From: Lepidodermella squamata
Lineage: Eukaryota; Animalia; Gastrotricha
Direction: 5' to 3'
Length of the DNA stretch: 64,000 bases
Assembly (NCBI GenBank): GCA_047495785.1
Contig: JBLDXI010000020.1
Coordinates: 1,736,001-1,800,000, forward strand
In this document: positions 1 to 64,000 of the stretch, one piece after another
How the letters are laid out: each line of letters opens with the position of its first letter
Position numbering within the stretch: the first letter of the stretch is position 1
Program-made: the position numbers and the translations under genes
Notes under the pieces: generated by a model
Told to the model about the DNA's origin: nothing
Seen by the model: the letters and a program-made list of their open reading frames with translations, nothing else
Database searches by the model: none

Positions 1-1
1 G

Positions 2-2480
2 AATTCACGCAATGCTGCGAATAGCGGCAATCGATTCGGCAAACGACCTAGTCGGCAAATTCTAGTCGCTGCTCGATCGACGGCTGAAAACGACAAAAGC
101 GCCGGGGGTAGTGCGAAAATTCGGAGTAAACAAATTTCCGTTGCCATAGCAACGAGTAAAAATTCGAACAGTGCCGATCGGAGGATCAGCGCTAGGTCGC
201 AGTCGTTTGACCATGTCGGCGTTAGTATGAGGCAGGCTACGCAGCGGCAATCAACCGCGCCTGTTGCGCCGCAGAATTCGACGTCGGCCGTTCGGCGATG
301 CTTATTCGGCACGGAATCGGCGAAAAATGACGCGATTTCAATGCTGAAGCCTGGCTTCACAACGCCGAGGAAACGCTCGGCCGCTGCTTTGACGTCAGTG
401 GCCGACACCCCGCCCATGGATGCGAAGAAGCAATACCGACTACCACCAACGACCCCGTTATCGAAAATCAACCATGAAAATCAGCAAAATGATGTGATGA
501 AGTCGCCGAGTTTTCCTAAGCCTGATTCATTGCCGTTTCGGGTTGTTACAACCCCGTTGAGGCAACTTCAATTGCAACAGGCGGTTATGAGATCGCCAAT
601 GGCGCCCGGTACGATTTTGGTGCCTCAGTCGCCGGATGACAGTAAAGCGGGTATTACCGCTCGTTCGTTCTATGCGAAGCAAAACGGACCGCCCCAATCG
701 GTTGTTCAGGCTACGAAAAAGAACCTGTTGTCGAGCGCGAATCGGAGAACGATGAGTAGCTACGACCTGAGCGCTGGTCCGTCAACTCAAGCTTCAAACA
801 ACGGTAAGTTGAAAGTATAGAAAATTCGAAAAGTCCGATGAAATTTCATATTTTTTTCATTGAATTCAAGGTGATTTGAGCAAAATTCAAATATCAGAAA
901 AATGTTGAAATCTGAGTGACTTGAAATTTTGATGTTTTGGGATTTTGGTAATGATGAAATATTTTGAATAAAAATTGACCTAAATTAGAAAATTAGATAT
1001 TCTCCCACGGCTGTGTCTTTTTTCATCTTGCCAAACATCTTTTTCTATCTAACCAAAATTTTGTTCTGGAAAATAATTTAATTGTTAAATCTAGTGTAAA
1101 TTCGCAATAAATCTTTTTTCATCTTGCCAACATGTTCATCAATATACTAAGTAAATTAAACACATTTTTAATCGGGCAATATTCCTTCCATGGTTTCCTT
1201 TCAATCTAACTCCTCGGAGATTTTCAGCGACCATTGGTAGTACGGCGGCCACGGTCTAAGACTACGCTCCACAACGCGACTATAACTGCGTCGTGCGGTA
1301 CCGGGCGGCCGTCCTATCCTTGGTCGATTCGAAGTTCCTAAAGAACAGGCCTAAATCAACGGATGGGCTTGGCTTGAGGAACCGAATCGTGAGATTGATT
1401 TTCTCGATTACCCTAAGCGTACTGGCCACTTTGGTGGTAGGCTATTAAAGATTTCGTTGTGAGACGCGTGGCCGCAAAAGAAAACAATTGAAACACGTGG
1501 CAAGATGAAAAAAGATGTTGGCAAGATACAAAACGACATTGGCAAGATGGAAAAAGATTTTTCGTATTTTTCACGCGAGAAAATGCTGGTTAGATGAATA
1601 AAGATGGAATTTTTCGGTTAGATAGAAAAAGATGTTTGGCAAGATGAAAAAGGATTTTGGCAAGATGAAAAAAGATTAACCCTCTCCCACAGTATGAAAC
1701 GAAAAATACCAATCCCATTATTACAGCGTGTCCCAGAAGTTGAGTAACTATTTTTCAATTTGCCAATTTTTTGTAGAAAATTCAATTAATTTGTTTGAAT
1801 TAATCCATCATTTATACACGAATTAACCGAAGAAATAAAAAATAAACCGGAGAAAACCCCGATGGTAACTGGTTCGGTAATTTTCGGTATTTTCCCCTGT
1901 TGGTCCAAATTTTTCCGCACTTGTTAACAAGGGACATGCTTGGTACTACTCTTGTGATTTTTTTTAATGTTTTCGAATTTATTTGGCCATGAGATGTGGC
2001 TTCGTCTCTCATTTTAGAGTTTCTGAACCATTTTCCGTGTATTTTCTTTCATTGTCCTTTGTCCTTTCAAATCGAATTGCCCTTTGTTACAGTAGTCTTA
2101 AATTCAAGCTAAATTTTTTAGTAATTTGAACCGTCCGCATTTCATCTGTTTTTTTTCTGCCAGATACCACGCATTTTTTGTTTGCCGAACTGCTGACTCA
2201 AAGTCCAAGCACCGGCATCACCGAATATTCAATCATGTACGGCTCGAAACCGAGCTCGGGCGGTTGTTTTCCGCCATCCGAAGCGGATATTTCACCGCGT
2301 TCGTGCCGCCTCCAGTCAACGTTGATGTCGCCTCGAGAAAAATCGATGGCGTCGCAGCAAATGCAATCAGTCATCATGGCATCGCCCGTTATCGAATCGC
2401 GATCTTCACGCCGACTTCAACACCAAAACAGCCTTCAACAATCGCCGTTCTCCGTAGCAGCCGGCTATACCTGCGAATAA
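2..2480 (+). CDS. 3' part of a gene of unknown identity; disordered Ser/Thr/Pro-rich C-terminal region (exons <2..803 and 2164..2480)
   Basis: The frame of ORF 227..820 has no stop back to base 2, so the gene starts upstream of the window. Donor G|GTAAGT at 803/804 and acceptor TTTTCTGCCAG| at 2163 join (phase 1) in frame to ORF 2178..2480. Many S/T-P sites and an RRCLFG motif. Confidence 0.7.
1009..1682. mobile_element. Non-autonomous DNA transposon/MITE with reiterated subterminal inverted motif and 8-bp TSD
   Basis: TTTTTCATCTTGCCAA repeated on the left arm and TTGGCAAGATGAAAAA repeated on the right arm; flanked by direct repeat TCTCCCAC (1001-1008 and 1683-1690); lies in an intron. Confidence 0.75.
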
Positions 2481-3107
2481 ATATTGAAAAAATGAAGTGA
2501 AAAAAATTGTTAAAAATTCATTTAAAATTTTATGTGTTGCTTTTTGGTTGCTATAAAATAAAAACGCGGAATACCAGGCTGTCCATTAAAATGGACCTGG
2601 AAAAATTAAGGAGGAGTATACCTCATAACGATATTATTGATTATATCGCAGTCTCGTGCCTTTGTTTCGTATAAAATACATAATAATATTATTATTATTC
2701 CTACTTTTGCTGTTAATTGTTCTTTGTTTTATTGTTTTGGTTTTACGCGGGAAAAAATAGCCCAACATTTGTTATATAATCTTATCTCTCGAAAGTAATG
2801 TATAATCTCGCCGCAGACGTGAGCAGCTTTTTGTCCCAAGCTATATTAAAATCGATTATTTCAGCATCTTATTGAAATACTTTAGGCCCAAGATTGTTAA
2901 TGATATCATATAATATCGAATAAGGAGGAATAATGAATAAAAATAAAATGGAAAAACCCCCATAAAAACCAAAATACAAGGCCTTTTTATGACTGAGCGT
3001 GGATAGGTCACATGGGAGTCAAGATGAGAGATTCAACCTAAATCTCGGAACGGAATATTCATCACATTTTTAGTATCGTTTCAACCAGAAAAAGCCGCTC
3101 TAGAAAA

Positions 3108-3510
3108 ATGTCTAGACTCGCAGACATGCTACTAGCAATGGCACTTTGCATGACTTTGCTGTTCGACTCGTTCGAATCGAGTTACGTTGTCGCTCGAATG
3201 AGAACGCAGAAGAACGCCAATTCTAACGTAAACAAGCGGAACGACGAAGACTGCGGCGAAAATCCGCTCGATCGCTTCAATTATTTTCAAGGTAGTATCA
3301 AAATATATGCCGCCATTAATATTTTATTCCTGAATTTTTGCATCAGAGGCGAATGACGATGACCTGCTGCGGACGCTGCAATTCTCCATGCCTGGGAATA
3401 TTTTCAAAAATTTGAAACTTCACTATCTCATGTATACGGCATGCACGACGCAAAAATCGGCCGAAAAGCGCCAGTTTCACCTACCGCTCTCGTACAATAA
3501 AGAGGATTGA
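3108..3510 (+). CDS. Secreted orphan protein, CGxxP family member 1 (about 115 aa; exons 3108..3291, 3347..3510)
   Basis: Hydrophobic N-terminus; 55-nt GT-AG intron; spliced product ...NKRNDEDCGENPLDRFNYFQEANDDDLLRTLQFSMPGNIFKNLKLHYLMYTACTTQKSAEKR... Confidence 0.75.
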
Positions 3511-4041
3511 GTATTCCAGGACGTGACAAATTTAGCATTTAAATCTGATAAATATTGTTGCAATATAGACATTTCGCATCCGCTTTGAGTGTTAATTACG
3601 AAGAGGCGCCATTGGTAACATTACGATAAATAAAATCAGGTGTGTGGACATTACTTGTGGGTGTCTGGCGGGCTTTGTTATAGCCGTCGCGCTATTACGG
3701 CGATTAGCGCTTGAGGCGCGCCTTTCGCATATTTTTTTTTACGGCGCGCAAAAATTTGCGTGGGAGTTCGAATTCAACGGCGCGCGCGCCTACTCATCAA
3801 TACAAAGTGTACTTTTGCACAGATGAAAATGAAATTGCATCAAGTTTTTATTTCTCTTATGTTTGATTAATTTCTGTACCTAACCCCCGTAGAGCGAGGC
3901 AGGATATTAAATACAAAGATTGATTTTACAGCGCGCGCGCGCGCAGACCTTTGAAAGGAATTCGAATTGCGCACAGTTGCCTGCTTTTTAATTCCAATCG
4001 CTGAATAGCATTATCATTTTTTTCTACTCATCGCAATAGCT

Positions 4042-4428
4042 ATGACAAGCACAGTGACATATTTGGCCCTCGCTGTTGTCGCCCTTGCGACGCTGTTCGA
4101 AGTTTCGAATGCGAGCTTCTCACTCGCCCTGTCGCGCAACAACCCGCGACCCCGCCGCGCCCAGTTCAAACGCCCGCCGCCTATGACCCAGGACGATTGC
4201 GGACCTAACCCGCTCAGCATTTTGACCATGTCTCCTGATGGCGATACGGATAACAACATTGATGGTAATATTTCACCCTAAATTATTTTACTTAATATCC
4301 TCCTTAAAAATTTAGTTGACGACGAAACTGCAATTGCGTTCGCGAAGGAATATTTGCCGAAGGATTTTTTCAACATTTTGGTCGCACGCTACGAATCGTA
4401 CCGCAATTGCTTGCTACGCACGATGTAA
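4042..4428 (+). CDS. Secreted orphan protein, CGxxP family member 2 (about 111 aa; exons 4042..4264, 4316..4428)
   Basis: Signal peptide MTSTVTYLALAVVALATLFEVSNA; 51-nt phase-1 intron; DDCGPNPL...YLPKDFFNILVARYESYRNCLLRTM*. Confidence 0.75.
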
Positions 4429-5006
4429 CGCTTTTTGTAACCTGATATCGTCGCTATTACTCTATCTCTCACCTGTGTATACCGCAAAAAATCTGGAATT
4501 TCTGTATGCAAAAATTTATGATTATATAATTTTAGGCGACTTTTTTCTAAATTATTCTAGAATACTATAAATATCTCGTCAATTTATTTTCTGATCTGGA
4601 GAAAAATAAAACTTGATCAAAACTCATTAGTAAAACTTCACGTTGTCATCTCAAAAAATTGAGGTAAAATGTAAATAAAAAACAGGTCAAAAATGCACTA
4701 ACGGTAACGCGATACTTGTTGACTTGTTAGTAAATTGTGACGCATCATATCTGCCCCGTGATAGTATCCACCAACGTCAAGTGGAATTTCGGCGAAAAAT
4801 TAGACAGAAATAACAATCAAGCAGCGCGCGCCCACATGGCCTGTCGTATCGTAATTCACGTGAAACTGTCTTAAGTGCTGATCAAGATCAAAGATAATAG
4901 CGATAAATACAACAAATTAAGAACGCATCATTTGGCCAATTACCGATCGACATTATATAAAGCGCTTCAACAGCGGTAGATCGGGAATCTAGTTCGCTCG
5001 ACAATA

Positions 5007-5459
5007 ATGAATACGACTGCTATCTTTTTCGCCGCTATCGGAGTTACGGCTGTCAGACTTTCTGCTGGCGCTCAGAATTTCTCGAAGCCGGTTCCAATAC
5101 TCGCAAAACAACACCCTGTTCTTCAAAGAAAGTTGTCGCTTTTGGCCAACGCCGTGACGGCTCCAAATCGATGCGGTTTCGACCCTTTGGCGCATTTTCG
5201 GTTATTCCTAAAACTTCATCTTCTCCAAAACGCGGTAAACGCTCAATTCGAACAAATTCGAAGCGCTGATGATACGCAGGGTGCTCACAAACGCCGACGC
5301 CCCACTGCCCTACACCCGCTAGCTGTACGTGCTGCCGATAATAAGCCGCTCCATGCAAACAATGTCCTGAAGAAGGTCAAAAACATGGCTAGACACTTGG
5401 AGCTACGGCGTAGGAAATACCTCGACTGCATTTTCATGCTCGATTCTGACTACATATAG
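5007..5459 (+). CDS. Secreted orphan protein, CGxxP family member 3 (150 aa, single exon)
   Basis: Signal peptide; RCGFDPLAHF...RRRKYLDCIFMLDSDYI*; TATATAAA about 50 nt upstream. Confidence 0.8.
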   Translation: MNTTAIFFAAIGVTAVRLSAGAQNFSKPVPILAKQHPVLQRKLSLLANAVTAPNRCGFDPLAHFRLFLKLHLLQNAVNAQFEQIRSADDTQGAHKRRRPTALHPLAVRAADNKPLHANNVLKKVKNMARHLELRRRKYLDCIFMLDSDYI

Positions 5460-6188
5460 GCTTGGAAAACACGACCAAACGGGGACATGCCGTGGTTTGT
5501 ATTGTTCACTTTCCGTGGTCGATTTTAGAAAGATTCTCGTACTCGAATTCTTACCCAAGTTTTTCAGCTTTGTATAATCTTTTTCATTATTTGTTCTGTA
5601 ATAAAAAATTGCTGTTACAAATTATTATTGGTCCAAGATAATGTTTTCATTTTTTATGATTGAAAATCGAAATCCGGTAATTATCTAGGACGCTTAGATT
5701 CGTCTCCTCTTAGATTCGACTTTTTTCCAACTTGAGCGAAGGCACTTATTCTAGTTATGTTACATGAATCGCTCTTTAAAATTCAGCGAATTGGGTTATT
5801 AAGTTATCACACCTTTTGGGTCAGATGCTCATCAAATTGAGCTGAAGAGTATATCTTTTCCTGAGAACCTTACAACCTTTAACCGAATTTTTGAACAAAA
5901 TGTCAAGATAAATTTATAGCTGCTGACTTAATCTTGTCAACTAGAGACAACTAGGCCACAGACTAATTGGGATATTTGCGGGAAATAAACGCATTTTGCC
6001 TGTATCGAATGTTGTAATTGAGGTGTGAGGATGCTAATTAACTCGCATTTCACTTTTTAATGACCTCAGTTATCCCTATCAGAACGAGGTCATGGCTGAT
6101 TGAACCGGGACTTCGATAACGAAAGCAGATAAAAATTTAATTGAAACTGCAGCTCAATTTTCGCAAATTTTGCACGTATCCTAGAAAA

Positions 6189-6795
6189 ATGATCATTTTT
6201 CTGGAACTAATGTTGGGAATTTCTCTCGGATTTCCATTTTATTTACAAGAAAGTGGAAATAAAATACCGTTTAGAGGCAATTCGCGGCTAGAATCCTTGG
6301 ACTTGGCTAGATCTAATACTCGTACGGGGGAAAGTGGAAGCCGGGCGAAATCCCGAGCTCGAAGCTTGACGTCCGATAACCCTTACATTGTTCAATGTGG
6401 CGACGATCCAATGGCTAGGTTGAGCCAGTTTTTCGCGTTAGTTTTTCATCGAGGATACTACAAGATTCCGGACTATGATATGACCCCGGATCAACTTTTC
6501 CAGCACTTGAATCGATTCGACAAAAGTGGTAAGTGTAATAAAAAAAAAACGAAGACCCGACTTCATAAAACTTGAGGGAATTGACCTTAACTATTTTAAT
6601 TAGATCAGATAGTCTAATATATGGCTGTTCTTATTAGATGACCTGCTTTGCTGTTTTATGATTTCAGGCAGAGCGAGGCGATTGTTGGCAAGAATCGAAC
6701 AGCATGCGCCAGGCTTGAGCCACATCGTCGCGGTCAGGCATCGAATGTATGTCCAATGTGTCTACAAACTTTCACTGGATGCTGACTACGTGTAA
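6189..6795 (+). CDS. Secreted orphan protein, CGxxP family member 4 (about 155 aa; exons 6189..6528, 6668..6795)
   Basis: ATG at 6189; donor G|GTAAGT and acceptor TTTCAG|; QCGDDPMARL...GRARRLLARIEQHAPGLSHIVAVRHRMYVQCVYKLSLDADYV*; close paralog of member 5. Confidence 0.8.
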
Positions 6796-6938
6796 CCCAA
6801 CGTTTCAACTCGCAAATAGCTCAGCTTCAGAATTATTTTACCTTGTAGGTCTGCCGTCGGTAATAGGGGATATAGCTTGAATTCGAAACCAGGCGTTGCT
6901 CTCGTCCCAAATTCATTGCACCAGCAGAACTTTTTCTA

Positions 6939-7166
6939 CAGCGTGTCCCATAAGCTGCGCAACCATTATGTAACTTTGGAAAGGAAACTAATTTTTCTTC
7001 CATTCTTTATCCACGATTTAACCGAAGAAATTGAAAATTTACCGAAGAAAACCGTGAAAACTCTGAAGGTAACTGGTTCGGTGATTTTCGGTTTTTACAT
7101 GGTTGGATCAAATTTCTTCGAATTTTTTTTATCCCATTCACAAAAACTTACTTATGGGACACGCTG
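6939..7166. mobile_element. Tc1/mariner-type MITE (TA TSD)
   Basis: TA|CAGCGTGTCCCATAAG ... CTTATGGGACACGCTG|TA. A related partial copy at about 1723-1900 shares the left end and the internal GGTAACTGGTTCGGT. Confidence 0.8.
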
Positions 7167-7553
7167 TATTTTATTATTGGGGCACTGTCTTTATTATAAT
7201 CAAATAAAAATAATAATTATCGAACCGGCAGCGAGGATTTTTAAATATGCCCAATAATTTTTTTTAGGATTTTTAAATGTGCTTATTCATTCAATATATG
7301 CAGCTTGGACAATCGCTACTAAACATCGTGAAAGTTTTAGTTCAAAGTGAATGTTTTTTTTAGGTTTATGTAGCTATCATTTTTGCCCATCAGGTGTATT
7401 GGTCATGTGCCAACTTGGCAGCTTCCCTCGCCCAGCTCAGATGAACTCATTAACTTATGACAAATGACAATAACTTTGAAATTTTCTGCTTATCATTAAA
7501 GTCCTTGAAATTCACTGATTCCATTAATCGGATAAAGCGATATAAAGCGATAT

Positions 7554-7817
7554 CGGGGAAAACTTTGTTCATCCGACAACCAAAATCTGACTAAAACCCG
7601 CCGAATTGCTATTACAGTGAACAAGTGACAACTCTGATCGCCATGAATCTGTCACCATAAAATTCTGCCGGTTCAGGGGCCAAAATAGGGTGCATGAAAG
7701 GGGTATGCCCCTACAGAAAAATCGAACTCGGGAAAATCGAGAAAATCGATATATCAATGTCGGATGATTTTAGTCACATTTTTGGTTGTCGGATGAAAAA
7801 AGTCCGATATCAGCCCT
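7554..7817. repeat. Small inverted-repeat element (MITE-like)
   Basis: TTCATCCGACAACCAAAATCTGACTAAAA near 7568 inverted as TTTTAGTCACATTTTTGGTTGTCGGATGAA near 7768-7797. Confidence 0.55.
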
Positions 7818-8864
7818 GCAAACTGTATAACTATGACTCGTAAACTGAGCCCTCTGTAGCGCAACATGAGCGTCATAGGTAGACAGCTCGGTTCGGCATG
7901 ATATAATAGAAAATTGAGATTTTAAGAGTCAGAATTTTTTCTGCGGGCATGGAGCAAAGTCCACGGAAAAATGAATGCTCACACACACGCACAATGCACG
8001 CCGCCGATAAGCGCGAACTTGTCCCACTAGTAAACGGCCTTGGAACTCCAAGAATAAAGCTCAACTTTTGCGAATGGTTTCATCAGCCTGCCTAATGATG
8101 GAAAAAAAAATTGAAAATCCGAGCATTAAAAATGTGGGAGCCACATGCGGGATCGAACCCGCAAACCTTGTTTTCACGTGATAAAAAAACCATGTCAAAT
8201 AAAAGTATGAATCCTACATCGAAACGAATTGCGTCATTCGAAAGAGCGGGGTCGATTACCCCTCCTATAGCATCAGTGACAATTATAACTTTAATTTCGA
8301 TACTACGAGATTCTCAAATTTTGAAAAATACGCCTTTTCCATTTATATCTCGAAAATTCGTTTTGTGGACATAGTCGCACTAATATTCGCAATCTCAACA
8401 ACCGGGAAATTTAGGGGTGAAAGTATTCAGATCCATGAGACTTGTCAATTTTCAAGCCTCGTAATTTTTTGCTGAAATGAACAATTACTCGCAACTCGCA
8501 ACTGCACAACTGTAATTGAAAATGCCCGAGACTCTTGAAAAAAAATTAATAAAAATGTTTTGAACGCAGTATTCAAAGAGCAGGCCGCTGATGTCTAAAA
8601 TGGGCGCCTCACATGTGACCAGTTAAACGAGGCGTGAATTTAGAGGCCTCGCTATATAATGAATGTTAATATAGTGATCCAAGTGCTGTGAATGTCCGGC
8701 GTAGCTATCTCGATCCACCCACATAGTATAATGACGCCGCAAAGTCTATAGCGAGTGTCTGCAGACGGAATCCTGATAATCATTCCAATTTTCACTCAAA
8801 GTAAAGACTCATTATCCGAGGCTCCGCACATTTCAACAAAACGAAACACCGTCTAGGCACGATA

Positions 8865-9487
8865 ATGTTAGGAACTTCAAGAAATTTTATACTTCTCCTC
8901 AGCCTCTTCTCGCCATTCATCGCTCAAGGATCAGCTCTTAATGAATTCAAGAGCCGAAATCATCACCCTCCTTCAACCAAGGCACACAACAAGCTAACTA
9001 ACAAAATTACCTCAGAGAACAGAGTCTTGGCGAAAACTTTACGAATCGGCGATTCCAGCGAAGGTAGATCGAAAGCCTGGGCTCAAATAGCCCGGCAACA
9101 CAGCCGATTCCGGCCATCGGAACCTGCTGATTTCAAAATTGCAGGCCTGATCAATCCTTACGGCAAGCGATGTGGCGATGATCCGATGGCAAGGATAGGC
9201 CTTGTTTTCGGCATTCTATCACACAGGCAATGGAACCCGCACAAATCAATGACACCCGTTGAACTATTTCAACACTTGACATTATTCATGAATAGTGGTA
9301 TATTATGATTAATTTAATTTCGGGAAAAAATCAATTATTTTTTCTTTTAAATGTCCTAGATTTGGCTAAGCAAATGCTGATACATATCGAGCGACAAGCG
9401 CCCGGGCTTAGCCAACTCGTCGCCAACAGACATCGGATGTTCATCGATTGCGTCTACAAATTGTCTATAGACCCTGATTATATTTGA
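8865..9487 (+). CDS. Secreted orphan protein, CGxxP family member 5 (about 186 aa; exons 8865..9297, 9360..9487)
   Basis: Signal peptide; 62-nt phase-1 intron at the same position as in member 4; INPYGKRCGDDPMARI...DLAKQMLIHIERQAPGLSQLVANRHRMFIDCVYKLSIDPDYI*. Confidence 0.85.
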
Positions 9488-10125
9488 AAAATTCGCCACT
9501 TTCTTTGTTGAAAAAAAAATCGCAGTGATCGCATATATTTTTTCCTCAATTAAGTGTAAAAAATTAATATTAAAGCCGGACGTAATTTTCACTTTTTTCT
9601 TGAAGGTGAATGATGCATGAGTGACGGCGTTAGGTCATTGTAGGCGGTGATGATGGGCAATGTCTTTTTAGGAAGTAGCCGTCGTCGTTAAACAATATCA
9701 TCGCAGCTAGTCAAGTGAAAACAGGGACTTTGAAATGCCCATTCAGTTGTTAAAATCGAATTAGGACAGATTCCTATACATTTTCACCCTTGAGTGAATC
9801 GGTCAATCGGGTTGGAACGTGGTAATTGGTAAATCTTTGATCCAGGCCAAGTCAGTGATTTTTTTGCGTATTTATTGAGCGCATTTATACCGCCGATTTT
9901 TTTCTCACAATTATTGGATGCGTCATTTTCACTTGACTAAGCCGATCGCTTTATTAATAAAGTTAGTTAGGTATAATTATATAGGGCGAAAGAACGGAGG
10001 ACCACGCAAAATTATCCCGAGTTCTAATATAAGAGTATGCAATGAATAATAGATGGGCGTTTGAAATTTTTTATTTATTTTTTAATTGCTATTTAATATA
10101 GTGGGCCCTTTTTTATTGTGACAAA

Positions 10126-10668
10126 ATGAAGCCGGTCCTATTGACACTATTGGCCCTCGAGATGGCAGTTCTATGCAGTGCTTCGACGCGGCAGAAGGTA
10201 TTGACTGAACAACGGCTTCGAAACAATCACAAAATCGATCAAAACAGAGCAACAGTTCAGTTGCTGAATCGGCTGATGAAGGAGAAGCCAACAACACCGC
10301 CAGTTGTAACAACCCCGGCCCCAATTATTTTCGAAAATTCGCGATCGACCACTACTACAACCCCGCCACCGGTTACAACGGGTTTTTTCGTCCCAGAGGC
10401 GAAATACATCAGCCGACCGGGACATTTGTGTGGCGACGACCCAGTCGCTCGGCTTTGGGTGTTCCTTCTATTAGCCGCGAACAAACTCGGCGAGTTACCG
10501 ATGACGAACGGCCGCGTTGAAATGAACGAAGATACGATAAGTAAACTGATAACGAGCCTTCAGAAGGACAATCCATCTATGGCCATGGCTTTAACCATCC
10601 GCCGGCGCCAGTTTCTCAACTGCATGTACACCCAGGCTGTGGCTGCTGATTACATCAAGCGACGATAA
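10126..10668 (+). CDS. Secreted orphan protein, CGxxP family member 6 (180 aa, single exon) with Thr/Pro-rich linker
   Basis: Signal peptide; PTTPPVVTTP/STTTTTPPPVTT; HLCGDDPVARL...RRRQFLNCMYTQAVAADYIKRR*. Confidence 0.8.
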   Translation: MKPVLLTLLALEMAVLCSASTRQKVLTEQRLRNNHKIDQNRATVQLLNRLMKEKPTTPPVVTTPAPIIFENSRSTTTTTPPPVTTGFFVPEAKYISRPGHLCGDDPVARLWVFLLLAANKLGELPMTNGRVEMNEDTISKLITSLQKDNPSMAMALTIRRRQFLNCMYTQAVAADYIKRR

Positions 10669-11966
10669 ACAAAATACATTTTAAAATTTAATAGGGCAGT
10701 TTTGTAAACTTAGTCTTCTATCGATTCTTTGCACTGTTATTACGTTTGTTTGGACACCTTCATCAATATTACCTATTTGAATAAATCGATTTGCAGGACG
10801 ACCTGATAATCTTGTTTTTATATTCAAATTTTGGCTGTTTTATGGGCCAATTTTTACCTATTTGATTAAGCACTTCACTATTGTCCAGCCTAATGAACCG
10901 ATTAAATTTTCGCCCTAATATTACCACGTGCAATATTGGTAATTTTGACCTTTTTATGGATGAAAAATTAACTGATTGAAACTGCTCTGGCGTGAAATTA
11001 ACGTCGACACCATCATCATATAAATGCCCGCAAAAAAGAGCGGTTTTTATATATATTTACGCCGAGATTTCCGAATATTAATCCTTGTTTTGAGTAGCCA
11101 GACTTCACCGAACCCTAGTTTCATGCGTCATCGGCAAACTTGGATAACAACAAGCTGTTCGGATATAAAGAGGCATTTTTGCAGTATTTTTCTTACTTTT
11201 CACAATTTTCGCCATGATTAATGGATTTTTCCTGTTAATGAAATTCTTTTCGATATCTCATTATTTTAGAATTATCTGTGAAAATGCGATATGAAAGCAG
11301 CAATAATCATTAATACCTGAGCCGAAATCGCAAATTACCGCGATTATTTGATATATAAAATATATCCGCGCACTAGTTTGATTTGAGCGCAAACAATGCG
11401 CGCGCGCGATAATTTGCGCGCGTAGGTCGATTTTTTCATCGCAAACACAACACTCGCCTACTCTCGCTTTCATTTGTCGGCACTTCACGTGCTCTCAATT
11501 TTTTATATTATCGCAGAAACAGGAAAACCATGTCCCGTATACATCCATATAAAATAAATCAACTTGTGATGGACAGGAAAATTTCCGCTCCTATATTATT
11601 ATGCTATATAGTTATGAATAAAAAGCCTCTATATATGAATTGCGCGTCATCGGAGCCTATTAATACGAGATAAGAATAATAATATATTGCGCAATTTTTC
11701 GCACGTTTTTCCCGGGCTCACACTTGGTCCGATTCGAGGCCTTCGGGGAGATCAACTGCGCGCGCAAAATTGCGTGACCATCGATTCGCGCCCTTCTCTA
11801 TTTTGCATTCTTATTATAATCAAATAAAATAATTAGCCTCATTTTTATCACACAACGGTCCATCTTATCGTCTGAGCCGCCGGCGCATCTCAATTTGCCC
11901 CTGGTCTAATTTTCAAATTTATTATAAAACAATTCATCCCAATTTTTGAAAGATTTTTTAGATTTA

Positions 11967-13558
11967 ATGAAAAATTTCTTAAAATGTTTTCTGTTCCTTT
12001 TTGGAACGATCGCGGCGGTTCAATGTTGGCAGATGAGTGATGATCCGTTCCAGGACGAGCTACAACACTCGTTCAGTGCTTCACGCTTCACTGAATCTGA
12101 AGATGATCACGACGATCATGACGAACCATCCATGTTAGGAGCAGAACGTGCTCATGGTATTTAATTTTTCGAATTTTCGAAAGTCGAAATTGTGAAAATT
12201 TTCAAGGTTTATGGCTGGCCTCATCTCATGGTCACCACGCTTCATCGAACGAGGTCTTTGACCATGAAGAAAATAATGAAGAGGGCGAACACGAAGAAGT
12301 AAATTTAGCGAAAATTCGTGTTTTAAATTAAAAATTCGATTTTAGGATTCTTGGAGAGCTGATCCTAACGTACTATCGCGATTTCCTAAACTAGGCCAGG
12401 TAGCTGCGTTAGCTTTCAACAAAACCGACAAATCACTCATCGTATTTCATCGTGGATCTTCAATCTGGAACGAACAGTCAGTTTTTGGGAAAATTGTCCG
12501 TAAATTTGGAAGAAAATTCGATTTTTTTCAGCACCTTCGACGCTAATGGGACATTCCTCGGCACCAGCTCTGGTCCTATCCGTGAAGACACCATAATTTT
12601 CTATGATACTAAACGCGGTTTTGTAACGAAAAGCACCGGTAAAAACTTGTTCTACATGCCCCACGGCATGTCTATCGGGAAAAATGGCGCGCTTTGGGTG
12701 ACCGACGTCGCTTTGCATCAAGTTTTCCGCCTCGTCCCGTCCGGTAACGGCATGCGGCCTGAACTCATCCTAGGCGAAGCTTTCCAACAAGGCTCAGACG
12801 ACCGTCATTTTTGCAAGCCAACTGCCGTAGTCGAGGCGGCGAGTGATGGCTCGGTTTTCGTGGCTGATGGCTATTGCAACGCTCGAATCATGAAAATCAA
12901 CGGGAAAACTGGTGCTTTGATGGCAAAATTCGGTCGGCAGACCCCGGAATCGACCTGGATGGACGCACCTGAGCCAGGGACATTCTTCGTCCCGCATTCA
13001 CTTGCTCTTCTAGAAGGCAGCGATCTCATTTGCGTTGCCGATAGGGAAAATCGAAGGTAAAAATTAAAATTGAAATTAAATTTGAAAATTTTGAAAATTT
13101 TCGAAATTTTTTAGAATTCAATGCTTTAGCGCTGGGCTTCGAAACAACTCAGATACGGGTAGATTCATCGCCGAAATCAGCCATTCTGAATTTCGTGAAA
13201 TTTACGCCGTGAAATTTGCGAAGAAAGGTTTGATGATCCTTTTAGCTTTCGAATTTCAATGAAAATTCTGATTCCTTCGCAGCCAATGTTTTGCTGGCCT
13301 TATCCCGAGATTCCTATCAACAAGGCCCTGATACCTCCAATAAAATTTTCGCTATCGATGCTTCAACTGGACGGCCTTTCGAAGCAATCTCGATACCAGT
13401 TGGTCATTTGTTTTTTTTTTAAGAATTTTTTCAAAATATTTTCTTTGAAGGGTATGGTCAATGGTCATGATTCGGCGGTAGACGACGCGAGCGGTTTGAT
13501 AATCTACGCGTCTGAAATCGGCCCGAACCAAGTATGGCGAGTCTCTCGATCCGGTTGA
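11967..13558 (+). CDS. PAL: Monofunctional peptidyl-alpha-hydroxyglycine alpha-amidating lyase (PAL; NHL-repeat propeller), 7 exons
   Basis: Signal peptide. Spliced motifs LGQVAALA..IVFHRG..IW, FYMPHG, WVTDVALHQVF, HFCKPTAV, VADGYCNARI (catalytic Tyr), PHSLAL..ICVADRENRRIQCF (catalytic Arg), GHDSAV, EIGPNQVW. No PHM domain and no TM segment. Confidence 0.92.
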
Positions 13559-13741
13559 GATATAGTCCCGGCATAATTTCAAGCGACATTCTTTCACTAG
13601 CTATAAATCATGGAAAAATCCCATTTTAATAATAAAAAATTCTAGTGATTTTTATTGATAAAGAAATACGTAGATAATCCATAGTTCTCAATGTTGTGAC
13701 TCCACTCAAATTTTGATAGAATAAAAATTCATTGTTTCCGA

Positions 13742-16700
13742 TTAGCCGTGATTTCTCAGTTCGAACGCCTCGGGATAATTTGCCTGGAGAAATTGGATTG
13801 CACCCGACACAGCTTGGAACAAAAATGGGCCTTGAGGCAGGCGAAGAATGGCGTAGAGTTGGGCCATCAGGCATCTCACAGCTTGAATTCGCGTCATTCC
13901 AAGCGGCATCCAGCTTAACGATACGATAAAATACCGAATCGAAACCTCGGCCAGCTGGACGTAGGGCAGGTTAAATTCGACCATAGTTTGAAGAATCGAT
14001 AAGCAGGTAGGTTCCAGGTCGAGATGGGTCAGATTCAGATGTTTGCCCAGCGCTGCCAGCTTGTTAAGCCGCGACGTGAGTCTGTAGCATATCGCCTTGA
14101 TTTGTTGTTTGAAAGAGGCCTGATTCGCCGAGTTCGAATGCTCCATTAACCGATTCCTCAAGTTTTCCGAGCATTTCCCGATATCTTCCCGATTCTCCAT
14201 AGCGACCTTTTTCAAAGCACCTCGGGTCCAAGCTGACGACGGGAAATCTTCATGTTCAAACATCTGTTGAAAAAATATTAAAAAAATTCGTTTTAAAAAC
14301 TAAATCCCACCTTAAAAATCTTCGCAACTTCTTCAAGTAACAGCGAGTTTCCAGATTTATCAATTATTTCAGTCAAGCTATTGAGGAGTTCGCTGAAGTA
14401 AGGATTAGGAGCACCCCTAATGTAAACTGAGGCATCGAGAAGCGGAACAAGTTGTAGGAGCAACGTCAGATTCTGAGCTGAATTCAGCTGATTTTGCGCC
14501 GAATTTTGATCCTGGTCGTCGTCGGGTTGCGGCGCTACGATAACGGCTGGAACCGTAACAGGATCCGTTGTAAAATGCCTCAGAATTCGAGGTAAGGATC
14601 TTGATAGGACAATACTCATATCCCGCCAATCCCGACCTTGGATTTCTTGAGAATAATGTTTTCTTGCTTCAGATAGAATTTCCGAGGCGCTAGCTACCAT
14701 TACCACAGCTATTGTAGTCGTGAGAATTCCCTGAAATATTGTATCATCACATCTGAATTAATGCTCACTTCCTCTAACCTCGCAACTGTAATCTCGTGAT
14801 GACATCAGGATAGTGACGAAAGCGTTCCAGTCCTTGAGAGGAGCGGCAATATGAACTAGGTTTTGAGTAAGTTTTTCAACGTTGAACAATCTGCCGTTGA
14901 ACTGCACGAAAGATAGAAATCGTTGAAGGTATGCCAAGTTCCCTTCAGCACCTTCATCTAGTTCGGATCCATCTGACTATAAACAATGTTATACAATAAA
15001 AATTATTTCGGTCAATCTTTTCATCGCCGAAATTTCAGCATTTTACTCAACTGGTATGGAATTTGTTTCCCAATTTTCATGTAAATTCGAGAATTTTCTT
15101 TAAAAGAAATCAAATGTTGCTCCCATAACCTGGACGATGAAAGACATGAAAGACAAGCAAAAATCCTATTAACCCTGAAAAGTTATTAACTCGCAGCCCA
15201 AAGTGTCCATGGCTAGTGATGTGTCCACGGTAATTAAAAGCTCTGGGTGTTATATCAATCAAAGTCAATAATAAACATGTGATATTGATAACCTAATTTA
15301 CTAGTTTCCGGACGTGTGAATTTATGGGACCAAATTTACGGCTTTATGGCTCCAATTTGAGACGCTTTTATTAAAATTTATTGTCCGTTTCGCAACCACT
15401 TAATTACAAACAATTTAATTTACCCCCGCTTTATTGCTCCAATTTAAGAAGACTTCATTAAAATGCATATTGTCCGTTTCGACAAACATTTGATCAAGCA
15501 ATTTGATTGCTTATTCCAATGTTTGACATTTCGGAGGGCTAGAATTGATGTTTCCTCAAAATTAATGGCATCGGTACTTAAAAACTCCGGGTGTTATGTC
15601 AATCAAAGTCAATAAAAATTTGATATTTGAAAACGTAATTTATAAGCAATTTATAATATATGCGGCTTTCCGGCTCCAATTTGAGTTAATATTATTACAA
15701 TTTATTGTCCGTTTCGCGGCTTTACAGCCACTTAATTAATTTGATAGCTTATGCAGATGTTTGACATTTCCCGAGGGCCAAATCTAACGATTCCTCGAAA
15801 CCAATAATCAATGGCCTATAGCAATTATCGTTATAGGCCACTTGATATAACCACTCGATCGTTTTACGACCGTTTTCATGGGGAATGTCTGTAGCTATGA
15901 TATCCCATTCGATTATCAAATGTTGAGTCTATCTCAATCAGGTACAGATCATAGTGTCCTGAAATTAGAGCTTATAATTACAAATGCGCCAGGTCTCATT
16001 TCTAAAAATAAATGTCACTCAAGTATCAATTTCAAAATAAAAAACAGACATTTTAGGTCAGATAACGTAATTTTACCTGAACTAATCTGAACTCGTTAGG
16101 ATAAGAGATGTCAAGATAGGAAAGCATAGGTCGGTGATTATCATCCTCATCCTGTTTGCGCTTCGATTCAACGTATCTAGCCAGACTCGCATGAATGCAT
16201 CGACAGGCAGCACGAGCAGACGCAGTTAGTTCGTCATTCGATGTGACGAATCGGCAAAGCGTGACGAGCAAATCATCATCATCGCCACTGCCGTCATAGC
16301 CGGTAATTGTCGGAATTATCGTAGCCAATATGTCCAGCGCTTCAGCTTTCGGTCGTTCGTCACTGGCCAGGAATGTTAATTCGATTAGCGGCGTTATCAA
16401 TTTTCGATAAAAATCAGCTCTTTCAGTTGAATCGAGCGAAATTTCAGCAATCGGTAATATGACGTCTTTCACTTTTGTTAGGACAAAACCTCGGAACCGG
16501 CTAAATTCTTCCCCCGTCACAATTGTTTTTAAAAAGTACGCGATGTCTGAATGTGTCAAGCAACGCCTCGGAAAAAGAGCCATCAGCTTACAGACCTTGA
16601 AAAACAGTTTTTATTAGCACCAATTAAATTCAAGCAATTAATTCTCACTTCGAGAACTAATTTGCATTTTGCAGCGTCATCAAGGTGGGCGAAATTTGCT

Positions 16701-16837
16701 GGGAAAATTGAATAAAAAATCTGATCGCAAATCCGATCCAACTCGACATTTTCCGACGGTAGCTGCGAGGTGAAAAAAAATTAGATAAGAAAGGAGAAAA
16801 ATTATCTAACCATTAACGAAACCGAATACGCCGCCAT
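13742..16837 (-). CDS. Divergent, truncated stromalin/STAG (SCC3) cohesin-subunit-like HEAT-repeat protein, multi-exon
   Basis: Exons 16837..16811, 16762..16649, 16595..about 16090, small exons at about 15130-14780, about 14730-14310 and about 14263-13742. Colinear by eye with STAG2: ELDRICDQIFYSIF..KCKLVLEVCKLMALFPRRCLTHSDIAY (SCD region), PLKDWNAF (LKDW), LPRILRHFTTD, LLLQLVPLLDASVY, SRLNKLAALGKHLNLTHLDL, IVSLSWMPL. Confidence 0.7.
15230..15800. repeat. Degenerate tandem duplication (about 340-bp period with internal sub-repeats) in an intron of the STAG-like gene
   Basis: GGGTGTTAT(A/G)TCAATCAAAGTCAATAA at about 15245 and 15588; GCTCCAATTT...ATTGTCCGTTTCG three times (about 15349, 15436, 15673). 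Confidence 0.7.
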
Positions 16838-17324
16838 TTTTGAGAAATTATAAATTATTATGACCCATTAATTGTGAGTTGCAGATTATTAAGGTATTAA
16901 GGACACGAGAGTGCGCATATTCCCAGCACGCTGAATTCAGCAGTCATTGCGTTCACTTTTTTTCTAAATTTCGATTTAATTTTGCATTTTATACTCTTTA
17001 TACAGTTTTTAGCCATTTAATTCAATTTAGTGATGCGTAGTATAGCCGGTCAGGGCATCATCTCAGTAGACGCCTGGCGATTGTTTTGAAACAAAACGCG
17101 CCCAGGTATAATAATAAATCGCATCCTGTTGTAATTCGATATTATGTGCCAAAATAAGTCACGATTCGCGACCTATTTCGCATTTATTTATATCTTTTAC
17201 AAGCCAATTAATAATCACTCGGTCATGTCTTATCGGTCAATGCGCTATCCTTATCAGCAATTCGAGGCTTAACAAAGCGCAGAAAAAAATGTGATTGAAA
17301 AAAAATAAAAAAATATTTTTTTAA

Positions 17325-18209
17325 ATGAGTAATTTTTCGAATTTCACCGGTAGCTATGTGTTGTCTTGCGGCCGGCTTCATCGAGTCAGGCCGATGCCAT
17401 TCATAACTGCCTATGTTTGGTCACTCTGCATCATCTCAGCCCTGGTTGTTCTACCTTATTTGTTGTATTCGATTCGCCGATTTATTCGGAAGGAAACGAT
17501 ACCTCATGATACGATAAGTTCCCACTGCGCAGATCCGCAAAGCCCAGCTCATAGATTTCTTCTCGTAATTTGCTGCTTTTTGTCATCATCCCTAACTTGT
17601 CTCTACGTCGAGGAGTATAATTCCTACGCAGCTCATGGCATACAGGAGGAATTATGGCGATTTATCCCGGATTTAATTGTCACAATTTTACTGCCACTTG
17701 TCGGAATTTTTCATACAGATGGCAATGGAACCATCGCGACGTACGACTGTTTCGGCGCGAAATTTTCCACAGTTTACAGCTCGATTATCCACGTGATAGT
17801 CGCCTTCAGCTTCCTGGTCATCAACTCGATCGGAAATTTGTACTGGGCCACGTACGAATTGGAAGATGACGATAAAGACAAACATTTTCTTATGACACTA
17901 AACGTTTTGTCAACAATTTTCACGTATTTTTTCCTTGTTGTTTTCACGCTGATAACTGCGATAAAACGAGCGAATCGAGCATTCGGCCGTCTGGCGTGGC
18001 GGCTGTGCCTCGCGGTTCGAGTTCGCAATAACGAGCCGGATAACCCAGGGTTTTACTATCGAGTCGCTCGGCCGCTTCGATTTGTGTGCTTCGCACTTGA
18101 ATTGCTCGCGTTTTTCTCAGTCATTCTAACTTCATCAGCTGAGACAATTAAACGCAACTGTCACGTCAAATTCACGCCTGAATGTCTCTTTATCGCAAAA
18201 TGTAGCTGA
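17325..18209 (+). CDS. Multi-pass (about 6 TM) membrane protein, probably Frag1/DRAM/Sfk1 (PGAP2/TMEM150/DRAM-like); intronless
   Basis: 294-aa ORF with about six hydrophobic segments; family-like motifs TISSHCADP..P..RF, LVGIFHT, IHVIVAFSF, ALELLAFF. Confidence 0.6.
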   Translation: MSNFSNFTGSYVLSCGRLHRVRPMPFITAYVWSLCIISALVVLPYLLYSIRRFIRKETIPHDTISSHCADPQSPAHRFLLVICCFLSSSLTCLYVEEYNSYAAHGIQEELWRFIPDLIVTILLPLVGIFHTDGNGTIATYDCFGAKFSTVYSSIIHVIVAFSFLVINSIGNLYWATYELEDDDKDKHFLMTLNVLSTIFTYFFLVVFTLITAIKRANRAFGRLAWRLCLAVRVRNNEPDNPGFYYRVARPLRFVCFALELLAFFSVILTSSAETIKRNCHVKFTPECLFIAKCS

Positions 18210-20141
18210 TGATGATGAATAAACCGATTTGCGTGGACGTAATAAAATGTTCCTGTATCATGATAAACAAGTGTAATAATTCCTACTAATCACAATTAAA
18301 ACAGGGCATATATCTCATATCGTAATTTCGTTATTCAAATCGAAGCCATAGAATTAAACGAGGACATCTTCTTAAGAGCCGATGTATATAATCGTTTTAA
18401 ATCCTGTTATTTTTCAAGAGATCAGACCTATATAGCTTTGGCTCGTCATCACCCAGGGTAATGATCTAATTGTTTTAATCGCCTATTTTAAAATTATACC
18501 TTGATCTATAATGCACGAAACTATTAAATCGCACCAAAATCGGAGGATAAGATAGTTACGACACTTAGATGTAGGCGTATTCAGTGCAGATTTTTCTGTA
18601 TTTATTCACCTCAATTTAGCCCCAAGCTGGACACCCCTACACGTGCTTCTCGAAATTTTTCTGACCACTCAAAAAATGTCCGAGACAGGCAAACATTTAT
18701 TTATAGAAATCGCCACCATTCAAATTTGGTCCAGATCCAGGACCCTAACAAATGGGCATATTTATCACCTGCAGTCCCAAGTCTTATAGATGATCGTTAT
18801 TCAGCCCTGTTTGTATGGTGAAATCATAGCCCATGCATGCAACAAATCATTAAGTTATTGTCACCTGGGGTGACCTTGTTCTTAAGCCGAATAAGTTAAT
18901 AAATTCCAAGCTGTCAAATTTGTCCCCTAACAATGAAATATAAATCATGCGCGGATTTTGCTCCGCTAGGCAATTATATCAATTTTAATTGTATTTTACA
19001 CTTGTCGCCTATGTGGACATGCGCGTTATGTCTGATTCTTTCGGTGTTCAAATTAGCATGACGGCTCGCAAATAAGCCAAAGCCTAGCCCAAAGAGGGAC
19101 TCGTCTTATATAAACTCGGCGTCTACGTCAACCGGCGTATTAGGGTGTCAATCTGTCTGAACAGTGTCACTTCTCTCGAGCAAGACGCCTAGACTGATAT
19201 ATATTGCTTAAAACTGAGTAGCATTGTGCGATAAATAATTCCGTTTTTCTGCTAAAGGTGGTTTTAATTGCAGCGCTTAGTAACATCCCCTCGCGCGCGT
19301 AGGTTTCAATTTTTCATTTCAAATTTCATATACTAATTGGCGATATCACTCTGCAAGTTGCAGCGTGGGCGCGTCGAAAGCTTACGTGACCAGTTCTCCT
19401 GTAGCAACTTCCTGCTGATTTTGGATGGCCAGCCTACACCTTTTTATTGTTTTCTTTCCGCTATTTTTCCAGCAGACTTTTGCGCCTAATATTTCCGGCT
19501 CATCGCGCGCTAGGTGTGAATGAATGGAAGGTCTTCATTTCATAAATTCGCAACGTAGGCGTCCATACATAAAAGAACTTACAACTACTCGTCTGATTCC
19601 AGTTATCTAATAAATAAATTCGGAACCTCGCTGTTCACGCCTCGATGAGTTAACACCTTTATCGAATGTGTGGGGCGCGAAATCCTTTATATTAGGACCT
19701 TCCTTGACCTAATTAGCCGAGTATTTCTTCCGCGAAAAGGTCATCACTTTGTCGTTTCATTTTTTTCCCGCCGTAAATCGATCGCGTGATATTTTTGATC
19801 TCACTTCTACGGCGAGAAGAAGCCTCGCAGCTGCAATTTAATGAATGGCCTTATTAACTATTAATGTAAAAATAATCCTCAGCTTTACTCATTCACAGAA
19901 AATATTTCTGCGACGTAGCTCGCGCATCAAAAACACAGATTTTGGCTCGGGCTAAAAATCGCAGGTGATTAGGTAAAATTTGAGTTTAGTCAGGCTCTAA
20001 ACAAGGCATCGATCACCATCGCGACGTCAACAATCCTTCGAAATGGAAATTAATCGTTTTTTCATTCATAGAACTTTACGAACGAACTTGAAAGCACGAA
20101 CGATGTACTCGCTAAGTTTGAAGCGTTTACTCGGCGTAGTA

Positions 20142-20426
20142 ATGCCGTCGTCGAAATCATCGCCTTCAGTCACTGGACTATGTCTGATTTTACTCATCAC
20201 CATTCTATCTATATGCCTATCGACATCGAACGCGCAAAAATCGCCATCAACCCCTTCAGAATTGACCTTTTTCGAGGAGCTAACCGGCCCAACTCGGTAC
20301 CCGTACGCGTCACTGGCGCGGAGTGCGAACGGCAAGCCTATCCCGTGCCGAGGCGTCTCGCAAATGGCTCTGCTATGCTGCCGGACAGGCATCGCGTCCT
20401 GCTGTCCGTGCAAGCGGAAAAATTGA
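20142..20426 (+). CDS. Small secreted cysteine-rich peptide precursor (C-x9-CC-x6-CC-x-C); start may instead be 20043 or 20103
   Basis: Signal peptide GLCLILLITILSICLSTSNA, then a spacer, then GKPIPCRGVSQMALLCCRTGIASCCPCKRKN*. Confidence 0.7.
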   Translation: MPSSKSSPSVTGLCLILLITILSICLSTSNAQKSPSTPSELTFFEELTGPTRYPYASLARSANGKPIPCRGVSQMALLCCRTGIASCCPCKRKN

Positions 20427-22595
20427 TGTATCGAACCTTCATTTAAATTGTTGTTGTCCGCAATCGTGAACTCAACTTGCAATGCATCTAGAAAACAAGT
20501 ATTTTTATCTCTCGAGCTGTTGTGATTTGGGAATACAAGACGAACGTCTCGAACTTCGCCCTGTATTCTTATAGCCGTATATCGTGAGCTGCGGAGAGGC
20601 CGAAATTTCAACCTGATTCATCAATAATAGTTATTCGATTCCCTCTCACTCTCTCTCATCAATTTTTATACGCCTCTGCGTTGTAATGCGGTTTTCCGCA
20701 TCATTTTGTCATTTTGTTCAACTTTATATACGAAGAACTATTTTTCTACAAAAACCTGCGTTTGAAAACTTCTGCAAAACGAAATGATAAAAAAATTAAT
20801 AAAAATTGAGACTAATTTTAATCGTTTTCTGGATGATTTGAGGTTATTTCCTTTATTTATGCTATTTCCAGGGGGTTCGATTCTATCGAGGACAGTTTTG
20901 CGTAAATTTGTGGGTTTTATCCTCTTTAGCAAAAGCCGCTTATAGTATTACGATGTTCGTCAGGACACGAGTCCTTGCGTCTGATTTAGGTAATCGAAGA
21001 TGAATCGGCGGCAGTTTCTCCTGTGTTCAAACTGCGTAGGAATAAAAAAGAAAAATTGAAAAAAATCAGAATAAAAATATGTGATTTTTCGATTTTCGGA
21101 CAATCGAATGCGATCAATTCATCGAATTCGCATTTGAAAAATGCATTTCAGCCGTATAGATCGCAGTGACGCATTTTGAAAATTATGCAAAAATGGACCA
21201 TTAAGGCGGATTTTTTTTCATATTTTATTTCACGCTTTTCAGTCTTCGGAATCTTGTAGGAACCGGTCTGACGAACATTTGCGGCCTCATTGGCTACTTC
21301 ATCCTCTTTCATTCGTATTAGAAAAAACAAAACCCAAGTGTAACTTTTCGAACGTTTTTACTTCATTTCTCCATCTCAATAGATACCAATTTTTCTTTCT
21401 TAAAGAGCAAAAAAAAGTTGATCATGAATATAACGATACACAGCTCTGTTTTTTATACAATTTCACCAAGAGTTACAAGAGTGAAGATGTTTGGTAGTTT
21501 TTTGTCTCATTATTACAGATTTCACAATATCCAATCATCGTAAGTTATGCCGCTCTCATACATCACGAAGTTTAAGTATAATATAATAAGAATCTATGAA
21601 AAGTCCTCAAATATTTCGTTCACAAAATAATTACCTTGCGATTAGACTTAACCGAGAATTTTCATCGAACCGTAATTATATAAAAATTCATAATCTATAA
21701 ATATATATACCGATATTACCTGAGGCTCTGAAAGAATTATTTCTCAAAAGAAACAAAACGAGTGAAGCAGTCTAAATCCGAAAATATATAGAAAAACTAT
21801 CTTACATCTCGTATATATATAAATAGCTGACTGGACGTTACAAAAAATAGACATCGCTAGTATTATATTATCATTAAATCTGCAAGTATTACTGCTGCTC
21901 AGGTTGGTAACAACACGACGATACATAAGTACTTATGGAAAAATGAGTTATTTTTACTACAATTATATATTTATATTATACCTGTATAGTCGAAAGGAGC
22001 AGTTGAGAAAAAAACGATTCCACTGATATTTACACTTGAAAAATAGTCAATTTTTCACATAGTAATATTACTTCGAGTAATTATAACGATTATACACGTT
22101 TTTTTATATCGAAATTACTTGACCCGAAAAAATCAGCGCACGCGCACAATATTGGTGACCGATTTTTATATATAAACAAAAAATTATTGGCTATCATTTT
22201 TTACGTGCGCGTGTCGCTTATTACATCGGTTGCACACACACGTTTTAAATTTCACCCGAAAAAAATGTAAGTTATCTTATATAATTATTCAGGTAATACA
22301 TTGAAACAAAAGAAGAAAATGAATGAAAGAGTATACAAATATCAATATATAACGCCGCTTTCATTTCTTTCTTCGAGCTGGTTAGTTTCAAATTTCACAT
22401 CATTTGCCAACAACATCAACAACAATAACAAGTTTTTCCCTTCAAATGATTGTTTGGTTAATATTATATATTTATATATTGAGTAGACAACGCATCTTAG
22501 AAGAAAAACGTGGCAATATTTTTACTACTACTACTACTACATAAATCACTGGAGATAAGTTTGTTTTTTGCTAGTAGGTCAGAGATATATTGTTT

Positions 22596-25500
22596 TCAGG
22601 GTTTACTCAACTGCTGAAACGCGCGCATTGGCGACGCTTGTTGCTGAAGGTGCTGCCGTAGCAGGTACATTTGATGCTCCATTTCTAGCTGTTGCTGCGA
22701 CGGCGGCGACGGGCTCGGCGGTTGCTGCTGCAGTTGAGCCGGCGGCCGTTGTAGAAACGGCGAATTCTGCGGCATCGACAAATTCAACGACGACCCGGGC
22801 CGGTCGATATTCACCGAAATCGGCGACGGCTGCGACGGCCCGGCTGTTTCCGGGGCGGGTGAAGAGCTGGTAACTTGCGAATTTGTGGTCGCCGTACTAC
22901 CCTCAATCGCCTCCGTTTTCGAGTACAACTCGCCGAGTAGGGCCGAGACGCCGAAAATTTCCGGGTGATCACGGGCGGTTTGCGACAGCACGGCGTTGTG
23001 AACGTCGGGCAGTCGCATCAGCAGGTTGTAGACGGCGTTGAACTGCGTCATGGCCTTTTGCGCGTCGTCCTCTGAGCGGCACGTTTTTTGCAGGTACGCC
23101 TCTAGGGTGCGCGTCAACCGGGTTCGCAGCTTGCCGACCGCTGTCGGGTTTTGCAGGTTCGGCACGTCCGACCGGTAGAACAGCATCGCCTCGAGGAATA
23201 CGAATTCGATGAACGACGGGTTCCAGTTTGACAACGCATCGCCGACGTCACGCACCTCTTTCGCCAGGGCCTAAAAAAATAGAAAAACGAAGTCAATTAC
23301 TCATTTTTTATTCAAAATTCATTAGTCACTTCTAAAAATATAAAACGTCTGTTGGTTAGTCGAATGTCTGAGAAAAAACATCTAAGACAGAGCGGGCGGG
23401 TGTGACTTTTGACATATTTGTCTCATTAAAAGTGAAATTTGAGATCTGCGATAGAAATGTCCAGCGAGTCCCGGTGAACGAAATTTGCACCTTCAACGCC
23501 TTTGACAGGATGTTTTCTACATCGTCGGTTCAATTCAAATAATAAAATCCCTCACATGTACGAGAAATCGTTTAGTTTAGCTCGATTTATGAACCATAAT
23601 ATTGGACACTTCGATTTTGCAACACGGGTTTTTGCATGAAATGTCCCATTTTTTGAGCATTCGAATGGTGATTGGAGCAACACTTGATTTTTCGAAATAT
23701 TTCAAGACCATATTGGGACAAAATTTAGCAAAAGCATTCCCATAGCGTTGAAAATAAAATATTCAATTATCGAGAGAAATATTCAGCAGGGCAACTCGAA
23801 TTTCAAGTGAAAATCGAGAAATTATGAGCAAAAATGAATTTCTCTCAAGTTTTTCAATTTTATAATTAATTAAAAAACATAGGATGATGTTCCCAATTTT
23901 TTTTTCTAAATTTGACCAAAGTAAGTGAAAACTGGCAAGCCAATCCGTATGCAAATGAGTTTCCCCAAAGCCGCTTATTGTCGAAATTTATGCCGGCAGA
24001 AAATGCTTCCAATCGCCGAAAATCAGGTAAAATTTGTGAATTCACCAAAATTTGCAAATAAATCGGAAACCACCTTATACACACCTTTTCCTAAAATGTC
24101 TTAGATTTCTGAATTAATACAGAATTTCTTCTCATCTAAATATACATGGTTTTGTCCGAAATTAACCTACCCTGCCATATCAAATTTGGGAGTCTAAATT
24201 TATCCATTCTATTTTCAGCGCTGAACTTTGATAAAAGCAAAAAAAGCACTTGCGCAAAATGGCAGGCGGCTTAAGCGATGTTAATGGGTACGTATGGACT
24301 CAGTAAAGCCATTAAAATTTAAAAAGCCCCTCAAAACGATTTATAGTGAGTTTTTTTATAAATCCATCAATCGATTTCTGGGGGTCCACACATTAAAACT
24401 CGAGCGATTTTCAGTTATATCGGAACAAAGCATCGCCCATTCAGTAGATAACACCCACAAGTTTAATAAAAAGTCACTTCTAAAGCGGACTGTTAATTTT
24501 AGGTCAATATTTAAAATAAATGTCCATCTGAAAGCTGCTCTCAGCTCGAGTAAGGCGAAAATATATCGATTGAACCCAACATAAAACTTGAAAATCAACA
24601 GCTAAGAACTTATGAAACCCATTTTACAAATCAATGATTTAAATGGTATGAAAAACCGTTAGGAGGATTAACTTATTAATTCGGAATAAAATCATTGAAA
24701 AAATAATTAATTAAATTAAATGGTCTGAATTGCCTTATAGGGATCCGTCTAATCAGATTATTTTTGATAAAATTCAGCATGGATAACCTCTTACGCTTAC
24801 TACTTACTCACTCCTAAATATAAGGACGAACAAAATTTGACGGAGCTTAACAGGTTCAAAAATCTAGGTTTAATTTTCAGGTGATTTTGGACTGTATAAC
24901 TCCGAACTATTTTCTCAGTTAATAAAATCCAGTAGACGCTGTTAATTTTCTTCAAAATTCAAAATTCCAAGTTCCGAGGCGAATCCGGAATCTTACGAGA
25001 CAAATGAGCATCGAAATTACAGGCCCAAATTCAGGAATAAAACTGTAAATATTAGGTAAAAATGGAATTTGTTTGGAATTTTGAAAACGGAAAACTTTGA
25101 AGTTAGAACCGTCAAGAAATGGGTTGACCTGTTACCGGAACAAAATTTTCAAATTTTATTTGGGCCTGAAACCACTTTTTCAGAACTTCAAAAGATGTTG
25201 TTATCATAGATCATAGCAATTTCAAATAAATTATTATTATCGGACTTTAGAAATCATACGCTGCCCCAAATTCAAATAATTTTTCGAAAACCAACATTTG
25301 CCACATTTTGAGTTCGGATCCGCTACAGAAAATTTAGTTCAACCTTGAAAATATGGTTCTGTCCATAGTTATAATAGCCCTAAAACTCTCTGACTGGAAA
25401 ATTTGACGAATTATTATGACATTTTCATCCTCTTTTTTTAACCTGATTTTAAGTTTAAAAAAACCAACAAACCGTGTAAGCCGGGAAATAGGACAAGAAA

Positions 25501-28500
25501 AGACTGCGCGCTTCTTGCGTCATGTTGAGGAAAAAGCCGTCGGGCCGGTTCGGCGGCGCGTCGAGCAGCTGTTGAGCAGCAGCCATGGGCAGGAACGAGT
25601 CCGAGAAAATATCCGACCGATCCTTCAAATTAATCTGCCTCACGCCCGGCAGCGCCTTCACGTACGACAGCCCCATACCGACGCCGTCCTCGAAATTCGC
25701 CATCAGTGATTGCCACAACTGCGCCGGCGACGGCGTTGGCTGCGCCGCGTTCAGCGAAAATTCCAACTGCTTCGACGAGAATTGCAATGAAGGGAACGCG
25801 CGAACAATGCCGCGTAGCATCGCCTCGTTCGCCATACCCTCCAAATTCGGCGGCTCGCTCACCAACATCGGCATACGTTGTACCTGCTGTTGGCCGTCCA
25901 TCGGCGAGTCGTCATCGTTTTTATCCTGCTGCGAAGATGACCCGGCCTGGTCATTGGCGGTTTTATTACCGTCTCGCAGCAACGCCGTCGCGAAAAACGT
26001 CCAATGCGGCGAGTTCGGCTGGCTGCTCGACGACGGCGACGTCACGTTAGTCGCCATGAACGAACTGGCAGACGTCGGCGGCAGGAACCCGGCCCCGAAC
26101 GGCGGCGAGTTGCCATTCGGCGACGGGATGTTAGTCATACTCGCGTTTCGCACCTGCAAATCCCTCGCAAATTTTTGGTAGGTTAAAAACCCGTTTAGGA
26201 CATTGTTGTTGTTGTTATTCTGCCGTTGTTGCTCTTCCGGCGAGCCACTTCGCGTTAAATTCATCGCACTCTGGCCGAATCGGAAGGTTTCCGGGTTCGG
26301 GAAAACCGGTAAATTTCTCTGCGGCATCGCGAAAGGCGACGGCGCTAATTGCTGTTGTTGTTGCTGAGCTGGTGGCGATGGCGAGGCGAACCACGGCGGT
26401 GATATCGAGTCGCTGGCGGCGGCGGCGGTGAACGGCGAGTGCGGGCGGCCGTTGACGCCGATGGTTGCGCGGTGTTTTTTCGGAATGTACAGGTCCATGG
26501 TGGGGTCTGATAGGGACGGCGCGCCGACGCTTTGAGGCGGCGGGACTGATGATAGCGACGCGTGTTCTTGTTTCATCATCGACGAAACACTGAGCGGCGA
26601 GGCTATGCTACTGAAAGCACCGGGCGAAGCGGCAATACTGGCGGCACCGGCTGTAGAAGTCGATGTTTTGGTCTTCTTTCCTAAAAAAAAACAAGAAAAT
26701 CGAATTAATGAACTTTTTCAAATCAATTCCTCTCGATAAAATAGTTAAACGAACTCGCATTGTGCAATTATTATAGAAAAATCGGAAAAAACTTGAGTAA
26801 AAACTTTACGAAAATTCCACCTTAAAAATTATTTTTCAAATATTTGGACTTCCCGCGACTTGAAACTTTAATTTTCAAATTATTTTCAATCGGAGCACCC
26901 GGTTCCCTAAGGTCTAATGTCTTCCGGACTAGCATTGGATAGCCCGAGAACTCCTTTATAATTCTGTATTTGCGATCGAAATTATCGAATATTTTCGAAA
27001 ATTTCACTTGGGTGGCAAAGTAGAGAAAACCCAAAAACTGGCCGAATTTAGAGTGATGTGCTCTACGGAATTTGCACAATGAGTTGTCAGTTTTTATTGG
27101 GTTAAATTGAAACAAATTTTGAGCAGATGGCGCATCATCTGTTTTCCGAAGAAATTGGGAGAAATAACACATTTTGCACAGCTGAATTTCTTAGAAAAGT
27201 CCAGAATTAGCTGACTTTCACCTGAACTTCAGGTGAATGCCCTGTAAATACCAATCATCATTTCTTCATTTTTCTTTCGATAACTGAGAGAGCAACGCTC
27301 TTAGGATACCCTTGCCAATTTTCGTCTCAAAATGATCTTTTGTTGGGTGTCCCAAATCGACATTTCAGTCGCCTTGCTTATAACATTTCTTAAAAATCAA
27401 GCATTGCTTCAATCACCTTGGGGCTTGCGCCATTCGAAAGCTCAAGAGTCAGGGAATTTTATGCAACAAACCATGTTTTTTTATCAAAAATTCAGATTGC
27501 CTTTTTTGAATTCCGAAAGTTGAAGAAATTTACAAAAAATCCGTTATCGGTGGAATTAATAGTTTCGATAATCGACTTCACCTGCCATAACAACTTGAAC
27601 ATGTTTTCCCTTTGCATAGACTAGTTGAAATACAGGGATCTGTTTTTTTCAAAAAAATCTTAAAATCCCACCTTAAACAATAAGCTCATCCAACTTGTTG
27701 GCCCTTTTTTATTTACACTGCCTCTTCTTTTCTCGTCGCGTCTAACAATTCAATTTAGAGCCTATCGATTGACTTTTCATCAAATTGCTTCTATAAATTG
27801 CGTTCCAATTTTGCAGTTTTTGCACATTAAAATCACATTCCTCGATGAATTTTTAATTAGCGCATTCTCGCCTTGAAACAAGAGATGCATGTGATAAATG
27901 AATTTATCGATTCAGCAGTAATTTCCCTCCCTTCGCAAACGTGACATTACTCATACGGCTAATATTGGCATTTTTTATAGGTTTTAATGTGTATAGGGCG
28001 CAACACTCTACCTACGCATGATTTCGCAGCGGAAATTTAACATAAAAATTCCAAAGAGAACAAGAAAAATAATACCTTTCATTCGCATCCCGAGTTCGAG
28101 ACATTTGATAATACGGCAGCGCGAACAGCACCGGTTATTAGGCGTAATTTCACAGATTTGCTGCGGCACCTGGCCATCGCCTGTCGACGTCGATGCTGCC
28201 GAAGCAAGTGGCGGCATAGAGGCGTGATTCGACTCGTTTACGCATCGCAATTTCGGTAGAGAATTGCGATTTCTGATGAAAAATTTCTAGAAGAAAAAAT
28301 CGGGTAATTAAGATCCGTTTTTCGGAAAATTTAATTTCGACCCCCACGTAAAAAAGTGTACCTATTGAAATGACCACTTTTTATCCCGAGTAGGCGTGAC
28401 AGTCTCACATTTCAAAACATACCTTGCATGCTTCGCAAACGACGGCGCCACAACGACGTCCGACCGCTGACGATCCGCATACTTTGCAGTTAATTCTTTG

Positions 28501-28539
28501 GCCGGTTTCGTCGACTTGACTCGCGCGTTTCCGGCCCAT
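22596..28539 (-). CDS. Nuclear hormone receptor A (about 736 aa; exons 28539..28423, 28286..28076, 26680..25473, 23270..22596)
   Basis: C4 zinc fingers CKVC..CEACK|KFFIR..C..CSRCRIIKCLELGM; long Q/P/S/N-rich hinge; LBD signature YVKALPGVRQINLKDRSDIF; helix-12-like LLGELY; Q/P-rich tail. All junctions are GT-AG and phase-consistent. Confidence 0.9.
26924..27075. repeat. Dispersed repeat family (other copies at about 42612-42745 reverse, 51115-51320, 56160-56360)
   Basis: Shared core GCATT(C/T/G)GATA(G/A)C(C/T)CGAGAA..TATAATTCTGTA..GGCAAAGTAG..AACCCAAAA. Confidence 0.7.
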
Positions 28540-31500
28540 TTTAGTGACGGGCTCTTGATTAATTTTCGAACAGAATGATATAACAACAGGGAAGTTGTTC
28601 CCTTCGTCTCTCCTATTAATAAAGCGCAACAAGTTCAGAAAAAAATGTGTCTGGCACGTGCTGGAAAGCGTGGACCACGTCTGCGGACAAGATGAAAAAG
28701 TTTGACCTTCTAGATCAAGTCCGTACAACAAGGGCTAAATTTCACTGGCGTAATGAATTTTTAAAGCAAGGAAGAATGAATTTATATTGCGACGTGTCGC
28801 ACATCACGTGCAATGTGCCCGCCGGGACTAGTGGCACGTAATATCATCCGAAATAATCATCTAAAAATTCGGCATTTTTTATGGCAGAAAAGGGGATGGA
28901 ATTACGTTAATGAATGGCGATGGGACAAGCTAAGAAATGTTGCCCTTTCAAAGTTTTTTCATCACGAAAAAATTAGTACTAACATAGTGAATAAGGCATG
29001 GTGGCGGTGGCCTTTGTAGCACAACGTTGCACCTGAATACGCATTATTAGACGGCCCATTTTAATGGACGGCGAGAGAGAGAGAAAAAAACAAAGCATAA
29101 ACACGTATTACAGGTGACATGCATGGCTCGTTATCAGACCAGCCCGGCCGGTTGCATTTCGAGAAACATTTGGATAAAGAATGAATGACGATAATAAAAG
29201 CTCCACCTTAATAATCTTCGCGTTGTTTTCCTAAAAAAAACAATCTTTGAAATGTTCATGGTGATGTTCCCAATTTCCCAGAATGAGGATGATCGTGTAG
29301 TTTGGCATAGGACAGACATCGCACGCTTCATCCGCTAGTTTGCTTTTTTACTGCACGCGATGGGCGCAAAAAAATCAATGTGGCAAAGCGTGGACCTACT
29401 AGACACACATTCGATAGCAGCAGACTGCACATGCGTTCGACGCAAGGAGTTTTATTATTCAAACGCGCACACGGGACGGCATAGGACACATTTTTAATAA
29501 TATTAGTTGTTGCTTAGTAGAAGAAACCACACATACATGATGACAGAAAGCACGGCGATATCCGCACGCAGTAGCAGTGTCTATGTGAAACTTTTATCGC
29601 AGCGCGTCAACTATCACACACGACGCTCATGTACCGAATAATAATAGTAATAATACTAGTAATAAAACAACGAAAAAAACAGACACCTATAAAATCGATG
29701 CCAATAAAACGATGGCATTTGAAATTCACTAAAAATCGAATAAGTAAATAATGGGTAATACGATTAAACATCAAGGTCTGGTTGTATTTATGAAACTACA
29801 GTCAAGACAGGTAAACATGCGATTATAAAAGAAGCCCGCCATGTGAAACACAAAATTACTATATAACCTGCGTACCACACATCATTTTCGTAAATATTAT
29901 ACGCAGCTTATACAGTGCGTAGTAATGAGAAAGAGAGAAAGAGAGAAGCAACTATTAAAACGTAGATAGGTATTTGTTATTACCAACACGGCGTGAACGA
30001 ACAGCTGCAAGTAGTAGTAGCATAGGTACATCTAACTCTCGGCCGCCGTCGTCGTTGCTGTAAAATTTTACGAAGCCCCACACATACACACGCACATGCT
30101 CATATTACACACACACACAGCAGCCCAAAAGTTGAAAAAAGCCCGTCAGCAACATCAGTCCTTTATGTCCGAAAAAAGTATCAAAAGGCCACACGCTCAC
30201 ACACCACGCATCTTTGAATAGCAAAATTACCGGGAATGGCAGGTGATTCAAAGATTTTCCAGTCAGAAAATTCCAATGTCCCACTTATGAGATCAAAAAA
30301 ATAACTGGGCTTTTTTCAGGAAAATACGAGCAAAAAACTAATCCCGGCATCAAGAGACATATTAATAATTACATAAGAGCTAATAAATTTAAAAGCCGTC
30401 TGCTTGCGAAATAAATCAAATTTAAACAAAAAATTATTTATCGTCGACAGAACAATTTTTTTCGGCCGCGGATCATCGTCACAATACAGGACAGCGTGTG
30501 TGTAGTGAAATAACAATTTTGGGAAAGGGCTAAAAAAATGCGTGAGTGTTTGCCCATGTGTATGTTCTAGACATCACATATCGGCTGTGTGGCGGCGATA
30601 TCGATTATTTTTCAACTGAAGCTGCACTGCGTAAGAGACCACGCGCGATACGAATTCTGCTCCACATTAATAATAATGGCATCAAGCTCAAAGCAGCGAT
30701 TATGCCTAGACTCTAGACTCATGCATATGCCTAGAAAAGAGGTGAAGGAAAAAATCGATTCGGATTTATCGTCGGCTCAATGCGTCGCAGAATAAATTGA
30801 GACACGGGTACTTGAGTAAAAACGGCACAGACAAGCATTATCACGAGTTTTTTTCAGGCATTATTTTTTGGACCAAATCAATAATTGTGACCTATCTAAC
30901 CAAGTACAAGACTTGCCTAAAAAATGAAGGAAGTTAGGGAACAAATTTGCTCCGCTGAGTGCACCACATTAAAGACAATAGTAAATGCACACATCGGAAT
31001 GAGGACAGAAAGCCGACAGAGAAGATGACCTAATTCTCAACAGGACGACTAAACCTCGGCAGCGCGTGAGATTTTCCTCATAATTATTCACACAAAGGAC
31101 GCGTGGTCGATCAAAATGATAAGGCTTTTCCCCCGGACAAGATGATGCTAGTCAGCTTGAAACACGCGTCCCCTAGCTCGTAGCTAACTATTAAATTACA
31201 TCAAAGATAAGATTAGAGAATTTCGGGCAGATAATCGATAGAACTACGCAGGTGACATTAAGATCGGTGATAGCGCAGTCTCACATGACCCTCGAGCCAC
31301 TATTATGATGTTTATTTAAACTGAGCTATCGGGCAGTTTTTTGAGAAAATGAAGAGGGGAAAATGTCGGGGTCACGAAATAACGGACGGCGCAATTTGAT
31401 AAAAAATTATTAATCACAATAAAGGTCGAAAGATACGAGCTTAGATGGCACACACAGGCCGGCAATTAAGAGCAAAACACAATAATGTCACATGGCCCCA

Positions 31501-33939
31501 TTTGGTAGGAAAATCGTCTCAGCTGCAGTGTTCGCGATAAAATCCGCCGCGCCCGGGACACAAAGCTTGAAAGCGGGACTTGATTTTGTGAATAATGCTA
31601 TATCAAAATGACCTGACTTCGGCCATGGACAAAACTCGTTGTGATAACATGCGTCTGTGTGTGTGATAAGGCCAAACTACGAGTGTTGGGTGCATTTTTA
31701 CGCAGCATAAGCCGCCGGTTGCTGCTATGATGGCCGTCATGTTTAATATGGCCGTGGTTCGCTTATACTCGGTGTACCACATTTGCGTGGATTGGTTTAC
31801 CTGGTCTTATTATACTCACCTGGCAAAGTATTTACGCACAAACAACCGGGCCATATAAAAGACGAATGGCCCGTAAAAACGGGGCCAAAGAATGAGACAC
31901 CGCAATCCGTTCCTTGGGACAATATATTTTGTGACATGAAACAAAAGTGCTAATATCTCAAAAACAAAAGGTAAAAAATAACAAAAATGCATATTACTCG
32001 CAATTTCTGAAAAAAGCTAGAAAGATCGACTTAACCTAAAAAGTTCAACCTTAAAAAAATTAAAGAAAGGCTTTATTATTCTTATATTATTATTATAAAG
32101 AATTGTTATTATAATTTATAATTAATATTAACAGAAATATTCTACTAAATATTATTCATTTCTCAGTGTTCCGCGTTCTAATTTTTCGGCGAAATTATAC
32201 TATACTAAGCACATCGCGGAATTTTGTTCAGCTGCCTTGGTTTTTAGTGAGGTACGGATGTTTGCCGATAAAAAAGTCGCATGATAATATAAATTCTCCG
32301 CAGAATATCATGTCATAGTGTGTGCCGAAAAAATGATCTAATAGTGGACAACTAATTTGGAACAAAAAATCGAAAAAATCAATCGTTACGATCATTGTTA
32401 GTAATAAAAAATGAGCACAGACAAAGCGATTATTATTTATAGATACCCCACTTTATGCGGGTCGTCGGTTTCGATAAAATAGAATCGAAATTCTTTCGTT
32501 AAAATATCGTCAGATTGACAACGTTTACTGTGATATCAGAAAACTTGTCCTAGGTCAGATTTATTCTAGATATAAGACGCGATAGGTAAACAACAACCGG
32601 CGTCTTAGATGAGCTGCCTCGAACTTGGAGGTACTCGCTACGCAATAGAATGTGCAGATTTATTGCACGTGGTAAAATGTACGCTCATATCAATCATAAC
32701 ACACGTAACATACGCGCTGAAGACAGAATGAGTAACTGAAGTCAAGAGAGTTCACGTGAGCTATCTCCTTACCTACGCCATTAAAAATCCTAAGACTGCA
32801 GCGAGTGAGATGAAGAGAGAAGCAGCGTGTTTCATTTTTGTATCTCTCTCTGCGGATAAAATTCTGCTGCGAATCGTTGTTTGGCCCTATTATATATATA
32901 TATATATTCCTACCAGAACTATTATAAGCGCTTGCTATGCTTCATACCTGTATTAAATATACCGCCGTAGAAGAAATATATCGCGATAAGTATAGTATAT
33001 GTTGAGCTGATTCACGCCGGGCCATAATAAAACTGGTACATCATCGCTGCGCAGGATCCACACGCATTGATTATATATGAAGGTAAGTACCAAATGTTAT
33101 ATATGGCCCGTTTTTTTGCGTTGGCACCGAGTCTCAAACTGGAGCGTATAATATTATAGATGTGTATACTGTGTTTAAGTAACGCTTTTTTTGCTTAATA
33201 TCTGTTGTTCAAACAGACTCTAGGCCTATTTTTTTACCATTACCAAGCTGTGATATCATAATATATTTACATCTTAAATTTCACAGGATAAATAGGGACC
33301 TACTAGGTCTCTTTTTCAATTATGAACAGTTGAATGAAAGGACCGAGCGACCAAATAATAATAATAAATAATAAATAGGCATTAGCTTCACTGTCCTGGT
33401 AATAAGACATAAGCTTTGCACGTGTTTTGGGCTAACATCGAAAAGGCGACCGAGATGAGATCTATGACTATGCTTCAAAACATCACAGGGTACAGCTGGG
33501 CACACTTTTGCGAGTGGGAGACGCCTTTTTACCCGTCTTATTTCTCAATATTTCAAATAATTGATCAACGCAATATACTCGATTCTTTCAAAATTTGACA
33601 GAACAGAAAGATAGGAATCGGGCCAACCATTTGCTTGGGATATTATGTTCCCGCTTTTCGATGGATTAAAGTTCAACGGATCCAGTTGAACAAATATAAT
33701 ACATCTCGTCGTATAGCACATTCCGGACGTGAGCTTTGCGGCAAAAAGCAATTTTGACAAAAATAAAGCTTAAAACGGAATTGAACAAAAAATATATTCC
33801 CAGTAGAAAAATTGCTGAAAGTCGGTTTTATATTTCAACAAAAAACATCGGTGAGATGAGCCTGTAACTCAGAAAGGAAAGCTTTTCGCGATAATTACCC
33901 AGAGTGAACGAAAATAGGTTCTCCAAACCCCTCGCCTCG

Positions 33940-34130
33940 CAGGGTTGTGATCAAGGGAAAATTGTAATTTTGCGATTTTTTCTTACGCAACAATGAACGA
34001 GCCGTTATAAGAGCCAAATTCTACCTGTCGTTAGCCATACCTAAGAGCTACCTGTGGTAGAAAAAGTGGCCCGCCCATTCAAATGTTTTCAAGACTCAAA
34101 GTCTGCACTTTTCTTTTGATCACAACCCTG
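33940..34130. mobile_element. Small MITE with 15-bp perfect TIR (hAT-like CAGGG end)
   Basis: CAGGGTTGTGATCAA ... TTGATCACAACCCTG; no intact TSD found. Confidence 0.55.
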
Positions 34131-37100
34131 CTGTCGGGTTTCGGTAACTAAGCAAAAATTTCCAAATTGTTTGCTCCCAATTATTATAATTGAGAAATTA
34201 TTGAGAAGAATATTACTATTTTAAGGAAGAGGGCAAATAAAAAAGATTTTCATTTGAGACAGAAGCGGCCGTTTAATCCAGGTGCCATATTTATATTTGT
34301 AGTCGAGTGAATCAGCGATTACCTCAACCCGTATGAAATAATTGCTCATTTCGGACATTAATTTGACCCAGGCCGTCCGTTTTTCACGGGTTTCGCTATT
34401 ATGAGCTCAGCTGTATGTACCGAGATTTTTTTTATCGCAGCCGAAAAAGGATAACTATTCACAGATATGTATTTTTCTGAAGCGAGAATTTAAAAAACGA
34501 CATCAAAAAGGTCAATAGCTGCTGTAATAGTGGTGAAATTCACGGAATACGATCATTCATCTTACGCTTGCGATTATCGGCCTGCAGCTGGTTACACAAA
34601 GGATGGCGTATATTCCCACCAGCCATAATATAAGATATCTACCAGCATCACCATCGTCGTCTCATAACCGGTAATGACATGAGGCTTGTGGGCGCTCAAC
34701 TTACCACGCGTTGAACTAGTTATTGATAGAATAATGACAAGTAAAATGCAGAGGTAAAAACGCTGTCCTTAGAATCGCCGTCACCATCACGGACAAGAAG
34801 AAGACATATTTCGCATGTTTTTCCCAAAGTCGAAGCTCTTCCTGCAGAAAGCAAGCAGGTGAGATGGTTATTTTCCGCATTTAATTAGCCCGCTTCTGCA
34901 ACTCAACACGCCCGTAATTATAGGGGTAATTTAACTTCTTCCGATTTCAGAGGCCGCCATTTCCCTGGCAGACCGATTTATTATCTGCTTTTATTACACG
35001 CGCAGCGAGGGCCCCTCGTGTCATTAGCGTAGGTCAGTTTTCCATTCAATTTTATGACCCAATACCATCTACTTCGCGAGCTCCGAGTTACCTAAAAATC
35101 TGTCTGTTAGAATACAAGACTGCATTGCTGAACAAAAAATCGCGATAAAAATTTTAATGGAATTTTTTGTTCAAAATTTTAAACTGCCAACTGTAACAAA
35201 ACTTTCCGTTGCGTGTTGCAAGGTAACTGTTATCTGTCTGAGATTTGTCTGTTCCTGCGTTTTTAGGCCATTTTTCACACTCTTCTTCAGTTTAGCGGCG
35301 CGTTTATCAGGCTTGTTTGTGTTTATACGATTGGCGACGGCGCGTGCGGTTTTAACGAAAAATATGTTTTGTTCCCAGAATGTTGCATTTTTTTTGCTCA
35401 GACATTTCCAAATTTTTCGGAATCATGAACGCCCTATTGTTTTTTCCATAGATTTATGTTTCATTGAATTTCCATTTTGTGTGAGCTCCGATTGGAAATT
35501 TTCCAAACGCTCGCAATTGTTGCGCAGCAGAGAGTTATCGCTGACAATTGTGCCGTCGTTTCTGCAATTTGTGGCAAATGCTCCAATTATGCAATGGATT
35601 TGTCTTTTTCGAACTCCCTCACATTTTTTTCAACCAATTTTTCTGAAACAACTATTTCTAGGTCAAATTTCACCCCAAGGGCAAAAGTAATTAGGATAAA
35701 TCGGTATTTTTAATGTTTATTTACGAAATTACGGCAACGACGTTATCGATGGCGACATTGTTCGAATAGAGCGCTCGATGTCGACCACTAGTTGACGATC
35801 CTTCTGCTACTTGCTATATCTGCTAGAGTACTAATCCCTCCTCATGCCAGCAGTCTAGGTGACTACAAAATTTACCATAAATCAAGGCAAAATCGCCCGG
35901 ACTTGCGGGAACCAGCATTCGATATAGCCCAAAGACTCTTCTATAACTTCATATTTGCCGACTATTTTTTTCAAATTCACCTGGCGGGCTAATTAGGAAA
36001 ACCCCTAAATTTACAGCGCGATACTCTATGTAGCACCATGTGACCATTCGCATCACAGCGGCTTCCATCTGATTGTGGTCCCCCACAATAATAAGTAAAC
36101 GACTTCAAAGAAAGTAGAGCGCAACAATGTTTTTAGTGCACGCGGACGCGTTTGTTACTTGATGATCCGCATGTTTTGCAAGTCATGCTTTCATTTTGCT
36201 TTGAAGATGCATGGAAATGGAAGCCAACAGGCCAACTGACCTAGTTGTGCGAAGGGTGGCGTAAGTGTCGCGCGCGCAATTTTCGCAATTCGCAATGGTC
36301 AAATGAATTATTTTTATTATTCCTCCTCCTTTCAGGCATTGTGCTATTAATTAGAAAGAAAGAGAGCCTTGCCGGTGAGGGTTTAGGCGATCGGCTTCAG
36401 TGGCCGACAGTCAGTCGCGAACAACCCGCTTATACTGCGTAATTTCCGATGCTGTTACACACTAATTACCTACCATTCATCTCGATCCCTGTAGCAGTTA
36501 TTTCCGTCAGTTCTAAATCCACAATTTTGTGAATTTCGTTGCATGTCTTGGGCGTCTTGGCTATTTGTCGGGGCGCAAACGAGGCTTTATAGTCACCCAA
36601 CGATGCCTTAATTAACTGAAATTATTTCGAAATAAATCTCCATAAAATTATCCGAAATTATTAGACTGATGATTATTCGACTGGAAGTGGCAACCGAATA
36701 CGATTGATACGATTTCATCAAGTCTGCCATCAATTCACTCATCAGCCGTAAATACCGAATTAAGGCACTTCAAATGACTCTGTAAACCTCTACCGTCTAA
36801 TTCGGTTCTGGAATTAAATTAACCCTGCCCTGGTGGCCTTAAAGCTTAGAATAGCTGGGAATTTCTGGGGAATTTTCTTGGAATTTTTAAGAAGAGCAAA
36901 TTTTAAAGTTTGAAAATTGGACGCTTGGCGAGTTCATAATTTTCAAATTTCTCCAACGAAAATTTTACTCCGAATTCTTTCCTCGTTGCATTATCTAAAG
37001 TTATCTAGGATTTTTCGAACTATTTGACGAAAAATCGATCTTGAACCTAATGAGTTCGGAATTCGAGGACGAGAAATGGCGATTCGAACTGATTCGAGAA

Positions 37101-40100
37101 TCGGCGGAATAAAACGTGAAAAGAAGTTTGGCAAGTTTTTTTCTGTGCTCATTGACCTCATTTTCTCGTATTTTTTCCGCGTGCGTTTTCTGGAACAATC
37201 GAGTAATTGTATCATCTCTCCATTCATAAACAGGATTGTGTGTTTTTCACTTAGATAGCCGGACTTCTTGAAGGCAACAAATAAAACCTGTTCAATCATA
37301 AGCAGAGATAGCGAAGCATAACGTATGCGTGATGTTTTATTTCAGCCTCACAGCTTTGAGATTGCCCTGTATAAAACTGTAATAAGGAAATTATCGATGC
37401 GGTTTTCAATCAGTCAATAGGTATAGAGTTTCTTTGGAAAGCAGTCAAAACGAAAATTCTGATTAATATAAGTAAAATCACAAAATTTCATTAATTGCTG
37501 TTGTCACTTTTCAACTTTCAGAAAAATTTAACGCACTCTATATAGACCTAGTTTTATCGATTGCTGAAAAACGCATCGATAATTTCCGCCTTACAGTAGT
37601 AGGGTAATCGTAAAATGGCGAGGCGAATAAAACATTGCGCATGCTTTAGTCTGTCATTCACTATTCGACGAACCATGCAGCATGCGCAGCTGATACGACT
37701 TGTCAAATTGTCATTTTTCGGTCATTTTTTGCCGTTGCTTGGACCAACACGCCTGCCATTCTATGGCTCATTTTTTTCGGCCTGCATCGTGAGCAGATAA
37801 TTATAAGAAATACAGAATTGGAATCAATGGCGTGCACACAGGTTTTTTTTATGGATTTGTTTCATTTTTACGAATTTTGCTTGTTAGTTTTACTCATTTT
37901 TTCAATTACGGAGTAGATAGGAGCGTTGAATTTTCGATATGAATTATCCTAAAAAAATCGTGAAAATACTTGGAGTGAATGAAGTTTATAAGAAGAATAC
38001 AATGAAAAATCTCAATAATTTTATAAGATGATGCCTTGTGAATACCTAGCTTTTGATGTCTGCGCTGGGCCTGGTGAATGGTCATTATAGATGATCGCGG
38101 CCTTGTAGTTCTAGAAAATTGACGATCTGATTGTGTTTCTTTTGTTTTTTCGTTGGGGAGGTTTTCGCCTAATAAAAATGGCGATTGAGGCGCAAGTTAT
38201 CAGCAATTTTAGAATATATTGAAGCTGTAAAACTGAACTGAAAAGAAAGCTGAGCTGGCGAAATCATCGTGTTATGATTCTAGAAAATTTGTCTTGTTAT
38301 AATAATTTTGTTGAGTCATAGCTGAGGATAGAAGGAACAGCTTGTGTGACGGAATTTCTTTCCGTAGTTCAGTCGTTATCGGACCCGAATCAGGCCGAAT
38401 GGTGTCGCGGAAATAATAGCAAACTGCTTTAAACCGGACTTGCGTTGAATCGGGCCGAATTTTACTGAATTATTAGGAAATGCGAATTGTTGTTTGTTTG
38501 CTTGGAAAGCAACTCATACGCTGGATATCTGAAATATCGAATTTTCAACTTTAACGATAGGGATTATATAGGGAAAGCGTACGAGTGAGCTGAAAAACGT
38601 CTATAGAGGGTCTATTATTTGTTTTGAGTTGAACAAGTCTATAAGTTTGGCTAAATTGTTTGCTGTGGGCTTTTGCGGAACCTGGCATAATAGCATTTCA
38701 TAAATCGTCAAATGCAATTATTGGCCTTGAATATCTTCGAGAAATAATAACTAAATCGAACTTGATCGCGCTTAATTAATGATTATAAGCCCTATCATGT
38801 GGTATCATGTTAAGCCTGAGGGGTGAAATTGTAGTGTAACGACTAATTTCATCCGAAAACCGAAAACCGACGTGAAATTAATCTCGGTGCCAAGTTTGAT
38901 TCAAAGCGAAAAGGTAAGAAAAGTAAGACTAGTAGGAATAGGACAACAATAGGAAGGAATGGGCTTTTCATTCCCCTGGTGTTATCGAAGCCTATGCAAG
39001 GAATCAATTTCACTAGTGTGCATTAATTTTCGAGCTTATTTGCCCTCCTGTACTTACCGGAACCAGATTTGCTATTGCGGAACCAAATGCGACGATGAAA
39101 TGAACGATTCATCGAAAATTAATTAACGAATTTTTCACAATTTCGAGGTTGAAATTTTAGTGGCCCGAGCGGCTATTCTAGTTACGTTCCGCAACTCAAA
39201 TTCGATTCCGCTACAGCTCTTTGAGGGGGTTTTCCTCTAGCCCTTTTATTTGCCAGGGTTTTTCTCTTTTTCAGTGGATATTTTCGACAGAATATCTTTT
39301 AGCGGAACCTAATTTGCTGTAGCGGAACCAAATATGCTGTAATGGGACCAAATTTGCATTTTGCGGAACCAAAGCCAAAATATGCCCAAAGTCATTTCGT
39401 AAATAATTCTAGGAATTTCAGGCGATGCATTAGTTTTGAATTGAACACTCTTGTCTTATAGAGAATTACGGATGATTTTTCTGTAGAATTATTGTAGTCA
39501 ATCTTGACCCGCAAGAAATATCCGAAACGTGATTTCAGGCAACTAGAAAAATCCAAAATTTGGTTCCGGTGGTAAGGAGGGCCCTATTTTCGACATTGAT
39601 CTTAGGGCCAAGACCAAATAGCGTAATTCAAGATTTGGTCATCCTTTGTGTTCACATTTTCACGTAACTCCGCAACTATAAGGACTTTTTGATGGGATTT
39701 ACAGCTATTGATAAGTCGTGAGCGCGGTTAAATTTGCTGTAAGTATCGTAGAAAAGGATTAAAGCGGAAATAGCGGCAGCTAAAATGCGTTTGGCGATTC
39801 TAGACTCTAAACGAAATAATGGTAAACCGCGCCGATTTTCGGCAACTTAGGTATCGCTTTGACAACTCGCTCCAAAGGCTAGGGGCGTCCAATACTTGAG
39901 CGCGAACAGGTTTGTGATCGGAACGAGCCGACATTTAATCCAGCTTATTCCACGCTATTCCTTGATTGACATGCGTAAACTTCTCAATTTGGAAGAAATA
40001 GCCCCAAAAGAGCGGATCGAATGGAGACAACACGCTACAAACGACGTTTACTCCAGAACAAATCGAAATTATTGCTAATTAATGTGTGAAATTATTTGAA

Positions 40101-40537
40101 AATTAGTTGAGATTTTTTAAGGATAAATCGAGAAGTTTGGGACTGTGTGATAAATTTGCCCCAAAAAATTGCGAATAACTACCTAATGAATTTTGCGCGA
40201 AATTCGGATGAAACTTGAAAAATTTGCAGGTGAAGCAACCTCGCTTTTTCTCGTCTTGATTTGTCGCTCTCCCTTTAAAATGCAACTTTGATGTGAACGC
40301 CTTTTATTACCTAGAAAATGAGGGACGAACCTATTGTTTGCTCACAATCAAAGAGTGCGACGCAACAAGACAGTTGAATCGCTCCAAATTTACTCCTCAA
40401 TAATGTAGAAAAGCTTCCGAAAGCGGTTTTTTCGAGGTTTTCTGCATTTAATTGTCGAGTAAATTAAAAATTAATTTCACGAAGTTAATAAGGGAGAAAA
40501 TATTTGCTTCTCTAGATCACAACTCTTTGCACGCTTA

Positions 40538-40717
40538 CAGGGTGGCCAAAAAATTCCGCAGAAGGCGAATTTGATGCGCATTAATTTAACGAAGAGTTCT
40601 AAGAAGTTCAAGAATTTCAAGCATTCTTTTGCCAATGGAACTCCTCAATTTCTTGAAACTTCTCATTAAATTGATGCGCATCGAATTCGGCCTTCTGCGG
40701 AATTTTTGGCCACCTTG
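40538..40717. mobile_element. Tc1/mariner-type foldback MITE (TA TSD)
   Basis: TA|CAGGGTGGCCAAAAAATTCCGCAGAAGG ... CCTTCTGCGGAATTTTTGGCCACCTTG|TA; nearly fully palindromic. Confidence 0.85.
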
Positions 40718-41038
40718 TAGAGTAGAGCGCTGCGCCCTGGATTCGGCCACTTTTTGGTTTTTTCGAAGTAAAATACCTTTAGTTTCTTTTCTCGAACCAT
40801 TGTAACTTGAAGCGTCGGAACCATCGGAATATTTAATTTTCGTATTTTCAACGAAACCATCGGAAAATTCAACGTTTCATCTCAGTTTTCGATTGGTTGA
40901 GACACCTTATTTTATTTCAAATGTTCGATGAAATGAGCATGACATGAATCTGCGTGAAAGATTGAGAAGCTGGAAGTTTTTTTGAGCATTCTAATCCCTG
41001 AGCGATAGTTTCAATTTCACGGGTGGCAACCTTATATA

Positions 41039-41188
41039 CAGGGTGGCCAAAAAAGCCGGAGAAGGCAAAATTGATGCGCTCCAATTTTATGAGTTCTAAG
41101 AAATTGAATAATTTTTTCCCGTTGAAACTCCTGCTTAAAAATGATGCACATCAAAATTTCGCCATCTCCGGCGTTTTTGGCCACCCTG
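41039..41188. mobile_element. Second copy of the CAGGGTGGCCAAAA MITE (TA TSD)
   Basis: TA|CAGGGTGGCCAAAAAGCCGGAGA ... TCTCCGGCGTTTTTGGCCACCCTG|TA. Confidence 0.85.
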
Positions 41189-44100
41189 TAGACTTTGGCA
41201 TGATCGCACATCGCACTAATATGCGAGCTTTTAATAGTTTTAGGTCGTGCAACTTTTTCACCGTGCGCAGAGTTAAATGCGACCCTCGGAATATCCAAAA
41301 CAATGTTAATCTTCGCATGAAAGCAACAATTTATTCGATAGCAATAAATTAACAGAATATCTTTTAGCGGAACCAAATTTGCCTGTTGCGGAACCAAATC
41401 GGCATTTTGCGGAACCTTAGGTAAGCGAAAGGCTGCTTTCTGAATATTTCTACGAAATTGAGGCAATGCATGAATTCTATAGTGAAGACTGCATCTTTTA
41501 CAGAATTTTACGCTGAATTTAATGATGATTTATTTCAAATTATGCTGATAAATCATGACAAGCTTGAAAGCCTCAAAAAGTGGCTTTAGGACTATTGAAA
41601 ATTCCAGAATTTGGTTCCGCTACAGTAAAATTTGGTTCCGTTAAAAGTAAGACCCATAAATTTATTTAAAAGTTATTTATAAGTTATTGTACAGAAGCAC
41701 GCGCCATCTATCATAGCCGTCATCGGAATGTAAGAGGCAGCATTAACTTTCTGAAATTTCGAAAAGCCACATCACAAGCTCACCCGTTTTCATCGCAACT
41801 TCGAGTAAAATAAGGCGAATGAATCAGATTCAAGAGTTCGTTCTCTATTCTCGACACGTTTCCGTTTCACTCATAGATACGAGAATATCTTTTACAGGAA
41901 CCAAATTTGTAGCAGAACCAAATTTGCAGTTTACGGAACCAAGGTAGAAATATCCCAAGAGTTATTTTTTGAATAGTTCTACGACTTCTGGCAAATAATG
42001 AGTTCTGGATTGAACACTCTGTCTTATAGAGAATTTTACCCTGAATTTACTGGTGATTTATTTAGAATTATTGTCGTCAATCTTATTGTGGTCAATCGAC
42101 CCGCAAGAAATATCTGAAAAGTGATTTCAAGCCATTAGAAAATTCCAAAATTTGTTTCCGCTACAGCATATTTGGTTCCGCTAACACCGTAAATTTGGAT
42201 CCGGTAAAAGGAGGACCCCATAGAAACAATGCAAAAAGGCAAATTGTATGTACGGTCTCCTAGATCCTAGAATAATCAGCCCTCGTGAGTGAAGCAGGAC
42301 TTAACTGACGCGGTTTTTTCTATTGTTGCACGGGAAATGTCTAAAGAGGTTTCGAAATTTCCCGAATTGGGGCCCTCGCCTACAACGCCAGCAGATTACT
42401 GCTATTAGAATGGATGTGTGTTCCGACGATGTTATGCTGATGAAATAGTCGCGTTTTACGATGAAATAAATCAAAACAAGTCATTCCGATGGAATAATTC
42501 ACTTTTCTAGCAATTTTTGTATTTCCGACGCTTCAAGTCAAAATGGTACGAAAAAATAAAATAAAAATTCGATGAAATTAGCTGAGTCCGTTTTTTCCAC
42601 TTCTCGCTACCCAGGTGAAATTTTAGAAAATATTTGGAAAATACAGAATTATAGAAGAATTCTCGGGTTATCGAATGCCGGTTTCCGCAAGTCCGGACGA
42701 TTTTACCTTGATTTATGGCTAATTTAGGGATCCGAGTGCCCAAATTTCGGCCTCTTCATCCAGTTAAGCTAATTCCACATTATCCCTTGGATTAACTTGG
42801 CGAAACATTCTCAATTAGAGGAATTTTGATTCAAAAGAAGGGATCTAAAGAAGCAAACACACTCTAACGACCTCTATTCCAGAGTTTTCCAAAATAATCG
42901 CCAAGTAATCGCGAATTTGTGTGAAATTAGGGGTCTTTCTATCACCGGAACCGAATTTACAGTGAGCGGAACTTAATTTGCTTTAGCAGAACCAAATATG
43001 CGCTGTAACAGAACCAAATTGTGTAATTTCCTAGTGTCCTGATATCACTTTTCGGATGTTTCTTGGGTCTCGGAGTTGACCGCAATAATTCAGCAAAATA
43101 ATTCACCAGCAAATTCAGCGTAATATTCTCTATAAGACAGAGTGTGCAATTCGGAACTCATGCCTCGCCACAAATTCGTGGAATTATTCAAAATTGAGTC
43201 TTGGCTTATTTCGTCCAAGGTTCCGCAAAATGCAAATTTGGTCCCGCTAGAATATATATATTTTGAATCATTTTCGTCAATTTTTAAGGGATAAATCGAC
43301 AATTTTGGGGTCAGATCTGCACCCAGTCCGGACTGTGTCATAATAAATGTGCTTTAAAATGAGCAAATTGAGTGAAATATTCAGAAAAAGCTGCGATGGA
43401 TCACCGATGATTCGCCGTAAAAATTGCGCAACAGCTGGCGTTCCGATCTAGCGCATAGTCAATATTGCTAATTTAATGCTAATGTGTTTAGAAATTACCC
43501 TCGTGGCGCGGCCTACTGGCCCAGCAAGGTTAGCGCGACCTATTATACGGCTCAGATCTCCACAAAGCGCACCTTTATTAATAAATTTTCTAGTGTCGAT
43601 TACAGTAGTTTTAGTAATCACGTGTAATCAGGGATATGTAGATTTTTGAATTATAATGAATCGCAATGATCGTGTTTTTAGGCAAATATGATGAAAAATT
43701 GGAGGCTTATAGCTACCGAATTTTGAATCAGAATATCTTTTAGCGGAACCCAATTTGCTGTAGCGGAACCAAATTTGCTTTTTGTGGAACCAAAGTCGAA
43801 ATATGCTTAGTGTCATTTTTCTAATAATTCTTCGAATTTTAGGCTAAGCATGCATTCTAAATTAAACACTCTGTCTCTGTCTCTGTAATTTTTGTAGTAA
43901 TTTTGACCCACAAGAAGTATCCTAAAAGCGATTTCAGGCCACTAGAAAATTCCGAAATTTGGTTCCGCTACAGCATTTTTGGTTCCGATGCAGCAAATTT
44001 GGTTCCACTAAAAGGAGGACCCATTTTCAATAGCGGAGAAGTTGAGATTAGCCAAGTTTTGGGGGGGGGGGGGGTAGCCTCGAAACGAGCAACAACAATA

Positions 44101-47100
44101 TTGGGCAATACACAAAAAGCGAAAAACGTGTTAGGGGCATGAACAAAATAAGCCTAAATTTTGTCTTCGTCCAAATGACACCAATCGCATTATCGAAAAC
44201 CCGCCTTTCAAGATTTGGCAATTATTTCTCTTATGATTCGCATTGAGATGAACGCCCCCTGAAATGCGTCTCGTCCGGCTCCATGTCCCGGGGCAAAAAT
44301 GAGTGAAAAATGAGTGTTAAAATTGTTAAAATTTTGCATTTTACCGTGGCGTGGGGTAATAACTTGGCCGTAAAAGTCGCCTTCTGGTCGATTTCACACC
44401 GAGAAAAACTTTTTTCACGAAATTATTTCATGAGAATATTCCATGCTACAACCCCCTTTTTACCGAATTCGGAAATCGCTTTTTTAATGTCAAAAAAGGT
44501 CAGTTTTAAATTTTATTCAAATTTAGCATTTGATTTTGCACTCATTTAAGACATCGCATCTTCACTATTAGTAGGAAGTCAGAAGTTGCTAAGACAATTA
44601 AGCGCTGTTTTTCAATGATTGGCGAGGAAATGAGAACTAATAAGAACAATAACAGAATAAATAAAATGTGCAATTTTCAGTCTATTATTCAGCCGTAATT
44701 TCTCTATTATGCCGGTTCGATGTTTTGCGAGCAGGTGAGAGAGACACAGTTTAAATATTTCAGAATTTTTTAGTTGTTAAACTGCGATCGTGCCAACTAG
44801 CGCTTTTATAGCACTGGAATTCGGACCAACAGAGCTCAGTGCCTATAGACATATAGATAACGAATGGGATTTTATTCCGATTCGAGTACCTGCCCGTGGC
44901 CAATCCCGATAGCCAGCAGCGTTTGCTGACTTGAACGCTTAACTAAAAAAAATCCACGGCAATTAAATGACTATTCAAAAATGGTAGGACATACATACCT
45001 TGGGTGGCTTATAGCCCTTTGATTATAACCTGATAGCTGCCCAAATGCAAGCGCCGATGAGTTTAAATTTCGAATTGTCCCGCATAGGAAGTAAAAAGAC
45101 CTTAGACAGGTTTTATAGACTTGGAATTCTAAAATTAATACTAAATGCGTGAACTGAATGATATGAAACTGAATGATAGGAAATGCGGAAGTATTCTGTG
45201 TTGTCTTCTTTTTCTAGTTTTATAGCTGTGTGTTGCCTTTCGAGAAGCTTCGCCCCAAGTGTTACGCAACAATGAATGACCTCATTTCGACACGCTTATT
45301 TCTAAGCCGCGGCGATTTACTATAAATTACGGTCAATTTTATTGAATTCGCGACACTTTTATTTTGACCACCATGAATATTTCGGTAATGAATTTTGAAT
45401 CTAAACCGTCAGCAGGCGAAGAAAATTTTCAAAAAAAATGAATCCACGCGAAAATTAGACGTAACATGATTATTGACGATAAAGTTGGACGGCTGTAGCC
45501 CAAGTTTTGAGGCAGGAAAACGGTGGACTGGCGTCCAATTTCTGAACGTGTACATGGCGCAGATCCCGAAAGGGCGTTTTGTATCGTGTTTTGAAATACG
45601 GATTAGCGACACGCTTTCGATCATTGACATAATTTGCTGAGAATTAGGAACAGTGGATTCGATATAGATTTTGACATTCCGATGACGCAAAACACAACCT
45701 CGGCTCGTTCCTAAAAATGCGCTAAATTTTTGTTTTTCGTCTTGTGCCTCTCGAGAAGCCTTCCATGAGCGCCAAGAAGTGTCGATCTAATGAATCTAAA
45801 TTGCTGCGGTGTAGTAAGGTGCATATAAGCTTGAGTGAGCCGATGTGATTCGGTACAATCAGGTCGATAATCGATTTTGACGCCCAAAATTCGAAATTTC
45901 GCAAGATTTTGTTGACCCTTCACCAGAAAATGACCATAATTATGATGATAGAAAATCGGGTTTCCAGATTGGGAAATCCTGTCGATTAGGCCCTGGGAGT
46001 ATTTATCCTATTTCATCGATTTTAAAAATTTATCCGAATTTATCAATTAACGAATTCTCATTGCAAATCTATAAGTGGTTATTTTTTGGAATTTCGTCAC
46101 GTAACATCTGGCGCTTACGCGCCTCTTGCACAGCCCATTTTCACTTGATCACACAGAGATTAATTTTAGTTTATTTTGCCGATAAATCAATCGATAAAAT
46201 CATTGCTATCGATTCGATTTGATTTTCTATTGTCAATAAACGATTAAGCAATCACCAAAAATCATAGAGATAGAGCTCCCCGCCCTAAATTTGGCCAACT
46301 TTGGGGTTAAATTGCTAGCTAGTCGCATTTTTAGAAAAAAAATCGGAAAAAATGTCTGAATTGTCCTTGAACTGCAGCTAATTTTGTAGTCACGAAGGCA
46401 CCCGGCCGAAATTAGGGAACCGGGTCACCGCATCCGGTTTCGCTAATACCTCTAGTTTGGCATCGTTGAATTTGTCTCGATAAGCTGAGTGCGATAATCG
46501 CATTTGTTACTTTACCTCCTGCTGTGAGCTTTAACAACGTCAGCTTATCAGTTCAGCTATTTTGTCCTTGAAGCCGACAATTCAGCCCACGACATTTTAG
46601 CCCAAATCTGGAGTCTAGAGGGTGAACCAAATGAAAATTTAGCTACTAGTTCGAAAAGTTGACGTAGTGGCAGTCATTTTTCCCAACGTCCAGCGCAGAA
46701 ACTCACGTTTTGGTCCTATACTTAGAGCTGGTTGAAGCTATAGAAACAGCTGAGAGGGCAAAAAACGCCGTGTAAATCAAAGGCTGATTCGTCGAAAGAT
46801 AAATTGTCGCCAGGATAGAAAAGTTTGCCCCTTTGTTCGTGCTTATAACTAGAACGAGTTACGGCTTGACTGGTTTTCATGAGGCCAAAAATGACTATTA
46901 TCAAGAATATCGCAAGTAAGTATGTTTCAGCTTCAAAATAATAGCTAAAAAGGGCGAGGCTAGGTACAGTACTACAATTTTGGTCCGCTTTATGTCAAAT
47001 TTTACCCAAGTTGCTGACGTGCGTGCAAAAAAACTACCTCAGCCCTTCTGGTCTCATTGAACGATTGTTGACGATCCTGTGATTGAAAAATGGTGACGCA

Positions 47101-50100
47101 ACAATGAAAAAATGCACGAGTTTTATGGAAACTTTTTTCTGCTGAGCTCTCCGTTTCCAAATTTTGAATTTAGGGCGGTGTGCTATATTTACTTATTAGA
47201 TACTAATGACTGTAGACTGACTGCTCACGAGAAAAGGGAGCTACGACATGGGCGCCTGCTGTAATTCATCAGCGCTTGAAGGTAAGGTAAATTAAATATT
47301 CGATTATTTGTTAGTGGTTTAGAGGCGGTTTCGATTCTCCGGCGTGTTTGGTAGATGGAATCAGGCAGAGGACATCACGAGGAACACGCTGATTATTTTT
47401 CCGAAATTATTACAGAAATCTAACGAACAAAATTGGCACCATCTAAAAACAATACAATTTCACAAGTTCCCATTTTTGCTTATTTCAACTTTTTATTAAA
47501 CAAAAATTACCGCTACAACCGCGAACGATTCTTAGGTGGCTCGGTGGCAGAGCGCTATAAGTAGGATCTTCGAAATAAGGGGTATTTTTGAGGCCAAATT
47601 TTATGACAATGTTATGTGGTTTTTTATGGTTTTCCACCTTGGCCATTCTGTCGATAAAATTGTGCCAAAATGTCAGCCTCCACCATAATCCATTAACGAT
47701 ACCCAAATTTGTCGGGTTTCCTATATTTTCATCATTTTTTCATTTTTTTGAAATTTTTGTTATTTTGAATACGGACATTTCGACACCATTTTCTTTCGCC
47801 GGTCTTGTTTTCAAATAAAAATTTATTATAGCCGACCTTTTAAATTTGTTTAAATTTTTTGATAATTGACGAAAATATACAGTGAAAATTGTGTAAACCG
47901 GACGTTTTAGGATGGCTCGATCCAAAAGTTTGTAGTGGTGTTATAAACCGGACGGATTTTGGGGTCAGAGTCCGTTTTGAGAATGGTCAATTTTATGGAG
48001 GATCTGGAAAAATGCCTTGCGAAAAATTTGAAATTTGTCAATGGGTCAAATTTCTTGTATCTAGGGTCTTTGTAGTTGAATAATTTAAATAAAAATATTT
48101 GACTTGAATGAAGTTCGTAAAATGCGAAAAACTCCTGAAGTTAACGTTTTAATTTCCTTATATTTCCTAATTCGGACTCAGTCCGGTATAAAATAAGCAG
48201 GACTTTGCCTGGCGCGAGTCTGGTTTAGACAACTTTCACTGAATATCAATTTAGGGTGCTTGAATGACTAAAATCGATGATTTTTTTTCCCTGTTAAGTC
48301 GAAATGGCACGCGACCCCCAATCCGTTTTGCCTCGCTCGAGAAGCCCTGGTTTATCTGAAAAAGATTTTTTCTAGTTGATGTTGCACTTTTTACTGGAAA
48401 TTGTGCGATATATATCATCGATATTTATTCGAATTTCCGTCGAGAAGCAGAGAGTTATGAAGATTAAGCTCAGGGAATTTTCAAAAAATCTTGAGAAACA
48501 AATAACCTCAATAATATCCTCCGAATCGTTGAAATTTATAACTGAGTGATATTGCTAAATTTCCTAAAATAGGTCTAAATTTGGGGAAGTTCAGCTTTTA
48601 ACTTCGCCACCCCTACTGGAGAAATCGGTAGGCCCCATGCGGCCTCGGATAATAATTAAACTGCTGCTTGCATAATGTAAGGGTTTAAAGCAAAGTACTG
48701 CGCATTTCACGACGCAGTGCAAATATTTCGTCGTCCGCGCCGAAAAAAGTGCGATGTCCCCAAAACGACTTTTCGAGATCAATCGAAAAAAACGCTCTTT
48801 CGAATGGCGCAATCCGTTTCCTTATAAGGGAGTCATACTTTTTGCGCCACATGTAAAAACGGACATAGGTTTGTGTGTTCAGTTCTCGAAATCATGGTTT
48901 GCGGGCGTCTCGCGTTCGATGCTTCGCGGCCACCAAAATTTTATTGTTCGGATTATCAATTTTTATTTTTTTATTAATTATTTTGGAGACTGATGAGTCG
49001 ATTTGCAAAGTTTGAGCTCATTTGTTAAGCGCCTAATCAAGGGACGAATTTGCGTCAATCGGCGTCAATCGACAATGAATATTATTGATGTTAGTACCTA
49101 ATAGTGCAAAAAATGGTCGCCAATAATTTACGTTCATTTTTATGCTGCATTCATTTCTGTGTGCGAGCATTCATTTTTTGCTTGGAAATGCTGCATGCTG
49201 TGGACTTGGCCTATCGAGAAAAAGACCGTCGTAAAACGACGACCCCATAGCGGACGTAGCTCTTTTGATCCGTGAGGAATTTTAAATCCGGGTTTTCAAA
49301 TTATTTTCGAGGTGGATTACGAATCCGTCAAATGTTATTTTCGGCCGGGTCGGACATGTCGGTTTTTTCCGCCTGGACGTTGATTTGTCAAAATTTCGTC
49401 AAAAATGTCGTTTGTGAAAAGTATAGGTTGCAATATAGGGTTGCCTTGACCTGAAATCAGCGTGAAAACTTTGATACAATTTTACTATACATTCGGTGGA
49501 CTGTATAGTATAGTATATACTAATTAATCTTATATATACTATACATTCACCATAAAATTATCATTCCGATGGTTCAGTGATTTCAGGCCACTAGAAAATC
49601 CCCAAGCAAATTTGGTCCCGTTCACCGGAAATTTGGAGGACCATTATAATAACTAACGTGACTTTTTCGTAAAATTAGTGGTTTTTCGATAACCGGTAAC
49701 CCAAAGTGACAGCATCGTGCGTAGGGTTACGATACGTAATCATACGTAGAAGTTTTCGACTTTTCTGCCACCCTATACCTCTCTGGGGTTCTAGAATCGT
49801 TGAGCCTGCTGGAGTAAGCTATAACGAAATTCACGAGATTTGTCATTTTTCCGAGTCATTTTGTTTGAAAGCGGCACATTTATTAAGGTTAAATAACGTT
49901 ATTTATATTTATGATCAGTTATGAATAGAAAAAAACAATGACGTCGTTGTCCTGCTGTATACTTGATGATATGCGTGGTCTATAAGTAAAATGTACATCT
50001 CAATAGAAATAAGAATTGAATAGCGAAGAAACAAAAACAATGACAAAAGTGAAAAAAGTGAAAAATCCCTAAAGTTGCATCTAAATTTCGTACTCAGCAG

Positions 50101-50186
50101 ATCGATATCAAAACGAGGCTCATGGCCGTCAGCGTACCTGGGAAAATTTCTCGTAATTCATCAGCTAATTTTGAAAGTGCTTTTAA

Positions 50187-50677
50187 CACTTTAACTGTCA
50201 AAAATAGACTGCGAGATCAATATTTGGATCCAAATCCTGGGTCTGTGAACATTTCTTTTATTTCCGGTCAAAGATGCGTCGTAGGACAAAAATGACTAAC
50301 GGCAGAATGTAGGCCATGGCCCGGCGGTTCTTTTGACACCAAATTTGGGGCCAAAGACATCAAGGAATCAACTTGAAAAACAGTGAAATTTCCATTGTTG
50401 CGCCATAATCTGGGTCTAATAATTAGGTCCAATTTTTGGGTCTGATTTTTGGCTCTAATCCAAAATTTCGGCGTTATTTCGCAGTCATTTTCAAAGACCT
50501 GCTCAAACCTTGCGGCCCCAAGTTTGGTGTCAAAAGAACCGCCGGGTCATGGCCGACATTTTGTCGTCAGGCATTTTGCCCTACGACGCATCGTTGACCC
50601 GAAAAAAGGACTTTCGACAGATCCAGAATTTGGATCCAAATATCGTATCTCACAGTCTATTTTCGGCAGTTAAAGTG
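50187..50677. mobile_element. TTAA-flanked (piggyBac-type target) foldback MITE with long inverted arms
   Basis: TTAA|CACTTTAACTGTCAAAAATAGACTG...CCCGGCGGTTCTTTTGACACCAAA and its inverse TTTGGTGTCAAAAGAACCGCCGGG...CAGTCTATTTTCGGCAGTTAAAGTG|TTAA. Confidence 0.85.
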
Positions 50678-52583
50678 TTAAACTTCGTCAATTCGATTCT
50701 TAATTAGGGTATTTTGGTGTGAGGAGCAGGCTTTGAAGTATTTTTATTAAATTTTTCTAATTTCAAGGCATATGTAAGCATCCTTCATGTTTGAAACCGG
50801 AACATTTTTGTAGTTGTTGCAACTGGTACATGGCGTAAAGTACAAATTCCTAAATTCGGCCGGTGCGGCGTAACTTCGACTATGCTGCAGTTTTTTTGCA
50901 CGCAAATATGCATTGTTGAGCCAATCTGTTTCACGGTTTTTCAAGCGCGTGATCGCTAAAAATTAATTCCTAATGCGGGCTCGTGTCGTTTTCTCAAGTG
51001 CTTTGTTACCTGAGGTTCAAGCATCACCTCGTCAATGAAAAACTCCAGATAAATCAGCAAAGTCGATTTCCTATCTCAACTTGTTAACGGTACCAAACTT
51101 GAGCGTATAACTGGATGAGGTGGCCGAAATTGGGGCACTCCGCTCTCAAATTCCGGCCGGGTGTCAAGGTGACTAGAAAATTCGCCAAAAATCAGGTAAA
51201 ATCGTCCGGACTTGTGAGAACTGGCATTCGATAGCTCGAGAACCCCTCTATAATTCTGTATGTGCCGATTTCTTTCCTAAAAATTCACCTACCTGGCAAA
51301 GTAGGAAAAACCCAAAAGAAACAATTTTAATTGGGTTTTCCTTTTAGCGAAACCAAATTTTGGAATTTTCTAGTGGCCTGAAATCACTTTTCGGATATTT
51401 TTTGCGGGTCAAGATTGACCACAACAAAAATTCTACAAAAACCACCAGTAAATTCTTCGTAACATTCTCTATAAGATGGAGTGTTCAATTTAGAATCCAT
51501 GCTTCGCGTAAAATTCGTAGAATTATTCAAAAATGACACTTGGTATATTTCGATTTTGGTTCCGCTACAGCAAATTTGGTTCCGCTAAAAGATATTCTGA
51601 TTTTAATTTCACTTTTGCTTTGCTATTGGTAATTTGTTTTCTGTTAGCCTCTTTTTATTAACAGGAACACTTTTTCACTCTCGTTGTTGAAATTTAAAAG
51701 TTAAAATTGAAATTTTTATTGTTGAGCCCAAGGCGTCCTTGAAGTCATGGAAAATCATCATTAAGTGAATAAAAGCTAAATCCAGAAATTAAATCCAGAA
51801 ATTAATTCTGAGTTTTGATAGTCAATATTGACCTGCTGAGGCTGATTCGTCAAAATCCTACACTTGAGCTCCAATTAAATCAAAAATTTAATTATCATTT
51901 CCGGGATCAATTTTTATCTTACTGAGATGACTCTGCGCGTTCGTTCAACGCCGAAATCACGGCCTGCTTATAATCTCTTTAATGTCCCAAAATGTTTGAA
52001 TAGACATTTCGAAATAATACAAAATTGAAGTAGTGATATCCGTTCTTTAATTGGTCGCTGTTGAGCTGATTCAATAATGCACATAAGCCGAAAATCACCA
52101 GCAGTAATAGTACGAGGTTTTGCGAGGCAAGGTGTCATGTTTCTTCAATGCAATGACAGTTTCTGGGTTCTATCGCAGCCAGCAGCAGCAGTTTATGTAG
52201 CGTAATATCAGGCGTGCTAATGCTGTCATGTAGAAATCGATTGATTTTATCGGAAAAGTGTGCATTGTTTATAAAAACACATACACGATGTAAGTACAAA
52301 TGAAACCGAGTTGTGAACTTTTCATTTACTACAGAGACTTATTAAGGATGCCCTGTATTAGTTCTACAATTTTAATCAGGCTCACGTTTCCTCAGTCACA
52401 GACTTTCAGACGGGCGCAGTTTTATTAGGCCTATCCGTCGAGGGTTATACTTTATTTCATTTAACCAGTTGAGTTTTGTCAATTATGATTGAACTTGACA
52501 CACCGTTTTCACTTGTCTGAATGTTAAAACTTTACCTGATAGGCGAATGTTATTTCGAATGATTTAGACTGCTTTTATTCACC

Positions 52584-55500
52584 ATGAAAAACTGTGAGGT
52601 AAGTCTATGTCGACTCATCAAAATTATCCGCGTTAAATTTTTTGCTCAAGATTTGCTTGCACTCAGACAAGGCGATCGTCCACAGGTTCGGAATCGATAT
52701 CTGCGAAGCCTGCAAGGTAAATTTCATGTCCCCTAACATTCAGTTTTGTCTGATTTTATTTAGGAAAAAAATCCACCTTAATGAAAAAAGCATTAATTAA
52801 TTTTGATTATTTTCGTAGAAATTTTTCGTGCGCAATCGCTCGGTCGATGTTGAAACTTTGCCGTGCCGCAACGATGGCAAACAGACGTGCCTTATAAACG
52901 CCGATATTCAAAGGGCGCCATGCCCCCGCTGCCGGCTAGCAAAATGTTTCGCCCTTGGCATGAGCAATTTTTCCAAACACCGAAAATGTAAATAATTTGA
53001 TTTTTAGTGATTAATAGGGTGTGCCAAGTGCGCACCCTAAATTTAGGGTTCCAGCACTAAATTTGAGACTCCAGCACTAGATCCCCCCCTGAGTATGGTT
53101 TTTCGAATTTATAGTCTTCACTAGAATCTCAAATTTTTCGTTCTTATCGATTGACCTTCATATTACGCGAATTTTGCACTATGAGCGGTCAGTTTACGAA
53201 TTATACTTTATCCTATGGAGCCGATATCGATTCCAAGTATCGATTTTACAAATAAGTGATTTTCCCGATATCAGCCGTCTTGGAACCCAACATCGATAAT
53301 TTTTCTGCGTAGCTTAGAGCACCATGTAGCTAGAATAAAAATCCTAGGATCAGGGAAGGCACATGCATCGATAAAAAACCGAAAACACCGAAATCGCAAA
53401 GAATCTGATAAATGTAGTGCCATGACGCGCAAATTTAGTGCTGGAAATATTTTGACCCTAATTAGTATCTCCTATTTTTTTTGAAATTTAGATTCAGGAA
53501 AATTACCTGCTCCTAAGGACGATAATGAAAATGAAGCCGCCGGTGAATCTAGTACTCGTAAATCGTCGAAAGTCGCGAGGACACCGAAAAAGGACATATC
53601 GCCGAAAAGCGAGCCGAAAACGCCGGTCACCGAGGGAACATCGACTGATGTAAGCCCGATCGTTGCGTCATCATCGCCATCTTCGCCGCCAGCAGTAGTG
53701 AGACCCAGGGCGGAGTCGAATTCGGGCCAAAATCTAGCCAAAGAATTATTGTCAAGCGACGTTCCCCCATCGCCTGTTTGCCTATCTTCAGTTAAAGCTG
53801 AACGCTTTCTTCGCGGCGCTGTTGAATCAGCAGCTGAATTGGCTCCTTTGCAAAGCGTGAGAAAAAAATGAAAAAATGCGCACAAAATTTGTCGACTCTG
53901 TTACTAAATTTTTCAGCTTGAAGTTGACGAGAGCTTTCTGGACTCTCCGTTCTCCTTGAACGACCATCAAGAAGAAATGCTTATATGGATCAGTGGTATG
54001 AGAGCTTTCGAGTGGACCATACCATTTCTTGCCAATTTCTTTCAGTCTTTGCCAGGTATAACAGCAAATTGACATTTAATGAATTTACTGTTATTTTTTC
54101 CTTAGATTTTGGCTGCCTATCTCGGGTCGAACAGTGGCATTGCGTGAATAGATCGCTTAGCTCAATTTCTCTCGCTCAAATTGCGCTTCATTTTCGGACA
54201 AAACCCGGCTTCACGCCATTTTACGGATTTTCTGCGAGGCTTCGAGAACGCTGGCTCAAGTACTTTCCGTACTATCGAGTTTGCATGATTTTGTTTTACA
54301 ATTTCTTCAATTTTTTGGCTATATTTCTCAGAACACTGACGTTGGCACCGAGTATCTCGCAACTTTTTTCAACAATTGGAACATGTCTTTCGTTGAATTT
54401 GCTTTCATTTGCGCTCTCTTCGTAGTCCGAGGTGAGTCAAATTTGTCATTTTTCGAATCGTGGGATAAAAATTGATGCCACTCGGACATTATTTTAATTT
54501 GGGCAATTTTCTCGTGGGCCAGTAGAGTGTCTTGCCCAGTTATTTCCGCTGACATGTTGTCATAAACACCCAAGTTGAAAATGATGAAATTTATAATGCC
54601 TAATTTTTCGCTAATTTATTTTGACCTAGGTTAATAAAACGAGGGTACGTGATAATACAGTGTGTCCGTCAAATAATATGAGGCTATTTATAGTCCAAAA
54701 GCAACAGCAAGCGTGGCGCGTGCCAGATCTGGTGTCTCATTTTTTTCATGAGATGCAAAAAATAATACGTCAATGAAATCTAAAGCTTTATTTACTACTG
54801 CTAGTTAAAATTTGTGTGCATCGGCTAGTGTTGATGGTTAAACTTTCTTCGTCTTAATTCTTTCAGGTGATAGAGAAGGTGATGTTCTGACCATCATGAA
54901 TGCTCATATTTTCCTCTTAACGAGCCGCGCCTTTAAAAAATTATCTCAACTATCAGGTTCATCTCCGTCATCATCATCTTCTCCCTCAGCCGTTTCAGTT
55001 TTTTGTTTGGCAAGGGCCATTTTGAATTCCGCCATGGCCAGTTTTACAAACCGCTTTTTTGGAATCGGGTTTCCCCTTTTTCGCGTACATCGACTTGTCC
55101 ATCGACTTGGGTCTTCAACAGCCGCGGGACATTTTCTAAATTTTGTTTCGTAATCTTGCATGTCTAATTTAATAACTGCCGTTGAAGCATAAAATGCAAC
55201 AAATGCAACAAATGCAATGAAAGCAACTAAAGCAGTTTCCATTACGACCTGGTATTCTGTTTGAAATAAGTTCCGCGTTTTGAAATAAAGGGGGAACGTC
55301 GCTTTCGCCAATTTGTGTAGCATCCGGGGCGCTATCGGCTAACCGTTATATACGTGAATTTCACATACCCGCAAGAATACGTCCAATGGCTAGTACAAAC
55401 AGTTTTAACTGAATTGGATCAGAAAATTTGCTATTAAATCGCAGTTAAATGGTTATATTTTTTCCAGATATTAGGTTGACATTGTTGCGCGTTTGATCTT

Positions 55501-57507
55501 ATTGCATGAATATTCAGGGCAACTCGTTGTCCCCAAAACTTTAGTAATGTACAAAGCTCGCAGGTGAAAATCCCGAAGCTAATGCTTTCGTTCCGAAGAA
55601 TGTTCTTTATCTTGATTAAATAATACAAATTTTGGCGGAGCAATAATTGATATTATTCCAGCAACGAACAACACTAGCTGTACTATCATTCAGTGCTGCG
55701 TTTTTTTTGCCTCGTGCACGACTCGTGAACAGGCGCAATTAAAATGCTATATTTAGGCTCATATTATTTGACGGACACACTGTATTTGCCGTTATCCTCT
55801 GGTTTTGAGACACGCATTTGATAGGATTGTTAGGATCCGCAAGATAAGTATTATTATGAGTTGTCACCCGAATTGGCATGTTTGGGAGTTTTATATAAAC
55901 CCTGACATGCAATCACCTGTTACTGGAAATTAATTTTAGGTTGATGTTAATAAAATGTCAGATCAAATCGATGCCCTAATGTCAATTAGGCAGTTTATTT
56001 TCTTGTGTCCTGAAAACGGATAGATCTCGATGTTTTGTTCAATTTATGAAAAATAGTTTTTTCAATACTGAGTAGAAATTCCTAAATTCCGCCGCTGCGA
56101 CCTAACTTCGGCCACCGTTTGCCTAGGCGAATTTGACCGCATCCAATTTTAGGTAACTGGATGACGTGGCCGAAGTTCGGTTCTCCTCCGGCCAGTTGAC
56201 TAAAAAATCATAGTAAAATCGTCTTGACTCGCGGAAACCGGCATTTGATAGCCCGAGAACTCCTCAATAACATGTTTTGGCCAATTTTCCCCTAGAAATT
56301 CTCCTAGCTGGCAAAGTAGGAATAACCCAAAAAGTGGCCGAATTTAAAGCAGGATTCTCTAGGTCAGCGGATTGATAGGTAAGTCGTTTCGGAAACAAAA
56401 AAATGATCGATTCATCAGCAATTGATTTTCAAATAAATTTCAAAATTTCGTTGTCTTGTCGCGTTTGCTGTTTTGACGGTCTGCCGGTTGAAAGCCCAGG
56501 CTTCTATAATATGAAAAAATATATCAACTTTCCGCCACAATTTAAGAATACCTTGTTGAGGAAATAGGTTGAGGAAAGAGGTTCAAAAATATTTCCCGGG
56601 GGATACGAAGAGTAGGATACACAAGCCAAAGGGCTAATATATACTCCCGAGTTACACCAGACTAGAAAACCAAATTTTTAGATTTTCCTGCCATTAATAC
56701 CATGCATAGAACCCTACGAGCCAAGAAAAACGTCGTTGTCCGTTTCTCAAAATTCGATCTCAGTGTCGAGAAAAAACATTAAACGTGATTGGGTGTTTTT
56801 GAGGATTTCGAAGGAGCGATAAATGTCTCGTTGGCAATAATTGATACCTGCGCCATTTGGCATGTCAAACGCTGAAACTTGGCAGGATGACGTAACAGAG
56901 GTTAATAAAAAATCTCCTAAACTGTGTTTCGGGAATTGTCGACCCAGCACTCGAACCAGGCTCTGGGCTTTGAACCAGCCTATTTTTATCAGCTTTCATT
57001 CAACCGGGTTTTTCGGGCTGTAGTCCATAGTTTTATAAGACGGCATTAGCACCATCGAAATCAGCGTCGAATTTCGCAAATTTCCCGCTCAAAAACCCTC
57101 TTTGTAAAGTTCACCGTTTCCAAGATATGATTTTTCAGCGTAATATCATTTATTATGACGCATTATTTATTATTTCAGATGAAGGAGATGTAAGTTCAGC
57201 CAATTCATCGTTGGCCGAAATTCGGGCGGGTCTAGTCGATGCTTTGCAAATCTACCTGCGAAACGTCTCCGGTTGCGATCCGCTCCACGTTGAAGCTTGC
57301 ATGTCTCGCATATTCGAAGTTGTCCGCGTACTTTCGGCCCTGCAAAACGAAACATTTTCGGCAATCATTCAAGTGGCGATGGCTCGGCCCGAGCTTCAAA
57401 CCGAATCGCAGCAGTGGGCTTCGATTTATGAAGAGAAAATTAAGCAGAATAATTCGGCCGAAAACCAGCAGGACGTTCAGAGTGAAAAACTAGATGATAA
57501 AAGCTGA
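52584..57507 (+). CDS. Nuclear hormone receptor B (about 451 aa; exons 52584..52598, 52651..52716, 52819..52987, 53492..53856, 53917..54055, 54106..54278, 54332..54431, 57179..57507)
   Basis: Hand-spliced MKNCE|ICLHSDKAIVHRFGIDICEACK|KFFVRNR..CRNDGKQTC..CPRCRLAKCFALGM; LBD FFQSLP|DFGCLSRVEQ..KYFPYYR|..NWNMSFVEFAFI..; all seven introns GT-AG with consistent phase; colinear with receptor A. Mostly missed by the ORF track. Confidence 0.88.
53035..53460. repeat. Intronic interspersed element; an inverted homolog of its left end lies at about 63062-63122
   Basis: TGCCAAGTGCGCACCCTAAATTTAGGGTTCCAGCACTAAATTTG matches the reverse complement of CAAATTTAGTGCTGGAACCCTGAGTTTAGGGTGCCCACTTGGCA; internal inverted AAATTTAGTGCTGGAA at about 53431. 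Confidence 0.6.
54658..55782 (-). mobile_element. Internally deleted pogo/Tc1-mariner superfamily transposon in the last intron of receptor B
   Basis: TA|CAGTGTGTCCGTCAAATAATATGAG ... CTCATATTATTTGACGGACACACTG|TA (25-bp perfect TIR). Internal ORF 54946..55323 has RKCPAAVEDPSRW..RKRGNPIPKKRFVKLA, resembling a degenerate CENP-B/pogo HTH; no DDE domain seen. Confidence 0.8.
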
Positions 57508-57888
57508 GAATATTTTTGCTCATGTGTGATGTTTATCTGGTGAAAAATTAGTTTACTCTCGATAAAACAAACAAAAAACCGGCTGAACCTAACTATTTAC
57601 TGGCAACAATCCTGTTTAACTTGTCTTTATTGTCGGCTGAAATTTCGATATATAATGCTGTGAAATTATTTGTTGTTTTGTAAACAAAAAATTGGCCATA
57701 TAGTTCAGCATAAAAAGTACGATCATATTATAAACTTTTTTTTTGCAAAATTTTTCGACGAGTGAGCAGGTAAAATATTTATTGTGCCTTATAATCGTGG
57801 AAAGTAATAACATTTAGACCAGGGTTATTCGAGAGGAAGGAGGGGAAAATTATAGAATTATTTTGCTAAAATTGAACGCTGAAATTCT

Positions 57889-58257
57889 TCATAGAGCTAC
57901 GGGCCTCTGACGTAATTTGTTGATCGCCTCGATGATAGTTTTATCGTCGACCTCAGCACTGAGATCATCGATTTCATCGCTGCCTTCTTCAGCGCGTAAT
58001 AAATCGATGATTTGCTGCTGCGATTCGGGTGATAATTGGTCGAATTCACCGATGTCAGCCTCGTCGAACAGCTCATCTCCCAATTCGTCCTCGTCGCTGT
58101 ACGACAGCAATTCGTTGAAAAACGCGTCTTCCAACTCGGGCCGAGTCAATTTCGACAAGTCAGCCGCCGCTTCGTCGACCTGCTTACCGCTGATTTCCTC
58201 AGCTGCCGCGATGGAGGCAACAAAAATGGCGGCGAAAATTACGAAAAACTTGTTCAT
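57889..58257 (-). CDS. Secreted highly acidic small protein (122 aa)
   Basis: Clear signal peptide MNKFFVIFAAIFVASIAAA; D/E-rich body; C-terminal TIIEAINKLR similar to TIIEALNERY of its neighbour. Confidence 0.8.
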   Translation of the reverse strand: MNKFFVIFAAIFVASIAAAEEISGKQVDEAAADLSKLTRPELEDAFFNELLSYSDEDELGDELFDEADIGEFDQLSPESQQQIIDLLRAEEGSDEIDDLSAEVDDKTIIEAINKLRQRPVAL

Positions 58258-58293
58258 TATTTTATTTATTCTAAAAATCTTAAGGTAGAATTT

Positions 58294-58626
58294 TTATTTA
58301 TAAAGTTTATAGCGTTCGTTGAGTGCTTCTATAATAGTGATTGGTTTAGAGCCTGGCTGATAAAAAGTTTTGTCCTTATTGCTACCAAATCGCAGGAGTA
58401 AACGTTCGAAAGCATCGCGAGTCCGCTGCTGGTTCTTTTTATTGGGACGGGGCGGTGATGACGAGCCAGTTCGCCGCTCCACACTTGCGTAGATTTCGGC
58501 CGATGACGCTATTGCCGCTTGATCCGGCAGATTTACCACGGTGGCGGGCTCCGCAGGGCACGTGCACGAAGATGCGACGGCTAAAGCCGTGGCGAGTAGG
58601 AATGCCGACGCTGTAATTGACACCAT
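58294..58626 (-). CDS. Secreted peptide-precursor-like protein (110 aa) with LLLRFG motif
   Basis: Signal peptide; basic sites (RR, KK); FERLLLRFGSNK; ends TIIEALNERYKLYK*. Confidence 0.75.
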   Translation of the reverse strand: MVSITASAFLLATALAVASSCTCPAEPATVVNLPDQAAIASSAEIYASVERRTGSSSPPRPNKKNQQRTRDAFERLLLRFGSNKDKTFYQPGSKPITIIEALNERYKLYK

Positions 58627-58946
58627 GAAGAATAATTTGAAAATAATTATATTATCGCGATCAAACGATTTAGAGACGAATAATAAATTTTTCGAATTTC
58701 TATTTTTATTATTATTTATTTTGTTTTATAACGTCACTCGTCCTCATGCGGAGCGGATATCCCTGCCGTGATGAAATATTTGCCAATGTGACCTGGATGT
58801 GTCAATTCAAGTCCGGTCAGGGCGATATTATAGGCAATAAAAAGAAATCTAGGCCACGCATTTTACGATGACACACAAAGCGTAGGCCTCGCCAGGGAAA
58901 TAATGAAAATAATTTATAAAAATTGCAGGAATGAATTGTTATAATT

Positions 58947-59420
58947 TCAGCGTCCGAACAATGAGTAACGTTGACCAAGCAGTTGCTTGACAGCCTCTTT
59001 GTTGCCGCCCTCTGACAAGGCTGATGATCCGGGTTTTGGCATGTTGATAAGCCTGTACAGCCTATTGATGACCGCGTCTTCGCTAACAGCGCTCTTCTTG
59101 ATCGTTTTCTCTTTTTCGACATGTTTCTCCTGTTCATCTGGTTTCAAGTGATGACTGCCAGAGCGGAGGTACACAATTCGCCGGTTTTGCTCAGCCGGCG
59201 CGGCGGCTAGAATTTCGTGAAAGCTCCGCGGGGTGTAGGCCTCGTTAGACATCAAAATTTCATTAGCGTCGTTGTCGAAAAGGTCGATTGCTCGCCGGTA
59301 TCTCGCTAGTGATGCCCCGTGCGACAGGTGTGACAGTGAAGAGACGGTGAAGAAAATCATGAGCCAGAAAGCTGAAATCAGCCGGCAGCTTTCTTTCGCG
59401 TCAAAACCCAACATGGCCAT
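58947..59420 (-). CDS. Secreted peptide precursor ending in -QRYSLF-GR (amidation signal)
   Basis: Signal peptide, furin-type RYRR site, internal VYLRSG, C-terminal G-R-stop. Confidence 0.8.
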   Translation of the reverse strand: MAMLGFDAKESCRLISAFWLMIFFTVSSLSHLSHGASLARYRRAIDLFDNDANEILMSNEAYTPRSFHEILAAAPAEQNRRIVYLRSGSHHLKPDEQEKHVEKEKTIKKSAVSEDAVINRLYRLINMPKPGSSALSEGGNKEAVKQLLGQRYSLFGR

Positions 59421-60274
59421 CACTGATAGCTAAAAGTTTAACAAGGTAGGTATCTAAATCAGGGAATGACAACGAATTATTCTATATAATCCCGAAAAAA
59501 TCAGCGGAGGCGTGGCTTAAAAGGTCATTTTTCCTCACAAATTACAAATCGCCTATGAAAGAGAGCAACGATCATTGATAACAGAATTCATGTGTAGTGT
59601 GACAGTGTGACCTTCGATTACCACTGATGAGTTTTAGAAGCGTCTGTTATAGTATCTATTTTTAGATTTTTCAAAATTATAGACAAACAACGTCTTACCT
59701 GCTATGACGTATTTTAATCAAAGATACTTACGGGGATATGATTGCGGATTTTTTCCCCCACTCCAGTGGATAAATTTACCGCGAAGATTTAGCTCTAAAG
59801 CTAATGGAGTAAAATCAATAAAATCTTTAATTTTTAACAAGCTGCATTTCGAAGAATATTTTCGTCAAATATTTACAGTAGGAAAGAGGACTGAAAAGTC
59901 TGCTAACGAAAGGAAAACAGAATTTTCGCGTTTTGGACATGAATTTTCATTCGTTATGAAGCCCCTAGCAGCCTGTTTTAATACATTCACGTGATTCAAA
60001 CTCTTTTCAGAGTAGGCGAGAGGTCAAATCAAAGTTCGTGAATTATTAAAATAAATCGAAAAATCCGTGTTTCACCTGCTGTAAAGCGGAAGCGTGGTTC
60101 CAATCGAAAACGACTCACGGCACTAATGGCTCTATTTATCGCTAAAAATGATTCATGATTTTCTACACCAACGAACAATTTTTATTTTTAAAATTTTTGC
60201 ACCAGGTTTTCCACTGGACATGATTATAAATAATATGGTATTTTAGTCGCGCATTATTCCTCGTGTTGTCGAAT

Positions 60275-60673
60275 TCATATTTTATACGATCGACCACCCT
60301 TGCTCATCGCAAGAGCCGAGCGCCATCGATGAACCGGCTCAGCCAGGCGTGGAATAAAGGGTGCTTGATCTCGCTCTTCATTCAGCTTAATTTCGCCCGA
60401 ATTTTCAAGAGCAGACGATTCGGTGGGCGATTCAGGGGTCATAATTGCCTCGCCAGGCTTCACGCGATTATTCAAAAATTTCGATGGCGTATAAACGGGT
60501 TTCGCGAATGAAATTGCCAGTGATTCGTCGTCCGCCGAATTTTCATCGCCGTAAAAATCGAATTTACCATCTCGGGTCTGGTGATCGGCAGCGTAATTGA
60601 AAATTGAAGCCATGTCCTGGGCTAAATTCGGCGCAATTATTGCGGCGAAAAAGATGACAATACTGAGATTCAT
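60275..60673 (-). CDS. Secreted peptide-precursor-like protein (132 aa), divergent member of the right-hand cluster
   Basis: Signal peptide MNLSIVIFFAAIIAPNLA; KPVYTPSKF motif shared with neighbours; TATATAAAGGGG about 55 nt upstream. Confidence 0.75.
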   Translation of the reverse strand: MNLSIVIFFAAIIAPNLAQDMASIFNYAADHQTRDGKFDFYGDENSADDESLAISFAKPVYTPSKFLNNRVKPGEAIMTPESPTESSALENSGEIKLNEERDQAPFIPRLAEPVHRWRSALAMSKGGRSYKI

Positions 60674-61156
60674 GATAAGCGAAAAATTATTTCAACTAAA
60701 ATTAACTAAAATTTAACAGCCCCTTTATATAACGATCAAAACAAAAACAAGGTAATCAAAACCGCGATTTATTAAAAAAAAAAATAGAGTGGATTAGGAT
60801 TCGGCGCACGTGGTTCATGGCCTGGACGATGTTTACTTGCGGTCCGCGGTGATAATTATGAGAGAAATTTTTAATCACCTTTCGGTCATATGGACAGGCC
60901 TACTTAAGAGTCCCAGATGCAATCTTGATGACGTTTTACTGGTACGGATTCCGGATGCAATTTTTAGGGAGTGTTAATTTCCTTGTCGGGTATATTAGCT
61001 GCTGTTTTTAAGAAAAATGCAGCCGTTAAAAATTCTTGAATACAATATTAAGTAGGGCAACAATTAAGCAGACCTCCCACGTTCCAATTTTATTAATTCC
61101 CACTCAAACACATAATTTCAATTGATGAAATTGCGAGGTTGAAAAAAGACAATTAT

Positions 61157-61513
61157 TCACCCGAAAACAGCCCAGGTGCGACTCATCAATTTCTTAACGT
61201 CATTCGGGTCGATTTCAATGTCATTTTTCGAGATGGGCCTCTTCAGCTTGAGTTCGATCTTTTTATTAGCTGCGTCATTGATCGATTTCGGCGATACCGC
61301 TGCTCCAAATCGAAGATAGGAAGAAATTGGTTTATCCGCCGATTTTACTTCTTTGAATCTTGATGGCGTGATAATAGGCGGTTGATTTGGGTCCATAGCC
61401 AAATTTTCTGAACTGGCAGGATCGCCATGAATTTCGATAACAATCGCTGGTTGTTGGCCAAAGAATTGAGGAAATTGATAAAATAAAACGATCAAGCAAT
61501 AAAAATTGTTCAT
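61157..61513 (-). CDS. Secreted AVF-G family precursor 1 (118 aa)
   Basis: Hydrophobic N-terminus; IITPSRF; SSYLRFG; ends DVKKLMSRTWAVFG*. Confidence 0.8.
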   Translation of the reverse strand: MNNFYCLIVLFYQFPQFFGQQPAIVIEIHGDPASSENLAMDPNQPPIITPSRFKEVKSADKPISSYLRFGAAVSPKSINDAANKKIELKLKRPISKNDIEIDPNDVKKLMSRTWAVFG

Positions 61514-61642
61514 TATTCTCCATAAAAATTGAATTTTTTTATTTCTCTGCTTTTATTTGAGTCGCGTGAGACCGCCATTCATTTATCGAGGATTTTTACA
61601 AATTATTTTATACACGCAAAATAAAAATAAAATTGCTGATTT

Positions 61643-62050
61643 TTAGCCGAAAACTGCGAAAGTACGACGAGCGGCTTTTTTCAACTCTTCATCGTTTGAA
61701 GATTTTCGGTTTTTCGCTTTTTTCAATAGCGACTGGTCCTGGATCAGAGTCTCTAGAATCTTCTTAAAAGCGTCCTCCTGAGATTTTTCCTTGTTATTGT
61801 CGTATGGCTTTGTTGTTACGAAATTGCCGTGCCGAAGCAGGGCTGGTTTTCTGCCTTCAGCCGCGGCTTTTGATCTTGAGGGTGATACAACTCTGTCTTG
61901 TTTAGGTTTGATTAAATAGTCGCCTCGGTCGAAGAATCCATCCTCCAAGGAATCACTCGGTAGTTCCAAGTAAAGAGGAATTTGTTCTGAAAATTCAACA
62001 AAAAATCCCAGCAGCAAGATAGCCGAAATGCTCACGAATTTGAATATCAT
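61643..62050 (-). CDS. Secreted AVF-G family precursor 2 (135 aa)
   Basis: Signal peptide; GFFDRGDYLIKPK; VVSPSR; ALLRHG; ends ELKKAARRTFAVFG*. Confidence 0.85.
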   Translation of the reverse strand: MIFKFVSISAILLLGFFVEFSEQIPLYLELPSDSLEDGFFDRGDYLIKPKQDRVVSPSRSKAAAEGRKPALLRHGNFVTTKPYDNNKEKSQEDAFKKILETLIQDQSLLKKAKNRKSSNDEELKKAARRTFAVFG

Positions 62051-63339
62051 TCTGTATAAAAATTATTGGAAATCTACCGAAAAAAAATAAAAAATGAGTT
62101 GCATAAATATACGACGAAAATTGGTGTTTTCGAGTCTAATTTTAGTCGGGGAGCTTAACTGCATTAATCCGAGGTGGCTTAATCATCGCTTAAAAACCTC
62201 AGAATAATTGCCTTCTTGAAATGGCTGTCGTCATCAGAAAAGCTTATATGAGTCGACAAATCACATTTTTGCCCGAATATCAACAGGAATAATTGGACAT
62301 TGGCGTAGCCGCAGTGACGCAAAAGGGAGAAAAACATTTCAAGTAAAAGATTTTCGTTCATCCCGATATAATCGACAAAAATCACGGCTTTGATCATCTG
62401 AATAGATGATGGGCCGTTATTTGATGAAATTCATATAAGATGAACGACTCTCAATATCGCAATTGAGTACGATGCTTACTATTTGTTATTCGGTGATGGA
62501 GAAAGTGATCGATAAGGATATAAGTGCCATGAGCAATAGAAACAGGTTCGAATATGAAGTGGCCGTGATGTTGAAGTAGCTTTTAAAACACGACATTTTC
62601 CTCTTAATTCAACGGAAGAATGAACGTTTGTTATGCGTTCAAAATCGGCTATATTTATCAGAGGGGGAGGAGGGGGTTCCAATTTCATCATGTGGCAAAC
62701 TCAGATTTCTCCAGTAAACTTCCTATAAAAATAGGGTCCCAATAGATTAAGCGGAAACGATTCTTCTATAAATGAAAGATAAACTTTTTGAACCTGGAGT
62801 TTTTACACGGGCCCTAAGCTATTTCGAACAAATTATTGATGTTTAGGCTCCAAAACGGTTAATATATCTGAAAATCACTGATTTGTAAAATCGATATTGA
62901 CTCTGCACTCACTCCTAAACTAGCCAAAAATCGATCATTTGAAATCAATTCAGCGAGCGCGGGAAATCCTATGTCCATTTGGTACTAGCATAAGGCATGA
63001 TAGCATTAAAAATTTAGATTCTAATGATGACATGAAACTTGAAAACCCTTATTTTGGGGAAGTCTAGTGCCAGAGTCCCAAATTTAGTGCTGGAACCCTG
63101 AGTTTAGGGTGCCCACTTGGCAAAACCAAATTGCAAGTTCCCGTAAAAGAGGCCGATCAAGATACCGATAAGCAATGTAGTAGCCAGCCTTCATAATTTA
63201 TTTCCAATCGATTGCCACAAAATTGCCAGACTTCGAGCTATATTTGGCACACCGAGTTGCAACAATTTATTTTTCAACAATAAAAAATGGAAATGTTATG
63301 TACAATTAATGACGTATTAGAAGCAATAAAAAGGTTACG

Positions 63340-63735
63340 CTAGCCGAATACAGCGAATCTGTGGCTGGTCAGTTCCTTGAGATTCTTCTCCATTACAGCG
63401 GGCTTCTTAGCATTTCCAGAGGGCGAATTAGAGTCTGCCGATAATAGCTGCTCTATAGCAGCAGATACCAACTCTTCCTTAGCTTGTTTGGGGTTCGATG
63501 GATGAGGATTCTTTCGGTCCTTTTGCTTGCCTTTGTTCTGAAATCGCAAAGGTGAAAAAATGGCCGTCGGTTTTGGGCTGATTAGCAATTCGCCGCGGTC
63601 TAAAAACCCGGATGACTCATGCGATTGATCATTGACGCTACGCTGTGCTAATTCAATAGCTGGCATTTGCAGTGTAAAATCGAACAGCACCACGCCAAAA
63701 ACACCTATCACCACGATATTTGGCAAGCAGTTCAT
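63340..63735 (-). CDS. Secreted AVF-G family precursor 3 (131 aa)
   Basis: Signal peptide; GFLDRGELLISPKP; IFSPLRF; ends NLKELTSHRFAVFG*. Confidence 0.85.
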   Translation of the reverse strand: MNCLPNIVVIGVFGVVLFDFTLQMPAIELAQRSVNDQSHESSGFLDRGELLISPKPTAIFSPLRFQNKGKQKDRKNPHPSNPKQAKEELVSAAIEQLLSADSNSPSGNAKKPAVMEKNLKELTSHRFAVFG

Positions 63736-64000
63736 GTTTCGCTACTAGAAAATGTGAATATTAAACCACGGGTGTGACATATAGTATTTAAATTCGAAGT
63801 GACCCTTGTGGATAAAATACATTATCGGTTAATTAAAAATGACTGTAGTTTTTATTTGATTAAATTATAACAAGAATCAGTCACGCCCACCGGTCTCAGC
63901 AGACCTTAATTTTATTCGAGAAAGGTGTCGCGCAATAAAATGATGACCTTTTACGATGTAATTTGGACAGAAAAAAACTATTTAAAATTAGAGAACTGTC

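Follow-up and report, generated by a model that had tools for sequence, protein, structure and literature searches.

We found that the 64-kb window (the whole stretch of DNA that was analysed) probably holds several independent, individually ordinary features that adjoin one another without forming a single functional unit; we assign this reading a probability of roughly two in three. The sequence-only reading had proposed a secretory-peptide locus. Its components stood: the precursor arrays are real, the right-hand array is rich in amidation signals, and the amidating lyase and the nuclear receptors are present. Their union into one co-regulated unit was not supported. The 14 small signal-peptide genes that it had listed (six CGxxP genes, one six-Cys gene and seven genes in the right-hand array) all lie where it had placed them (Table 1).

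Table 1. Annotated features of the 64-kb window, with positions counted from its first nucleotide.
Feature	Position	Strand	Details
CGxxP family gene 1	3108..3510	+	exons 3108-3291, 3347-3510; phase-1 intron 55 nt; splice sites from sequence
CGxxP family gene 2	4042..4428	+	exons 4042-4264, 4316-4428; phase-1 intron 51 nt; second Cys in exon 2
CGxxP family gene 3	5007..5459	+	one exon; TATA-like box ~60 nt upstream
CGxxP family gene 4	6189..6795	+	exons 6189-6528, 6668-6795; phase-1 intron 139 nt, GTAAGT donor; E=3e-13 vs gene 5
CGxxP family gene 5	8865..9487	+	exons 8865-9297, 9360-9487
CGxxP family gene 6	10126..10668	+	one exon, 180 aa; Thr/Pro-rich linker, then C-terminal three-helix domain
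Stand-alone PAL (peptidyl-alpha-hydroxyglycine alpha-amidating lyase)	11967..13558	+	seven exons: 11967-12156, 12207-12298, 12346-12476, 12532-13056, 13115-13227, 13283-13398, 13451-13558; introns 47-58 nt; coding sum 1275 nt, in frame; NHL Pfam and 3FVZ matches
Cohesin SA/SCC3 (STAG-like), partial model	13742..16583	-	PF24571 HEAT_SCC3-SA 36.1 bits on ORF 14293-14706; flanking minus-strand ORFs
294-aa hydrophobic (multi-pass membrane-like) ORF	17325..18209	+	no family match
Six-Cys small secreted peptide gene	20103..20426	+	ORF; tail C-x9-CC-x6-CC-x-C then KRKN
Nuclear receptor NR1	22596..28539	-	zf-C4 15.1 + 20.0 bits exon by exon; Hormone_recep 31 bits (cut-off 23.5)
Gene-poor, repeat-rich spacer between receptor starts	28800..52500	.	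MITE-like copies at 39.0-44.0 kb and 51.2-51.6 kb
Nuclear receptor NR2	52584..57507	+	zf-C4 30.6 bits (cut-off 21.1) on 52819-52992
Acidic 122-aa secreted protein gene, singleton	57889..58257	-	X1 contig 57828-58225, depth 317; X3 contig
110-aa secreted-type ORF, singleton, weakly supported	58294..58626	-	thin X1 coverage only
Divergent AVF-Gly family member, end YSLF-G-R	58947..59423	-	X1 and X3 contigs
Divergent AVF-Gly family member without C-terminal F-G end	60275..60673	-	X1 and X3 contigs; poly-T loose end
AVF-Gly family gene, end TWAVF-G	61157..61513	-	X1 and X3 contigs
AVF-Gly family gene, end RR-TFAVF-G	61643..62050	-	X1 contigs
AVF-Gly family gene, end HR-FAVF-G	63340..63735	-	X1 depth in 63200-63599 bins

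The left array comprises six ORFs, each of which begins with a hydrophobic stretch and contains a CGxxP motif. These genes are mutually homologous, most clearly genes 4 and 5; the remaining pairs are weaker, with gene 1 weakly similar to gene 2 and gene 3 resembling gene 6 across 97 aa. The earlier reading had recognised all six genes but had misplaced the ends of four: genes 1, 2, 4 and 5 are each split by a phase-1 intron with GT-AG borders, located at an equivalent point of the domain, and their second Cys motif lies in exon 2. Because these genes continue into a second exon, the ORF ends previously given for them are intronic read-through. A profile search of the 121-Mb genome matched only the six array genes.

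CGxxP products would enter the secretory pathway by way of a signal peptide, and each would consist of a variable pro-region with basic sites followed by a mostly helical domain of 45-95 residues with one Cys at each end. In an AlphaFold2 model of gene 6, this domain (residues 106-177) forms helices with pLDDT values of 74-90 in most 10-residue blocks. The product is thus likely to be a secreted protein of ligand-like type, stapled by a disulfide. It resembles small disulfide-stapled helical ligands (helical cytokine-like or pheromone-like) in its predicted secretion, basic-site pro-region, predicted compact three-helix domain and Cys near each end. This is a resemblance only, with no membership claimed, and the family differs from such ligands in that neither its sequence nor its fold matched a described family. 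Its sole amidation-type site, NPY-G-KR, lies in gene 5 immediately N-terminal of the CG motif; the closest paralogue has no such signal, leaving one gene of six in the array with one. The function of CGxxP proteins would be independent of amidation.

The stand-alone PAL reported after this array is also present, beginning 1.3 kb past the last CGxxP gene with its own signal-peptide exon. PAL carries out the second step in C-terminal amidation of Gly-extended peptides, following PHM. The encoded protein matches the NHL family (50.4 bits) and the rat PAL structure 3FVZ (E=1e-50), and its catalytic residues are intact: the PHG, GYCN, PHS and DRE motifs, which hold the zinc-binding His, the catalytic Tyr and Arg, align with those of known PALs. 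It shares the NHL beta-propeller with Drosophila Pal1/Pal2, C. elegans F21F3.1/pgal-1 and the PAL domain of rat PAM and, like stand-alone invertebrate PALs, has an N-terminal signal peptide and lacks a PHM domain. An acidic, His-rich N-terminal extension of ~90 residues, encoded by exons 1-2, sets it apart; otherwise it is a usual PAL.

As had been noted, we found no PHM domain within the 64-kb window. A bifunctional membrane PAM (PHM-N, PHM-C, NHL and a transmembrane exon) lies 0.85 Mb away, and a stand-alone PHM, whose best matches are PHM structures, lies 1.6 Mb away. Identity is 45-52% with the stand-alone PALs known from arthropods, nematodes, molluscs and flatworms, and 47% with the PAM of its own genome. 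The gene is the conserved stand-alone orthologue and not an additional paralogue peculiar to this locus, a point that the earlier reading had proposed to check. This conventional soluble PAL probably serves the whole peptidome in trans at the second amidation step, alongside the PHM and PAM encoded elsewhere. All three amidation genes are located on one 3.26-Mb contig, C20, a placement that counts against the reading of independent neighbours.

Downstream, the cohesin SA gene is convergent with PAL, with 184 bp separating the gene ends, and is followed by the membrane-protein ORF and the six-Cys gene. The Cys-rich tail of the latter has a paralogue on another contig, C17 (56% identity, E=1.5e-5); its feature-space leads are weak (hepcidin and conotoxin-like clusters, all <0.9).

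Two divergently oriented nuclear receptors lie between the arrays, as had been described, with starts 24 kb apart. The DNA-binding domain of NR1 is encoded by exons at ~28539-28430 and ~28290-28080; its Gln-rich hinge and the start of the ligand-binding domain (LBD) lie at 25455-26579, and the LBD end at 22596-23255. NR2 begins at ATG 52584 with a first exon of five codons and a 52-nt intron, followed by a hinge (53485-53868) and putative LBD exons; this putative LBD gave no Pfam match, unlike known receptors, and no similarity to NR1. The earlier description of both as atypical was borne out. Each has the P-box EACKK instead of EGCKG. In zinc finger 2 of NR1, the D-box loop between the first and second Cys has 29 residues, compared with the normal five; finger 1 of NR2 (C-x2-C-x15-C-x2-C) has 15 residues in place of 13, and the protein starts three residues ahead of the first Cys. 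The spacer between the receptor starts contains dispersed direct and inverted repeat families, and its longest ORFs gave no Pfam match.

Across the genome, we obtained at least 153 scored zf-C4 matches among 438 candidates; at this frequency, two receptors in a 64-kb window are unremarkable. NR1 and NR2 belong to a divergent family of nuclear receptors that has expanded massively. Nematode supplementary nuclear receptors are a lineage-specific expansion of this kind, and the two receptors here share with such expansions a C4 zinc-finger DNA-binding domain followed by a ligand-binding-type domain, an intron after the P-box CK, a divergent P-box and many paralogues.

In the window, the right array consists of seven small genes for predicted secreted proteins, five of which form one family, AVF-Gly; a genome-wide profile search matched those five genes only. 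We found that contigs from two runs cover six of the seven genes, with zero depth in the intergenic bins checked; these contigs are RNA-like, the kind of run X1 (2015) being recorded as 'RNA?', a guess, and that of X3 (2014) not being recorded. An X1 loose end carries 15 non-templated T at 60159, 30 nt past a minus-strand AATAAA, placing a poly(A) site downstream of gene 60275. From these results, we conclude that right-array genes are transcribed and polyadenylated.

The array continues for ~20.7 kb beyond the window and then comprises at least 23 intronless genes on a single strand over ~27 kb, each apparently with its own promoter. A C-terminal Gly or Gly-basic amidation signal is present in 16 of 23 extended-array genes, and the signals previously listed (three AVFG ends, one YSLFGR end and, inside CGxxP gene 5, NPYGKR) are as described. 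Eight array genes, in its downstream part, end in W(x6)W-Gly-basic; a W-amide profile matched eight array genes and one further gene at C20:2.134 Mb. Amidation signals are strongly enriched in the array, beyond what chance would give. Among ORFs of 60-220 aa, 15 in the 26.3 kb of the array and its extension combine a signal-peptide-like start, called by a hydrophobicity heuristic rather than a trained predictor, with a G or G-basic end, compared with none in 144 kb elsewhere, a background partly chosen around other genes.

Each right-array product would be a pre-propeptide yielding one C-terminal peptide. Removal of the signal peptide, trimming by convertase and carboxypeptidase, and the action of PHM and PAL would then give amidated peptides, with ...AVF-NH2, ...YSLF-NH2, ...LVF-NH2 and W(x6)W-NH2 as the expected products. 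The most likely role of these peptides is that of ligands resembling neuropeptides or hormones. Similarly to amidated neuropeptide and prohormone precursors, the predicted proteins have a signal peptide, nearby basic residues and a terminal Gly or Gly-basic, and the peptide end is the conserved portion. They differ from such precursors in being encoded by many tandem, intronless, one-peptide genes rather than carrying several copies per precursor; in the inconsistent cleavage site upstream of the AVF-Gly peptides (RR, KK...R or monobasic R); and in having no homologues detected beyond this genome (for gene 61643, none among the 5.8 billion proteins searched).

An alternative is that the array products serve in exocrine secretion or defence (as adhesive-gland, pharyngeal or cuticular peptides, antimicrobials or water-borne pheromones) and merely resemble neuropeptide precursors, as do the nlp/cnc antimicrobial clusters of C. 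elegans. The families are big, fast-diverging, tandem and locus-restricted, with one peptide per gene and no outside homologues, and conservation and multiple peptide copies are commoner among classical neuropeptide precursors. The modelled CGxxP products are small folded helical proteins, not short peptides, and the top X1 depth figure of the stretch belongs to the contig over acidic gene 57889, although contig depth cannot rank genes. However, the W(x6)W-Gly-basic ends are a signature typical of MIP/allatostatin-B neuropeptides, and the otherwise diverged AVF-Gly paralogues are most alike in their C-terminal peptide, as expected of receptor ligands. We regard an exocrine or defensive role as possible but unlikely. 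Host-directed effectors, also raised previously, are unlikely if the organism is, as appears, a free-living gastrotrich.

It is highly improbable that the 14 ORFs include non-genes, whether decayed copies or ORFs that arose by chance. Gene 58294 is thinly covered and has no paralogue, the C-terminal end typical of the family is missing from gene 60275 (which has an internal G-G-R), the left array and the six-Cys gene are known here from sequence alone, and mid-window sequence yields ~10 spurious signal-peptide-like ORFs per 46 kb. Against this stand the left-array paralogy, with its conserved Cys motifs and intron phase, the paralogue of the six-Cys tail, and the RNA-like contigs over six of the seven right-array genes.

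The proposal of a co-regulated gland or neuroendocrine locus holds that the local PAL is dedicated to neighbouring Gly-extended precursors and that the flanking receptors control the arrays. All the components are physically close, most right-array genes need amidation, PAL is one of just two PAL-encoding genes in the genome, and only 380 bp lie between the end of NR2 and the first right-array gene. Nevertheless, the lyase is deeply conserved, the array that it adjoins scarcely uses amidation, and the amidation-rich array starts 44 kb away; processing dedicated to the locus was not supported. Nearby-encoded regulation fared no better: the receptors, with starts 24 kb apart, belong to the large family described above, no k-mer recurs upstream of all 29 peptide genes, and AGGTCA half-sites show no enrichment there (8 observed versus 5.2 expected). 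TATA-like boxes are enriched there (25 observed versus 10.6 expected). The supposed locus is also interrupted by the housekeeping cohesin gene, the membrane-protein ORF and the 24-kb repeat-rich gap. We consider such a locus decidedly unlikely.

Under the preferred reading of independent neighbours, the features would be regulated separately, and the receptors, the cohesin gene, the membrane-protein ORF and the spacer would lie between the arrays by chance. Counting against it, ~30 small secreted-protein genes of at least seven locus-restricted families and a secretory-pathway enzyme fall within ~81 kb, with only four or five unrelated genes among them. Such clustering could stem from a chromatin domain, or a cell-type domain, that these genes share.

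The right-hand array proposed by the sequence-only reading is present as seven minus-strand ORFs, and five of them belong to one family, which we call AVF-Gly. Clear paralogy links three members, 61157, 61643 and 63340 (E=6e-7 to 9e-11); when 58947 and 60275 are aligned with them, the family blocks [ST]-P-x-[RKS]-F and ...L-R-x-G are seen in both. The best conserved segment is the C-terminal R-x-[FWY]-[AS]-[VL]-F-G, which is lost in 60275. Upstream of the peptide, where a dibasic convertase site would be expected, 61643 carries RR, 61157 carries KK four residues further up, and 63340 and 58947 each carry a single R. A five-member profile retrieved the same five genes only from the genome, and a search of 5.8 billion proteins yielded no homologue.

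We found that this array extends 20.7 kb past the window end, where a further 16 intronless precursor genes of one peptide each share its strand (Table). A signal-peptide-like start, called for all precursors by a hydrophobicity heuristic only, is combined with a C-terminal Gly or Gly-basic ending in four of the seven right-array genes and in 12 more downstream, so that 16 of the 23 genes of the whole array end in this way. When ORFs were required to have 60-220 aa, a signal-peptide-like start and a G or G-basic end, 15 passed in the 26.3 kb of right array and extension, versus 0 in 144 kb of other, non-array sequence. The ending W-x6-W-Gly-basic occurs in seven of the eight aligned genes of L020 and L021, stretches beyond the window end; the eighth (L020:7719-8114) has Phe for the first Trp. 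A profile of these W-amide genes found one further copy in the genome. The W(x6)W-amide signature is common to these seven genes and to MIP/allatostatin-B, whose precursors usually contain several peptide copies, whereas each extension gene carries a single C-terminal peptide. No description of these families emerged from a literature search on gastrotrich neuropeptides and VF-amide peptides. The predicted amidated peptides, of AVF-NH2 type and of the adjoining W(x6)W-NH2 type, are directly testable by gastrotrich peptidomics and receptor de-orphanisation.

Positions and main characters of the features discussed (window coordinates unless a contig, C, or an extracted stretch, L, is named)
Feature	Position	Strand	Characters
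CGxxP ORFs (six)	starts 3108, 4042, 5007, 6189, 8865, 10126	+	hydrophobic N-terminus, CGxxP motif
PAL (seven exons)	11967-12156, 12207-12298, 12346-12476, 12532-13056, 13115-13227, 13283-13398, 13451-13558	+	read from sequence
Cohesin SA/SCC3 gene		-	convergent with PAL; PF24571
Membrane-protein ORF			follows cohesin SA along the window; 294 aa, hydrophobic; no family match
Six-Cys peptide gene	20103-20426	+	C-x9-CC-x6-CC-x-C
Paralogue of its tail	C17:1920806-1920910		56% identity
NR1	first ATG 28539, stop 22596	-	finger 1 C-x2-C-x13-C-x2-C
MITE-like repeat copies	39043-43987, 51194-51610		direct and inverted
NR2	start 52584	+	five-codon first exon; finger 1 C-x2-C-x15-C-x2-C
Acidic protein gene	57889-58257	-	122 aa, secreted
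Extension genes (16)	L020:48 to L022:657	-	GVDFG x4, ...LVF-G x2, W/F-x6-W-G-basic x8, singletons x2
Further W-amide copy	C20:2134012-2134254
PAM gene	C20:2591.4-2594.8 kb (L002/L006)		PAL match at C20:2592925-2593326, 47% identity
Stand-alone PHM gene	C20 ~122-123 kb (L009/L014)		best PDB matches are PHM structures
DOMON-bearing monooxygenase	C12 (L004:838-2634)		DBH/TBH-like
Temptin_C-monooxygenase fusions	C13 ~1.99-2.37 Mb (e.g. L007:997-2550)		~30 tandem copies, nearer DBH than PHM

Contigs from three sequencing runs, covering 6 kb at the right array, bear on its transcription. Those of X1 (2015; its kind is recorded as 'RNA?', a guess) and X3 (2014; kind not on record) lie within the bodies of six of the seven genes only, with zero depth in the intergenic bins checked, and X2 (2024), with even coverage throughout, is probably DNA. 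A run of 15 non-templated T closes one X1 contig at position 60159, and a minus-strand AATAAA precedes this end by 30 nt; the run is a poly(A) tail for gene 60275. TATA-like boxes are enriched upstream of the peptide genes (25 observed versus 10.6 expected), which suggests individual promoters. As a separate observation, TTTTAG acceptor-like motifs precede the ATG of many array genes at distances between a few nt and 40 nt (10 observed versus 4.8 expected; for example 58258-58290, 59421-59445 and 60674-60720), a placement that fits 5'UTR splicing or spliced-leader trans-splicing.

The left array likewise proved to be a family. All six CGxxP genes that the sequence-only reading had listed are present and homologous, the clearest pairs being 6189 and 8865 (E=3e-13) and 10126 and 5007 (E=0.004 across 97 residues), with the remaining pairs weaker; the ends it had given for four of the ORFs were wrong. 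As read from the DNA, 3108, 4042, 6189 and 8865 each contain a GT-AG phase-1 intron at a common domain position (55, 51, 139 and 62 nt, respectively), in a window where GC is ~40% and the introns read are 47-139 nt long. Exon 2 of 6189 and 8865 terminates in a second family motif, R-H-R-M-[FY]-x-x-C ... D-Y-[IV], whose counterpart in the intronless 5007 and 10126 is RRR-x-[FY]-L-[DN]-C ... DYI. Because the second exons carry this second motif, the previous ends of the four ORFs represent intronic read-through.

Genome-wide, a profile of the CGxxP domain matched the six genes only, apart from one doubtful match (E=0.25); in a set of 1.84 billion representative proteins it gave no credible match, the two short ones returned (19-24 residues, to the Arg-rich stretch) being regarded as spurious. 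The family has no Pfam match, and the protein atlas returned nothing usable. For expression of the left array, the exact proteins of 10126 and 5007 were looked up and had no record. In the AlphaFold2 model of the intronless 10126 protein, the C-terminal domain (residues 106-177) folds into three helices, most blocks having pLDDT 74-90, and searches of this fold with Foldseek against the PDB and in the ESM Atlas returned generic helical bundles only (TM <0.4). An amidation-type site occurs in the left array in 8865 only, as NPY-G-KR immediately before the CG; the G-KR is missing after the NPY of 6189, the paralogue closest to it. The five precursors said to carry Gly amidation signals are borne out as four right-array genes and 8865 with its internal site. 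The left array, which lies beside PAL, is not amidation-dependent.

The gene that follows the left array encodes a PAL, the amidating lyase. The ORF at 12452-13060 matches the NHL-repeat beta-propeller (PF01436, 50.4 bits) and aligns with the rat PAL structure 3FVZ over 176 residues (E=1.2e-50). The motifs PHG, DGYCN, PHS and ADRE align with rat PAL and contain the residues that in the rat enzyme are the zinc-binding His, the catalytic Tyr and the Arg. The protein is placed among the PALs (EC 4.3.2.5), with a predicted lyase activity on hydroxyglycine-extended peptides. Its seven exons sum to 1275 nt of coding sequence, in frame, with six introns of 47-58 nt. The third intron (12477-12531) needs a GTCAGT donor at 12477, because the obvious GT four bases downstream breaks the frame; the resulting junction yields W-N-E-H-T-F-D, where a nematode PAL has W-N-E-K-S-F-D. 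The last exon, which alone was too short a query to find a match in the PDB, reads G-H-D, whereas rat PAL and a homologue, P0006, read P-H-D.

As the sequence-only reading had proposed, this PAL stands alone: exon 1 encodes its own signal-peptide-like, hydrophobic N-terminus, there is no fused PHM domain, and a genome-wide search for the PHM domains PF01082 and PF03712 placed none inside the window. Among 350 homologues, those with names are peptidylamidoglycolate lyases; the stand-alone enzymes of arthropods, nematodes, molluscs and flatworms are 45-52% identical to the window PAL, and one match at 76% identity is probably from a related species. Since these homologues are themselves stand-alone lyases, the window PAL is an ordinary conserved member of that group and not a recent local paralogue. 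A search of the genome with the PAL query found one further place only, in the PAM gene.

That gene encodes a signal peptide and PHM N-domain, the end of a PHM C-domain fused to NHL/PAL, and a transmembrane exon, and is thus a membrane-bound bifunctional PAM; a stand-alone PHM gene lies elsewhere on the same contig. Two other candidates were set aside as not being PHM: the strongest Cu-monooxygenase match, on C12, and the tandem fusions on C13 (Table). We also observed that a single 3.26-Mb contig, C20, carries all three genes (PHM, PAL and PAM) in a eukaryotic assembly of 121.2 Mb in 151 contigs, an arrangement that may be a trace of intrachromosomal duplication or fission.

Between the arrays lie two nuclear receptors, which had been called atypical; this description stands, whereas the regulatory role proposed for them is unsupported. 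As with PAL and the four two-exon CGxxP genes, the spliced receptor models were studied exon by exon in searches. In NR1, zf-C4 (PF00105) scored 15.1 and 20.0 bits on the two exons, each alone below the 21.1 cut-off, and Hormone_recep (PF00104) reached 31 bits (cut-off 23.5); an intron is placed after CEACK and the following exon begins KFF. NR2 has the same intron position, and its second DBD exon matches zf-C4 at 30.6 bits against the same 21.1. Both receptors have the P-box EACKK, whereas the canonical one is EGCKG, and their D-box loops are longer than the canonical five residues, with 29 separating the first and second Cys of finger 2 in NR1 (region 28080-28539) and 7 in NR2 (region 52584-52992). 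Finger 1 of NR2 is two residues longer than in the usual nuclear receptor, and the protein has three residues ahead of its first zinc-binding Cys and therefore no A/B domain. The exons of its putative ligand-binding domain (LBD), plausible by eye, had no Pfam match and gave no BLASTP alignment with the NR1 LBD. We conclude that NR1 and NR2 are atypical members of the nuclear receptor superfamily, not non-members. The genome contains at least 153 scored zf-C4 matches (from 438 candidates), and with so many, any locus can be expected to have receptors close by.

Another gene between the arrays encodes the six-Cys peptide, whose Cys-rich tail has a paralogue on C17; the two form a small undescribed Cys-rich peptide family. 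Its reading as hepcidin or conotoxin-like was set aside, the feature leads being sub-threshold only.

Do these neighbours form one functional locus? The sequence-only reading had proposed co-regulation, with processing and regulation encoded nearby, and the tests made here do not support such an integrated locus. Contiguity is broken by unrelated sequence: the cohesin SA gene, the membrane-protein ORF and a repeat-rich spacer of 24 kb between the receptor starts, with several copies of a MITE-like repeat and no recognisable coding sequence found. In 29 upstream regions, no shared 7-mer was significant after correction (best p=3e-5 of 4724 tested, AT-rich), and AGGTCA half-sites were not enriched (8 observed versus 5.2 expected). 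The amidation-rich array lies 44 kb from PAL; like any other peptide gene, its members could be served in trans by PAL, PHM and PAM. We thus find no positive evidence for one functional locus. We give a probability of only about 8% to the view that ~81 kb, running from window position 3.1 kb to a point 20.7 kb past the window end, are a single peptidergic chromatin domain, in which a soluble PAL, two dedicated receptors and ~30 precursor genes, drawn from seven or more locus-restricted families, are co-activated in a single cell type of secretory or neuroendocrine nature. If true, this domain would be for amidated peptides in an animal what a biosynthetic gene cluster is elsewhere, and neighbours truly co-regulated would make a rare animal case of substrate genes, processing enzyme and regulators encoded together. 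Overall, the observation itself is confirmed with corrected models, and its interpretation is supported only in part. The peptide families are new and their kind is familiar, that of lineage-specific secreted or amidated peptide precursors; the PAL is ordinary. What is gained is a set of corrected models covering two orphan secreted families, from a phylum with almost no neuropeptide data, and a complete amidation-enzyme inventory, with PHM, PAL and PAM on one contig.

Several smaller observations concern the sequence around these genes. Scanning the window for Rfam families and tRNAs gave no match. The MITE-like copies in the receptor spacer are organised around TAGCGGAACCAAATTTGC sub-repeats. 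At the edge of the right array, gene 57889 encodes a strongly acidic protein without relatives in the array, perhaps a secretory product of another kind; no X1 contig of the stretch has a higher depth figure than the one on this gene (317). Finally, between two array genes, X2 contigs pile up at 62860-63125 to a depth of ~2900x, and both X1 and X2 show a form lacking ~182 nt at 62896-63079, which points to a dispersed repeat with insertion/deletion polymorphism.

Follow-up and report, generated by a model that had tools for sequence, protein, structure and literature searches.

The 64-kb stretch of gastrotrich DNA analysed here, hereafter the window, on balance probably contains lineage-specific genes for small secreted prepropeptides, the C-terminal end of which would be processed to amidated and most likely signalling peptides. 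The peptide family is probably new and confined to its lineage, and a specialist's surprise should be moderate, since this kind of gene is in itself familiar.

Results and Discussion

An array of seven ORFs on the minus strand

Seven uninterrupted ATG-to-stop ORFs, all on the minus strand, occupy positions 57889-63735 in the ORF listing (Table 1). This result agrees with the initial annotation, which had reported a tandem array of intronless ORFs at these positions, and the sequence elements that it had read from them are likewise all present, namely the C-termini ...SRTWAVFG, ...RRTFAVFG, ...HRFAVFG, ...QRYSLFGR, and ...ERYKLYK and the internal motifs IITPSRF, VVSPSRS, IFSPLRF, VYTPSKF, GFFDRGDYLI, and GFLDRGELLI.

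Table 1. Positions in the window of the array ORFs, the candidate mini-precursor, and the PAL domain exon
Feature	Position	Strand	Description	C-terminal end
g7	63340-63735	-	Intronless 131-aa putative prepropeptide ORF; signal-like N-terminus, GFLDRGELLI, IFSPLRF	...LKELTSHRFAVFG-stop
g6	61643-62050	-	Intronless 135-aa putative prepropeptide ORF; GFFDRGDYLI, VVSPSRS, LLRHG	...LKKAARRTFAVFG-stop
g5	61157-61513	-	Intronless 118-aa putative prepropeptide ORF; IITPSRF, YLRFG, KR site	...VKKLMSRTWAVFG-stop
g4	60275-60673	-	132-aa putatively secreted ORF, possible diverged member; VYTPSKF at the family position	...GGRSYKI, no aromatic-Gly tail
g3	58947-59423 (58947-59420 from ATG)	-	157-aa putative prepropeptide ORF (from ATG); AYTPRSF, YLRSG	Gly-Arg tail ...VKQLLGQRYSLFGR-stop
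g2	58294-58626	-	110-aa putatively secreted ORF, possible diverged member; internal LLRFG	...IIEALNERYKLYK, no Gly
g1	57889-58257	-	122-aa acidic, putatively secreted ORF	...RQRPVAL
g8	38849-38971	-	Candidate 40-aa ORF; hydrophobic signal-like segment followed directly by the tail	...LAPRLISRRFSVFG-stop
PAL exon	12452-13060	+	PAL domain exon

The N-termini are signal-like as judged by a hydrophobicity heuristic only, that is, a 10-residue Kyte-Doolittle window of at least 2.2 within the first 30 residues, with g5 giving a weaker signal. TATA-like boxes and AATAAA elements occur on the flanks of most array genes, with AATAAA 69 nt downstream of the stop codon in g7, and g1 starts 36 nt past the stop codon of g2. 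A search for a promoter motif common to the genes returned only A/T-rich words. The GCGTG core was considered as a common promoter element and rejected, as it is inconsistent from gene to gene. An Rfam search of the window gave no match.

Pairwise comparison by blastp identifies g5, g6, and g7 as clear paralogs at the sequence level (E 2e-11 for g6 and g7, and 1.6e-7 for g5 and g6). The g3 protein matches g7 with an E-value of 0.006 and is the best non-member match of the HMM (E 0.46); in addition, it is tied to these three by its tail ...RYSLFGR and by two internal motifs. The strongly diverged paralog family proposed in the initial annotation is thereby borne out by blastp for the core, but for g1, g2, and g4 blastp yields no significant pairwise match with the core, and neither does the HMM for g2 and g4. 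The latter three ORFs are linked to the rest by short motifs only and lack the terminal Gly. Their membership in the family is not proven, with g2 and g4 representing possible diverged members. The tail of g2 ranks 18th of 742 by tail score, and the sole element common to g1 and g2 is TIIEA[IL]N[KE], an 8-residue blastp match.

Sequence outside the tail diverges very fast among the array genes. Besides the tail, the conserved blocks comprise a TPSRF-like motif, xLR[FHS]G, and GF[FL]DRG. Six occurrences of the TP-motif are found among 75,541 six-frame residues, five of them inside array genes at a nearly equal position of the ORF. Thus, with several internal blocks conserved, the tail is not the sole constrained part of the proteins.

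The C-terminal tail is retained by selection

The strict tail motif [FWY][AS][VLI]FG[KR]0-2-stop occurs five times in the window, always on the minus strand, as compared with a mean of 0.04 in shuffled sequence, which corresponds to a more than 100-fold enrichment over chance. Each gene carries one tail, with an aromatic residue at position -4 and a basic residue at -5/-6. Moreover, the tail is the best-conserved block of the proteins, with a sum-of-pairs score of 1.78 versus at most about 1.0 elsewhere. In the last 7 codons synonymous sites are saturated, dS being >1 or not computable in four of the six pairs. The tail residues have been retained despite this saturation, which argues for selection rather than for recent copying. 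The initial annotation had assigned such selection to the last 6-7 residues; selection on the tail stands, but the conserved unit is longer, at about 13-14 residues. When 14-mers were scored across the window, the tails of g3 and g8 reached 26.7 and 26.3, respectively, as compared with a maximum of 20.7 among the 53,198 other 14-mers.

The tail is followed by G-stop in g5, g6, g7, and g8 and by GR-stop in g3, and neither ending is found in g1, g2, and g4. Hence, the Gly or Gly-Arg ending previously attributed to the array applies to g5, g6, g7, and g3, but not to the remaining three of its seven genes.

The fifth occurrence of the strict motif, ...LISRRFSVFG, belongs to g8, which is located 19 kb from the array and is composed of a signal peptide-like segment and the tail alone. 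Judged by this tail, g8 is likely a further family member outside the array, so that the array coordinates given earlier hold, but the family probably extends beyond them. Neither further family blocks around g8 nor a TATA or AATAAA element adjoining it were found. Short dispersed repeats surround the ORF.

Searches for relatives

Pfam searches with all seven proteins and with the C-terminal peptides yielded sub-threshold noise only, and a profile search of the PDB with the C-terminal peptides retrieved only designed helical proteins and repeats. No matches were obtained with g6 in a word-indexed protein set or with a profile of g3, g5, g6, and g7 among 1.84 billion representative proteins; two metagenome scans, with g6 and g7, revealed no relatives, and the alignment proved too divergent to be scanned as a pattern. 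An exact-protein look-up of g1, g4, g5, g6, g7, and two other ORFs of the window returned no record, and the genome therefore seems to be absent from that collection. The literature retrieved for FAVF or AVF-amide strings mentions no such peptide, and that on gastrotrich neuropeptides contained nothing relevant and no survey for the phylum. Taken together, no described family with an [FW]AVF-amide-like ending was found in Pfam, the PDB, the protein profile search, or the literature, as had been anticipated.

Predicted processing and nature of the products

Amidation of a hormone-like peptide is usually signalled by a terminal Gly. The occurrence of G-stop and GR-stop at an equal position is what the amidation pathway predicts, and the window itself contains an exon for a PAL domain (E 1.2e-50 versus rat PAL). 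Enrichment of the motif, conservation of the tail, interchangeability of G and GR, and the presence of PAL all fit the predicted C-terminal amidation.

We therefore propose the following route, which is deduced from the sequences. An N-terminal signal peptide would take each product, which would have no globular fold, into the secretory pathway, where the signal peptide would be cleaved off. The functional product would be the extreme C-terminal stretch in g5, g6, g7, and g3, and probably in g8, and cleavage by a prohormone convertase would set the N-terminus of the peptide. The Gly-Arg variant would then be trimmed to Gly by a carboxypeptidase, and PHM and PAL would turn the terminal Gly into an amide, so that the resulting peptides would have the ending R/T-[F/W/Y]-[A/S]-[V/L]-Phe-NH2. 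Their most likely role would be in signalling, either as neuropeptides or as hormones.

Where the mature peptide begins is uncertain. No basic site ahead of the tail is conserved across all members. The KK, KR, and KK sites of g6, g5, and g3, respectively, occupy one column of the alignment, preceding a 37-aa helical end in g6 and a 44-aa end in g3, and no dibasic site is present there in g7. In place of the proximal KK of g5 and g6, the alignment shows KE and KQ in g7 and g3; as this site is not kept in the latter two, the mature product is probably longer, at 27-46 residues from a shared upstream basic site. Cleavage at this site, which three of the four full-length members with a tail have in common, would release partly helical peptides of 27-44 residues. 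The member-specific KK or RR sites, if cleaved, would instead give short peptides of 5-9 residues.

The absence of a universally conserved cleavage site before the tail would also be expected if the ORFs encode small secreted and largely disordered proteins that function as a whole, for example in glands, adhesion, the cuticle, or the egg envelope. The conserved helix and the aromatic tail would then serve in binding or docking, and the Gly would not be an amidation signal. The dispersal of conserved blocks along the full protein and the three array genes without a terminal Gly point in the same direction. However, such proteins would leave the equivalence of G-stop and GR-stop unexplained, in five genes the tail directly adjoins the stop codon, and the g8 mini-ORF retains nothing but the signal peptide-like segment and the tail. 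Moreover, the AF2 model of g6 shows no fold, being mostly disordered (pLDDT 55) with helices at residues 86-109 and 120-134. We consider this explanation unlikely, though worth weighing.

Families of host-defence peptides likewise occur as tandem arrays that evolve fast, their signal and processing parts being conserved. The tandem arrangement and the very fast divergence outside the tail would suit precursors of amidated antimicrobial or toxin-like peptides, and hydrophobic ends are common in amidated defence peptides such as the clavanins. It is the tail that makes this explanation improbable: in defence families the mature part is usually variable, but here it is conserved. The tails carry a net charge of merely +1 to +3, and they are not significantly amphipathic, since their hydrophobic moment does not exceed that of shuffled sequences (shuffle fraction 0.13-0.78). 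A defence-type amphipathic helix was accordingly discarded as a description of the tail.

Finally, chance ORFs or decaying pseudogene copies, with which the lack of homologs in the databases searched would agree, are highly improbable given that all seven ORFs are intact, on a single strand, and begin signal-like, that protein conservation outlasts saturated synonymous divergence, that the tail motif exceeds chance more than 100-fold, and that TATA-like and AATAAA signals flank most genes.

For amidated signalling peptides as the products, a more specific picture can be drawn, which we put forward tentatively and at less than even odds: a previously undescribed family of an unexplored phylum with one long helical aromatic-A/S-V/L-Phe-amide peptide per gene, a 40-aa mini-gene reduced to the active end, and a genomic island of peptide-hormone genes adjoining PAL. 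Should amidated peptides indeed be produced, the peptide repertoire of the phylum would gain a family without detectable relatives, and concrete sequences would be at hand for mass spectrometry and for pairing with receptors. The genes would further illustrate the evolution of one-gene-one-peptide precursors, with only the signal peptide and the amidated end preserved and all other sequence diverging or, as in the mini-gene g8, being lost.

Comparison with known peptide precursors

The precursors of CRF, diuretic hormone 44, and egg-laying hormone consist of a signal peptide, a long and poorly conserved spacer, a basic site, and, as the last element, a helical peptide of about 30-45 residues, with Gly or Gly-basic between it and the stop codon. 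The layout predicted here is alike, and three of the four core members would give products of 27-44 residues. Nevertheless, there is no sequence match and no Pfam CRF match, either with whole proteins or with C-terminal peptides at E-values up to 10, and the CRF-type ending differs from the array tail R-x-aromatic-A/S-V/L-F. Likewise, calcitonin/DH31 gave no match in Pfam or the PDB, and its ending is Gly-Pro-amide as opposed to Phe-Gly in the array tails.

Similarities in the ending are seen with the Mytilus inhibitory peptides, short amidated PxFV-amide peptides written PXVFamide (PMC4200219), and the echinoderm SALMFamides with LxF/FxF-amide (PMC3594158). Both groups resemble the predicted short products in being amidated and in having hydrophobic or aromatic endings that include V and F. 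In contrast to the single tail per gene in the array, their precursors contain many short copies, and they have a fixed Pro or Ser with the aromatic residue in another register, whereas the array tails place the aromatic residue at -4 behind a basic residue at -5/-6.

Array and gene structure

On the minus strand, the array at 57889-63735 comprises seven ORFs that run without interruption from ATG to stop and encode 110-158 aa; they are numbered g1-g7 by rising coordinate. Signal peptides were called by a simple hydrophobicity rule, and a signal-peptide-like start was found in all ORFs except g5, the hydrophobic stretch of which is shorter. A TATA-like box is located 45-105 nt upstream in most cases, and AATAAA follows every stop codon, within about 110 nt but at 227 nt in g3. 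Because these elements flank uninterrupted ORFs, each of g1-g7 appears to be a small gene in its own right, with no intron in its coding region. Every C-terminus and motif quoted in the initial annotation was found exactly as quoted. We consider the array to represent a real orphan family, probably functional, whose small secreted precursors have a C-terminal motif of the amidation type.

Only 36 nt (58258-58293, minus strand) separate the g2 stop from the g1 ATG. This gap contains two overlapping AATAAA and a TTTTTAG acceptor-like site just 5′ of the g1 ATG, and in g3, g4, g6, and g7 the ATG is likewise preceded, at a distance of up to about 25 nt, by a T-rich AG. Judged by sequence, the gap and the T-rich AG sites look like spliced-leader or operon-type processing.

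Coordinates of the array and of other features in the window
Feature	Coordinates	Strand	Description
g1	57889-58257	-	ATG-to-stop ORF
g2	58294-58626	-	ATG-to-stop ORF
g3	58947-59420	-	ATG-to-stop ORF (from its ATG)
g4	60275-60673	-	ATG-to-stop ORF
g5	61157-61513	-	ATG-to-stop ORF
g6	61643-62050	-	ATG-to-stop ORF
g7	63340-63735	-	ATG-to-stop ORF
g8	38849-38971	-	Candidate 40-aa ORF
PAL exon	12452-13060	+	Amidating lyase domain
Possible PAL gene exon	11967-12164		Possible signal-peptide exon
Small ORFs	3108-10668	+	Starts 3108, 4042, 5007, 6189, 8865, 10126
Receptor exon	22596-23255	-	Nuclear hormone receptor ligand-binding domain
Gln-rich ORF	25455-26579	-	Long ORF
20-nt repeat (examples)	39067-39086, 39312-39331, 43753-43772, 51556-51575		Dispersed repeat

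Family membership

Pairwise blastp comparison over the full length (25-28% identity) yielded E values of 2e-11 for g6 versus g7 and 1.6e-7 for g5 versus g6, which marks g5, g6, and g7 as clear paralogs at the sequence level. The similarity of g3 is weaker (E 0.006 versus g7), and with an HMM built from g5-g7 it is the best non-member match, yet with an E value of only 0.46. Its tail, the conserved C-terminal end, scores 26.7 against the three core tails; when the whole window was translated in six frames, the highest score among 53,198 other 14-residue segments was 20.7. In contrast, g1, g2, and g4 display no significant similarity to g5-g7 in pairwise or HMM comparison and are tied to them by short motifs only. 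VYTPSKF is present in g4 at the family position, and five of the six matches to this TP-type motif in 75,541 six-frame residues fall within g3-g7; g1 and g2 have eight residues near the end in common, and LLRFG of g2 has counterparts in g5 (YLRFG), g6 (LLRHG), and g3 (YLRSG). The proposed tandem family holds for g5-g7 as paralogs and for g3 by its tail, but not with significant similarity for g1, g2, and g4. We restrict the family proper to g3 and g5-g7; g1, g2, and g4, which lack the tail, may be strongly diverged relatives.

The internal YLRFG-like motif resembles an RF-amide signal, but in no case does a basic residue come after it; the motif may be left over from an earlier processing site, or the likeness may be due to chance.

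Selection on the tail

When g3 and g5-g7 are aligned, conservation is highest in the last ten columns (sum-of-pairs 1.78 versus ~1.0 for the next best block). Over the final seven codons most residues are retained while the codons differ synonymously, with dS above 1 or not computable in four of six pairs. Since residues are kept despite this high synonymous divergence, the copies are old, and selection rather than recent copying holds the tail. Selection on the last 6-7 residues had been proposed; the selection is borne out, but the conserved unit is longer, comprising about 13-14 residues (hydrophobic-Lys-x-Leu/Ala-x-x-Arg/His/Gln-Arg/Thr-aromatic-Ala/Ser-Val/Leu-Phe-Gly).

A fifth tail outside the array

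Scanning for the tail revealed a fifth instance, named g8, in an ORF that starts with Met-Lys-Ser, continues with an 18-residue hydrophobic run and ends in ...LAPRLISRRFSVFG-stop. Its tail score of 26.3 exceeds that of every other 14-residue window outside the family. The strict motif [FWY][AS][VLI]FG[KR]0-2-stop has five matches in the window, always on the minus strand, whereas 50 shuffled sequences gave 0.04 on average. However, we found no further family blocks near g8 and saw no adjoining TATA box or AATAAA, the pyrimidine-rich DNA encoding the hydrophobic run could instead be an intron end, and copies of a 20-nt dispersed repeat surround the ORF. For these reasons g8 is a candidate rather than an established gene. 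Should it be real, it would be informative, because signal peptide and tail alone are retained.

The 20-nt unit TTGGTTCCGCTACAGCAAAT forms a short dispersed repeat, with 13 copies at ≤3 mismatches (0.09 expected) between 25314 and 51595, frequently in adjacent pairs, on both strands and flanking g8.

Predicted processing and function

All five genes with the tail retain the final Gly, with a single Arg between Gly and stop in g3. Both ends would be converted to a C-terminal amide by carboxypeptidase trimming followed by PHM and PAL. As this route treats G-stop and GR-stop alike, it accounts for their equivalence, for which no other simple reason is apparent. An exon in the window matches the rat PAL domain (E 1.2e-50), indicating that the organism possesses amidation machinery. 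The PAL (peptidyl-alpha-hydroxyglycine alpha-amidating lyase) gene lies ~45 kb from the array, and genes for small secreted proteins are numerous around it.

KK in g6, KR in g5, and KK in g3 share one alignment column, and a cut there would release amidated peptides of 37, 27, and 44 residues, respectively; g7 has no dibasic site at this column, only Lys-x-x-Lys slightly upstream. The tail-proximal KK/RR of g5 and g6, which would yield 5-9-residue peptides if cut, aligns with KE and KQ in g7 and g3, so the proximal sites are not a family feature. Structure prediction for g6 gave low confidence (pLDDT 55) and no fold, with a signal helix and C-terminal helices at 86-109 and 120-134; such a model is more in keeping with a propeptide than with a globular protein. 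We infer that each gene yields a single long, partly helical amidated peptide, which may undergo additional cleavage in some members.

The non-significant amphipathicity and weakly cationic charge of the tails argue against a membrane-active defence peptide. Judging from precursor architecture, the products would most likely act in signalling.

Other loci in the window

The six or so small ORFs at one end of the window have signal-like N-termini, and the two tested had no Pfam match. The receptor exon matches PF00104 (E 2.3e-7), and the Gln-rich ORF upstream on the same strand probably belongs to the same gene.

Comparison with known families

The initial annotation had recognised no known family with such an ending, and this held throughout: no relatives were found in Pfam, by PDB sequence profiles, in a word-indexed protein set, by profile search of 1.84 billion representative proteins or in two metagenome scans. 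In the literature searched, we found neither FAVF/AVF-amide strings as peptides nor a survey of gastrotrich neuropeptides. Exact look-ups of the family proteins and of two unrelated window ORFs gave no match; as the unrelated ORFs were likewise unmatched, the genome is probably absent from those collections.

The family is probably new, though its kind is a familiar one, and the animal group it comes from has been little studied. CRF/DH44-type precursors, which terminate in one long helical amidated peptide, are the nearest known by layout, although the array proteins did not match that family by sequence. Molluscan PxFV-amide peptides and echinoderm SALMFamides resemble the predicted array products in their hydrophobic amidated ends, but their motif register is different and each of their precursors contains many copies.
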